DNA of 63,937 bases, the filler included, from Hausera hauseri (lineage: Eukaryota), in the NCBI GenBank assembly GCA_046269625.1. It is 10 parts of 10 records of this genome, joined end to end, with 100 filler letters (N's around TTAATTAATTAA, not from the genome) between each part and the next. Parts side by side here need not be neighbours in the genome. Positions count along the whole stretch, not along the records: positions 20,559 to 25,240 come from JBJURY010477131.1; positions 25,341 to 30,213 come from JBJURY010407922.1; positions 30,314 to 35,276 come from JBJURY010377146.1; positions 35,377 to 40,071 come from JBJURY010472466.1; positions 40,172 to 44,997 come from JBJURY010423031.1; 5 more parts are not named here. The stretch is one strand, 5' to 3'. The notes under the pieces are model-generated. The model did no database searches. It saw only the letters and a list, made by a program, of their open reading frames with translations, and was not told the origin of the DNA. The position numbers and the translations under genes were made by a program. Each line of letters opens with the position of its first letter. Position 1 is the first letter of the stretch. Positions 1 through 63,937 of this stretch are shown piece after piece.

Positions 1-77
1 GAACGAACGAACGAACGAACGAACGAACGAACGAACGAACGAACGAACGAACGAACGAACGAACGAACGAACGAACG
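1..77. repeat. (GAAC)n microsatellite
   Basis: About 19 perfect GAAC units at the contig start. Confidence 0.97.
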
Positions 78-87
78 CATTTACAAC

Positions 88-1240
88 GATGATGATGATG
101 ATTTTGACTTATTAACAGTGCGTTTTTGTTGCATTTTTCACCGGGATCCATTGGTCTGATCGTGAGGCGGCTATAATAGGAAATGATCAATTACTGATGG
201 GCTACGTGCTCAACCCATTTCCACAACCAGCAGACTTGAAGAATGGGAAATTTTTAGAGTTTGAAATTTCCCCATCGATTATTTCCTATGTTCCCATGGT
301 CAGACAACGTTGAAATTGTGCGCATTGGATACCCCAGCATTGATTTCACATTTGCATCCAACATTGCGCAAATCGTAACTTGTGTCTCGTTTCTCATAAA
401 ACATTTTATCTTTTGCTTCTTTTGCTTCTAGAGCTGCCCAGTAATATTTTTGACTCTCGCCGTGCTAGAAAATTTTTCTCGCCTCATCCAGCTTTACCGA
501 TTTCCGCCGGTGACATGCGCGACATGTGACATGTGCTTCCGGCTGGGGGATCCCGACCACAAAACATGAAATGTTCAGAATTTCGATATAGGTTGGGAAA
601 ACTGGTTTCAAGCTCGATCTGAGCACCTTTGGGAAGTGATTAGGAAAGGACACTTCTATCTTCTATGATGATTTTGACTTTAACATTGCGCTTTTTTGGT
701 TTGTTCGTTCATTTAATTGTATTATTCACCCCGATCCATTAGTCTGATCGTGAGGCGACTATAAAATGAAATTTTGCCCAGCTGATTTGCAATGTTTTAG
801 ACTAATTTCTATCACCGGCAGACTTGAACATGGGGAAATTTTACCAGTTTGAAATTTTCCCATCGATTTTTCCCCATGTTTCCGTGGTCTGACAGACTTG
901 TAACAGTGTCCGTTACAATCGCCGGTATCAATTTACCCCGGGTACACATTTTATCAGTGCTAGCAACATGTTTCGCGTTACACGTGGAGCATTTCCTGTT
1001 TTTCTTCTTCCTCTTCTAGAGCCTCACCCTTACATTTCTGTAAGTCGCACCTCCGTTAACTTTTGCTCATCTCGTCACGCGCTATCAATATCACCTGATT
1101 CGAACCTCTTTTCTCGACTTCATTTTCTGGAGGGGTCGTGAAAAAAGTTTTGTGAAATGTTCAGAATAGCCAATCAGGTGGGGAAAACTGGTCGGCGAAC
1201 CAATCAGAGAAGTGCGGTGGAGAGCTCACTTCTACCTACT
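88..1240. repeat. Two diverged tandem copies of a ~575-bp unit (probably a non-autonomous TE or large satellite)
   Basis: Both units start ATGATGATTTTGACTT (~95 and ~665). They share gatccatt-gtctgatcgtgaggcg, gcagacttgaa, gaaatgttcagaat and gggaaaactgg, and end cacttcta. Confidence 0.7.
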
Positions 1241-1929
1241 TACAATTAACATAAATATAAAAATTTAAACATTAAATACTAATATGGAAAATTCATGTAG
1301 GACTAATAAGTTAATTTTTGATATTCACTTATTTAAAAAGCCTATGTTATTGGCTACTTTCATAGACTAGTTTTTCTACCCTAGTGGAACGAAATGAATC
1401 AATACTGTTAGAACTAATGGGTGATGTTTGAGTAATTATTACATAAACATACTATTTGAATGAATAATTGCATTGGCTTAAAGATATTTGTCTACAAAAT
1501 TTACTAGTAAAACTTCAGTTGAACTAACAAAGAAGCGCATTTTACTGTAAATATTGTATTTCTATAACAATGGTAATTCATAATGTTTAAAAAAGCTTTT
1601 GCCGAAAAACGAAAAATCACGCGTTTGGAGCTTTTTAATGAAGTAGCATCTTGCACTTGTTTAAATATCCCCTTACATTTAGAAAATTTTAACTCTTACT
1701 AAATTTTCATTATTTTTCTCAAGCTAATATTTTTTTATTATTCGACTTATAGAGTTTCATTTATGTTCTACCAAAATAAAAAATATCTAACGAATATAGT
1801 GTGTTCGTCAGTCATGTGTATTATGGTGTAATTAAAAACAGTTACAATTAACATAAATATAAAAATTAGACATAAAATATTAATATGGAGAATTCAAGTA
1901 CGACTAATAAATCAATTTTTAATATTCTT

Positions 1930-3483
1930 TGTGCATCGTGGACGACACTTGATATCGAGCTATGTCTGATGTCTGTTGTCACCCATCTTGCTTGTGACAG
2001 TGGTCCTGGCTTTTCACGTAGGCGACCATTATTGATGGTGCCATTCTGTACAGGTCGACCTAATAACATCTGATGTCATCGTAGTCGATGTCTGGAAGGG
2101 TAATATCGTCGATGTTGGCCTGAAATCCTGTCTTTGACACTGGCAAAAGCTCACACGAAGACAGTGACTTGCCGACGGAACCCTTCCACAGACTTGGGCT
2201 TTGAGATGGACCAATGAGATTCTGACACGTGTCGAAAAGGGAGCTCATTTAAATACAGACTGCAAACAAACCAGTGCAAATGACGTCAAAGTCGACATGC
2301 CACTAGACGAATGGCTCCTATCTTATGTTCCGTGTTAAATGCAGTGCTGTCAGCACCTAGTGCGACGACTTTACTGGTGATTTCCATTTCTTTAATGGCG
2401 TTGTAAAGTTCGTCTGAAATGGTAGCACCACTTCCTCGTTCTAGTTTCCAAAGGCTAAGATAGTAATCTCCAAGTTTTCCGACCAGAACGTATTGATCCT
2501 CGACTTTCTTTGTTCAATACTATTTGTCGTCAATTTTCTTCTTCACTAAGGTCTGGTCTTTTCGTCCATCAAAAAATACAGTACTAATGTCCTCATCTGC
2601 AAGCGACACTTCTTTCAGATCCTTTCGCCCCTTTCTGACGTGCCTTTCATACTTTATGATGATCAACGATGTTTGTTCCATCATCTGCGTGACGATTCTT
2701 AAATCTATCAGGGTAGCAATGCAGATGGCTGCATCAGCCCTGTTGGAAACTCCATAGCGATCGGCCTCTAGTGCGACTGTGGAATCTTTGTGAAGTCCTC
2801 TCGATAGTGTTATCTTCGTGATCACTGTCATCTTTCCAGTCATGAACTCGCTTGTCGCCAGACTCTGATTGCACTTCGCTTGATTTGACGTCATCAGTAG
2901 ATAAAACATCTTGGTCGGTTTCTAACTTTCTTCTTTTTTGCTCTCCCTCTCTTAACGACTCCGTCCTTTTCTGTCATGATCTTCGCCTTTCCATCAATGC
3001 AGTCACCTTTTTGTCCACTTCACCTATCTTCATCAAACGAGTCGATCTTTGATAAGTCAAAAAAGCACCTTCTCTCCGTGGAACTTTCATGTCTTTCTCA
3101 CACGAACATTCTAACAAGTCCTCACACTGACAGCCAGCAATATCGAACAGACTGTTAAGACTTTTTGTGAACTTCTTTGTATTTCCTGCCTCTTTGTCGT
3201 GTCTTAATGATGTTGACTCTTCTTCTATTAGTCGATGTAACTTCGTTTTCACGTTATTCAGCAATTGCGTTGGGATGCCTGATAGATTTCAAAGGTGAGT
3301 AATGACCTCGACTAACTGAGGAATAACTGCTTTGTTACTGGCGTACTTGTTTTCCTTTAAGAAAAGAAAATATTTCATAACTTCAGAGCGCCTCAGTAGT
3401 TCAGTAAGCGGAAGCTCAGGTAAAAGGCTTCCGTAGACACTATGACTGGCAGCCAGACGTGTCTTCGGTTTATTGTTACTCAT
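1930..3483 (-). pseudogene. Degenerate hAT-superfamily (hATm-like) transposase
   Basis: Frameshifted ORF pieces carry LFDIAGCQC..CSC..KVP..E..FL..QR, ALEADRYGVSNRA.AAI, FFDGRKDQT and PGPLSQARWVTT. The 3' end is truncated near 1930. Confidence 0.7.
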
Positions 3484-5899
3484 TCCTGAATCTGATCTTG
3501 AACGCTGGATTATATTATTACAGTCTATGAAATAATATAATAATAAGAATAATGAGGGAATCTGGGCAATATGGAAAATATTTAAAATCAATTTAAGTTA
3601 AAATAACTGGTGTTCCAATAATTGTTTACTTTGTACACTACGCAATTTCCATATTTGTGAAATAGGCGATTTTGAGGCACATCTTGGGATTTGTTAACTT
3701 AACCATGTTGATTTCACAAATAAACTTTATTTTTTGTCAAAACTAACGGAACAAACGGAAATTGTGTTTACTAAATTTTAACTAAGGCGCCACCTAGTGA
3801 GTATATAAAAAGCTATTCACATTTTTGTGATTTTCAAGTAAAAACGGAGGTGTTCCGTTTGTTATGGAATATTTTCGAATTCATTTTTAAAATCAGCGTG
3901 ATTCACTGTACAAAACCTCAAATGAGCCTCAAAATGGGCCAAAATGTAATATTGATCGAATATTAATCGAAAACAAACAGTCGTGATCTCAAAACAAACA
4001 GCTGAAATTGATTAAATTTGGTTCAGAATTGATCTAATGTGATTTTACTGAGTGAATGCGAGATTTTCCTGATTGATAAATAAACAGAAAGACAATTATC
4101 CCCGTTATACCTGCTTTTTTTGGTGTAATGTATATTATTTTATTTACCTACGTTAACACACAGTGAAAAATCAAGCATAAATGCTTGATTGGTTTTTCAT
4201 AAAATTCAGACATTATTTAACTTCTGATCTTTACACTTTGATCTTCTGTGAGTCTTATTTATTGTGTTGCGTACGACTGATAAATTACGTATTATCTTAT
4301 TTGATAGACATATACGATTGATTACGTAGTATCTTATTTGATAATCTTATCATATTTGCATTTTTCATTTCCTTAATTACACAGTGTTGATTTTGTATTC
4401 ATGAATCTATTTCTTTCTCAATATATCCACAAGTAATAATAATTATCAAATTAACCGTTGAAAATAAAGTTAATATTCAGTCGACCAGGTCAACTCCACC
4501 TGACGGCAGCCAGTCTAATTAAGTAATCCAGAGGCAACTAATATCGTAAGAACTAAAGTCAAAATCAGCCTCAACGGCCACTAACCCCTACACATCACTA
4601 TATAGGATAGAGTTAGATAAGATTCTTGTATTGTTTCACCCTCTTTGCACGCGATTAAAGTAAAAAGGGATAAACTTGTTCTCCTCATTATTTCTAATTT
4701 ACGTGATTAATAAAAGTATCTCCCAAGCGGAATTAGTGAGGACTGAACATATTGTCGTTACATAAAAATCAACTTGACTGAATTTGTCTTCAGTAAAATC
4801 ATAAATATAAAATTTTAACAACATTTAAAAAAATAAAACATTAAATGATCAAAGGATCATCAATACTTTTGGCAATAGGCGTATATAAATTTCAGGTATT
4901 TCAAAGAGAATGGCAAACTCGTATTTTACTTTCAAGTAACTTTTAAACATGGTGTATAATTCTGGAATGAAACATTAATTAGACAATGGTTTTATATATC
5001 ATACCGTATGGGTCCAAAAAGCACGGACTTTTTTGTTTTGACACGTAAACAAACGATAAGAATTGTCAAAACATTTTTATTATATCTATTTTTGTAGAGC
5101 TCTTTTCGCTGATCAGTTTGCTAAAAGAAATTTTTATTTTCCATGTGCTATGACAATGTCATAATCCAAAAACTAAACACTGTAGTAAAAAGTGGATAAA
5201 AAGTACAATACATAGGAACTTACGTACATGTTGCAAATGACGAGAAAGAGCACTTAATTACCTAAAACAGAGATTTAAATTGAGAACTTGAGGTACATTA
5301 GTAGGGAGAAAATGAGCATTCGCCCTCACCCCCTCACGGAAACTGCTAATGTGTGAATCAATTTTGCATATACGTCAATCGATAGTGTAACCGGAAAATG
5401 TGCATGACAACGGCGCCTTTCGAGTGCAATCCATTACAAATACGATACATTAAAAGACATTTCACGTTTGGTCGATAGTTCATGTAATTGATGTATTAAA
5501 ACAAATTGTTTTGCAATATTCGAAAATCGATAAAATTCAAATAAAACAAATCAATACAATTGAAATTCAAATAAAAATCAAGAAATTTGAAATTCAAATC
5601 AAGAAATTCAAAATTTTTAACTTAAAATCTATATACGAGGCAGTGTGCGTTGATATGGTTATATTTTTCATTACTTCAGAAATCGCTTTCAAGAATGGTG
5701 AGTTTTTCAATTGTGCTCCACAAATCATTGTGTTTCATTCTAGAATTACAAATCAATGATATTATGCGCTCCACAAAAATTTCAGAATAACGGTTCCTAT
5801 GCGAATTGCCCCACGCAGTGCACAATCCGTAAAACTATCATGATACAGTACAGTGCTACTATGGATACAAATTCCACAGGATCCTGAATTATATTTATC

Positions 5900-7240
5900 C
5901 AGAATGTGAGGCTGTATGTGATGCCGAATACATGCACTTTTATGAAGATCATATTGCCCATTTGACAGATTTCAAGCCAGAGTCAAAGAAGGCCATCTTT
6001 AATGAGCAACATAATTTTAATGAATCTGCTTCGCAGCATGATGCATCACAGAATGCTGCGGGGGCTGCTGCAGCAGCTGCAAAGCATATTAGAGAATTGA
6101 AACGCGCGGCAACATGCGCAGCAGCAACATGCAGCGCAGAGTCAGGTGCAGTCACATCAGGCGCAGCGGCTCCACCAAAGGTAACGAGTGAAGTGCAAAG
6201 TCCGCAGATATATCATATCTGCAACTGGTCAAACAACGCTCCATGCGTTTCTGGAATACACAAAGGACGAAACAGGGGAAATTCTCCAGTACAATACGGG
6301 TCAGCTCAAGCCCCTTAAAGTGAACGTGAAACTGGAGGCCACATACATCAATGTTGATGGTGAAGAATCAAATAGGACCCTCAAGACCCAAAATAGGCCC
6401 ATATTGGAAGCCACTAATATAGTAGAATGGCTGCATGAGGAACATGCGAAGCTAATCCATGAAGCTGAAGAGAGCCAAGAGAGGAAGTGTGGTTGGACCC
6501 TGGCAGCCAACAAGAGATTGCTTGTGCATGTTAAAAAGTACTCCCTCACGTGCGGCAGTTCCTATATTCAACTTCCTGAATGGATTCGGCAGATTCGGCA
6601 TCAATATCTACAACAGCGAAAACAAGTGCTTTATGTGTGCCATTCGGTGTAAAGTCCTACGGGATCAACATAATGCTTCACGAGTTTGGCTATATAAGAA
6701 TGTGCAGCACAACTATAACTTTCAACGTATCACATTCCCACCATCCATAAATGAAGTCAAAAAATTCGAGCGACTCAACAATATATCAACCAACATCTTT
6801 GGATTGGATGATGAAGAAAAATTCTACCCTCTACGAGTGTGTCATGCGGAACTGGAAGATCATAGGGATCTGCTACTACTAGATGTTGGAGAAAAGAAAC
6901 ATTACGCATGGATAAAACACCTCGAGCGTCTAGTCAGATCCCAAATTACGAAACATCACACACAAGTAGAAATACGCAAACGATGCTTGTTCCATTTCAG
7001 CGGTGATGTAGCATTGGATAAGCTTGGAAAGCATAAGATGTACTGCAAATCAATTATTGTATCAGGCCAGAATTTCCCAAAGAAGACTACATAGAATATA
7101 AGGTATTCGAGCAGAAGATCAAGGTTCCAGTAGTAATCTATTGCGACTTTGAGGCTATCCTGCGTCCAGTTCAGAGTTGCAGCCTTAATCCACAACATAT
7201 CAGCACAACAGCATACCAATATCCTGAACTCTCATCATAT
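5900..7240 (+). pseudogene. Polinton/Maverick (adintovirus-like) protein-primed DNA polymerase B, N-terminal to Exo I region, frameshifted
   Basis: Motifs (K)CGW, GSSYIQLPEWI, INIYNSENKCF, ITFPPSINEVKKFERLNNIS, HRDLLLL..HYAWIKHLERLV, KRCL..F..H..YC, and VPVVIYCDFEAIL (7125-7165, Exo I). Cut by the contig end. Confidence 0.75.
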
Positions 7241-7340
7241 NNNNNNNNNNNNNNNNNNNNNNNNNNNNNNNNNNNNNNNNNNNNTTAATTAATTAANNNN
7301 NNNNNNNNNNNNNNNNNNNNNNNNNNNNNNNNNNNNNNNN
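7241..7340. other. Artificial contig spacer (N + TTAATTAATTAA); others at 16110-16209, 20459-20558, 25241-25340, 30214-30313, 35277-35376, 40072-40171, 44998-45097, 55542-55641
   Basis: Identical 100-nt N blocks with a central six-frame stop linker. Confidence 0.99.
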
Positions 7341-7510
7341 GGGAAGAGGTCTGTACCCTTTCTGTGTGGAGTTTACAGGTTCTACTCATGTAAAATTTAT
7401 CACACAGTATTTAAGATCTATGTTTTTCCACTTATATAAATGGCTGTTAGTTTGTTTTACTGTTACATTGACTTTGTGTGTGCCTCATAAATGGTTCTTC
7501 ATCTCCACAG

Positions 7511-11205
<3,695 letters not shown>

Positions 11206-12574
11206 CTTCTAGACTTGCCTTATTAAGACCTTAGTCAACAACAGTATGGGTATGTTTATTTGTTCAGAAAATAATTTATGTAAACTAATAATATTCCTAT
11301 TAATGATTATTATTTAGTTGGTCTTATGTTCCAAATTTGTTTTAGTGTGATTTATAAAAGAAACAACAATCATATATTAATAAAATATTCTTTCTTACTT
11401 GCAGGCATCAAGAAGCAGGCATTTGCAAACAATCAGTTTATTGCCATTTTTACTCTCTATGGCTGGATGGATCCTACATCAAATAGTCCTTCGATGCTCC
11501 ATTGGATCAGACCAGAGAAGACAAAACTGGTTCACACTACACTTTTAACCAAAAATGCAGCCATTAACTATTTGCTGGGGGGACCAAATCTGGAATTCGG
11601 GAAAGGGGGTCATTTTAAAACAAACATACGTCACTTTAACAACTAATACAAACACTGACAGATTACATTAATCAAAGCACATGAGTGGACTATTTACTTA
11701 ATGAATTTACATTTAGTTAGTGTCATATAGTCATTTAAAGGATTGTTTTGAACACTTCTTCCCTATCTTCTCATTCAAATTGACCTTGATGATTTACAAT
11801 AATACCCTAATTTTGTTCTTACATCCTTTCCTATAGATAAGAGCTGAAAAGACGAGACAGGTCATGGACAACAAACAACTAAACTGTAACAAAGCAACTG
11901 AAAGACTGGAATGTATTATTGCTGTGGTACTATTAAGTCCAGTACAACCATCAGTAAAGAAGAGGAACCACAGAAAAACACTAGACAATTGAAACTGGAA
12001 ATAGATCATCACAAACAAGAGATAATCAACAAACATTTTTAGTTGTAATGAACAATTAACTGTCAAAAGTAGAGTTTTTGTTTGTTTGTGTTTTTTGTAC
12101 CTGGCATTAAAGATTCAGAAAACAAGTTTAAGCTGGGTAAATGTTATTGTGCTATATTTGGCATTTAACATTAATGTGATTCAGAAAGTTCAGGATGGTT
12201 TGTGGAATATTATGTTCCAATAGGTCTTTCATATTATCATATTTTTATATTATAGTCTCTGTAGACATTTTATTGTCAAAATTAAGCCAGTTTTGGCGGG
12301 ATAGTGCATCTCCCCCCAGGAGCACATGTCTATGCCTCATAGCTGAATGTCCAATACGGGATCTAATTATTTATAAAGGATTCTGTGTACTGTCATCAAG
12401 AGTAAATGGTACACTATAAAATGGGACCATGTTAAAATCATCAAGATTTATAATTTATTTTTCTCTTCCGCTGTATAATAAATGTCAAAAAATAATAAAA
12501 ACTTTTTGTATGAAATTTATTGAAGTGAGAATTGTCTTTTTTGGGAAACATTATTTAACTCATTGCATTACACA

Positions 12575-13930
12575 GCATTTAGCAGACGCTTTTATACAAA
12601 GCGAATTTAATACATAAACAGATACTGAGATAAGTCAAAGAAATAAAATAAATAAATGCAAGAAATAATTTAGCTTGATTCAGAAGGAGGCCAAACAGTA
12701 GCATTGGCAAGGAGGAAGGAGGAGGAGCAGTAAAAGAGGTTAGGTTAGTTAGTCTGTTAGAGGTGTTAGCAAAGTAAGTGCTCTTTGAAGAGCTCGGTCT
12801 TCAGGAGTTTCCTGAAACCTGCGAGGGACGCCCCTGTTCTGGTAGTGGTTTGCAGCTTATTCCACCATCGGGGAACAAGGAAGGAGAACATCCTTGATTG
12901 CTTTGTGTGTATGATTGGCAAAGCCGGAGAGTAACGTCAGCCTTCAGGAGTAAGTGCAAGTAGGATGGAGCCAGGCTCGAAATCAGCTTATAGGCAATTG
13001 TAAAAGATAATCAGGCCCAGAAAAGTAGTTTTGATGGAAAAGAGAAGAGGTCCCAATACCGAGCCCTGAGGGACCCCAGTGGAAAGGGATTGGGATGAAG
13101 TCAATTGTCCTAGCCATGACACTTTGAATGAGCATCCAGTGAGGTACAATTTTAACCAAGATTATAGATAGGAGGAGGTCATGATTGACTGTATCAAAGG
13201 CAGCTGATAGGTCCAGCAGGATGAGTACTGAGGGCTGGCCTGTGGCATTGGCCGTTTTTAATTCTTCAGTCACAGATAACAGAGCATGGGTGGCATGGTG
13301 GCTTAGTGGGTAGCACTGTTGCCTCACAGCGAGAAGGTCCTGGGCGATCTGGGTCCTTTCTGTGTGGAGTTTGCATGTTCTCCCTGTGTCCGCGTGGGTT
13401 TCCTCCGGGTACCCTGGTTTCCTCCCACAGTCCAAAGACATGCTACCAAGTTAATTGGCGATACTGAATTGCCCTGTAGGTACTCTGCCATTGCCGGTCC
13501 CAAGCCCGGATGAGAAAGGAGGATGGTGGGCATCAAGCCCTGCAACAGGCTGGCCGACATCACCGTCGCATCAACAACCAAGCAGACCCTGCACACGCGG
13601 GTATAAACGCTAAGAAAAAAAAGAAGAAGAAGTCACAGATAACAGAACCATCTCGGTGGAGTGCCCTTTTGTGAACTCGGATTGGTTCTGATCCAGGAGG
13701 TCATTCTGGGAGAGAAAACCAGAGACTGTTTGTAGACAGTTCTTTCGATTGCTTTAGAAAGAAAAGGTAGTTGCGATACTACCTATAGTTCTCCACCTGG
13801 GCAGGTGAAGAGAAAGCTTTTTGAGTAGTGGTGTTACATGAGCCAGTTTGGAGGAAGTTGGGAATTCACCAGTAAATAAGGAGACATTGATCATATGTGT
13901 GATAGCTGGAGTGATTGCAGGAGCAATGAT
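12575..13930 (-). mobile_element. Degenerate L2-clade LINE (RT fragment and 3' tail)
   Basis: ALLSVTEELK..SVLILLDLSAAFDTVNH; GVPQGS-like codons near 13070; tail TATAAAAGCGTCTGCTAAATG on the minus strand near 12580-12600. Confidence 0.8.
13284..13630 (+). mobile_element. tRNA-derived V-domain SINE inserted in the L2, with a 16-bp TSD
   Basis: tRNA-like head GGTGGCTTAGTGGGTAGCAC; V core TTTCTGTGTGGAGTTTGCATGTTCTCC..CCCACAGTCCAAAGACATGC; (AAG)n tail. TSD AGTCACAGATAACAGA at 13268-13283 and 13631-13646. Confidence 0.9.
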
Positions 13931-14681
13931 TTATAGTAGGTCCTTGGGAACTCATTCATTACACTGAATTGTTTACCACCCTCCATCAATGGCATAATCT
14001 CAAAAAGCCCTCTGCTGGTAATGTGTCTCTCATGATTGCTGTTCTAGAATGGAGGCTTGTAAAATAATGAATGATACTACACATCTACTCAACAATGCTT
14101 ACTGGCGTTTCATGCTGACAACATATTGGTGTCTTGTATGCAGCTGCCAATTGCACTGCTTGCCACTAATTTATTTCCTTAATGAGTGAATGTGTGTTAC
14201 TGAGATGGTATGTGTTTGTGTCTAAATGGTAGATAGCATGGGAGGGCATTTAAAGTAATTGTTAGTCCTGTAGGACTCTAAGATTTGGTAATATTTTGGA
14301 GAGAGAGAACATTATATAAGTTGGCTCTAAAAATGGTGTGGTGCTTCGACTGTTGACAGGGGACCCTCACATTTCACACTGTGTACACCAATAATTTCAT
14401 ATTAAAAAACATGGACTACAAAGTAATTAAATGATACTTAGAACAACCTAACAACAGTCTGCCAGAAGCTAATAAGACCAAGATCAAAAAGTCTTCCTGT
14501 CTTTTTGACATCCAGTCATTCATACTATTTAGGAAATTGAATATGATTAAAAGTGGGTCAAATTGTTATGTGGGAAGATTGGGGACACAAAGATGCAATT
14601 AAGATTTTTAAATGATAATAATTTATTAAATAAAACCAAGACACAAACAGAACTCAAAATGAATTAAAATAATAAATGTTA

Positions 14682-14773
14682 ATAATAATAATAATAATAA
14701 AAGGGTATGCCGGGATCGAACCGGCGAAGTCCGGTGTGTCGGGCGAGTGCGCCATGCACTGCGCCACCCGCAG
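14682..14773 (-). mobile_element. tRNA-like Pol III unit (SINE head or tRNA pseudogene) followed by (TTA)n
   Basis: Minus strand GGTGGCGCAGTGCATGG (A box) .. GCCGGTTCGATCCCGGC (B box / T arm). The acceptor and anticodon stems do not pair well. Confidence 0.5.
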
Positions 14774-16209
14774 CTTGCCGTTCGATCCACGGCCAACGAA
14801 AGATCTGCAGAAAAAGAAATAACACAAATTAAAACAAAAAGATTCCCACTCAAGCCAGGGCGCGTGTCTCACTCCGTTTGCTGCTTAGCGTTTGGCAGCG
14901 ACGCAAAGGCATCCCGGTGGGCTTCATTGCCACTAGGGACTGTTGGAAATGGTGATTTTATGTTTGATTTATATATAATATAAGCAAATGAATATACAGT
15001 GGGGCGTAATTCAATCAAATATGGTTTTACTTATCAAAATTGAAGACCCACGAGAGTGTTGCCGAGCAGTTTGATAAACTCTGTTGAAGGTCAGTGCTCC
15101 GTAACGTAGTACCAGGACTCCAGCTGAGATCCATGAAAAAAATCACTAAGCAGTCCACGCGATCAGTCTGGATTGTCTTACCGTCCCAGCCAAATTCCAT
15201 ATCGCAAATGTTAATATTAAGAAGAAGGTTTTATTGTGGCACAATTGTTGGAAACTGAAACAAAGAGATAAAAACGACCACAGTTTCAGTCAGTTTGATT
15301 ATTTGTGTTTTGAAGTATATTTGAAAAGCGGCAAGGTTTTCTATCAGCAACCGACAGGGGTGTACGGGGGGCGTCACAGCTGGTTACCATTGGCTTCATG
15401 GGATTGCCGACTTGATAAATACAAGACTAATTAAGGTAAACTTGATAACAGTCAAATTTGGAAACACCACATCAAGACTGTAAATTTGATAGAATGTAAA
15501 GTTAGAAAGCACCCCAAATAAGTGATTGTCAACTGGATAGGCAGACAATTTGTAACCATTACAGTTGAAGATGTCATTTGAGCAAACAGACGAATGAGAA
15601 ACACAACGCTAATGTAAGCATACTAGAGATACATACATTTCTGAAAAGCCGCAGTCGATGCAGATGTAAGTTGGAAACTTAGGACATAATATTCTAGCGG
15701 CTTTAAACTGGAAAGCCAGAAAGATGAATACGCGCATACACAAAATAATGTGTTTTTTTCTCTCTGTAAATCCTTTGTTATCTGGCGAAAATGTTAAATT
15801 TGGGAGCCAGAATTCCAGGTGAAAGATGTCAGAACAAACAAAATTGAGAAACCTACCTTGGAAACGTTAACGAGGAGAAAGTGTTTTATCCTCCTCATCA
15901 TCGGGCCGTGTGAGGTGAGGCAGACATCCGAGATGGCGGTAGTGGTTGGGGGCTATAGGTATCAATGTTGATGTAGGTAATAGCAGATGGAGTAGAGATT
16001 GTATAGTGTTTGGGAACTGACGACCAGAAACAAGGAAGTTGTTTGATGCCTGGAAGTTTAAAAGCGAGGCGAAGGTGACTGTGTGATGTCTAAGTGTTAG
16101 AGATTTGGGNNNNNNNNNNNNNNNNNNNNNNNNNNNNNNNNNNNNNNNNNNNNTTAATTAATTAANNNNNNNNNNNNNNNNNNNNNNNNNNNNNNNNNNN
16201 NNNNNNNNN

Positions 16210-16418
16210 GGAATCCTGGAGCACAATTACCCAGCTCTGGTGCTCCCCTCCTGGGTACAGCTTCGCCCAGGGCCCCCGGGAATCCTGGAGCAGCCTTACC
16301 CAGCTCTGGTGCCCCCCTCCTGGGTACAGCTTCGCCCAGGGCCCCCGGGAATCCTGGAGCACAATTACCCAGCTCTGGTGCTCCCCTCCTGGGTACAGCT
16401 TCACCCAGGGCCCCCCGG
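16210..16418. repeat. 70-bp GC-rich minisatellite, 3 copies (cut by the contig start)
   Basis: Unit GGAATCCTGGAGCACAATTACCCAGCTCTGGTGCTCCCCTCCTGGGTACAGCTTCGCCCAGGGCCCCCG. Confidence 0.92.
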
Positions 16419-16547
16419 TGTGATGAGAGTTTGTTGTGTAACGGGAAAAAGGAGGCAGGATGTTACATATTCCAAGGTTAGAAGTATTTTATTTGAATCA
16501 GAACCAACAAAATGGTCCATGGGTTCGAGGTAGTGCGGCATCGGACC

Positions 16548-18576
16548 TCACTGACGCTCTTCTTCCTCCCTCAGGCACATCCGTGAGTCTCGGCTCTCCT
16601 GCCTGGGCCTCTGCGTGGTTGTCGACTGCTCGAAGAGGACCCTGATTTGTCTGGCTTGCTCAGCGTTGAGATGCATGGCGTAGAATCTGTCTGCGGTGGA
16701 GGTGTCGTGACACATGAAGCTTGCCAACCTGTGGCGAACCTCAGGGCTGTGGAAGTTCTTTACCTGATGAAGAGAAGCCAGAAAAGTCACAAAACACTGC
16801 CGGGTTCACTGCACTGAAACTCGGCTGTGTGTTTTAGCAGGCAACGTACATGTGTAGCCACAGAAGTCCTTATGTCTGTGAAGGTCGGCGATCCCGGAAG
16901 CCCCATCTCCTCCCACGCCACCCGGAGATACCTGAGGAGAAGCTTGCCCGGGCTGGTGGTAGTCGTGTGGAGAAACCTCTCCCCCGGCAGATCCAGAGCA
17001 GCCCTCATCCCCATCCACCGTTCAGCCCAGGCAAACTCCTCGTGCGTCAAGTATACTTGGGCCAGGCCAAAGGCACGGTTCGTTTTGTGCTCCCTGACCT
17101 GTGGAAGAGGCATGCAAATCGGTTAGCTCGCCACCCTGCTCTGCTGGATGTACTTACAACTTACGTTCACAACGAAGCCCAGGGACTCTGAATGATCCCC
17201 TGCCTTGGCAGCTTCCACGTCGGACACGGTCATGTTGATCAGCACGCCAGTCCGGTGACCGTAGAGTGACACAACCAGGGCAGCAAAGTAGCCGTAGAAG
17301 CGGTGCCTCAGGTGAGGGGACTCGTCATCATCCATCATGTCTGAGGGGGTTGCGAGAGAGAGGGAGAGATGTTTAAATTAAACACGTTTGCTCACAACAG
17401 GATGCAGATAAAAATCAAGTTTTACCAAGCAGCTGAGGGATTCTGGAGCGGGCCAAGTCCCGGCACTTCACTAGGGTCTGCCCCGAAACAACGCGAGCCA
17501 CCTTGGCCTCTTTAGCAGCTATTTGGTGCAGCACCACGTCTCTACGCAGCTGCTGGATGCAGTTCTTCAGTGTCCTCAAGATACCGGTCTGCTGTGACCT
17601 CGTCAGCCTGCACGACGGCGGCGAAGTCTCCGTGAAATACTTCATGAACTGACCCACGTTCTTGAGATGAATGCATGCGGTGGTGACGGTTCTCCCCTCC
17701 GACATCAGCTTGTGTGCCCAGCTGCAAGAACGCATTGACACGTTGAGCTTTTCACAGGGCCACACTGCGACGACCACGAACCAGCTTACCTTTGAATACG
17801 CCCAGCATCGTTCAGGAAGAGCCAGGTGCTCAGCTGGTTACAACCGTACGCCATGTGCCGTAGAAAGCGATTGACCCGGGTCACAGCAGACAGCACGTTC
17901 TCCCGGTGTTTGGCGCTAGGGCACCCGCCCTCCAGGAAGCCCTTGTAGCTCTGCACAAAATCAACTGTCGGGTGAAACAAAAGCAGACGTTAAGCACGCC
18001 CAAGCCGCATTTAGAGCATGTTAAAAGGCAAGCCTTACCCAAAGAGGCTGGAAAAGCAGATTCTGACAGCTGGCCCTCGCAGGCTGAAGCCACGGGTGAG
18101 TCGGGGACAGCACGTGCAGATGATGGGCCTGGCTCTTCCTCGTCTGGACGGGGCGGCTGTGAGGAGGTGGACGGAGGTGGCTCCTGACCCCCCGTTCTTT
18201 CATGTTCCCAGTCGACGCTGAAGCCCTCCATGGTGAGGCTGAAGGTCAGAGGAGGAGAAGGCTCCGTGTCCCCGAGAGCCTGGAGAAGCTCAATGGTCTT
18301 GACCCTCCTCACAGAATCAAGCAATTTGTCCTTAGCCTCGGTACTTAGCTCTGGGTGTCCGCTGAACAGGTGCTTATCCAGGCGGCCCGAACTGTAGGCG
18401 CACGCCTCGACCGGGCATTTGCTGTCCCTCACGTTTACTCGTCCACATGCCAATTGCAATAAAAGTTTCCTCTCTTGCACATTTTTCACCGAGTGCGCTC
18501 GCTGGAAGTGGTTTGACATGGCGGAATAAGTCTTGTTACAAATTGGACACGTGCACGCTTTGGAACTTGGTTCCAT
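16548..18576 (-). CDS. Spliced C2H2 zinc-finger plus tyrosine recombinase (Crypton-like) gene, 549 aa. Exons: 18576-18039, 17964-17790, 17721-17426, 17340-17165, 17098-16850, 16763-16548
   Basis: The GT-AG exons sum to 1650 nt in an open frame. N-terminus: CPICNKTYSAMSNHFQRAH and CPVEAC..LDKHLFSGH. YR motifs: LYGHRTGV (R), EHKT (K), FTDIRTS (R), FMCHD (H), ADRFY (Y). AATAAA on the minus strand near 16490. Confidence 0.8.
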
Positions 18577-18809
18577 AACCCGTCTGAGCTTCTGAAAAAG
18601 ACAGTAAAACATTCGGGGAACCGAGGCTTAAGGCTGGTGGGGGGAGAGTCTGACACAGTGCCATGTTTAAACACAGAGAAACCGCAAAAAACCAAAGAAA
18701 TGCCTTACCTGTGCCGGGTTTCTGGTGTTTCTCCTTGTGTCTGGTTGTCTAAAATGGCTGCTGATTAGATTGAGAACACCTGTGCGAAGCACGGCTCCAC
18801 CCCGCCTCT

Positions 18810-18860
18810 GAACGACCAATCAGAGCTGAGCCCGAGCGCCTATGAACGACCAATCAGAGC
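18810..18860. promoter_or_regulatory. Duplicated CCAAT-box motif upstream of the recombinase gene
   Basis: GAACGACCAATCAGAGC occurs twice, just upstream of a probable 5'UTR exon whose donor is near 18706. Confidence 0.45.
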
Positions 18861-18914
18861 CGAGCCGGAGCACACAGGCTGGGTACAGCTCATCCAGGTT
18901 GTCCGGGGGCCCTG

Positions 18915-20400
18915 GAGGTCTGACACTTCCAGGACGCACACAGAGTGTTACCAGCTCATGCGTCCGACCGCAGCAGCCTCAGCTCGGACCCGCTCCATGA
19001 AAACCGCCCCTCGTGCACCCTGGAGCTCAGACACCTCCAGGACGCGCACCGAGTGTTACCAGCTCATGTGTCCGACCGCAGCAGCCTCTGGTCGGACCCG
19101 CTCCATCAGAACCGCCCCTCGTGCACCCTGGAGCTCTGACACCTCCAGGACGCGCACCGAGTGTTTCCAGCTCATGCGTCCGACCGCAGAAGCCTCAGAT
19201 CGGACCCGCTCCTTGAAAACCGCCCCTCGTGTGCCCTGGAGCTAAAACACTTAGTCTCTGGAGAGAAATCGACAAGCGTTTTTTTTCTAAGTGTCTTAAA
19301 AACTGGGTTTGTGAAATCGTTCCGAAGGGTGTTTTCAGGGTTGGCCAAACCTACCCCACGAGGCAACTTTAACTTTTTTTCTCAGGACAAAACCTCTCTG
19401 AGAATACATCAAAACTCCCCCCGGTGAACCTGGAGCAGCTGTACCCGGCGGGGGGGGGGACCCAGGCTGGGTACAGCTCCTCCAGGTTGCCCTGGAGCTC
19501 TGACACCTCCAGGACGCGCACCCAGTGTTGCCAGCTCGTGTGTCCGACTGCAGCAGCCTCAGCTCGGACCCGCTCCATGCAAAACCCGCCCCGTGCGCCC
19601 TGGAGCTCTGACACCTCCAGGACGCGCACCCAGTGTTGCCAGCTCGCGTGTCCGACTGCAGCAGCCTCAGCTCGGACCCGCTCCATGCAAAACCCGCCCC
19701 GTGCGCCCTGGAGCTCTGACACCTNNNNNNNNNNNNNNNNNNNNNNNNNNNNNNNNNNNNNNNNNNNNNNNNNNNNNNNNNNNNNNNNNNNNNNNNNNNN
19801 NNNNNNNNNNNNNNNNNNNNNNNNCCAGCTCGCGTGTCCGACTGCAGCAGCCTCAGCTCGGACCCGCTCCATGCAAAACCCGCCCCGTGCGCCCTGGAGC
19901 TAAAACACTTAGGCTCTGGAGAGAAATCGACAACCGTTTTTTTTCTAAGTGTCTTAAAAACTGGGTTTCTGAAATCGTTCCGATGGGTGTTTTCAGGGTT
20001 GGCCAAACCTACCCCACGGCCTCACTTTAACTTTTTTCTCAGGCGAACAGCTCTCTGAGAAAACGTAAAAATTGTTCCTAATAAAACTGTCCGTAACTCG
20101 GTCAGTTTTGCAGCTACGGACAAACCGAGCACACCGTTGGAAAGCTCTCGGCGTGGGCATGCAGATCCGCTCCGGGGACAGTGGGGGGGGCACCCAGGCT
20201 GGGTACAGCTCCTCCAGGTTGCCCGGGGGCCCTGGGTGAAGCTGCACCCAGGAGAGGAGCTCCGGAGCTGGGTGCAGCTCCTCCACGTTCCCCGGGGGGG
20301 CTCGGGCGAAGCTGTACCCGGCGGGGGGGGCACCCAGGCTGGGTAGTCTCCTCCAGGTTGCCCGGGGGCTTGGGTGAAGCCACACAGGGCCACGGGCCAC
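18915..20400. repeat. Composite GC-rich repeat array: 108-bp minisatellite blocks (18915-19242 and 19495-19901, with a gap), a duplicated ~160-bp AT-richer spacer, and CTGGGTACAGCT-core repeats
   Basis: Direct repeats are visible, and 19240-19400 is duplicated at 19900-20060. Confidence 0.88.
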
Positions 20401-20558
20401 GCGCAAAGTTACCCGGACATTTGCCGCACAAAGCGGGACATTTGCAATATAAACGTATNNNNNNNNNNNNNNNNNNNNNNNNNNNNNNNNNNNNNNNNNN
20501 NNTTAATTAATTAANNNNNNNNNNNNNNNNNNNNNNNNNNNNNNNNNNNNNNNNNNNN

Positions 20559-21682
20559 CAGGAGTCAGGGAGTCAAGGAACTCTTCAAAGGATTTCTTAG
20601 CAGTAGCTTGATTTTGAAGGTTTTCTCCTTCAAGAAGAGATCGAGGTGGTAGAAGATATGATAATCTGTCGGTGACAGGTCCAGTAAGTAAGGCGGGTTC
20701 ACAGAGCTTAGTAGTCCAACTCCATCAGATTTCGGAGTGTCATTTTTGACACGTGAGGTTTGACGTTGTCGTGGAGGAGTATAGGACATTTTCGATTGAC
20801 CAGTGCTGTTTGAAGACGTAGTAATTTATTGTGCATTTCATCGATTAGACTACAATATATCTCGGCTGTGATGGTTTCTCCCGGATTCAGAAAACTATAA
20901 TTCACGACCCCAGCTACAGACCACTAAACTATCACATCACCTTCCTAATATGCAAATTCGGTTTGGGAAATTATTTTGGAAATTCACCTTTATCCAACCA
21001 CTGACTCGCACGTCGTCTGTTGTCATAAATAATTCATTTTGCATCGCACGTAACAATGCGATCAAGAAACGGTTCGTTTTTATTGTGCAGAAGAAGCGAT
21101 AAAAACAATTCGAAGCGGAGATTTCTCTGTTTTTCGTTCAGTTCATGCGGCCCCCACTTCTCCAGTTTCTTTGATTTATCCAGTTGGTTCAGGTGCTCAC
21201 AAAATGTTGATGAATTAACTCCTAATTGTTCTGCAAGCTCCACGACAGTTTGGTGTGGATCAGCTTCGACAAAAGCTTTCAATTCATCGTTGTCAACGGC
21301 ATAGGGACGACCAGATCTTTCTTCATCCTAGAGTCTTTCATCTCCCCCATGGAATTTTACAAACCAACGTTACACAGTTCTTTCATTTACACTGTCTTTT
21401 CCAAAGGCACAGTTTACATTACGGCTAGCTTCAGCTGCATTATGACCGAGTTTGAACTCGTATAAAAAATCGCACTCAAATGCATCTTATCCATAGCTTT
21501 GTGTCTACTCTTAAAATTTAAAGAACACAATTGATAAACTTAAACAACTGCGCACAGAAGTACAGCGTGATCAGCGCGTTGAAAGGATATACATTACTTA
21601 CACATTCGAAACTCCATTTGATTAACAATTATGCATCAAAGGTGAAATTGCAAAAACCGACATAACTTTTCGAACGACCGGA
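20559..21682 (-). mobile_element. Degenerate mariner element (Hsmar1/SETMAR-like transposase) inserted at TA into the Gypsy 3' extension
   Basis: TIR TCCGGTCGTTCGAAAAGTTATGTCGGTTTTTGC with TA at 21683-21684; ATG at 21494. Motifs WGPHEL, FLDRIVTCDAK, LLHDNVKPH and PPYLLDLSPTDYH. Confidence 0.9.
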
Positions 21683-21684
21683 TA

Positions 21685-24600
21685 GTTTAACGATAAGATC
21701 ACTCCTTGTCGAGACGAGATGGCCTTTTAGATTATTGGAGATAAGTGAAAATTTTCCATCATAACAATCTTTATGAGTTGTAGCTGCTAGGTTGGCAGTT
21801 ATATTGTAGTGGAACGATTTCCGTCGCTGGACTTTTTTGCGCCTTCTTTAACTAAAAGAATAGAAATTAACTGTGGCCAAAATAGGTTTAGAATACATAT
21901 GTGTTTCTGTTGTTTGAGGTAGGTCGCAAGGCATTTAGTGGCATTAGCTTGTACGTGTGTGCACAGACATAGGGTGATATCTTTTATCGGGCGGATTTTT
22001 TCCGTTTAGTATCGGTTAGCTTTCCAGCTTGCAGTTGTTCATTAATAAAAGGCGCATTTGTGTCATTTAATGATTCATGAGAATTCTCAGCAATTTTAGC
22101 TGTTTAAGTGTATTTTCAGATTTTCGTATTCTACCTTTTATTTTAATGCAAAAGATTAACGGGCGGAGAACAACTATTAGTAACAGGAGAACGCTCAATA
22201 TTATGATCGTCTTAAAATGTCCTTTGAATTATTTTTAGCGTATCGCATCGTAGTTATTTTCGTATTTCTCTTGGTTTTCATTATTACCCGCTTCAACGTT
22301 TTCTCCATCCGATTGATAACTTGTAAGTTTTGTCCATCTTCATCTAGTTCTGTTATAGCAACTTTGTAATGTGTCAGCCTTCAAAAAGAATCATGCGGAT
22401 GTTGGCTCTTGTGTCAATACTGTTTCACTTACAATCCACTTGTGAAGAGAACACTCGAATTTTATGGTTGCGATTTTCAGATCAAATACTGTATTGATGA
22501 GATAGTGCGTAGTTTGTTGTACAATTATATCCAATTCTCTATTAACTTTCTTAATTTCGACTGTTAGACTGGTCACTACTTTTCGTGGTGGTATTGAGGT
22601 AGTTATTGTTCTTATTGCAGTAGTCATCATTTTCAGGGCCATTTCTGTTACACCTGGTCGATCTATTCCTTTTGACCATATCCATTTGTCACTTGGTTTC
22701 TTTCCGGTCCAATACCATATTGTATATTTTCTATCGAAGGGTATCGGACAACACAAACGGCGATTGTGATAATCCGGCTCGCATCTTATAGTGTCGGTTT
22801 CATTAAATATCCAATTTTATTGTTCAATGTTTTAATATTGGGACTTTCGGTTCCACACGCTCCATCTTTCATAACTTTAGTTCAGAACGTAACGAGGAAA
22901 TCTGGTTTATTGAATTAGTATATGGTACCGGGAAATGAATAGTAAGATCTGTACCAATTTTCATTACTTCTTTTTCCAACTGCATATTGGATTCTGTACG
23001 ACATCTTGAATGAGAATCCGCAGCAAATGAGTGGTGGTTGTCATATAGGTCACAAAACTCTGGAATGGCCACGTGTGATGTAGATACTTTAGGTTTTGAT
23101 TAGCTTTTATTTTTACACAAGGATATTTTCCAACTTGAATACCTTGGTAATTTACTTCCAAGAGCTCAGTCGATATGCATGTTATTAAGCTTAGCATTAT
23201 TAATGATATTGTCGATAAATTGAGTCCTCCATTTCTCATTTTCGATTCTAACGGTGCTGATTTGCATCTATTTGCATGGACATTTATTGGTTCTGTTTTG
23301 TTTCTCTTGTTTTTATTTAAGTAACTACTGGTTTCATCTACATTTCGAATCATATAAGGACCTTTATAAGGTCTATCCAATTTTGGAGTCTTTCCTCTCT
23401 TACTCAGAGGTGTGTGCAGCATAATTATGTCTCCAGGTTTAAAATTGTGCGGTTTAGACTTTTCATCGTCTCGATTTTTATATTCTTTTTGACAGATCTT
23501 TATATATCGAGCAGTCAAATCCCATACGTATCCCACTTTTTCTTCTAACAATTTTTTATACTCCATTTCTTTTCAATGTGAGACAGATGTTTTGAAATCC
23601 GGGTAGACTGGCATGTGAGCATAAAATAAAACGGAGTTTATTTTTTATCAAATAAAATTCGTAGGATGAATCGTATTTCTGATTGGAAATAAACAAGCCT
23701 CTGTGTATTCATCACAATCATCTTGTCGTTCGTTAATCATCGTAGCCAACATATTGGTTAAAATATCGTTAAATCGTTCTAATGTTCCGTTAGTTTGTGG
23801 ATGATAAGGAGTCGTTTTCAACTGTAATATCTGAAATATTTTTGAGATTTCTGCCATGACTTCTTCCGTAAAATTTTGAGCTTGGTCAGTTAATAATTTG
23901 AAGACTGCTCCGTAGTTAAACACGATTTCTTCAACAAAAGCTTATGTGATGGTTTGAGCCTTCATATTCGGTATAGGAAATACGACTTGCCATCTCTAAA
24001 ATAAATCAACAAACACAAACATTTATTTATTTCCATTAATTGTCATCGGTAGCGGTCCCAGGATGTCCATTGCTGAGAATTCCATAGGATGTGGTGGTCA
24101 TTCCAACGGTTTAAGAGGGATTTAATTGTTGAGCCTGTTTTTCCTTGTAGTACAAATTGGACAATTTTTGCACTATTCTTGTACATCTTTAGGCATGCTG
24201 TACGAATAGTACTTTCTTTTCAGTCCGTTTAAAGTTCTCTTTACTGACTGATGTTCTCCAAGCATGTCATCATGATATTGTGTCAATAGTAGCTTTATAT
24301 CTTCTTGAGGAACGATTAAAACCAGTTTTCCTTTTTTCATGGTATAATACACCATCTTTTATTTCGTAATTTTCGGCAAATTTTATCAGATGAGCATGGA
24401 GGTTAGCATCATTCGGTATCGTTTTCTTTTGGATATATTCTTTAATATGTTTTATTGGCTCGTTATTCTGCTGCTTTTGTAACAGTGATTTTTCTTGTTC
24501 TGTAATACTCCAAATAGCTTCTATAAATCCTAGTTTATCTATTGATTCGTCTTCTTGATCTGTATCTTCGGGTTTCCTTAACAGATAGTCGGCATTTGCG

Positions 24601-25240
24601 TTCTTCTTCCCGGTTTATATTCGAACTATAAATTATATGGTTGGAGTAATATAGCCCATTTCATTAAAAGGCTATTCCGACTTTTATGATTTTTTAACCA
24701 TTGTAATGGTTTATGGTCAGTGTAAACAACATTTGGTTTTGTTTCTGATAAGTATTGACCGTATTGCTCCAGTGCGTATACAACTGCAAGTAATTCTCTT
24801 TCAATTGTAGTTTCTTTCATGCTTTCTCAGCTGCCTTCCTCCCAATGATATGGGATATTCTTGGTCCTTATCATCTTTTTAAGGCAAAGCAGCTCCAATA
24901 CCAACTTTACTCGCATCTGTATATAGGAAATATGGCTTTGACATATTTGGATAAGCCAATATAGTTGGTGCCAGTAAATTATCCTTTAATTGTTGATACG
25001 CTTTTTGGCATTCTTGTATCCATACAAGCTTTGAATTCTGTTGCAATAACAAATGTAGTGAAGCGGCTATTTGCTGATAGTCTTTAACAAATTTTCGATA
25101 ATAACCTGTTAGACCGAGAAACTTTCGGACTTCTCTAACTGTTTTTGGAACTGGAAAATCTTGAATTATAATAATTTTTCCCATCTGAGGACTGATGCCT
25201 TCTCTACTCACTGTATTACCTAAAACGTCAACTTTGGTTC
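21685..25240 (-). mobile_element. Gypsy LTR retrotransposon copy A (RT end, RNase H, integrase, in-frame membrane-protein extension), degenerate
   Basis: VRKFLGLTGYYRKF, LYTDASKVGIGA, IERELLAVVYAL, YTDHKPLQWL, LLTDQAQNF, TTPYHPQTNG and GPY. These are followed by VHANRCK..LSTISLIMLSLITC and by ectodomain/TM segments homologous to 36200-37820. Confidence 0.9.
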
Positions 25241-25340
25241 NNNNNNNNNNNNNNNNNNNNNNNNNNNNNNNNNNNNNNNNNNNNTTAATTAATTAANNNN
25301 NNNNNNNNNNNNNNNNNNNNNNNNNNNNNNNNNNNNNNNN

Positions 25341-28300
25341 AGTAAACAAAAAGTTGCTTTGGCACCAAGATGATGTAACGAATGTACACTATCAAAAGCT
25401 TGTTTGTGTAAATATGGGGCAAGAATTATTTTAGAATGTTCTGGTTTGGAAGTATCTAAGGCCACGCCGTCAACAATGTGGTGCGACTTGAACGATTTGA
25501 GAATATCTTGAGATGGCTGATTTTCCTGGAGTTTTGTCTGAGTAAAGATTAGCGAAAAATTGATTGAATCCACTGATCTAGATATGAAATCGGCAACTAG
25601 ATTGTCAACACCGTCAATGTGTTTGATGTCAAAGTTAAATGTGGACAAATATGAAATTTGTTGTTCCTGTCGAGTTGAAGGGTGTTTCACTGCCATTACA
25701 TTAATCAACGGTTTGTGATCAGTCTGTATAACAAAATGATGAGCTGTAATTATGTGACAAAATGTCTTAGAGCAAGAACTATTGCCAGCAGTTCCCGATC
25801 AAAAGTTGAATATCTAGTATCTGGTGTCGTTAATTTTCGGGAAAAGAATTCTAGAGGCTGATTTTCACCTTTATACAACTGGTGTAGTATGGCACCTACT
25901 GAGATGTTTGATGCATCTGTGGTTAAAATTAGTTCAGCGTTAGGCTTAGGAAATGCTAGTATTTCAACAGTCTTTAGTCCTTTAAGTAGCCTATCAAACT
26001 TATTAACCAGTTGTGGTGTCCACATGATTTTCTTATGTATTCTTCCTCCGCTTAAGTGTGCAAAAGGTGCCGTGAGTTCCGAACAATATGGAATATATTT
26101 GTGGACGAAATGGAAGGTACCAAGAAAACTGCACATTTCTGTGGTTGTCTTAGGTTGTTGGACATTTGTAAGAGTCTCAACTTGATTAGGCTGAGTTGAA
26201 TGGCCGTTTGATGAGATAATATGTCCCAGAAAATTAACGCGTTTTTGGAAGAAGTTACATTTTGCAAAATTGATCTGTAGGTTGAACTGATTAAGTAGTT
26301 CGAAGATAGATCGTAGGTGTTCACCGTGTTGTTTAACAGAATAAGAAGCAACCAAGATATCATTAATATATGGATGCGCGAAAGTGAAGTCTGAAAGAAT
26401 TGAATCAACATGTCTCTGAATGATTTGCGCAGCATTCCGTAGACCGCAAGGCATATACAAATACTTATAAAGACCAAAAGGTGTGGTAACCGCAGTTTCT
26501 CGATGTCTTCCGGTGCGACAGGAATCTGGTGGTATGCTTTGGCTAAATCGATTGATGAATAAACTGTGGTAGAATTAAGCCGATGTAATATATCTTTGAT
26601 CAAGGGTAGTGGATGCGCATCCGTTATGGTCAAAGTATTAATCTGGCGATAATCGCCGCCTAGTTGGAAAGATCCATCTTTCTTTTGGACAACGTGGAGA
26701 GGCGAAGACCATGGGGATTTAGATCTAAGAACAATACCTGATTTCTCGACTTTGAAAAATTCTGCCTCTACTGCCTGCCTACGACGAGGTGACAATGGAC
26801 GAACCTTTTGTCGAACTGGTCTTTGGTGGCGTGTAATTATATAATGGTAAATGCCGTTTACAGGAATGAAATTCCGATATTTTTGAAGTATACGAGGACA
26901 AAAAGTAATGATTAATTGTTGTAAGCTTACGAGTAGTTGCTGGAATATTGTAAATGACGATGAACCACGAATGCTGGAAGTACTTGGTATATGTTGATTG
27001 ATTGTTGGAGAGGAATGGAGTGGAGTTTGAAATAGAATGGTCGAGTCCGGGACCTTATTTGAGTTTTGTTCATTGATTTTACTGAAGATACCAGATCGTG
27101 AATGTCGACAATGAGCTGTGACTGACTATCGACGTTGTCCTTTGGAAGCTTACGATGTAAAACGTGGTAGTTAAGAGAATTAGTATAAGGTATAGATCGT
27201 TTAAAATTTGATTGCCTACTTACAGTTGGCCGTGTTGTCGTCAGGGCGCTGTCTATTCCTGTGCTACAGTCTTCAGGTATATTTGATTTCAGGCATCGTT
27301 GGTTACAATCGACTAGCAAGTTATAGTGTAACAGTAAATCGGAGCCAAGTATTGCTGTTGCCATGATCTGCCGAGAATACTGGCGGCGAAATCAGTTTTT
27401 TGGATTGGTGAGTTCGGACAGTTACTGTTAGAGGAACTGAAATACAATTCCGAGCATTAGATCCAAATTTTGCATGATAAATGCAAACTATGTTATCTGA
27501 GTGTAGATTCGCCGAATAATATCTACACCCTAAACAGCATTTATTTGCTTTGTTGTTAAATTTGTTATGGTAATAACATATAAATGACCGTGTTGATGAC
27601 AGTGTTCGATTTCTGGAAAGAGAACGCATTTGATGAGGGGAGGAAGCTTTCCGTCGATATAAGGAAAGGTCATTCAGCTTACCATTGATAGTGTTGATTG
27701 TATGTTGTACTGCCGCATTTTCGGCGCGTAATTGGTTCAATTGGTGCTCTATAGATGTATGTCGTTGATTGTCATCGGTCGTAATTGCGGCTGATATGAT
27801 GGGTTGTTATTGTATTTGTAAGACTTCGTGTGTTTTATCGGCCAATTTAGCTAGTTCATCTAAAGCTGTAGAATCCTCAACAACAGTAAGTAAAGCTCTA
27901 ATTTGAATGGGTAAAGCATTAAGGAAATATCGGCGAAGTAGATCCGGGTTGTGTTCATTGATGACCCCCAATGTACGCAAGTGGGCCAACAAGTGCGTAA
28001 GAAATCACTAGGTTTTTCTGTACCCATGGTGTTTTTATTAAAGAAGCGTTGTATTATCGAGTCAAGTGGTAATTCTGTCAGTTTTAATACAGCATTGAAC
28101 AATTGCGTATAAGGGTCAGTTTCTTGAAAGATGTCCAGTAAGTTATGAATTGAGGCCTTTATGGAATATAGTAGAAGGTAGAGTAGATTACGGGCTTTTG
28201 TTAACAAGTCTGTAATGCAGTTGGATTGTAGCCAAAGTTGATGGAAGTGGAGCCAAGTCTTACTAGAATTTTCATTGTCTGTAAAATATTCAGAGCAATG

Positions 28301-28894
28301 TGAGGGTGTAATTGTAGGGTTTTTGTGAGGAAATCTAGTGTCGGTTGTAGGTGGTGGATGGTTTGATTTTGGATAGTGGAGAATGGATTTGGGTTTTGTG
28401 GTAAACTTATCTGTGATGTCACTGGTTGGTGAAGGAATCATACCGCCGCGGAATCTAGGGTGAATGTAGATACAGAGGTAATATTGTGAGGACATGATGT
28501 GTGGGAGGTCAGTTAAAATGAAACCATTGTGAGTCAAATAGAAGTCATTGAAGACGGTGGCTTTATGAATGAGGTCATATAATTGTAATGTGTCAATACG
28601 TTGTGTGATATGTGCGGTATGTATTAATTTATTATTTACAAAAAGGTGGATGGGAAATGACGTTGGTAAACAACAAGCTGGATAATGTGGTATCTCCTCA
28701 CGTTTTATCGGGTGGATTCTAAGTGTGATAACTTGGTGTGTATTTGAATGGAATAACGGTCGATTTCTTTTTAACAAGGAAGTATTCACCACTGTACAGT
28801 AACTCGCGTAATAGATTCCAGGAATCTGTACATAGTTTGTAGATCGGTGGGAAATGTGACCTATGGAATTAAATACTTTTGTCAATGTCTGCAA
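25341..28894 (-). mobile_element. Gypsy LTR retrotransposon (CsRn1-like Gag; protease remnant, RT, RNase H), frameshifted
   Basis: Gag: DPYTQL..MGTEKPSDFLR, LDELAKLADK, CYYHNKF..ANKC, CIYHAKFGSNARNC. RT: SPWSSPLHVV, GDYRQIN, IDLAKAYHQIPV, YINDILV. RNase H: TTDASN, YSTFDRELLA, NLVADFISR. Confidence 0.88.
28442..28651 (-). other. Ubiquitin-like domain in frame upstream of Gag
   Basis: 70 aa, IHLFVNNKLIHTAHI..FYLTHNGFILTD..YIHPRFRGG, followed directly by Met. Confidence 0.55.
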
Positions 28895-29499
28895 ATGGTA
28901 TCTGTTTCCAGAATAGGTTGGAGGGAATATTGGGAAAAAAGCTGAAAGAAGAAATGCAGAGAATTTTTCAGAATTACATAAAATTAGTTTTCCGCCGCCT
29001 ATGAATTAAAGCCCAATGGACATAGAATACGTCACAGACATCGTAATAAAGCGTATCTTTAGCTCGAATTATTGATCGAAAGCTTCGAAACACGTAACCG
29101 TGTTAAATTACCAGTGTCGGATGCAATCATGTACGCCGATAGATGGAGGGTGGATAAATCCCAATCATAAAAGTATTGGCCAATATTCTCCAATAATTCG
29201 CAATCGTTTTTGACGGGTAATAATTTCTCAATGTGCGAAAAAATAGTAGCAAGACCATCCTGATTATCCGTGCCAGCATATCACATGGCCATTACAAAAC
29301 TTGACCCCACTAGCAACTGAAGGTAGATCTCATTGGCCGTCAGAATATACTTTTCAGCAAAATCCGTCGGTCGGATCTGTCTAAAGGAGTCAAGATGCCC
29401 TTCGGACAGTTCGGAAAAGTTGTCTTTATACGTGTATTTCAATCTCTCTTCAAGTTCCGAGAGATAAAGATGAAAGTGTATATAACATAAAACGCTTGT

Positions 29500-30200
29500 A
29501 AGTAGTAGGGCAAAGTGTACAATATCGTTATGAAAACCTGTCTTAAAGAACTCCTACGAACTGATTTCAACGGTAAATACATAGCGTTGGATTCCGTTCA
29601 TTTCAAAATTTTCAAGCAATTTAGTAAGAGTTTTGAGTTCGGAAGTATCGCCCTTGGTAACAACGGGTCGATTCAGAATGAGGTGTTGGAGTTTGTGAAG
29701 ATTTCTCTTATTTCCCATATTTTCAATTTTAAATCGACGTTTCGTGAAAGAGGCTCTCTTAGTGTCGTAAACCAGTCGAACGCTTGTTTCCATAAAGCGT
29801 TTCTTTAGTAGACCAATATTCTTCGCACTTACAACGACCTCGTTCACAGAAATTCGATATCATTACGATGATTTCACAATTCTGCTCCCAAACCATTTGA
29901 CAAAAATCCGGAATCGTATCTTTCAACGATCCCTGAGTAGCAATGTATGAATTTGGACGGTTATAACCGTCAATGAAACTGAAATTTATATAATCGGGCT
30001 TCCCGCAGAAGGAATTTTGCAAAATAACTCTACTATAATCATAAGGGAAAATATTTGTATAGCGATTTTTCAATTGATTTTCCTTTAGTTTTGCATGTGT
30101 ACTTAAATATTTGTTGGAATCAGAATTTTCGACAGCTTCAAACTCTGCTTGAAATCCCGCTCCATCGTCAGCACGACAACTAAGAATGTTCAACAAGATT
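29500..30200 (-). pseudogene. Intronless degenerate classical protein tyrosine phosphatase domain
   Basis: NQLKNRYTNIFPYDYSRVIL, DYINFS.IDGY, YIATQGS, DFCQMVWEQ, IVM and KCEEYW, then a frameshift. No WPD or HCSAG motif found. Confidence 0.75.
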
Positions 30201-32375
30201 CGAAACGGGAATTNNNNNNNNNNNNNNNNNNNNNNNNNNNNNNNNNNNNNNNNNNNNTTAATTAATTAANNNNNNNNNNNNNNNNNNNNNNNNNNNNNNN
30301 NNNNNNNNNNNNNACTGCTTCATAAGCATCTTTGGACGCATCGCAGAATGTATGTATTTCGTATTGTGACTGATCGGGTATTAAAACCTGATTTATTTGA
30401 ATCTGATCTAAATCCTGTTGTTTCGATACCCATTCTTTTGCTCCCTTAATTAAGTGGTTTGGGAGTTGTTCGTCCCAATCTGCGCCATACATCCGCATTT
30501 CTTGAATAATCAATTTTCCTTTTATTAAGTAACTACTAAGAAACCCTAATGGATCAAATATTCGAGCTACTGAGCTCAAGAATTTTCCCTTTGTAGTAAT
30601 CTCCTCTAATTGGACTCTTTTATCGAAGGAGAATACATCACTGTTAATGCTACACCTCATACCTAGAGTTTTGTCTTCGTCTCCTCACCGACAATATGGT
30701 GGCACGTTGATCTTTCATCTTCCTGTATTATTTCTTGAAATCTTTCAGAATTTGAGACTCACTTTTTCGCTGATATACTGTCTTGACTACACAAATATTT
30801 TAGATCACGGTATATTTTCACTGCTTCACATTCTGTCTTAACGGACCCCAAGCTATCATCCATGTACGTAGGGTTCTTAACAAATCCATGCTGATTCAGG
30901 TACACGTTCTGTGTGTTTCTCGGCGTTTACACGACTTAATAATTGTGCTAGGTATGGGGATGTATTCAGTCCAAATACTAATCTTTGAAATTCATATACT
31001 TTTTCAACTTTTCCTTCCTTCCATAGAAATCGTAAGCATTTTCGATCTTCTTGTGCCACCCCAATTTGTACGAACATTTTTGTGATATCACACACCATGG
31101 TAACCTCGTGTTTTCTAAATCTAATTAATATATCCACTAAATTTAGTTGCAACTATGGTCCTTGGTGAATCATATCGTTTAGGTTAAGGTCCATGCTTTT
31201 TGAGGCCGAGTCGAACACTAATCTAATTTTTGTCGTTTCTGCATCTCTTGGTACGACCGGAAAATGTGGTAGAATCCATCCCGTCATATTGGTTTTTAGT
31301 TCTTCTGTGACGTCCTTAATATAATCTTTCTTTTTGTGCTCGTCGGTTTGTTTTTGATAACCTTCTTTCAACTCTGGATCCTTTTGTAATTTATTCTCTA
31401 GCAGCGATAATCGTCTTCTAGCTACTCGATTATTATCTGACAAGTCTTGTGGGTTTCTCTTCCATAGAATACTGACCTCATAGCTGTTATTAGCATACTT
31501 CATATCTTCCTTGGATTTCTCCATTATTTTTTCTTCTTTCTCTGTCCACGGTTGGTTCTTCTCTAGCATATCTTCGAATTTCTATAACCGTTCTAAATCG
31601 TGTTTAAGTTCCGCTTCACTCGAGAAGAAACATCGAATAAAATTCGAACGCTTCTGGAAAGGTTTCGTTATTGCTGTTGGCCCAATGCATGTTCAACCTA
31701 GCGGTGTTAATTGGGCCACAGGTTCCCCTTCCTTCCCGGATATTTCTTTGATCGCTCAGTAAAGCTGGTTGTAATTCACCCCGATCAAACCATCGACTTT
31801 CCCCGACTTTATCACCTTTGGGAAGAGTATTCCCTTTAAATGATGCCATTTGTTTTTTGATATGTTCCAGTCAGCCGCGTTTAAATTTCCTACAACATTT
31901 TCGATTGCCAGTTCTGAGATCTTCATACTTAACCTTCTATTTAAACTGCAAACGTGAAATTTGATTCTTGCTGCACTTCTTCGCCTTTTCTCACAACCTA
32001 AAACCTCCACCGAGATCGACTCTGATACTTGTTTTAAATGCAGTCTATGTGCTACTGATTTACTAATATAACTATCAGTACTAGCATAATTTAACAGAAA
32101 ATTTATTTTTTCCTTATATACTCCATTGCATAATATCACCGGAATCGTTCTCAGTGACAGTTCATCTTGCTCTTCTATGTCATGCCTTCCTGTTATATAA
32201 CTCTTCTTCTGGCCATTCTTGGTTGCCTCTGACTCATTCGCACTTATTTCACTTCCTCTAGTGAGGTTTCTCTTAACTTCTCTTGCTTAATGTTATCTGG
32301 CCTATGTATCCGATTACTACTTCGTCTAACTTACTGATTTTCAGTTCTTTGTTTATCTGATTTGCTTATGGTTTT

Positions 32376-32528
32376 ATGCAAGAATTGACATTCATCACCG
32401 TTTCTACAATTCCCCTATAGATAATATCTGAATATTCTGTTTTTGTTTTCATTCTTTTCTTCTTTATTTTCATGGGAATATTTGCATTTCTTCCCGAAAA
32501 TGCAATTCCCTCTTGCGAACGCCCAACA
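32376..32528 (-). other. Two tandem CCCH zinc fingers in the BEL Gag nucleocapsid position
   Basis: CWAFARGNCIFGKKCKYSH (32472-32528) and F/C-RYYL*GNCRNGDECQFLH (32376-32432), both with C-x7-C-x5-C-x3-H spacing. Confidence 0.8.
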
Positions 32529-34316
32529 CGCTCCTTTAGCCTTTTGGATATTCTCCTTAACTTCGGTAAAATGGATGTGATGATAATTTATCTTTTTCTC
32601 TTCCGAACCATGACTTCGGCGGTAATCATTACTTTGAAGATGCTTATAGTCATTAGGTCTTGCACCTCTTTGCTCTTTCCTCTCTGAAACATCAATTACG
32701 TGCGCGGATTCCGCTGACACACGACGACTACCGGCCTCTTCTTCCAACCAATACTTTAACTCACTCATAATTTCTTCTTTTTGGCAGATTCGCCGTTACC
32801 TTTTCCACTGACTGATTGATGTCTCTGGCAGATTCTCTAGGACAATTTTATATAGCAATCCACTATCAAGATCATTTCCTTTGTTCAGGTTTTTAAGTCG
32901 TACCGTGACAGCTTCCAATAATGAGACTAGTTTATCTATCTGCTTGACGTTATTTATGCTTATCTTCGCGAATTTACGGATCTCGTTTATTAACGCAGCG
33001 AAATTCCTTTGTTTTCCGCCATAAAACCTTTCAAGCTTCTGTAGAATAGCTTCGTAGGACGTCTCGCTGATCCCAAAATTTGTCACTAACTTTCTGCTCC
33101 ACTATTGACACAAGCTTCTAACTTTATCTGCTTTTCTACTGCTGATATTAGAGTTTGATGTACACAAACCCCAATCATTTGTCTCCGTTTTCCGTAATCA
33201 GTAACGTGTCCGCTAAATTTCGGCAATTCTATCCTGCTTCAGCGGAGACACAAATTGTTTGTAACTGTAGTCTCTGTGATCTTTTGTCGATTTCTTTCCT
33301 GGTCATCTCGTTTAGCAGCTATACGTCGAAGTCCTGCCACTGCGTCTGCATTTAGTTGACTTAAGACTCCTCTGTCTTGAATCAGGTCTTCTAATTCGTC
33401 GGGTCTCTTTTGTTGTTTTGCGACAATCTGCAATTTCAATATTTCTGAAACAGTTTCTTCATAGATTTCGCAAAATTCATCATAAGGTCTTCGAATTCCT
33501 TCTTCAGAATTGTCACCATTTAATCTTCCGTGTATACCCTCCAACCGGGACTTCAATTTTTCTTTCATTAGCAGTATTGTTTCGAATTCCTTTGTTAGTA
33601 GTTTTGTATTTTCGGAATTCGATTTGAGTCTTTTTTCGTAATTTTTATTTTATCTTTTGCTTCCTGCTTTTAATCCAAGGATCAGTTGTATGGCGGTTCC
33701 ATGAACTAGCTTCTCTACATCATTAACTGTTACTATTCTTTTACCTTGGTGGAAAAATTTCAATGAATCCGCTGATATCTTCGATTTTTCTCCTATTTTG
33801 ACAGTTAATTAATTTACGGATCTGATCCTTTCCAAATTGATTTGGATTAATATACTTTCTTGAACTCTTATAAGCACTTGTTTTATTTTTCTATTTGATG
33901 TCGTATTTTTCCCATTTTCCTTTTCAGTTTGGGAAGCGTGTCTTTCTTCTTTCTTTATCCAATGTCTTCCTGTCTCCTTGAAAATTTTCATTTCTCTTTT
34001 CTCCGTCTTTTTATTATCCAGCCAAGATATTTTAAGAACTATGGACATTTGAACTAATTTTAATCGGCACTCTGCCCAAGACCGAATCATAACCTTATTA
34101 AGTGGCACTTCACCAATTTCACCGCAACTCATAGAAGCACTTTTATAACCCTCCCCGACCTTGTCTCTGTGTTGGGTGCTTCTTGAGAAGATTTGCGCTT
34201 CACTAATTTTAAATTAACGGAAATGAAAAGTACCGAAAACAAGGAGAAAGACATGAAATTTTCTGAAGACGATCAAAATTCATGGTTTACACTCCTGGAT
34301 CACAAGGGGGAGCGTT

Positions 34317-34334
34317 AATCACGCTCTGCTACCA
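34317..34334 (-). promoter_or_regulatory. Primer-binding site complementary to the tRNA-iMet 3' end
   Basis: Minus strand TGGTAGCAGAGCGTGATT, preceded by ..CA-TA (probable LTR end at 34337). Confidence 0.7.
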
Positions 34335-35376
34335 TATGGAAAATTTATATAGATGTATGGCGAATTTCTTCCCACATGACACCTATTCATTTTAGAAGAG
34401 AATACCTTATCCACCCAAGTGTCACCCGTCTCAAAACACGAGATTGCATCCATCTATTTTCCGCTGGGCCAAATTACTATTGTATTAAATTCCCCTTCTG
34501 TTATTAAATCTTTTAACTTCGAAATTAATTTATATTGACGGATACTTACTTTCACACCAAGAAAACATCTATCTTTAATTTTATTCGCCAATTCAATCAC
34601 TCTCATCCAAACAATTTCTCCAACAACACAACCCATTCCAGCACCCATGAAACCAGAAAAATGGAAACAATAATTAAATAATATTATTAAATTCACCTTC
34701 AACTAAAATTACAGGAATGTCACCCGACCCAGCTCCGATGCCGAGTTTTTCCAAGAGCAATAAGAGTAACACCAACATTTTGCGTTAAGGTCGCTATCCA
34801 AAGAGTCTGAACTTAGCGGTATATGAACAATAATATCACTCTTGATATTGCCCGTGAATTCGAACATTAAAATAATCAGATTCGCTTGTTGTTTTCTCGC
34901 GGGATGTTCGAAAAGATAGTTTGATTTTGAGAATAACTCAGAACTGTTTCCGTTATACTTTACTCTTCGACGAAATGAATTTTGTACATACGATAGTGAT
35001 AGGTTAAACAGAAAATTCTTAGACATAAAAATATAATCCAAATCTTTGTCGGTATATCGACAATCTATTGTCAAACTAGCGAAGATAGATAGTCTTGTAA
35101 AAAAACGAATCCAATTTTTAATAAGTGATTCCATAGTATCATTTCCACTTGTAGGTATCATTGATAGAAGGTTATTTGAATCTTGTACAATAATATCAGA
35201 AACGGTATCATCTGTAACGCGCGATGAATGACGAGATGAAAAGTACGACTTCGTCAAAGGTCTTTCATATAATATANNNNNNNNNNNNNNNNNNNNNNNN
35301 NNNNNNNNNNNNNNNNNNNNTTAATTAATTAANNNNNNNNNNNNNNNNNNNNNNNNNNNNNNNNNNNNNNNNNNNN

Positions 35377-38300
35377 GGATATCCTAGGACCATTGCCTTT
35401 AACGATCAGTGGAAATAAATACATGTTAGTGTTTGTCGATTTGTTTTCTAGATGGCCAGTTGTAATACCGATACCTGATCAAAAAGCTCAAACTATCGCC
35501 CAGGCTTTTGTCGAAGAAATAGTTTTTAATTATGGAGCACCAACTAAATTATTGACGGATCAAGCACCGAACTTCACAGGGGAAGTTATGGCGGAAATAT
35601 CGAAGATATTTCAGATATTACAACTGAAAACTACTCCGTATCATCCTCAAACGAACGGAACAGTGGAAAGATTTAATGGAATTTTAACTAACATGTTAGC
35701 TACTATGGTTAATGAACGACAAGACGATTGGGACGAATATATTAAACCATGTTTATTCGCCATTAGAAACACTATTCATCCAGCAACAAAGGAAACACCT
35801 TTTTACTTGATGTACCTGAGAGATACTCACATGCCGATTGATTTGGATTTTAAAATCCCAATTTCCCATTTAAAAAATCTGGAATATAAAGAATTGTTAG
35901 AAGAAAAACTAGGATATGTATGGAATTTAGCTTCTCGTCACATGAAAATGTGTCAAAAAGAATATAAAGAACGCTACGATGAAAAAGCGAAACCTCATGA
36001 CTTTAAACCTGGTGATAAAGTCATGCTACATACACCCCTCAGTAAGAAAGGAAAGACACCGAAATTAGATAGACCATACAAAGGTCCATATATAGTTCAG
36101 AAAGCAGATGAAACTAACATCTATCTAAATAAAAATAAAAGAAATAAAATTGATCCTATAAAAGTTCACGTGAACAGGTGTAAACCAGCACCTATGGAGT
36201 CGAAAATGAGAAATGAAAACCTCAGTTTATTATTAATGATAACATTTATGACATTAACCTTAGTGACCAATGTAACAGCCCAAACCTTGGATGTAAATTA
36301 TAAGGCCGTACAAGTGGGAAAATATCCCTGCATAAAAATTACAGCCAATCGGAATTTGACAACAGATGAATATATACATATATTCATATCCAAATATCCG
36401 GTATTAGAAAAAACAACACCAGAAAATTGTGATTTATATTACAATCATTCGGTACACATCTGTTGTGGACTTTTATTTGGAGAAACATATAGAATTCAAT
36501 ATGCAACCGGAAAAAGTGATCAGAGTTACAGAAAATATTTCTCTTTTCCTGGTACTACACATTATTTTAATCGACCATATTTTCTTATTTCATTTTATAC
36601 TAAGATTATGAAAAATGGACCTTGTGTGACAGCAAAACCAGATGTTACAATTACAAGATATGTCACATTAAAATATATAATATTTGATGGTATTAATAGT
36701 GTACATTGCAAACCAAGTCATGAAAACCCATATATATGCTGTCCTATTGCTTTTGATAAAGAATATACGATATATTATTGGACTACATATAATGGTCGAG
36801 TCTGGTCAAAGACATCAGATGGCCCGGAGATAATGGTAAGATCTCCCCCTAGGAAAATTACAACCTCAACAAAGAAAATAATTACTTCGACAACATCGAC
36901 CACTGTAGTAACCAGCCCAATGACCGAAGCCAAGAAAGTTATCAAAGAATTAGATATAATCATACAACCTACAACCCATTCATTGGTTATTACAGCATTT
37001 GATTTAAAAATTACGAATATTAAATTCGAATGTTATTTTGGCCATAAAATAGTTGGTGAAGGAGTATTGACCCCAGATGAACCAACATCCTCCTGTATGC
37101 TTTTGGAAGCCGATACTAATTACCAAATTATTATAACAGAGCTAGACGAAGACGGACAAGTCCTACAAGTTCTCAAAAAGAAAGAGAAAACGTTGAAATT
37201 ACTTACAACTGTCACAAAAAGTGTTATGAAGATAACCACCATACAAAAAGCCGGAGTGACTTCAAATAAATACCTTTGGATAATTATTATATTATGTACT
37301 CTTTTAATATCACTAGTCATACTGTCACCTCTAACAATTTACTGTTTAAAAATAAGACGGCGACAATATAAAGTAGAGAAAATGATAAATCATTTAAAAA
37401 TGTTAAGAGAAAATTCCCAAGACTTTTTAAACGTAAGTGCGCCATTTTTAGAAAACCAACGGCAAGCCAAAGAGCTTACCGATCAAGGGCGGCGACATCC
37501 ACCGCTTGAGGACACAACCGTATGTCTGTGTATACAAATTTATGATAAGGCCGCTGAATTCCTAGTGACCTATATAAGAAATAAACGATCAAAGAAAGAA
37601 AATATTATTCTTTTTAAAACTTCTTGGTTAATATTGATACTTCTCTTTTTAGTCCAAGAAGGCTCAGAATCAGTCCAGAGGCCCAATGCATTCTACAATC
37701 ATATATCGGCCAATCTTCTAGCCACTATCCATAAAAACTATTGCTATTATGGTAAAGCAATGTTCATCCCAAATAATCTGAAGGGACATTTAGTATGTCA
37801 AAGAACTGGTCTTCTTCTCAAACTTCAAACAAGATCAACAAACCTCTCGGATTTGGTAAACATATCCACAAAAACGTTTGCCACCTATATCTCGGTAGCG
37901 AAAGAAAGAGTTCAGCTTAAAAGCAAATCACTTTCTACCAGAATCACGGATACTATGGACATTACAGAGCGAACAACAATTCGTTTAGACCCTCGTTTTT
38001 ATATAAACGTTGCTTAAACCCTCCGGACATACGATACACCTTGTCCAGTAGTATACATAGAGGTGATAAAAAAGGAAAATATACCTCGACTAACTTACGA
38101 AATTGAAAAATACCCTACATCTAGACCTAAGGAAACTGAAGTAGAAAGAGGCCTATCCTTTTTAAGGAGACCAATACAATTAAAGTCAGAAATTGTAATT
38201 ATGGCAATTAATACAGTGTATTTAATGACCCCTATCAGAAGCAAAGAAACGACAATAGTTGAGATAACCCTAATAGATTTAGAAGGTAATATTATAAAAG

Positions 38301-39136
38301 ATGAAATTCTGACCCCAAGAGAGAGAATAGATAATTACAATAGTCATTTTACCGGTTTAAAAGAAGCTGATATTCTTGGCCAAAGGGACTCCTATGAAGA
38401 AGAACCCTATATCCGGAAGGCAATATTTGGCAAGGTAATAGTTGGTCTTGACGTATATCATATGTTGGCAACCACTCTTAGATACGATTATAACAATTTT
38501 CTTGGCATTAGGGATCTATTGCACCATACAGAGATCAATTCCCATCAGGAATATACTGTAAAGCAACTTCTTATGAAATATAACGATGAAGTATATCCTC
38601 AAAAGACGAAAGAGAAGGCCTTAATTATACTTGAGATCTATAATACAATTTCGGAATATAAAAACGAACATTTCAAAAGTAATACAACCCCCATGGAAAC
38701 TCAAGAATCAGAAACTATCCAACAAGTGCTTATCCAGATAGCACCTATGTCAATAAAATCTAAACCCCTGAAGACTCAATCGACACCATCTCAGTCAGTA
38801 ACTGAACAATCAATGTAAAATCAATCAATACCTGATAATCAACCAATCTCAGCCACGACTTCGATAACGAAAGAATGTTATATAAGTCTAAAGCCTTTAA
38901 CATTAGCTAGTTCTACAGAATCCGTCTTCGTTGATTTAACAAAGAAATCAAAGAATAAAAAGAAAATCCCAAAATTAGAGACGATCACCTTAAAAAGAAC
39001 GATCAAGAAAAAAGGAAGAAGCCTCCAGATTAAATCAGTCGATTACCAGGACATAAATGGAGTTATTGAAGTCTACCCCTTGATGTTGAGGACAACATCA
39101 ACTGGAAAGGGAGATGTCGAACCAGTTAACCGTTAA
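35377..39136 (+). CDS. Gypsy copy B: integrase plus in-frame extension (signal peptide, Cys-rich repeats, Thr stalk, FN3-like, TM, second hydrophobic segment, DEDDh-like fold, basic tail); one frame with two internal TAA codons
   Basis: The 874-aa ORF has DDE integrase motifs (VDLFSRW, LLTDQAPNF, HPQTNGTVERFN) and GPY. The 38063 ORF is in the same frame. Stops occur only at 38015-38017 and 38816-38818 before the final TAA at 39134-39136. Confidence 0.85.
38190..38650 (+). other. REX4/ISG20-like DEDDh exonuclease fold lacking catalytic residues
   Basis: IVIMAINTV..IVEITLIDLEGNIIKDEILTPRERIDNYNSHFTGLKEADI..GKVIVGLDVYHML..IRDL aligns by eye to the REX4 pattern VAMDCEMV..ARVSIVN..G..VYDKYVKP...VTDYRT.VSGI..GRILVGH.L.NDL..IRDT. 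Confidence 0.65.
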
Positions 39137-39669
39137 CCAAGCTAAACGAGAAAAAACAATAAAATAAATGCAGGGAAATAAACCCACTAATCATTAACAG
39201 TTGTTGTTGACCGAAAATATTGATCAATCCACTGAACATAATTGTATTTTTATTTCTAACTCATTTTCAGTAATTGATCCTCAATTGATTCTATCATACC
39301 ATAATGTATTTTTATTTTCTTTTTATTGTATTGTATGAGTCTCAATGGTATAAATACTGTTACGTTTCCTCACTCAAATTATTATTATAATTTCGTGTAT
39401 TCATCGACTTGAAAAACGTTCTATGATGATTGACGGATGTAAGAATATTTGTTTTTGTTTTTGTTTTTATTTTCATTTTTGACCGTAGTAATTTCATATT
39501 CTTAATTACATATTTTTGGTTATTTAATTGTTCTTAATTGTGTCAAAGTAAAGTATTTAAGTAAAGAAGTCATAAGTAAAGAATACATCGTAGTAAGAAA
39601 ATTTACATTAAATTAAAAAGGGCCCTATTTGGTATACCGTCCCTTCAGGACGGTTGTTAAAATCTTGAT

Positions 39670-39990
39670 AAATAAGGGTGAGCTACGTCAGTGTCCCTCC
39701 TGACGATACTCATACATTAAGGCCAAATAACTAAAAGTAATTAACATCGGCGGACCCACAGGCCGTTGATTACCACTATATAGTAAGTAAAGTTTGAGAC
39801 AGGGAGAGTACTCAAGCTTTTAAGTAAAGAAGTATAAGTTTAAGGTCGTAAGACCAATAAATCTTAGCCTATAAACTTATCATACTCAAAAAATGAAATA
39901 AAAAACTTTAAAAACAAAGTTTTAAAAAACTACGTATGTTATTTATTTGGAAATGTACGTTAATAATTTGTAACGAGGGTATGTAACATA
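39670..39990 (+). repeat. Probable PPT and 3' LTR of Gypsy copy B
   Basis: Purine tract AAATAAGGGTGAG, then TATATA (~39776), AATAAA (~39856) and a ..TGTAACA end near 39988. No second LTR is available to confirm. Confidence 0.4.
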
Positions 39991-40171
39991 ATATTGTAAC
40001 ATGAATTTATTTACGATTAGCCTGGATTATATTCTTTCTCCTTCAATATTTTCTCAGATTTATATTCCCTANNNNNNNNNNNNNNNNNNNNNNNNNNNNN
40101 NNNNNNNNNNNNNNNTTAATTAATTAANNNNNNNNNNNNNNNNNNNNNNNNNNNNNNNNNNNNNNNNNNNN

Positions 40172-43100
40172 AAGGCATAGTTAAGACTGTATGTATTCTC
40201 GTTTAATATCACATTGCACGGATTGGTGGCATTTGCATTCATTAAATGATTTTTTGCATTTTCAAACCAATTCTTGCTTCTTTGAGGGTTTGAATTGACA
40301 TGGTATCTATAGAAGGGAAAGTCAACAAAGTATATATGTTACTTAACCATATCATAACCGTTATCAACCTATCTGCGGTAACCGGTATGATTTTATTTAT
40401 ATTTATCCATAATTGTAGGGTAACTATGACATATCCAGTTATCCTTAGTTTCCGGATTACTTGTATCGTAATCCGGTTACACCATCGTCAGCTTGGAGTT
40501 GATGCCTCCAAGGTATTTTGTATCCGTCGCAAGTCAATCCTTATCCATTGGTGTCTGCGACGGTTTCGAGTATGTTGAATTATTCTTATTAATATTATTA
40601 CTATAATGATTACTGTGAGAGGAACTATTACACCAATAATTATCAATTCTATTCTCGAATAAGTGTAATTGGCACGTATCGGTTTTATAGTGGTTTTGTA
40701 GAAATAACTTGTCTTTTCGTGCAACGGTCTTATTACCATATTAATTTTGGTTTGTGCTGTTAATATTTTATTGATCACTACTTTATTATTACTGCCAATT
40801 AACTGTAGAAAAACTGTATATGTCATGTTTGGTATAAGAGCCGCGCAGGGTGCTATCAAATCGTCTGGAGTTATTGTACCCTTAGCCACTACTTTATTTC
40901 GCATTTTGCACGTAAATCTTACCATTATAAAGTCAAGGTCCGGCCTCACAGAAATTATTAAAGAAGTCGGGGCTGTAATTATTGCAACATTTTCCCAAAT
41001 GGAACATCTCTGGCGTATATAAGAGGTGTAAGGTTTAATTAATATGGTCATTTTCTTTTCATTATTTTTACCTTATTTGTTGGTAGGAACTGCACCACCG
41101 GCGCCGCGAAGTTCTGTCTCTTTTCATCACGTTTTATAAGGTTCTTATATCGTATGTACATAGTTGGACCACTTATTTTTAATTTATTCTTTAGCCATCC
41201 ATTCTCTTTTTGGATTAATGCATATTTTACACTATAAATTTTCCCTCGGCTTACGTTACAACAAGTTTGTCTCTGTTCGTGCGTTATATAGCATTTCGTA
41301 GATACTGGATTTTTACTTCACTCCTCTTTTATATATACTGTTATCCATCTTATATATTCTAATTCTATTGTACTTGTTACATCGATGCAACTTCTACCAT
41401 TTTTAAATCCTACCTATTTAACTATAATCTGGCTAATTATTACTGCATCTAATTGGGTTTCGTTCATATGACGACGATTAGGAATTAATATAGATCTCAT
41501 CCTTCTTGTATATAGACTTCGATAATAATTATCTTAGTTTTTAATTAATGTGTAATGTACTTGATACATGCCTGATTCTTTAATGATATAGTCTGTCTAC
41601 ATTTTCCAATGGCTTAACATGCAGCCATATTTATGTTCTAAGGGGTTTTGATTAGACCGCGACGATATAACTTGGATTCTTATCATATATTGGATAGATA
41701 CGGGTATTGTAGTATGGAATTTCACGCATTTATTACCGGTTCTGTCATATTGTATTTGATATCGAACACTCCTTAATAATATATCCTCAGATATTGCGGT
41801 CGAATGACGTATCTTTGCTTGTATTATATCCCTCTCGGTCAACTGTGTTATGGCACTAGGCAATAAAAGGTATATTAACAATACCACGTACTTACTTAGA
41901 TTGAGTGTCCTGCAAGGTTTGTTCGTTATCGCCCTAACCCAGTCTGATTCATTTATTCAAAGTTTACTTTCCTTAGCTGCTGGTTTGCACCTATTAATAT
42001 GGACCTTTGAAATGATATTATTTTTCTTGAGAAATATATTAGGCAGATCTACTTTTCCTTTGTATGACCTGTCTAATTTCGATGTTTTTCTTTTTTATTT
42101 AATGGTGTGTATAACATCATAGAGTCCACAACTTGAACTTTGGGTTGGTTAGTCTTCTTATAATATTTCTTATAGGTTACTTTATAATCTTTCTGATTTT
42201 CTTTTACTAGGCCATATGCTAGTTGTAATCGCTCCTTCATTACTTGTTTATATTCTTCTATTTCCATTAAATGGGAAATAGGTTTAGTATTAAAATCCAA
42301 ATCAATTGGTAACCTAGCATCTCTTAAGTACATCAAATAAAATGGAGTTTCTTTTGTCGCTTCGTGTACAGAGGTTCGATTTACGAAAACACACGCATTA
42401 ATATATTCGTCCCAGTCATCCTGCCTTGTATTGTCTACGGTATGTAATTTACTTTTCAAATCGCCTATATATCGCTCTACCATTCCATTGTTTTCTGGAT
42501 GTTCCAGTGTTGACCGTAATTTCAATATTCGTAAAATATCGTATATGGCTTGCATCACTTGGCCTGTTAAATTAGATGCCTGACCCGCCAGTAGGATCCT
42601 TGAAGCTCCATAATTAAATACTATATTTTCCACAAACTTTTCTGCAGTAGTATCCGCCTTAATGTCAGGCATAGGTAGGGCCACGACCCACCGTGTAAAA
42701 TAATCTATAAATACTAAGATGTATCTATTACCGTTTCTTGTTAGCGGTAGTGGTCCCGTTATGTCCATAGCTGTAAACTCGAATGGAGCCGGTGGATTAT
42801 CCCATACTATCAAGGGTGCCTTGAACTTCGTTCCAGTATTCTTTCTAGTGGCGCACAATTTTCAACTATCACACCAATCCTGAGCATCCTTTGCCATAGA
42901 GGGCCAGAAATATTTTCTCTTTAGTTTGTTAATAGTTTTTCTTGCTGATTGGTGTCCGCCTAGTAATCCATCATTATATTGAGTCAATAATACCGTTCTA
43001 TTTTTCTGCGGAATTACCAGCGCCGGTCCATTTTGATGGATATAATACAAAAATCCTTCCTTCTTTTCGTAGGCTTCCCCAAATCTAGCCAAGTGTCTAG

Positions 43101-44997
43101 CTAGCTCCCTGTCTTTTGGTACTATTTTGTTCTGCATAAAATTTCTGATTTCTTTTATCTCCGAATCCTCCCGTTGGTTCTCCTTTATTTTTTCTGTTGA
43201 CCCGTCCATACTCCATATGGCCGCTACTACTTCTTTTGTCTTTGCTTCCTGAGGCATTCTTAAAAAGTAGTCTGCATTGGCGTTTTGCGAACCTGGCTTA
43301 TATTTAAATTCCAATGTATACGGTTGCAACTTTAATGCCCACCGTAATAATCTACTGTTAGGATTCTCATGATTTTTCAACCATTGTAACGGTCGATGAT
43401 CGGTATATACCACTAATGGTTTGCTCTCACTTACATACGGTGAGAATACTTCTAGAGCAAAGATCACCGCCAGTAATTCTTTTTCTATTACCGAATATTT
43501 CATTTGATGTTTGTTTAACTTCTTTGACGTGTATGCCACCGGGTGTTCCTTTCTATCCTTATCTTTCTGTGATAGCACTGCCCCCACTCCATAATCGCTT
43601 GCATCGGTTGCCAATATAAAGGATTTAGTCATGTCTGGGTATATGAGGATAGGAGCGTTTAATAGTTTTTCTTGTAAGTTATCAAAAGCCTTTGACACTC
43701 ATTGGTCCATACCACTTTTTCCAAATCCTCCCGTAATAGTTCATACAGTGGTTTTGCTATTTTGTTAAACTCTTTTCTAAATCTGCGATAGTGGTTTACT
43801 AATCCAAGGAACCGTCGTAATTATTTTACTGTAGTTGGTTTTGGGAAATCTTTTATTTTCCCTAATAGTTTATCCTGGGGCTTTACACCGTTTCTATCCA
43901 CTCGATGTTCGAGGAAATTAACCTCGGTTTGAGCGAACATATATTTCTTTAGGTTTATTTTTAAACCCATGATCTTACATCTATCGAAGAGATCCTGTAA
44001 ATCTTTCAGGTGTTGCTGAAAATCCACCTATGCAATTATTACATCATCGATATATACCATGGCATGTGATGCGTCTAAGAGTAGTAGTTCCGTTCCTCGT
44101 TGAAAGTTTGGCGGTCCGCTTTTTAATCCAAATGGCATTCTATTGAATTCCCATAGTCCTTCTCCTATCGAAAACGCTGTTTTAGGTTTATCTTCCTCTT
44201 TCACCTCCACTTGCCAATATCCATTTTGTAGGTCGATAGTGGTGAATATTGTGGCACCGTGTAGTTTATCCAATATTTCATCGATCTTTGGCAATGGATA
44301 GGTGTCGGTTTCTGTTACCTCATTTAATTCCCTATAATCTATACAGAATCTCATCGTACCGTCTTTCTTCTTGACCATCACTACTCTATCAGTCTACGGC
44401 GAGCAACTTGGTCGTATTATTTTATTCTTTCTCATTTCTTTTATGATTTTTCGGGCTTCCTCTTTTTTGTCATATGCTAACTTATAAGGCCGTTTTCAAT
44501 GAGTTTCTCTTGTCCCTCCTTTAGCTTGATAACATATTGAATGACGTTCATTGTTCCTAAGTCATAGTCATTATGGGCAAACCGACCATTATTGTTTTCT
44601 AATAGATGAAGTAGCATTTCTTTTTCTTCTTTTGTCAGTGCCGTGGAATTTTGTAGTTTCTCTTCCCAATTAATCGTAGGTGTCTTTTTCCCCTTCTCTT
44701 GATTAATGTCCAACTTCAGTTTTTTCGACATCATCTTTTCGATCCTATCTATATCTGATATGATTGACTTGATCTCATTCTTGAGTATTTCTTCGATAGC
44801 CGTTACCGACCCAAGCCTGGTATTCTGTTTTAGTCCTTTTTCTTTCGTTCCTGCGTTACAGAGTCTCAGGTGGATTTTTCCATCTTTTACTTTATCCACA
44901 TGTGGTGCCACTAAAATGTGTTTCTCCATTACGTATGGAGATGGTTCAAAATAAACTGATCTTGTTAGTAACTTCCTTTCTATTCTACCCGGCACTA
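40172..44997 (-). mobile_element. Gypsy copy C (RT, RNase H, integrase and homologous membrane-protein extension), degenerate and more divergent
   Basis: RFCIDYRELN, IDLQNGYWQV, MPFGLK, YIDD, ATDASDYGVGAVL, IDYFTRW and VHINRCKP. Then VVLLIYLLLPSA, the FN3-like CAALIPNMTYTV, and TM IELIIIGVIVPLTVIIIVIILIRII followed by basic residues. Confidence 0.9.
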
Positions 44998-45225
44998 NNN
45001 NNNNNNNNNNNNNNNNNNNNNNNNNNNNNNNNNNNNNNNNNTTAATTAATTAANNNNNNNNNNNNNNNNNNNNNNNNNNNNNNNNNNNNNNNNNNNNATA
45101 TACAGTATATATATACATATGTGTGTGTTTATGTATGGATGGCTGTTGTTCAGTTATTTTCTTTAGATCTTTGTTTTGAACTTACTTGTCTTCCTATTGT
45201 TTCCTAGCTGTCAGAAGAGGGAACT

Positions 45226-45530
45226 GCAGATGGAAGAGTGAGGCGCAGAGGTGACAGGGCTTTCTCTGTAGCAGGCCCAAGACTCTGCTCGTCAGACAGG
45301 CCCCCTTCCTCTCGGTTTTTAAATCCCGTTTAAAGACTCACTACTATTCTGTTGCTTTCAACGCCAGTTGATCTGTGTTTGGTCGTAATATTTATTATCT
45401 ACAACTTTTGTATGTCTATTTTTTGTACTTCATTTTGTATGTTGCGTATGTGTTGCCTGTTGTTTGTTTGTTTGTACAGCACTTTGGTTGGCCTTGTCGC
45501 TGTTGTAAGTGCTCTGTAAATAAAATGTAT
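45226..45530 (+). mobile_element. L2 LINE 3' fragment
   Basis: GDRAFSVAGPRL..FKSRLKTH codons and tail GTACAGCACTTTGG..GTGCTCTGTAAATAAA. Confidence 0.6.
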
Positions 45531-46099
45531 GGTATGGCTTTGCGATGGAAACATCTTTAACCAGCTTTCTGTCACTCGTTTGAGACATTCTGTAATTGAT
45601 AGGTTACACACACCATAGATAATATTCATTGATCTTAAACAAATGATTTATGATCCCCTATTGTTCACTGTTATGTTAAGTTCTTTTGAATTTGGTTAAT
45701 GAAACTGAACTTTAAGCAAACCATTAACATATATGTACAATAAATAAATAAAAAATACCTGTCAATAACTTGCTTAACACTTTATAACACCAGTATTATT
45801 AAATTTGCAATCATCTTCTTAGCTGAGGACAGGAACAGTTGATGTCACCAGGAAGTGGATGCAGAGATGCAAACCAAATTCAAAAATACTTTATTAATCC
45901 CAAAGGGAAATTAAGTGTTGTTGTAGCTCATCCTCCGAGTTTCCTTCAAGAGTTGTTATAGATGCTGATAGCTGTGGGCAGGAAGTAGCTCCTCCTTTCT
46001 AGTGAAAATTTAATATAAACAGTTGAATAATGTACAGTATATCCACCATCATATATATTATTTTTTCTTAAAAGAATTTTATCTTACTGAAATTGAACA

Positions 46100-46280
46100 G
46101 GCGAGACAGTAGTTAGAGCTATTGCCTCACAGCTAGAAGGACAGAAGGTTGCAAGTTAGCCTCCCAGCTGGGTCCTTTCTGTGTGGAGCAAGTTCTCACT
46201 ATGCACATGTGGGTTTTCTCTGGGCACTCTGATTGTTGCCCACGTTTAAAAACATGCATGTTAGGCTAATTGATAACTCC
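46100..46280 (+). mobile_element. Degenerate V-SINE
   Basis: TGCCTCACAGCTAGAAGG..GGTCCTTTCTGTGTGGAG..GTGGGTTTTCTCTGGGCACTC..AAAAACATGCATGTTAGG resembles 13284-13450. Confidence 0.6.
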
Positions 46281-49200
46281 AAAAATGATCCCTTTGTATG
46301 TATTAATGAGAATCATGAGTGCACTCTGCCTATCCACCACACTGTTTACATTTGTGGCATGTGGAAAAGCAAAATGGGCTACTGCTCACAGCCAACAAGT
46401 GTCTAATCAACAGCAAGCCCAGCTGGATCTGTGTCACAAATTATTATTAATATATGTACAATAACTTCATTTAATTCACAATTTAGGTTACTATCATACA
46501 ACAATCATGCAACACAGCTAGATGTTAGAAGGAAAATGTATTGGGCCTAACTAATGAGGATCTAAACTAGACTTGAAGTCAGTCAATAATTGATGACTGG
46601 CTTTTAATACTGTAATTTGAAGACTTTTTAGCTGGTTAAACACTTACGACTTCAACTAGTTGATGAATTTGTAATGAACTATTTTAACATGTAAATGGTG
46701 TTTATGTAGGCTCTGCTAGCTGCAGCTAATTGCAGGGATCAGTGTGTAATCTATATCTAAGCTTAGAAAGTACATTTTTAGAATTCAGTCAAAGAGAGCA
46801 GAAAATGAATTGTAACCAGAGAAAACAGCAGCTTGTACTATTTGATCATTTGTACTAAATTGTGCTGACTTGTGAGACACATTTTCCCTTTTCTCTTCTG
46901 CTGCTAACATCCGTAGTGCACAGCTTTCTGGCATTTTTACATTGTTATATACATTCAAATAAGATATTACATACATTTTATTATTATTATTATTGAATTT
47001 CTTAATTGTACATAAATGTTAATGGTTTGCTACAGTTCAGTTTCATTAACGACATATAAAAGAACTCAGCATAACAGTGAACAATAGGGGCTCATAAATC
47101 ATTTATTTAAGATTAATGAATGTTATCTATCACTGTGCGCACCGTCCACAGAGGGTTCAGACTTCATACTCAAGCGTCCAATAATTCTCAGTCAGGTCAT
47201 CTGGACAGTTTCTTTTTTGTTCAAGCGTCCACCAGCGGCTGCTGTCAGCTCCACAGACAAGAAGCATTTACCTTCGGGACAAATTCAGTTCGCCGATTGG
47301 TCATTTGCTGACACGCCTACTGGATTGATTGACAGGTCAGGAAAAAAAAAAAAAAAACGAGAGCTGGCAGCCCCAGCCGCAGCGGTGTTCTGTGTTTATA
47401 TGTTGTTAATAAAAAGTTCTAAAGAAATACAATAATTTAAAAAACAGGGAGTGCTGGTCCTGCAGCCCACACATCAGACCAGCCCACCAGGAAATCTCCA
47501 GACCCTCCCGCAGCCACGCTGGACCTGATTTTAATTCGCTCGTGAAAATATTCCTTCATTTTCACCATTTTTCACGGCGTCAACGGAGGAGGAAGAAGAG
47601 ATCGCTTGGCTCTTGGAAAATCAAAAGAAAAGACCATTAAACCAGATCAAGGATGAAGAAGGGAAATTGAATACATCGGTGTTTAATACAAAACAGCCCG
47701 TCGCCGGACAGTTTATTGTGCGACACCGAATACACGACGGTACGCGCGAACCTCCGCGGACCCACATACACGAGTATGTTTGAAGCTTTATATGTCTTTT
47801 GTATCGACTCTTTGATGTCATCACTGACATCACAGGAAAAGGATGTTTCTAGAATTCTAGACACACACACGCGCACACACAGCCACGCCCCCAACGCAGT
47901 GACGTATGTCCCCCAACGCAGTGACGTATGTTCCAAAGTTTATAAATAACCCTCAAAATTGGCTCCATGTGTTGAGTTGGCGACTGTCGTGTGGACGTTG
48001 CCTATGCAGGTGATTACCTGGGTACACCTATATTCCTGTAAGGAATAAAGGTACACCTCAGGAATAAAGAAGGTACACCTTAAAGGTTTACCTGGGTAAT
48101 TCACCTGCATAGGCGCCGCCCCAGCATGTGTCTGGCCCCTTAGTACATGAGGTGGTAGGAGTGTGCATCTTGAATGCGCCAGGAATAAAGGTGTACTAAG
48201 GGGTACCAGATGCATTGCTGCCTTAGGGACACGAGGAGTTTGCTGGCTGAACATGTTTTTTGAACATGTCATTGTAACTTCAAATTTGACTATTGACTAT
48301 TGATTTGACTATTTAATTCAAAATAATTTTCATGACTGAAATGGTTGTTGCATCTTAGAGGAGGACGATTTCACATAGAACACATCATTACATCATACAC
48401 ACGTATGACATCATCCCTTTTGATCATAGATGATGCCAATCTTTGATGTCTCCAGGAAGATGCAAACTAAAAGCATCCTTGATTTAACAAGAACACTTCC
48501 TGTGATGTCATCACTGACATAATTAAACGCTGCACACCAGAGAAGAGAAACAGAGTGACACAGGAAAATGAATGAAACTTTTTGTGTGACAGTGGCTCAT
48601 TTTATTTTACTTGAAGCCAACTTTCAATAGTGTTTTCTTGTGATGTTATTGTCATTAGTTTAAGAGGTATCTTTATATAAGTGCGAATACTCCTCTTCGT
48701 CAACTCCTATTCATTTTGGTGTACCTCAAGCGGGCCGATTGGGACCCATTTTTTTCTTTTTACTTAGTTTCCTTTGGAATCCATATCCAGAAAGTACAGT
48801 ATAAGATTTCCTGTCACTGCTATGCTGATGATACCAACACATATTTTCCTTTATAATTAATGTCGATGCCCCACTGCAGTGTCTGTTTAATCATCTACAA
48901 AATGTCTAACGCTGGTTAACTTGTATTTGTTTGACTGTGTTGTGCTACACTACAACAAATAGGTGTTGAGGAAGAAATTGAGCTACTTTCAGGCAAGATT
49001 TTCACTGATTTTTTGTCTTTCTCTGCTTCATGGTTTAACAAAAACCCATAGTGCATCTTATGTTTACTTCTAGTAGTTTTGATTGTTATAGTTTGAGTTA
49101 ACATGTAAAGAGAAAAGGATAGAGAAATTACTGAAACTCTTTTGTGAAAGTATATTGTTAAAGACTCTGGAAGCAGCAGTGATGTAGCCATCAAATGTCT

Positions 49201-49506
49201 GGACAGAAATGGACAAAAATTCACCAGATGTTACTGTAAAAAAAAACCACATTTCAGTCAAAACAAATAAATTACTTCTGACAGCGCGTTGCTAAACAGG
49301 ATATGTTAATGCTGCGGCTTCCGGTTTTCAAATTAAACCTAGCTTATGATACAAAATAAAATAGCAAACATTTTGGAATTAAACAAAATCAAAAGATGCT
49401 CGTGTTCGTGGCACATCTGCTTCCATAGACAGGTGAGCCTAGTGGCTCTGCCGCCGCGTCTGCGGATGCAGAGTCCATGGCCCTCTGATATTTTTTGGGC
49501 CCACTA

Positions 49507-49710
49507 GCCTGCCATATTATACTCTGTGTCCGCAGAGCTTTGGGGCTCAGACATGTCTGCACGGCAGGGACGCACGGACTCCTCGCTCCGTCCGATGACA
49601 AGCGCTGTGTCTGGGACGTAGCGAGGAGTCCATGTGTCCCTGCTCCGCAGACGTGTCTGAGCCCCAAGGCTCGCCTGTCCGTGGAGCAGAGACGCACAGT
49701 ATGGCAAGCC
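49507..49710. repeat. ~200-bp imperfect palindrome (hairpin or MITE-like)
   Basis: GAGCTTTGGGGCTCAGACATGTCTGC..GCAGGGACGCACGGACTCCTCGCT pairs with AGCGAGGAGTCCATGTGTCCCTGC..GCAGACGTGTCTGAGCCCCAAGGCTC. Confidence 0.8.
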
Positions 49711-52700
49711 ATTTTAACATAAAATCGGATTCACAGCACTTGCATTCAAGATATCTGTAATTGATTTATGACTATCATAATAGTTATTTAAGATATCTTG
49801 AATTATATTTTGACTAGTCAAAATTCCTATTTGAGATATCTCTAATTACATTCTGACTAGTATAAATGACGTCAGATTTACCATTGAGTTGAATGGAGGC
49901 TTCAATTTAAGATATCTTGAAATGACTTTTGACTAGTCGTAAATACAATTCTAGATATCTCTAAGTTAATTTTGACTAGTCATAATTTGCTTTCAAGATA
50001 TCTCGATCTTAGTTCTGACTAGTCATAATTACAATTAAAGATATCTTAAATTCCTCATTATTTAAGATATCTTAAATGTATTTTTAGATATCACAAATAA
50101 GGTTTTGACTAGTGCAAATTAAATTGCAGATATCTTGAAAGCAAATAACGACTAGGCAAAATTAACTTAGAGATATCTAGAACTGTACTTATGACTAGTC
50201 AAAATTCCTTTTAAGATATCTTTAAATGAATTCAAGATATCTGAAATTGATTTATGACTAGTCATAATAGTTATTTAAGATATCTTGAATTCACATTTTG
50301 ACTAGTCAGAATGACGTTCAAGATATCTAGAATAATTATTTTGACTAGTCAACACGTCACAGATTTACGCAGCATTTTGGCGGAAATATTATTGTCTGCC
50401 ATGTCGGGTCTGTCCAACACAACGCTCGTGTTTTTAACGTGATTTTTAGCGCAGCAGCTCGTGCTCGGCATGAATTAAAAACACGGATGATTTATTGTTT
50501 GCAACAAGAAGACTTTTTACAACCGACGTCTTTTTCACTACAACCGGAAGTAGCGGCTCTTGGAGCTGGAAACAGAAACAGACACTTCCTGTTTAGCGAG
50601 TCTGTGCACGAAGGAGAAATGTCTCTTTTCAACATCTTTGTTTAATTTGTCAGACTCTTCTGTTGCTGGTGAGGAGGAACTCGCAGCGGCGAATTCATGA
50701 ACCAAAAACTTGAAAGGATATTTCTTCCATGAATAAAACATCCACAGCTGTCAAGGTAAGAAAAGATGTAGCTTAGCGAGCTAACCGTTAGCTACAGCTG
50801 CAACATGTGAACAGCGAAATAAAGATTAATTTAATGTGATAAATTATTTGGAATATTTGAGACAGATATGGTATAAAAATTTATGTTATATTTTTATGAG
50901 GTTCCGTTAGTGCCAAAAATATGTTTGTGTCTATAAAGTGTGTGTGTAGCGTGCTGTGTATATGTAAGTGAATCAATCTGTTATACAATCTATTACTTGT
51001 TTAAAGCTAAATATGTTATAACAAGTATTATTTTATTTTATCTATTTATTCATTCATTCTATAATAAAATACAAAACAATTAACATATATGTAATAAGAA
51101 AAAAAAATATATAATAATACATAATTATATACATAATATATTAATACAAGTATAAATGTATATATATGTGCTAAAAACAGTTATGATCTATTTTAGATCT
51201 CACTGGGTGTTGGAAAAGAAAAGGCTGATTTGTTGGATTATTCCTGTAGTTGTGCAGCTGGTAAAGGTTTTTGTAACCACTTTTTTTTTTTTACCAGACT
51301 GCCCACTACTCCCAGCTCCAGCTGCCAACTGGTCCTCCTGCACAGGAGATTTACAAAGATGGCACAGACCAAGAACACAGGTAAATAAATAAAACAAGAG
51401 TGGAACACATTCTTGTCTGTTATATCATTTAGCAAATGATTATTATGATTTTCATAATAACAATAATTGTAATAACTTTCCCACCTGTATATTATTAGTG
51501 CCATGTGAAATTTGTCATAATCTCAACATTACTTGTGTCAAATATATTTTTATCTCCTAACTTGTTTGGAATAGTTTGTTTTTGTAGGTAATGAAAAAAT
51601 GCAGGCTCAACCACTATCATGAGTATTATTTGTAAGTTACGTAAAAATCTTAACCCTCACAAATCTGTCCCACTGTGTCCTACCAAACTGCTCACCTGTC
51701 CCTTTATATTTATTTATTTTTAAGTTTATTTGACATATTTTTATGTTGTAAGGGGATCCATCCTGAACCTGCCAGCGAGGTGGTGGTGTGAAAGCCCAGA
51801 ACTGTGGGGAAAAGATGTCTGCACTCCACCCTTTACAGAGCTTACACAGGTATAACCTTTGAGTTAATGTTTTTATGTCTGTTTCTTTTGTCAAAACTTA
51901 TTGTGATTGTGTCACTCGTGTGTTTGTAGGACCACATGCAGATCCTGACATCCTGGCATCGGGAGAGAAACTACACCGGCTGGAGTCTCAACCACTTATC
52001 GCTCTTGTCCTAGATGGTCTGTCAACTTTGGAGCTGGTACCATCCAGATTTGGGCCTGTGCCACAGGGCTCACTGGTGTCTTACCAGTGCCCACCTGAGA
52101 AGTCCTGCGTAGCATCATTCTGCACCACATGGCTCCAGACTTCCCTGCTCTTCCTTCGATGCTGCATAGTCTTCCCAACACGTGTTTTGTGTCCACACTC
52201 AGACAACTTATGCATCTTCAGTCTCTGCAAGTGTCACATGAAATACAGGCCAGAACCAGGGAGCAGTCCAGATGTTCTGCAGGGGTACAGCTTCGACAAC
52301 CAAGGCTTACTGCCAGCTGTTTCTGTGTTGCTTGCAGAGGAGGAGTCTGCTGCCATAGCATTGGCAGCTCAGATGATCAGGGGGTACACTAAACAATAAC
52401 TCTTGAACGGGTATGGCGTGATGAATTGACTGATGATTGGTTGATCAGATGAAGTCTAAACTGGACATGTTTTACTTCAACACCTTCATCGATGTGTTTA
52501 TATCAGATGTGTTTAGTCCAGAACAGCTAGTGCCTTTGCAGCCACCCAAACTTCTGCAGGCAGCTGTTTGAACAGCTAAGTGGCAGCCGCGGGTCCTCCA
52601 CGTAATTTCCTAATTCAAGATATGTAAAAATGTTATTCTGACTAGTCATAATTACGTTCGAGATATCTTGAATTGTAATTACGGATGTTTGACCGTTCAA

Positions 52701-52936
52701 ATGACGAATCAGGTGACATCATTTCAGATATCTTGAATTACATTTGGACTAGTCAAAATTCATTTTAAGATATCTTGAATTGTTATTCTGACTAGTCATA
52801 ATGTAAATACAGATATCTTAAATTAACATTATGGATAGTCAAAATGTAATTGTTCCTAGTCAAAACTAATTTTTAGATATCTAGAATGTAATTACGGATA
52901 GTCAGGGTACTCAATTTTATGTTAAAAGGGCTTGCC
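49703..52936 (+). mobile_element. Non-autonomous ISL2EU-like (PIF/Harbinger group) TIR transposon retaining SWIM-adjacent and YqaJ-exonuclease remnants
   Basis: TIRs GGCAAGCCATTTTAACATAAAA and TTTTATGTTAAAAGGGCTTGCC (1 mismatch), flanked by AT on both sides. Internal SCTGDLQRWHRPRTQ (~51335-51380) and TREQSRC..LRQPRLTAS (52255-52320). Confidence 0.65.
49745..50352. repeat. Subterminal array of alternating palindromes AGATATCT and GACTAGTC (also at 52612-52905)
   Basis: The two palindromes alternate at ~20-bp intervals inside both ends of the element. Confidence 0.9.
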
Positions 52937-54282
52937 ATAGTTACCTTATTTTAACAGTTTCAAACAATCATAGTAATAGTAAATAATAATAAAGTTTTGT
53001 GTTGTCATTGTTTCTATACGACGAAATTAGTTCTCTGCATTTAACTCGTCACACGTGAGATACACCCAGGTGGAGCAGTGGGCGGCTATTGAACGTCCGG
53101 GGAGCAATTGGGAATTGTGTGTGTTGCTCAGAGGCACCCAGAGCCATAGAGAGAGAGAGTTGCGACACTCTTTGAAGTCGCCGATAGGCGGTCACGTGGT
53201 TCATGCAGCTCTCAATAGTTCCAAACAGCTCATCGCTGTCAGTCAGTTTGAGCGGATACTGGCGGGACATAACGCAAAAATCGACTTTTCTTACCTTGCC
53301 CAGCGACTTTTGTTGATTATTGATCAGTAATGAACTGAATACTTAACTGATTATTGATTACTTAAATATCTGTGCATTTTATCAAAGCAGTTTTAGATGC
53401 TGCAGGGACATTTATCATTAAATTTTAGAGGGAAACGAGACCGCAATCACGTCATTGAACACTTATTACAGACCATTATTTGTTAGAAAAAAATGTTTAT
53501 GCAATATCAATATAGCTATGTCAACAGTGCTTTATATACACACGTAAAAAAAAAAAGAAAAACTGGAGTAACACCAACATTTATATAAATAGCTTTAAAG
53601 CTATTTCTGTTGTTCTCTGCAAGCTAGCATGAAATGCTGTAGAAGATATAATTGTTCTATTTTTCATTTTATATGGAAACGGAGTACCAGGCTCTATAAG
53701 AGAGTTAATTGTGCTTGTAGTCAGACATCTATTGTAAAATTGTAATTGATTAAAATGTTAAATGAAACTATTTCTAGTTAAAATCATAACAGATGACAAA
53801 ATAAGTGTTAATTGTGCATAAATAAATTACCATACAATTTATTATAAAATATGTAAATCAAGCTTTAATAAAGTACTTTTATTTATACTATTTATTAATT
53901 ACATTTGCACCAATAAACTGTGTATGATCAAATTTGGACAAAGTTGAAATGTGCCCAAGTTCAAATGAGGGTCCATCCTTCGTCGTCAATCACAGCAGCT
54001 CCCTTTGAAGTGAACCACCACGTCCGCTGACCGCCCTGAAAACAAACAGTTCAGAAGACTCAAACAATCATTATCATAGCTGTAAGTCATACTGGGAAAA
54101 AAAAAAGTAAGATGTGTTCTTTGAAATAAACAATTGGAAGTAAATTACAAATACTAAATTAAAATGTTGAGGGTGGAACAAGAGAGAAGTTTACTGTGTA
54201 ATTAATTGTACATATCCCTATATTTTTCAAATGGTACAAGATTATACACACACTAAACCCTTTGTAGGTTTATTGTGTTACC

Positions 54283-55541
54283 ATGGTTGGCTGTGCTGCA
54301 TTTGGATGCACCAATCGGTCCGAGAAAGGGATCAGTATGTATGGCTTCCCAAGAGACACTGACAGAAGAAAAAAATGGTTGGCTCAAGTCAGCAGGAGCA
54401 ACTTCACCATCACCAGAGATCACAATAACATAAAACTGTGTGCTGTAAGTTTAATCTGCACATAAGCATTTTCACATCAGGGCTCAAAATGTTCAACTGT
54501 CAAAGAAATGTGCAAAGAAATAAACTAATATCACTCTACAGGCACATTTTGAGAGAGGGCAGTTTACAAAGACACAGTCAGGCCGTGTGAGACTGAGGGC
54601 TGATGCGATTCCAACCATTTTTGTTCATCGGCCAGAACCAAAGAGGAGGAAGGATCCTGCAATGAGAAGCACAGCAAAACTTCCACTGCATGTTGATCCA
54701 CTGACCAGTGATCACACATATTGTTCTAAAGTAAACTTTGGTACGAACTGTGTTACATAACAAATTTCACATTTTTTTAATTGAACAATAATGTTCATGC
54801 TAACAGTGCCATTGTAATTTCAGAGATTGAGGAAATACGAGTGAAATAAGGGAAAGTGAAGGTGAAGAAGATGAACATGTAGTCTCAGAGGACAGGGACA
54901 TGCCAGGAACTGATGATGATGAGCCAGGGTCGCCAAGGCCAGGAATATGTATCAACGGGCAATGCAACCAGGGAACAGAGATGAAAAACCTGAGGGAGCA
55001 ATTAGAACAACATCAGAACCCAGCAAAGAAGACTGCAACATATTAAGCTAGAACCAGGTGTATTAGGAGAGGTGTTCGACATGCTCCGACTAAAAGTTCA
55101 CAGTCTGACAGAGATGGAACGAGAATGTGTCCTGACTCTGGACGAAATGGCTATCACACCGTGTGTGGAGCTGCACTTGGGAACAGGGAAGCTTTTTGGA
55201 GATGTTACATTGCCTGGTCATATAGGAGCTGCAACACATGCTTGTGTTTTTATGTTAGCAGGAACCACAACAAGATGGAAGCAAGTGGTGCTTACCATTT
55301 CAGTGGCAATTCTACCAATGGGGCAAATTATAAGCCAATCATTCTTGAAATCATTGAAAGAGCAGCTTCCATAGGCCTTCTCGTGGTAAACATCACCACT
55401 GACATGGGCAGTGCTAACAGAGCGATGTGGCGGGCATTTGGAGTGGGCCACAACAAGACATTTGTCACTGATTATGCATAAGTTATAGTCATACACAAGT
55501 CTTGGCATCCTCAGTAAATTTCAGAAAAAGTTGTTGCAATG
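54283..55541 (+). pseudogene. THAP-domain P-element (THAP9-like) transposase, spliced, internally deleted and frameshifted
   Basis: Exon 54283-54444 MVGCAAFGC..FP..RRKKW..KLCA joins exon 54542 AHFE..LRADAIPTIF..DHTYC. Later motifs: CVLTLDEMAI, VFMLAG..RWKQVV, NITTDMGSANRAMW. Confidence 0.85.
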
Positions 55542-56365
55542 NNNNNNNNNNNNNNNNNNNNNNNNNNNNNNNNNNNNNNNNNNNNTTAATTAATTAANNN
55601 NNNNNNNNNNNNNNNNNNNNNNNNNNNNNNNNNNNNNNNNNCTGACAATAAATCCTCTTCCTTGCCCGTTTAAAATTGAAACAGTCATCCCAGCTTTCAG
55701 CACCAGCTTAGCTCAGTGGTTACATCATCTCACAATGCAGTTTCATGACTTCTCTCTGTGGAGAACGGTGTTCTTTTTTTCTTATTATTTTAAACATTTG
55801 TGACAATAGTAGTGAACTATACTATTTCACAAAACAGAAAAGCGACACACAACTTTTTTGCAGCATAGTCTACATTAGTAGCCCTACATATTCAATGATA
55901 TACCATATTTTCCTGAAATAATTTCATATCACATCAAGAAGAATAACAATGGAGAAATAAATTTTTATTTCAAGTTTGAACACCCCAGTTTATTGAATCG
56001 AGAAGTCTCCTCAGCGGAATACATGAAATACACGTTTAATGTCCAGCAGATGGCGCTATAAAATAAAAGCACAGGTAAGATAAGGCCACTCCTGAGTGGT
56101 TCCCTGAATGACATAATGCAGGAAGAACAGGTATGAGTGACGTGATCTGCACTTCAGCAGGAAGATAAACAGAAGATAACTTTAAAACTACGACTTTGTA
56201 CTATTTTTATTTTTGTTTGTGTTTGTGTATGTGTTTGTGGGTTTTACCGAAGATTTCCCTTAACCATCTAAAAGATTACCTTGATAAACCATGTACCGTT
56301 GCTGATCTTTAAAACAGAAACAAAGACATAGCACTTCCGCGCCGGTTTAGCCTAGTGGTTACTTC

Positions 56366-57432
56366 GGTAACACTTTACAATAAGGTACACAAAAAAGCTT
56401 AACTACTGCAGTAACTACTGAGGAGTTCCTCAGGGACTCCTGAGGAGTTCCTCAGGAGTTCCTGAAACTCCTCAGGAGCTCCTGAGGGACTACTGAGGAG
56501 TTCCTGAGGGACTCCTCAGTAGTCCCTCCGGAACTCCTCAGTAATTACTGCAGTAACAAATGAGGAGTCCCTGAGGAACTCCTCGATAGTTACTGCAGTA
56601 GTTAAGCTTTTTTTGTGTACCCTAAGTAAAGTGAAGCACCAAAAACAGTAGTTACTGAGGAACTCCTGAGGACGTACTGTTAACAAAAACAGTAACTACT
56701 GAGTTACTACTATCATGATTTGTGTCTTGTTTCCTTTACCTTTTTAGTGATTTTCATATATCCACGTTTACCTTGGCTCCACCCTTCTCACCTGTTCCTC
56801 CTCGTTTGCCCCAGCTGCGTCTCGTTGTCCTGCCATTAGTCACCTTTATATTCAGCATCTTGTCTTCACTCCCTTGTCCGTTCATTGAGGTGTTTAAACA
56901 GCCGTGTCTCTGCTGTTCATGTTATGCCCTTTTGGCTGCCTCGCAAGCTTCATGCTTTTTATTTAAACAAATTTTGTAATCCTTTTATCCACCTGCGATC
57001 TGGGTCATTTATTTCAGCGTGACAGTTATTTTTGACACCAAACAGTAACTACTGAGGAACTCCTGAGGAGTTCCTGAGGGAATCCTCAGTAGTTACTGCT
57101 GTAACTACTACAGTAGTTACTGCTGTAACTACTACAGTAGTTAAGCTTTTTGTGTACCCTAAAGTAAAGTGAAGCACAAAAAACAGTAGTTACTGAGGAA
57201 CTCCTCAGTAGTTACTGCAGTACTGAGGAACTCCTCTGTAGTTACTGCAGTAACTACTGCAGTAACTACTGAGGAGTTACTGCAGTAACTACTGCAGTAG
57301 TTAAGCTTTTTGTGTACCCTAAAGTAAAGTGAAGCACAAAAAACAGTAGTTACTGAGGAAATTCTGAGGAGTTACTGAGGAAATCCTGAGGAGTTACTGT
57401 TGACACCAAACAGCAACTACTCAGTAACTACT
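56366..57432. repeat. Merlin terminus GGTAACACTTTACAATAAGG with a self-complementary subterminal repeat array
   Basis: Repeats of GTAACTACTGCAGTA, GAGGAGTTCCTCAG and AAGCTTTTTGTGTACCCTAAAGTAAAGTGAAGC in both orientations. Confidence 0.8.
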
Positions 57433-58050
57433 CTTTTTTTTAGTTACCATAACCATTTGCTAGAAAGCTTTTGATTTTGTATCTCAATACATTGCATAAG
57501 CTTTAACCAAAAATAAAAACAACAAACACATTAGTGTACATAACTCTACTTTTTATAAAAAACATTTTAAATCAACACAATTTAAACACAAAAAAAAGTC
57601 ATTTATAATCTTTACAGTGAGGAAAAAAAAACACTTGTTGAAAAACAACAAAAAAGAAACACTTGCTGAATTGCTGAAAGAAAAAATTCAAGTAATGGAC
57701 CGTACCTGTAAAACAAAATGCTTGGTTTGAAAAAAACTTTACTTATTCGAAATAATTACCTAAAAATACTAAAAAAAGCATGGTAGCAAGTGTTTCTCTG
57801 CATCCTTCATTTTCTGCACTTCCTCCAGAAGACCCTCCGCCTGAAGAAGGGCGTTACATTTTTCAACTTCTAAAATAACATTTTCATGTGACTTATGACT
57901 TTATAGCTATCTAATGTGTACACTTCAATAAAGGTGGATATAAAATGCCAAACAATGATGCTAAATTTAATCAAAAATATGTACATTAAAGGTGAGAAAC
58001 AATTTAAAACACATGCACACCTCCATCCACTTTATAGAAATAGTATCATT

Positions 58051-61000
58051 TTACACTTTGTACTGTTTGCGAATGTCATGGAGCAAACGTCCCAGTGGTC
58101 CATTCTTGTGGGACTTGGCCAGCCAATGGGTCCATTCTATTGAGCCAAGGTGTCTTTTCAGCGACTTCTCAGTTCTATTTCCACGTAGTCTCCAGACCTG
58201 TGATTTATAGTTGGACCAGGCACGCTCTATGTTCTGTGTATGGGCACCTGTGTCAGCATTTACAAATGACCTGCTGTGGTTAACTGAATAGTGGACATAT
58301 CCACTATCAGCCAGTGCAGTCATGTACACCCTCCACTGATCTGTGATTATAGTGCTCCCTTGTCGAACAAAACGCCTTACAATTGGTATGAGGTGTCGCC
58401 GGGATCGTTTTCTTACAAGCCTCAGGATTGGTCGCCTTCTTATGCCTTTTATGCCGAGCATTCCAAAGACCCATTTTCGCCTCCTCCAGGTTCTTCCAAA
58501 TCTTCCTCGACCATACTGTTAAAAGCGGAAAACATGGTAGTAAAAGACATTTTAATTATGCACAGAAACTCAGTTATTTACATTTGACTTTAAAAGCACA
58601 CATAATTCTGGGAGAACTGTATATAACCTTATGATTAGATCAATCTGTGAAAATGTCAGTTTTAATTTACAGAACTAATGCATAAAAATGTAGTCATAAA
58701 ATTTAGGCTCTTGCAGAATTAGGAAAATGTGATGTTTATAAAAATTATAACCTAAAACAAAAATAAATTACAGCAAAATTCCTCTGACCTTACCTTCCAT
58801 TAAGATAAAGCTCTGATTCGACTGGAAACAAAAAAATACACTCATTACTTTTCAACATGATCTGATATGACATTTCAAAATCAAGCCAGATCATATCGGT
58901 AATATCTAATAATTATAATATTCTACAACTGTGTGATTCAGTAAACTAATTCCACTTAAGACTAAGAGTACACCTCCTCCACTTCACACTCACCAACGTT
59001 CCACCTGATCTGATGTGCGATTTCAAAATAAAACAAAATCACAAATATAAAAAAAGTAAGATTTGGTGATATTTAATTTTTGCTTATTTCATAAACTGTC
59101 TGATTCGGTGGCCTCATTCCATTTCAGATTTAAAGTGCACCTCCTACACATTGTACTCACCAATTTTTAACCAGATCTGATGTGGTATTTCAGACTAAAA
59201 CCAAATCACAAGTACAAATATTGTCTAATGTAGTTTACATTATTTATGTAAAAAAGGGTTTAAAATATAATTTTCTGTAATTGTTCATTTGTTAGAACAT
59301 TAGGGTCACTTTACCATTGTGCATTACTGAATTACCTTATGGATCAATTATGAAACAGTAAGTCTCAATCAGAATAATGATAAAACGCTGTGTTTATACT
59401 AGTCTTGAAATGACAAAGTTCAATAAGCCAAGGCCTGACCAAGTCATGACCTCTGGACGGTTATGGTGAGACATGACCCTAAATGCAAGAGGGTCCTTTT
59501 CATCACCTCATGAAACAAATGTGGTTTGCTTTCAACTTCTGGTGAGAAAAATCCATCTGAGTTAGGCATCACAAATGCTATCTGGCTACTTATCAGCTGT
59601 GAGGCACGCCTTGATAAAATTTTCTGTTTTTTTTTTGTTTGAAAGAAGACAGAGAAAAGAAGAGAGAGAAAGAAAAAAATAAGAGAGGAAATATGATTAA
59701 GATTGAGAGAGAGATTAGGAAACATATCAAATATACATCAAGAGAACACAAGGACACACAGCCAACGTCTGTCTGCTCACCTGAAAGTTATTAAATAAAG
59801 GAAACCATAGCAACAAGATACATATTCCTATAATAGTAAATTAATTATAATTTCTTTGTACCGCATGCATACATTATTAATACCCATACCTATATATACA
59901 TACAAACATACCAGCATACATTCATACGTACCATAGATATATACACACAGACGTATATATCCACTCAGTGACCAGTCAGAACCCCCTGGATCAGTACTCC
60001 TGTTTGTCAGTGGTTGTGAACATGCGTGTAAACAAGATTTCTCTAATGGAATATTTAGTAGTGACTGTGGAGGACCAAGGACCCAACCCCCAAGACACAG
60101 AGCAGACACAGGGGAGACCAGAGCCCAAGGCCCCGAGAGGGACCCCGAGCGCATAGCCCCCAGGGGCACCCGCACGGGGAGATCCGCCCACCCACCCCCT
60201 GGTTCGGACCACCGGGAAGAACCGGGAGAGATCCCCCAGCGACCACACACAGTAAACCCTCGGGGCCAGCAGCAACAAGCCCAAGAGTTCTGACGGCACC
60301 TGCCGCGCCAGAGCAGAACCAGGCATGGGTACAGAGGCCTGGAACCCCAGGGCGCCCCCCCAGTCCATGGCCCGACAGGACCAGAGGACCCGAGCCCCAG
60401 CAGGCAGTCACCAGGCCGGGCCGGCCCATGCCCCAGTACCCAGCCCCAGTCCATGAGAACCACCAGCACACCGGCGGGCAACGGCCATCCGACCAGGGGG
60501 CAGTGCAGCCACGGGCACTATAGACCAGCAGGAGGGGCGGCCCAGATCTCAGCCTGACAAATAACCAAACATACACAATCACACCATCCCACCCTCATCC
60601 TCACAACCACTCATTCAAAGACATACAAGAAGGATGCCACAATCCACTCATGCTCCCGATACACACTCTATACCCCCCAGGTCCAGGACGTGCACCCACC
60701 CCCCTACAGGAGGAAGCACAGACCTGAACCCAGGGGGCAGACTCTTTCAGTCTGGGGTGGAGGAGCAGGCCGCATCAGGCCACCCAGACGGCCCTCCGCT
60801 GCAGAGAAACCACGCCCCCGAATTTTTCTGTTATGCAGTACAAGTTCCATAGCTAAGTTAAATTAATAATAAAATTACAAACCCTCAATCTTAACACATC
60901 CTTCCAAAGTTGTTAAACTGGGTCATTTGTTAAAAATGACAAAGACAGATAAATTTTCTCTAGGAAACCCTAGTCTATTATTTAAACATTACCATTACAT

Positions 61001-62101
61001 TGGGAAAGACACTGTTTGCTGAGATCAAGAGAGGCTGTCAGTGGTCTTTTTGAAACTTGTAACACATGTACCCATTCACATTGGGTTATATAAATAATTA
61101 TGAATACAGACATGTCCGAAATGTCTTCATGACTCANNNNNNNNNNGTTGCCAATGTTACAGAAAAAGACTCAATTGTTATTTCTGCAACCATTATTCAT
61201 GGCATGTTCTAATTTTAATCGTATTAAAATTTAAACAATAAAAAAAACTTATTTAAGTCTTTCTTTTGGCGTAACAACACATTACATGAATATGGTATGG
61301 AGGACTGGAGAATCATTGATCTATGATGTAATGAGTGCTAATTGTTCTTGCATGTTTTAAACATACCTTTCTTTTGTGGCAGAAGTTGCTCTCATCTATC
61401 ATTACAAATTCCTGCCGTCCTCCCAGAATCAGCTTTCCCCGTCTTTGCCTTTTTTTCATTGACTTCTTGCAGACCTTTCTCAACCTTTTGCTCATCTTTG
61501 ACAGTGTGCGGCTGCTTCCAGCAATACCATCCTGCATCATATCAATCTGTCTTAAATGTAGCCCCTGACAAAACCTGTCACAAAGAATGAAAAGGCATTT
61601 AATAAGTAAATACAATACAAACATTCAGTTGGCTTCAAAGCAAGCAACACTCACATTTTATTCTACTGTCATTATACTATAATCTTCATTACATGCACTA
61701 CAAAATAATACAAAACTTACTGTAAGAGATTCACTTATCACTATCATGTAGTAATATGTTTGTTATTACGGCATTGCCTTAAAAGAGTAATTATTCATTA
61801 CTACGCCGTCAACAGTTATCACAAAATAATTATGATGCTCTCTGCCCCTTAATATCTACAGCAATCAGTATTTTAAAAGTGTAATAATACCAAATGAATA
61901 CAATGACTACTCGTAGCTACTTACCACTGATATCCACCGATACTGTTATGTTCTTTCATTTTCATTTTTCTTTTGCACAACTTGCACTTGATTTTTGTTT
62001 TGAGTAATTTCTTTCTTTGAAGCCACTTAATAAGTTTTAGCTTTTTCTTCATTGTCTGTTTGCCTTCAGTGAGCGAAACAACTTTTTCGTGCAGTTCCAT
62101 T
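58051..62101 (-). pseudogene. Merlin (IS1016/IS1595-like) transposase, spliced. Exons: ~62101-61925, 61574-61367, 58515-58051
   Basis: CKLCKRKM Zn-ribbon half; VMIDESNFCHKRK|YGRGR..WVFG; STIITDQWRVY; VNHS..FV..TGAHTQNIERAW. Splice phases are compatible. The second half of the Zn ribbon was not found. Confidence 0.85.
59626..61136 (-). mobile_element. Probable L1/Tx1-type LINE 3' end (ORF2 end, GC-rich 3'UTR, poly-A) inside the Merlin intron
   Basis: T tract at 59627-59636 and a G-rich minus-strand block at 60070-60830, next to degenerate coding-like sequence. Confidence 0.45.
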
Positions 62102-63937
62102 CCGCTACTCACAACGCCTTGATTAAGCAAGGAAGCAGTAAAAAAAAAGTATGCATTTCAAAATAAAATAAGTCCTAAGATTATAACAAATAATTCAAAC
62201 GACGTGATATAATTTTTGCCATTATTAATGTACTTTTTCAGACTGTAAAGCTGATGGTTTAGGTTGTCTTTCAAGACGTTTCTACACAAAACCTCCTTAA
62301 ATCTTCGACATAATCACCATGTAAGGTGTTATTTTATTTTGAACTCAAAATTGTCGTTTCCGTTTTAAAACCGACGTGATCTGACGCTTAATCTTTTTAC
62401 GCATAGTTGTTGAAGGAAACTGTTGACGAAAAATGTCTGAACTGGGAAAAGGAAAACGCAAAAGACAACCTTCACGGCGTGTCCGGAAGGAAGAAGAAGC
62501 AGCTGTGTGTAAGTACTTGTTTTCTTTTTTAATTGTAGATTTGTTGTTGGTGTTGTGGTTTTTAAAAAACATGTCCAAACCGGACATGCTTGTTAGCTGC
62601 AGCTAACCATGCCAATTGTAACCTTTAGCTAACAGAACAAGGTAGTCTAACTTTTCAATTTTTGAGCTAAATTGTCTCAGTAAGTGTATCATGTATGTTG
62701 TTAGATGCAGTAGCCATTGTCACAAGAAATGTTGCCACATGCTTTGGAAAGTATAAAAGAAAGTTATACCCTAGTCAGTGCAAGCGCTGCACGTGGTTTA
62801 GCTTACTATTCAAGCTAGCTGAAACAGACACGTGTACCAACTTTTTTTTATCTCAACACGTCGGGTCCACTTGAAATTGACCTGTAATTGCAAACCATTC
62901 GAGCAAAAAAATAAAAACAAACTTTTAAATCCACTTTTTCCAATTTTTCCCCTGAATTCCACATTTTCATTGTAACCATATTTATTTGCCTAAAAAGGGT
63001 GTAATTATAAAGTGACTGAACAATAAATAAACAAATATATAACTACAGAAATTTAAAATATATATAATTTCACTTTCACTAATATAAAAAGTAGCTGTGG
63101 TTCAGTAGAACATTAAATTATTTTTTTAAGGTGTTGAAAATTATTAAGAAAAAAAATCATTCTTTATGTGTGAAACATAGAATCTCACATAATAAAGTTA
63201 CTTTTTGTAAAATAAAGTGTTTTAGAATTCAACTTAACATTACATATGTCATAAAGACACAAATCTTACACTTGCCATCTAAGCTCATTTACTTATGTAA
63301 TGGAGACACACACACACACACCGTTTACAGTGCCTTATCAAAAAAACAGACAAAGCTTTTTCATTTTTTCTAAAGGAATATCTGATTCTGCACACATAAC
63401 AAAATTATAGATAAACTCCCAGTCGGACTCCCACCTCACTGAGTGTTCAGGAGTTTGTCCGCCTGAAACCCAAACAGTTCCTAAACAAATGATAACAGAG
63501 TTTGACGTTCCCTGACTTGGCCTTGAGCCGTGGAATTAAATTCTTCCTGGATGATAACGTCGAATGAGGCTTGGCCCACACATTTTCCCCCCTTGCACAC
63601 CCGTCTGTGATCTGGTTCCTGGAGCAGTTGAAGGCCGCTCAGAAATAAACAGTTAACATATTTTTTTCTGGACAATGGCTGGTTTTTGGGAGTAGATTCT
63701 TCTGGCTTATTTTTTCACATATTCACACATGCATACAACACTCATGGTTTCAGATACACACCCCCTAAACTCACTTCTCCTCCTGGCTAATAAATGTGCT
63801 CTATGCAGAGGTTTTTTTCTAAACACCATCGTGTGTCACTATGCAGACATAGTTTGATTTTTTTTTCTTCTCATCTTTCCTTGTGTGGTTTTTAGTTTTT
63901 CTTTTAAGGGTAGCGCCTCATCATGATCTTCATGAAG

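Follow-up and report, generated by a model that had tools for sequence, protein, structure and literature searches.

A membrane protein in frame behind integrase in three decayed Ty3/gypsy retroelement copies of Hausera hauseri

The window (i.e., the whole 63,937-nucleotide stretch of joined contigs analyzed here, from Hausera hauseri assembly GCA_046269625.1) contains three decayed retroelement copies, A, B, and C, in which a membrane protein lies in frame behind integrase. The copies occupy separate contigs between N spacers, as the earlier note had said, have a GC content of 33 to 36%, and share the order integrase, signal peptide, cysteine modules, and transmembrane (TM) helix. The contig of copy B (+ strand) begins inside Pol with the integrase core and C-terminal domain (35378 to 36193; Pfam rve E value, 3e-12; DDE positions present). 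The integrase frame continues through the junction and a signal peptide predicted from sequence and hydropathy (36194 to 36277; Met at 36206), cysteine modules 1 and 2 (36278 to 36841; conserved in copy A and weakly in copy C), a Thr-rich linker evident from the sequence (36842 to 36925; arranged alike in the relatives P0002 and P0003), module 3 (36926 to 37213), and a stalk and TM helix (37214 to 37348; KD 19-mer, 2.74). The cytoplasmic tail (37349 to 37657) is open into an accessory gene (probability of being open by chance, 0.00035) and ends with a pyrimidine tract and a splice-acceptor-like AG (ending at 37652). The accessory gene (37658 to 39133) is DEDDh-exonuclease-like (ISG20L2 E value, 0.008), lacks the motif I acidic residues, and is broken by in-frame stops at 38015 to 38017 and 38816 to 38818. 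A second hydrophobic stretch (aa 749 to 758), considered as another TM helix or signal, was set aside as a likely translated pyrimidine tract; its codon-position pattern was not significant (P = 0.64).

Copies A and C lie on the - strand. Copy A comprises a decayed RT/RNase H/integrase region (23252 to 25240; tblastn to copy B and P0104), a signal peptide, modules 1 to 3, stalk, and TM helix with stops and frameshifts (22145 to 23251), and a tail with an acceptor-like site (AG ending at 21852) and the start of an exonuclease-like gene (21695 to 22144). It is truncated by a decayed DNA-transposase-like sequence (20559 to 21685, - strand; reading frames and weak HTH/transposase Pfam hits), which from its general resemblance we take to be a mariner. 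Copy C comprises a decayed region with pre-RT sequence, RT, RNase H, and integrase (41975 to 44995; Pfam RVT_1, RT_RNaseH, H2C2, and rve), the junction, signal peptide, modules 1 to 3, stalk, and TM helix (40566 to 41974), and a tail with a stop and an acceptor-like site (40172 to 40565; AG ending at 40307, ATG 5 nt downstream), where the contig ends; the exonuclease profile had no match in 40172 to 40565. The Ty3/gypsy Pol order (RT-RNase H-integrase) is present in copy C by Pfam, and copies A and C are collinear with P0104. The acceptor-like site has the same codon phase in all three copies.

The junction peptides, Cys motifs, module 3 peptides, and TM segments previously quoted for copies A and C were found in place, except that the TM segment of copy A has one V fewer, and copy A indeed stays in frame, with no stop, from integrase to the end of the signal peptide. 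The in-frame TGA reported for copy C is present at 41957 to 41959, at the aligned position given, but it is not the sole break: copy C has five stops and two frameshifts across the aligned 664 aa. Copy A has nine stops and nine shifts across 830 aa. All three copies are broken and dead, and they represent a deep sub-lineage. No LTR was found; the contigs of the three copies are <5 kb and end inside the element, and LTR-like direct repeats of at least 40 nt were absent from four loci of relatives, which are also truncated. A neighboring PTP fragment lies on a different contig and is unlinked to the copies.

Homology between the extensions of copies C and B, the absence of which the earlier note had named as refuting its observation, was upheld by a significant alignment (score of 125 versus 42 ± 5 for shuffled sequences, with a maximum of 55 in 60 shuffles). 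With 100 shuffles per segment, module 3 scored 87 (shuffle maximum, 41), modules 1 and 2 were marginal (60; shuffle maximum, 56), and neither the stalk and TM helix nor the tail was significant (29 and 50 of the 100 shuffles, respectively, scored equally high). The extension diverges faster than integrase, as had been proposed, in both pairs (amino acid identities of 54% versus 76% for A-B and 23% versus 56% for C-B). Between the relatives P0104 and P0006, identities were 81% for RT, 68% for integrase, 43% for the gB-type protein, and 23% for the ectodomain, the last being within the shuffled level (17 to 29%). On these alignments, the ectodomain is the fastest-evolving part, and conservation decreases in the order RT, integrase, gB, and ectodomain. 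Between copies A and B, the extension is under purifying selection, with a dN/dS of 0.22 (confidence interval, 0.12 to 0.35) and a codon-position bias in a codon-blind DNA alignment. The description of the extension as an old, selected module is supported by this selection and by its presence throughout a clade of 16 integrase rows, within which the three copies fall (SH-aLRT, 96; quick search with 62 rows chosen from about 300). The further suggestion of host-driven diversification was not borne out, as no segment had a dN/dS significantly >1, with synonymous sites near saturation.

Module 3 of copy B is predicted to form a seven-stranded fibronectin type III (FN3) beta sandwich. Its AF2 model (pLDDT, 77.6; seven strands) had FN3 domains as top matches in Foldseek (probability, 1.0) and in VIA-align, where it was compared with fibronectin (Z, 10.3; rmsd, 2.6; 93 residues aligned), and a profile built from relatives only scored 12.7 bits; the FN3 domain claimed in the earlier note was thus confirmed at the level of prediction for this module. 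Modules 1 and 2 are probably FN3-like, although in copy B the module profile was not significant and a single-sequence model had a pLDDT of 40. No module gave a Pfam fn3 match above the cutoff (best, 1 of 12 modules; E value, 0.059). The module profile returned 10 PDB matches, all to FN3 proteins (E values, 0.36 to 2.4), and ESM Atlas gave FN3 and cytokine receptor leads, all under 0.9, and no usable match with P0001. Because five ectodomain-bearing records (P0005, with an ectodomain of only ~100 aa, P0006, P0008, L010, and L057) and P0110 were unmatched by the profile, the cassette slot is better conserved than its content. Direct homologs of the extension numbered zero in 8,000 candidates, in 1.84 billion representatives, and in the viral contigs searched, where one search gave three weak integrase-only loci; its homology surfaced only via integrase.

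The region of copy A after the TM helix, up to NNLKGHLV, had been assigned to the membrane protein; alignment places it instead in the N-terminal domain of the exonuclease-like gene. This gene is a separate ORF in relatives, and the L004 ORF aligns to 37685 to 38896 of copy B (E value, 1e-11). Copy B also aligns to L004b and L006a, both of which match PF00929 above the cutoff, and on this sequence evidence the accessory gene is homologous to the DEDDh nuclease domain (RNase T/ISG20/REX). The motif I acidic residues are present in L004b, L006a, and L007a and absent in copy B, L004a, and L009b; such genes are sometimes duplicated or without catalytic residues. Of 10 downstream ORFs, 6 have a YAG immediately ahead of their first ATG, compared with 43 of 904 ATGs in the background; use of splice acceptors by the elements is apparent.

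A TM tail after integrase was found in all seven of the closest long integrase relatives versus 0 of 96 other Pol proteins, in 3 of 120 shorter matches, and in six of nine loci with at least 41% integrase identity, the other three being broken. L075, L079, and L080 passed the hydropathy threshold but were rejected, their tails being RT. The frame between integrase and cassette is open in 12 of 12 intact relatives examined, across a spacer that ranges in length from 26 to about 900 aa and that in some carries a protease domain; an additional D-T-G protease motif lies between integrase and signal peptide in 4 of 12 relatives. Six relatives (P0005, P0006, P0008, P0104, L006, and L010) have a gB-type fusogen (PF24664) encoded ahead of protease within one ORF, and P0007 and L006 have a second cassette between env and protease. 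The giant ORFs of relatives span 2,700 to 3,900 aa. Ankyrin repeats follow integrase in P0002 and P0003, RING occurs in L009, and weak UBX/ubiquitin matches occur in P0008 and L004; Pfam detected no extra regulatory domain (ankyrin, RING, BIR, MATH, BCL2, or ubiquitin-like) in as much of the three copies as is sequenced and no BCL2 or MATH match in the N-terminal part of L006. P0014, which has a GAG-ENV-POL order, ends 19 aa past integrase.

These layouts recall Burro/GYPSM1, the giant gypsy-like elements of planarians, described in the portions of the sources used here as up to 30 kb long (PMC6431247; Smed_errantivirus_1-6 of PMC13524379), with a single ORF (4,873 aa in Burro1) in which env sits in frame between gag and pol, a dUTPase-like domain between protease and RT, and ankyrin, BIR, MATH, BCL2, and ubiquitin-like extras (PMC6431247). 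The relatives of the window copies likewise have a giant ORF, env between gag and pol, accessory ORFs, ankyrin repeats (P0002 and P0003), and a weak ubiquitin-like region (P0008), and for two env motifs, those of P0006 and P0008, the matches in the eLife supplement are confined to Schmidtea rows (3/3 and 2/2, respectively); an integrase motif search of that supplement gave 0 matches. In contrast to Burro, neither an ankyrin nor a BIR domain lies between integrase and cassette in the three copies, and the ORFs of relatives are shorter than that of Burro1. Positions 44480 to 44995 of copy C align with the corresponding protease-RT region of P0006 (E value, 9e-5), and no dUTPase Pfam match was obtained. 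In the portions of PMC6431247 and PMC13524379 covered, the Burro descriptions contain no post-integrase signal peptide-FN3-TM cassette, extra protease domains, or DEDDh exonuclease ORFs. The lineage is likely Burro-like and from flatworms, a placement based on the layout of relatives and on env motifs. It also resembles the GAG-ENV-POL errantiviruses of nematodes, bryozoans, and flatworms (Ty3/gypsy, with a gB-type env upstream of pol), for which, by contrast, the part of PMC13524379 considered mentions no second membrane protein.

We consider it somewhat more probable than the converse that copies A, B, and C are decayed Ty3/gypsy copies whose relatives encode Gag, a gB-type env, Pol, and, in frame, an FN3-TM second envelope glycoprotein for attachment. 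In six relatives the giant ORF that has this tail also encodes a gB-type fusogen, so the tail probably represents a second membrane protein and not the fusogen; since the lineage has this separate fusogen, a chimera of integrase and membrane protein is unlikely as the mature product. Internal signal sequences would thread the polyprotein across the ER membrane, and signal peptidase, together with the element's aspartic proteases, would liberate integrase and a membrane protein of type I. The latter would join the gB-like fusogen on particles and bind host cells, a likely attachment role proposed on architecture and analogy. Spliced RNAs would give rise to the accessory exonuclease-like proteins, which in the A/B sub-lineage also share the frame of the polyprotein. 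The three copies, whose host would be a flatworm, presumably once had the fusogen upstream; counting against this reading, env is absent from the window, where the contigs of all three copies end within Pol. The stops between integrase and signal peptide in copy C and L008, the Met ahead of the signal peptide in copies A and B, the small ectodomain of P0005, and the records missed by the module profile also weigh against it. More tentatively, flatworm LTR retroelements may carry a two-glycoprotein entry machine in one membrane-threaded polyprotein, with a gB-like fusogen before Pol, a swappable hypervariable FN3 receptor binder after integrase, and spliced ISG20-like nucleases, both active and dead. 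If so, they would be complex enveloped viruses with an independently evolved herpesvirus-like split of attachment and fusion. In this clade, a single ORF accommodates two membrane proteins along with several proteases and integrase. A second membrane protein that is always retained and evolves fastest would be a candidate for cell tropism (e.g., toward gut or stem cells) and could serve as a marker in a search for particles.

Alternatively, the cassette might act at the surface of the host cell, whether in adhesion, as a decoy receptor, or in blocking superinfection, in the manner of other host-manipulating Burro cargo; we regard this as rather unlikely. An FN3 fold is typically seen in cytokine receptors and adhesion proteins, the ectodomains differ among sub-lineages, and the cargo of the clade includes ankyrin, RING, ubiquitin-like, and exonuclease domains, as Burro1 carries an anti-apoptotic RING/BIR region (reported second-hand in the part of PMC13465017 considered). 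Such cargo comes and goes, however, whereas the cassette slot is retained in every intact clade member examined, in one reading frame with structural proteins. It is improbable that the fusion is incidental, with integrase merely lacking its own stop and the membrane protein made from a spliced subgenomic RNA. Separate expression is possible, because in copies A and B a Met stands immediately ahead of the signal peptide and splice acceptors are apparent in the elements, and the junction is interrupted by stops in copy C and L008. These two records are decayed elsewhere too, however, P0007 and P0109 have no Met between integrase and signal peptide, and the frame is open across all intact relatives in spite of the varied spacers.

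Position downstream of pol, where Env is customarily found, and the presence of a signal peptide and TM helix would suit a fusogenic Env, but that the extension represents this protein is very improbable: the predicted fold largely refutes it, module 3 having FN3 domains as its closest viral-library matches, the extension of copy B gave no fusogen Pfam match, and relatives already have a fusogen upstream. The failure of two large protein searches to find a homolog might suggest that a fragment of a host receptor was recently captured by chance or that the frames are fortuitously open in AT-rich DNA, to which we assign a negligible probability; this is refuted by the significant homology of the three copies, by the purifying selection, and by the occurrence of this cassette in public assemblies that are independent.

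The proposed second envelope glycoprotein behind integrase has partial parallels elsewhere. In the portion of PMC9094657 used here, Atlas virus (Belpaoviridae) has a single Gag-Pol-Env polyprotein with a GN/GC-like glycoprotein pair in frame after integrase, attachment and fusion being separate roles in phleboviruses. Atlas virus is, however, a BEL/Pao element with a class II fusogen after pol, whereas the elements described here are Ty3/gypsy, with a class III fusogen before pol and the FN3 protein after it. The infectivity of Burro-like elements is called a hypothesis in the part of PMC6431247 covered. The bdelloid rotifer LTR elements Juno and Vesta also have a 3'-5' exonuclease (DEDDy) or a short TM protein as ORF3 downstream of pol, typically expressed from spliced messages (PMC5408684). 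Their exonuclease is RNase D-like and their ORF3 is separate, whereas here the TM protein is in frame with Pol and the exonuclease is RNase_T/ISG20-like, which would add ISG20-like nucleases to the known cargo of retroelements.

Of the short contigs that make up the window, each parted from the next by an N spacer, three AT-rich ones (GC, 33 to 36%) carry decayed Ty3/gypsy copies with a membrane protein in frame behind integrase: contig A (20559 to 25240, minus strand), contig B (35377 to 40071, plus strand), and contig C (40172 to 44997, minus strand). Copy B has an open frame of 879 aa encoding integrase (Pfam rve), followed by a stretch resembling a signal peptide, by three cysteine modules and their Thr-rich linker, by a transmembrane (TM) helix, and by a tail. 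Amino acid identity to B was 76% in integrase and 54% in the modules for copy A (9 stops and 9 frameshifts), and 56% and 23%, respectively, for copy C. The earlier note, whose quoted peptides were found in the sequence, had described copies on separate contigs with an ectodomain more divergent than integrase, in agreement with these values. The TGA that it regarded as the only stop in C does interrupt the junction, but C holds 5 stops and 2 shifts. The C extension aligned with that of B (score, 125 versus 42 ± 5 in 60 shuffles). Module 3 (36926 to 37213 in B) supplied the bulk of this signal (87 versus a maximum of 41 in 100 shuffles), and modules 1 and 2 were marginal (60 versus 56 in shuffles); the TM helix and tail of C showed no significant alignment with B in a segment-wise shuffle test. 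In layout, A and C follow B.

Sequence-only assignment of the modules to FN3 fell below threshold, and the FN3-like nature of the third module was borne out by its predicted fold. The AlphaFold2 model of B's module 3, made from a 12-row module alignment, has seven strands (pLDDT, 77.6). Its top PDB matches in Foldseek were FN3 domains (probability, 1.0; TM-score, about 0.6), VIA-align placed it on fibronectin with a Z score of 10.3 (rmsd, 2.6; 93 residues), and most of its matches in a viral library were FN3 domains, from phage and giant-virus proteins. The model of modules 1 and 2 (pLDDT, 40) was too poor to use. Sharing this fold does not by itself reveal a function.

Protein and viral-contig searches with the extension alone as the query recovered no homolog; relatives across the clade were found via integrase. 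Among 103 long proteins, a TM helix in frame after integrase occurred in all 7 of the closest (48 to 57% identity) and in none of the remaining 96; 3 of 120 shorter hits (P0109, P0110, and P0180) also had one. Nine of 78 metagenome loci had at least 41% integrase identity; six of these ran on into a TM helix, and L008, L057, and L061 were broken. Locus L004 nearly repeats protein P0003, as L007 does P0005, and these pairs are not independent. A quick-search integrase tree, drawn from 62 chosen rows, put A, B, and C on a branch of their own (SH-aLRT, 95) inside a clade of 16 rows (96); L010/P0110 came out as sister (85). Based on 17 modules taken solely from the relatives, a profile scored 12.7 bits on B's module 3 and 9.9 bits on C's, a modest margin over the best of 1,000 shuffles (9.5 and 7.6, respectively); its best score on 215 other Pol proteins was 2.2. 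It gave no significant score for modules 1 and 2 and did not recognize the ectodomains of P0005, P0006, P0008, L010, L057, and P0110. In L010 (7499 to 8518), P0110, and P0180, Pol runs on in frame into a signal peptide and then an ectodomain of another kind with a hydrophobic end; P0180 (39% integrase identity; outside the 62-row tree) may be an independent case.

The relatives resemble planarian Burro/GYPSM1, for which the available text of PMC6431247 describes an env placed between gag and pol in the same frame and cargo of the ankyrin and ubiquitin-like types. P0104 is one frame of 3,735 aa comprising capsid-like Gag, zinc knuckles, a PF24664 fusion glycoprotein, protease, reverse transcriptase (RT), RNase H, integrase, and then a cassette of signal peptide, two modules, stalk, and TM helix. 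The fusogen also lies upstream of protease in P0005, P0006, P0008, L006, and L010, and P0002 and P0003 combine ankyrin repeats after integrase with the three-module layout of B. The portion of PMC13524379 available lists gB-type GAG-ENV-POL elements in Schmidtea, and in its sequence supplement two motifs from the env of P0006 and P0008 occurred only in Schmidtea rows. From these descriptions and env motifs we infer that A, B, and C probably belong to the Burro-like lineage; their contigs end before env.

The ectodomain evolves fast. Between A and B, dN was lower in integrase (0.13) than in the modules (0.33), and dN/dS was 0.22 (CI, 0.12 to 0.35), with synonymous sites near saturation; C and B are too divergent for a trustworthy value. 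In a codon-blind DNA alignment, each of the three modules was biased by codon position (P = 0.0007, 0.015, and 0.04). Identity among relatives decreased in the order RT, integrase, gB, ectodomain: one pair gave 81, 68, 43, and 23, respectively, where shuffled ectodomains gave 17 to 29, and P0007/P0109 gave 94, 86, and 42 for RT, integrase, and ectodomain, with no gB value. The dN/dS between A and B fits the old, selected module suggested earlier. Evolution is fast, but positive selection was not demonstrated, and the suggested host-driven diversification stays a conjecture.

Since env is embedded within a single ORF, internal signal sequences are needed, and the simplest reading is a polyprotein that would be threaded through the endoplasmic reticulum and then cut up. 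This reading is supported by P0007 and P0109, in which no Met occurs from integrase to signal peptide, by an extra aspartic-protease motif in that interval in 4 of 12 relatives, and by the presence in P0007 and L006 of a second cassette, placed after env and before protease. Expression of the extension protein separately from a spliced message seems improbable. The proposed integrase-membrane fusion holds for the reading frame, but once processed the protein would be a type I membrane protein with no integrase attached. Atlas virus is a precedent for encoding glycoproteins in frame behind integrase (available text of PMC9094657). As to function, the fusogen sits at another place, and the extension slot is retained throughout, with the fastest-varying content; on these grounds an attachment role is somewhat favored, and manipulation of the host at the cell surface is a more doubtful reading of the same protein. 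The second cassette (L006, 4811 to 5065; N terminus of P0007) has a signal peptide, an FN3-like domain, and a TM helix, with protease-like domains on its flanks.

The region after the TM helix, previously counted as part of the membrane protein, aligned instead with a separate exonuclease-like ORF. From residue ~761, B and the two frames past its in-frame stops (38015 to 38017 and 38816 to 38818) matched, over 37685 to 38896, a downstream ORF of L004 (E = 1e-11). This gene is DEDDh exonuclease-like in B (ISG20L2 match, E = 0.008), and the accessory ORFs L004b and L006a match PF00929; 3 of the 6 sequences aligned have the motif I acids, which B, L004a, and L009b lack. Rotifer elements provide a precedent for exonuclease cargo (available text of PMC5408684). 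In the relatives the gene is a separate ORF. A YAG immediately precedes the first ATG in 6 of 10 downstream ORFs versus 43 of 904 background ATGs, which suggests that these ORFs may be made from spliced messages. An acceptor-like site occurs in identical codon phase in A, B, and C. The B frame is open from the TM helix into the gene (chance, 0.00035; codon-position bias of this stretch, P = 0.06). In sequencing run X1, 5,756 contigs matched B at 80% identity or more, covering 30 of 30 bins, and the first stop was absent from all 11 contigs listed at its position; the family is thus abundant there and the stop is private to B. Of the differences between B (35377 to 40071) and run X1, the 30 listed from the coding range (719 further rows lay beyond the listing) were spread evenly over codon positions (10/11/9), as in neutral decay or sequencing error. 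Summed depth in this run was about 4,400 to 5,900 at 39616 to 39929 of contig B versus 16 to 23 just upstream; the segment is possibly LTR-related or another repeat. Among accessory ORFs, one in L009 (2055 to 3389) has a RING finger above the Pfam cutoff and one in L004 (10906 to 11517) a weak ubiquitin-like domain; inter-ORF spacers of L004 hold short tandem duplications (8767 to 8944, 89 nt; 10577 to 10700, 62 nt).

Both this lineage and the gag-env-pol polyprotein that it encodes were known before. In the texts searched, neither the FN3 membrane cassette after integrase nor the exonuclease ORFs of these elements turned up, although the cassette may have been annotated earlier. "Fibronectin" and "exonuclease" do not occur in the available main text of PMC13524379, and "transmembrane" and "DEDD" are confined to the Terminon section in that of PMC6431247. 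The available portions of PMC3315495, PMC11410931, PMC8532177, PMC13465017, and 10.1101/670604 gave no domain facts beyond a second-hand report of a RING/BIR region in Burro1.

In the window (1 to 63937), contigs that seem teleost-like from the resemblance of their repeats stand beside five AT-rich contigs of 4.7 to 5.0 kb, so the DNA may come from several organisms. Another decayed gypsy element, from a different clade (25341 to 29005, minus strand; 31 to 36% identity to the relatives' RT/RNase H), is preceded by a stop-free 381-aa frame with no Pfam match; its contig also carries a receptor-type protein tyrosine phosphatase fragment (29762 to 30213, minus strand; best PDB matches, PTPRS/LAR). 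A decayed BEL/Pao element (Peptidase_A17, E = 8e-22) occupies 30314 to 35276 (minus strand). Among the metagenome loci, L075, L079, and L080 are gypsy-like elements in which integrase precedes RT, an order that we take to be Gmr1-like.

Follow-up and report, generated by a model that had tools for sequence, protein, structure and literature searches.

The feature lies on the contig at positions 35377-40071 of the window, the whole 63,937-nucleotide stretch of DNA that was analysed, which consists of contigs strung together with N44-TTAATTAATTAA-N44 spacers between them. The element on this contig is designated copy A, and two further copies, B and C, were located elsewhere in the window (Table 1). 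The integrase catalytic core of copy A was identified using Pfam (rve, E 3e-12) and, together with the GPY region, places the element in Ty3/gypsy. The order of domains elsewhere agrees with this: IN follows RH in copy B, copy C has RT-RH-IN, and relatives have PR-RT-RH-IN. Because the 5′ edge of the contig falls inside integrase, with gag, env, PR, RT and RH absent from it, the giant Pol polyprotein described in an earlier sequence-only reading is not visible here.

That reading had noted that no stop follows integrase, and frame +2 was indeed found to be open from 35378 up to a TAA at 38015-38017. The next stop is a TAA at 38816-38818 and the final TAA is at 39134-39136; the count from VHVNRCKPA to the last of these was 981 codons, against the approximately 980 first estimated. 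A variant genetic code was rejected, as the frame holds 46 CAA/CAG codons vs 2 TAA.

Public run X1 (44% of the sampled words) yielded 5,756 contigs, most of them 80-95% identical, which together spanned all 30 bins. At the first TAA, each of the 11 X1 contigs listed departs from copy A, so this stop is private to copy A. Among the rows listed, 29 other in-frame differences private to copy A were distributed 10/10/9 by codon position (20 non-synonymous, 9 synonymous), a spread that points to neutral decay of this copy. The summed X1 contig depth was 4,400-5,900 over the probable LTR part vs 16-23 immediately upstream. A clear PPT was not found by inspection of the copy A contig, from which the 5′ end of the element is missing.

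Table 1. Features of copy A and extents of copies B and C, in window positions.
Feature	Position	Strand	Basis or remark
Integrase core and GPY/F C-terminal region	35378..36190	+	Pfam rve; 5′ end lost at contig edge
Internal signal peptide (SP), small residues at -3/-1 (V-T-A)	36221..36280	+	Sequence; cleavage putative
Repeat 1, Cys-containing, beta-rich, probably divergent FN3	36281..36565	+	Pfam, model, hhalign
Repeat 2, Cys-containing, no confident fold	36572..36847	+	hhalign to repeat 1; low-confidence model
Thr/Ser-rich stalk	36860..36928	+	Sequence
Repeat 3, predicted fibronectin type III (FN3) fold	36941..37207	+	Model, structure match, relatives-only profile
TM helix and basic stop-transfer KIRRR	37274..37363	+	Hydropathy
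Cytosolic tail and open linker to accessory ORF (A/B sub-family)	37364..37603	+	Stop-free
T-rich tract ending AG (37651-37652), acceptor-like, reads as hydrophobic peptide	37604..37654	+	Ad hoc score
Accessory-ORF homologue: N-terminal domain and dead ISG20/REX4-like DEDDh	37676..38650	+	Broken by TAA 38015-38017
Low-complexity and Lys/Arg-rich tail	38651..39136	+	Broken by TAA 38816-38818
Probable 3′ LTR part, ends undefined	39616..39929	+	Contig depth, putative
Copy B, degraded: RH, IN, SP, repeats, TM, linker, accessory start, then mariner-like	21632..25240	-	tblastn
Copy C, more distant: RT, RH, IN, SP, repeats, TM	40172..44997	-	tblastn, Pfam, profile

The membrane protein encoded after integrase

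The signal-peptide-like segment, two Cys-rich repeats, Thr-rich stalk, FN3-like domain, TM helix followed by KIRRR, and second hydrophobic segment listed by the sequence-only reading were all recovered in the integrase frame. The TM helix proper occupies 37274-37348, and the ectodomain of copy A holds just two N-glycosylation sequons.

The ectodomain was modelled by AlphaFold2 from an eight-row alignment. For repeat 3 the model has seven strands at pLDDT 60-88 and resembles FN3 domains in Foldseek; its best VIA-align match was human fibronectin 6mfa (Z 9.7, rmsd 2.3, 84 residues). This Z only slightly exceeds those of many other FN3/Ig chains, and sharing a fold does not reveal function. ESM Atlas returned FN3 at 0.86, taken as a lead only. 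By the model, repeat 3 folds as FN3, and it alone qualifies as a seven-strand FN3 beta sandwich. Repeat 1 was also modelled with seven strands, mostly at pLDDT <50, and gave a sub-threshold Pfam match (Fn3_Dep-1_3rd, E 0.003); repeat 2 was modelled at low confidence (pLDDT mostly <50). Repeats 1 and 2 are mutually related (hhalign probability 81%), and both may be FN3 domains. No fusion-protein family (Pfam) or fold was matched by the extension, though the gB-type glycoprotein of its relatives was easily detected; the product does not qualify as a class I/III fusion protein, its modelled part being FN3.

Copy B is 47-68% identical to copy A over integrase and repeats, and copy C is 53% identical in integrase and 27% in repeat 3 (tblastn). 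Both carry a signal-like segment in the integrase frame, with one stop intervening in copy C, and repeat 3 of copy C matches a relatives-only repeat profile (E 5e-6). Between copies A and B, from SP to TM (351 codons), pN was 0.28 and pS 0.67, substitutions fell 116/91/175 at codon positions 1/2/3, and dN/dS was about 0.21; at the start of the accessory region it was 0.20 (66 codons). The A-B dN is inflated because copy B has itself decayed. The post-integrase extension is under purifying selection (dN/dS about 0.2) and lies inside the element. Its conservation in copy B, with third-position bias, and its recurrence across the integrase clade go beyond chance.

Relatives were found via integrase only. 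Searched alone, the extension matched 0 of 4,316 candidates in a longer-protein search, none of 1.84 billion representatives, no viral contig that was confirmed and no sequence in the PDB; a profile of the ectodomain recovered P0005 and nothing else, and P0005 was among the rows used to build it. Three weak matches in viral contigs, obtained with the integrase alignment, were left out. Among long proteins integrase gave 103 matches, of which seven at 48-57% identity form a separate group, and a metagenome scan added the close loci L004-L010. The integrase of copy A is 48-57% identical to those of its clade relatives.

Hydrophobic segments in frame after integrase were counted in 172 non-window rows: at least two were present in 13, one in 3 and none in 156. 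Twelve of these 13 rows (10 distinct elements) form a clade with copies A, B and C, supported by an SH-aLRT of 98%, in a quick tree search on integrase only that used 78 of 175 rows. The thirteenth, L010, is sister just outside the clade and is alone among the 160 other non-window rows in having at least two segments, many of the locus rows outside the clade being interrupted by stops that possibly conceal a tail.

The layout of integrase, SP, ectodomain and TM is found in 10/10 distinct clade relatives, each with an equivalent of the copy A signal peptide and a TM helix, as are also present in copies B and C; an FN3 repeat was detectable in 6/10. A ten-repeat profile built from P0005, P0006, P0007 and P0011 retrieved L007 and L009, which had been held out (E 1e-12 to 4e-6), and scored 7.6 bits on repeat 3 of copy A, a score equalled by about 4/1000 shuffles. 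With a 16-repeat relatives-only profile the same repeat gave E 3.7e-4, equalled by 0/1000 shuffles. The larger profile does not detect P0009/L006, P0010, P0012, L005 or L010, which suggests either that some ectodomains are not FN3 or that they have diverged too far; full-length MAFFT was unable to align the tails. The SP-FN3-TM unit appears modular, since L007 and P0011 have an additional one directly before protease. Judged from these sequences, an SP-ectodomain-TM protein after integrase is a trait of the clade.

The exonuclease-like region and its junction

Copy A residues 770-1192 match a separate downstream ORF of a relative (L004:7268-8740; 25% over 452 columns, E 1e-10), in an alignment that runs on through the first TAA (profile E 3e-8). 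The DEDDh-like domain recognised by the sequence-only reading held up: as a single sequence, copy A matched ISG20L2 at E 0.008, the accessory family profile did so at E 1.8e-21, and the range for ISG20, ISG20L2 and SDN1 (PDB 1wlj, 7yw5, 5z9x) was E 2e-21 to 5e-15. ESM Atlas gave RNase_T at 0.94, and folding the exonuclease piece from its single sequence gave pLDDT 32. A working exonuclease in the extension was discounted, as copy A has none of the D-E-D-H-D residues of an active DEDDh enzyme. The catalytic set is also missing from L004:7268-8740 and L009:3723-5873, unlike ISG20, ISG20L2 and SDN1, while all five residues are kept in L004:9043-10371, L006 and L007.

Full-length exonuclease ORFs lie separately, 3′ of the polyprotein, in L004 (two), L006, L007 and L009, and a homologous separate ORF in L005 is truncated by the contig end; the tails of these ORFs are variable. 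The copy C polyprotein likewise ends soon past the TM tail and is followed by an acceptor-like site with an ATG 5 nt behind it, although the accessory profile did not match the short piece behind this site. Together with the missing catalytic residues, these observations do not support the view of the exonuclease as a regular part of the polyprotein; in the relatives it is a separate, probably spliced ORF. An AG lies 0-1 nt from the first ATG in 5/8 accessory ORFs vs 115/902 background ATGs, and four of these sites also have at least 8/12 pyrimidines (background 10/902, those sites included). Acceptor-like sites include L004:9042 and L005:3838. The candidate sites ahead of the ATG in L004, L007 and L009 are outside the top 6 of their loci.

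The second hydrophobic segment was placed correctly by the sequence-only reading, but its standing as a membrane element was not upheld. The tract is 55% T vs 27% T across the frame, and by an ad hoc acceptor score it ranks 3/277 among AG sites in the copy A contig and 1/215 in copy B. It is located in both copies where accessory homology starts, and its copy B counterpart is insufficiently hydrophobic for a TM. The segment resembles a splice-acceptor tract that has been read as protein. Counting against an acceptor here, copies A and B have no in-frame ATG behind it, the linker of copy A is open, and the candidate sites of three relatives rank low.

The junction between the TM tail and the exonuclease could be an accident of decay in the copy or lineage, with the linker a non-coding spacer. 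Tail and linker are under weaker constraint (dN/dS about 0.5, 98 codons, A vs B), linker substitutions fall 16/15/19 by codon position with no clear coding bias, five frameshifting indels separate A from B at codons 676-764, and copy C and the relatives stop past the tail. However, A and B are each stop-free for long over the linker, their indels total a multiple of three, and neither copy has an in-frame ATG downstream of the acceptor-like tract. An accidental join is a real but lesser possibility; it touches the exonuclease join only and is compatible with the remainder of the explanation preferred below. We take the join to be a derived feature of the A/B sub-family.

The fusion protein upstream and the proposed role of the FN3 protein

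In P0009, P0010, P0012, P0108 (the 90% cluster of P0005) and L007, gag and protease have between them a gB/chuvirus-type fusion glycoprotein (PF24664, E <1e-88). These five elements are 5/5 of the relatives that reach far enough upstream, the other 5/10 starting too far downstream. In each the glycoprotein shares an ORF with pol, the giant ORFs being 2,871-3,865 aa; L007 carries gB, SP-FN3-TM, pol and a second SP-FN3-TM in a single frame of 3,426 aa. The glycoprotein also occupies this position in L010. It was not found in the window by tblastn, the upstream part of the element being missing there. Elements with gB can dispense with the tail, since P0018 has gB and no post-integrase tail. With gB present in every judgeable relative, the FN3 protein is probably an additional surface protein and not the fusogen. 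Complex prediction of gB with the L007 FN3 tail (without alignments) scored 0.00 and gave no answer.

The copy A contig seems to us on the whole to be the 3′ part of a dead Burro-like, gB-bearing (GAG-ENV-POL) Ty3/gypsy element, in which copy A too would have carried gB and the host would be an invertebrate. The explanation that we favour, with reasonable though far from complete confidence, is that such elements make from one polyprotein a gB and a type I FN3 membrane protein for attachment or adhesion, together with a nuclease or pseudo-nuclease directed against RNA defence or engaged in RNA binding. We infer processing, splicing and function from the anatomy and from the roles already established for internal signal peptides, for FN3 domains and for DEDDh enzymes. 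A single giant ORF would be translated and threaded across the ER membrane via internal signal peptides, leaving gag in the cytosol, the gB-type fusion protein in the lumen with its TM, and PR-RT-RH-IN in the cytosol. After IN would follow the SP, one to three FN3-type domains, the stalk, the TM and the cytosolic tail. Signal peptidase would free the type I FN3 protein one-to-one with gB, the element protease also cutting. The earlier proposal of a polyprotein cut by signal peptidase agrees with the in-frame SP/FN3/TM fusion, and the cut itself is kept as a putative step. At the surface of the particle or cell the FN3 protein would most likely serve attachment or adhesion, with gB giving fusion. 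The DEDDh exonuclease would normally come from the downstream spliced ORF, active in some members and a conserved pseudo-enzyme in others, and would most likely oppose host RNA defence or bind element RNA; in the copy A sub-family the dead exonuclease stands in frame with the membrane protein tail.

The main rival takes the FN3-TM protein as host-modulating cargo (a receptor decoy, or an adhesion or signalling mimic) with no role in particle entry. The clade is rich in cargo: ankyrin repeats and additional protease-like domains can follow integrase, and there are RING and ubiquitin-like accessory ORFs; Burro has apoptosis and ubiquitin domains (PMC6431247); the FN3 repeats are similar to the ectodomains of cytokine receptors and receptor phosphatases, and they vary widely in number and sequence. 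The rest of the cargo is present in some elements and absent from others, but SP-ectodomain-TM occupies one and the same position in 10/10 relatives, and in L007 another SP-FN3-TM unit stands immediately behind gB. We regard cargo of this kind as unlikely, if worth keeping in mind. Very improbable is the original view, in which the extension would serve as a non-canonical envelope and the exonuclease would be a regular polyprotein part released by the second signal: the copy A frame is open from the TM into the exonuclease region, a 52-codon non-coding stretch of like composition being stop-free about 2% of the time, and no dominant frameshifting indel was seen there among the X1 rows listed, but the extension has no fusion-protein fold or family match, the five judgeable relatives have a genuine fusogen upstream, the exonuclease is separate in relatives and catalytically dead in copy A, and the second hydrophobic segment is not kept as such in copy B.

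Returning to the attachment explanation, herpesvirus gB-type fusogens require partner glycoproteins. A conserved FN3 membrane protein that shares its polyprotein with gB offers a concrete candidate for such a partner, which makes the question of entry testable. The clade also brings retroviral-style complexity to Ty3/gypsy: internal signal peptides stand on either side of pol, the accessory ORFs are likely spliced, and DEDDh nucleases occur in active and pseudo forms. A bolder and speculative version, which we hold to be doubtful, would make these elements two-glycoprotein retroviruses, in which a gB fusogen and a captured FN3 attachment protein come from one polyprotein crossing the ER repeatedly and a spliced ISG20/SDN-like nuclease acts against small-RNA defence; in the copy A lineage the dead nuclease and basic tail would form a cytosolic tether for RNA or capsid at the budding membrane. 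An ORF located 3′ of integrase is not necessarily env.

Comparison with known systems

The layout, unrecognised by the sequence-only reading, has a known precedent in its giant gag-env-pol ORF with cargo. The planarian giant gypsy element Burro (GYPSM1), 25-30 kb long, has one giant ORF in which gag, env and pol follow one another in frame; its env matches mononegavirus fusion glycoproteins, its cargo includes ankyrin, apoptosis and ubiquitin-like domains, and its accessory ORFs may alternatively be polyprotein subdomains (PMC6431247). The clade relatives are alike in having a single giant ORF, an in-frame env and cargo. They differ, compared by description only, in that no FN3, post-integrase membrane protein or exonuclease ORF is named for Burro in the available part of PMC6431247.

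GAG-ENV-POL errantiviruses with an HSV/gB-type env are described from Nematoda, Bryozoa and Platyhelminthes in a 2026 survey, and the entry mechanism of elements with gB only is called unknown there because HSV needs gD, gH and gL (PMC13524379). They resemble the present clade in the Ty3/gypsy pol and in the gB-type env upstream, as in 5/5 judgeable relatives. The terms "fibronectin", "exonuclease" and "ankyrin" are absent from the main text of PMC13524379, as is "fibronectin" from those of PMC6431247, PMC5408684 and PMC6338049. A post-integrase FN3-TM module was not found described in the literature searched; the original Burro paper and Repbase were outside this search, and prior annotation is possible. 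As far as this literature extends, the FN3 module is apparently an undescribed addition to the known giant gag-env-pol layout.

The planarian nidovirus PSCNV has a DEDDh ExoN in a giant polyprotein that also contains ankyrin domains, Thr-rich domains and domains named after fibronectin; it is an unrelated RNA virus, and its fibronectin domains are type II and not type III, which makes the likeness an analogy only (PMC6211748). The Juno and Vesta LTR elements of bdelloid rotifers carry a DEDDy ORF3, typically spliced, and small TM ORFs as well (PMC5408684), and share with the window clade a DnaQ-fold exonuclease in a separate ORF after pol. Their enzymes are DEDDy/RNase D-like with residues intact in the portions of that paper available, whereas those of the window clade are of the DEDDh type and resemble ISG20/REX4/SDN1, some paralogues being intact and others dead. 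The window clade also has its TM protein inside the polyprotein, unlike Juno and Vesta as described in that paper.

Additional membrane units and accessory genes in relatives

An additional signal peptide-FN3-TM unit, besides the one that follows integrase, was found immediately ahead of the protease in protein P0011 (residues 50-230) and immediately 5' of the protease in metagenome locus L007 (2-10279), where it lies directly 3' of gB, the PF24664-type fusion glycoprotein. Locus L010 (440-8518), from a sister lineage, has gB and, after integrase, a signal peptide, an ectodomain and a TM helix; this Cys/aromatic-rich ectodomain gave no match to the FN3 profile.

Between integrase and signal peptide, extra aspartic-protease-like domains were observed in P0006, P0007/L004, P0009/L006 and P0010; P0006 and P0007 have ankyrin repeats there as well. 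Several accessory ORFs stand in series at L004 (7268-11517) and L009 (2055-5873), and these series include DEDDh paralogues, both dead and intact, a RING-finger ORF and a ubiquitin-like ORF (weak match, E 0.04).

Acceptor-like site 3' of the exonuclease region

A second strong acceptor-like site was located 3' of the exonuclease region of copy A. No long ORF is present 3' of it, and the site is perhaps the relic of a further accessory gene.

Make-up of the window and other elements

Successive contigs are joined throughout by N44-TTAATTAATTAA-N44, and adjacent contigs are unlinked because the window is a concatenation. Five contigs at 20559-44997 (4.7-5 kb each) are AT-rich and for the most part LTR-derived, and a second organism in the sample is their possible source.

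Other features located in the window
Feature	Position	Strand	Evidence
Frameshifted ORFs	5833-7094	+	
Transposase remains, breaking copy B shortly past the start of its accessory region	20559-21630	-	
Protein-tyrosine-phosphatase domain, partial	29762-30211	-	Pfam E 3e-32
Second strong acceptor-like site	39245-39270	+	CTAAC-like branch point, pyrimidine tract and CAG; tied for the highest ad hoc score

The contig with the phosphatase piece also carries a different gypsy element. The transposase remains interrupting copy B, the degraded relative of copy A, are presumably mariner-like. The frameshifted ORFs are taken by us to resemble Polinton/Maverick DNA polymerase regions, and several contigs outside the AT-rich five to resemble teleost repeats.
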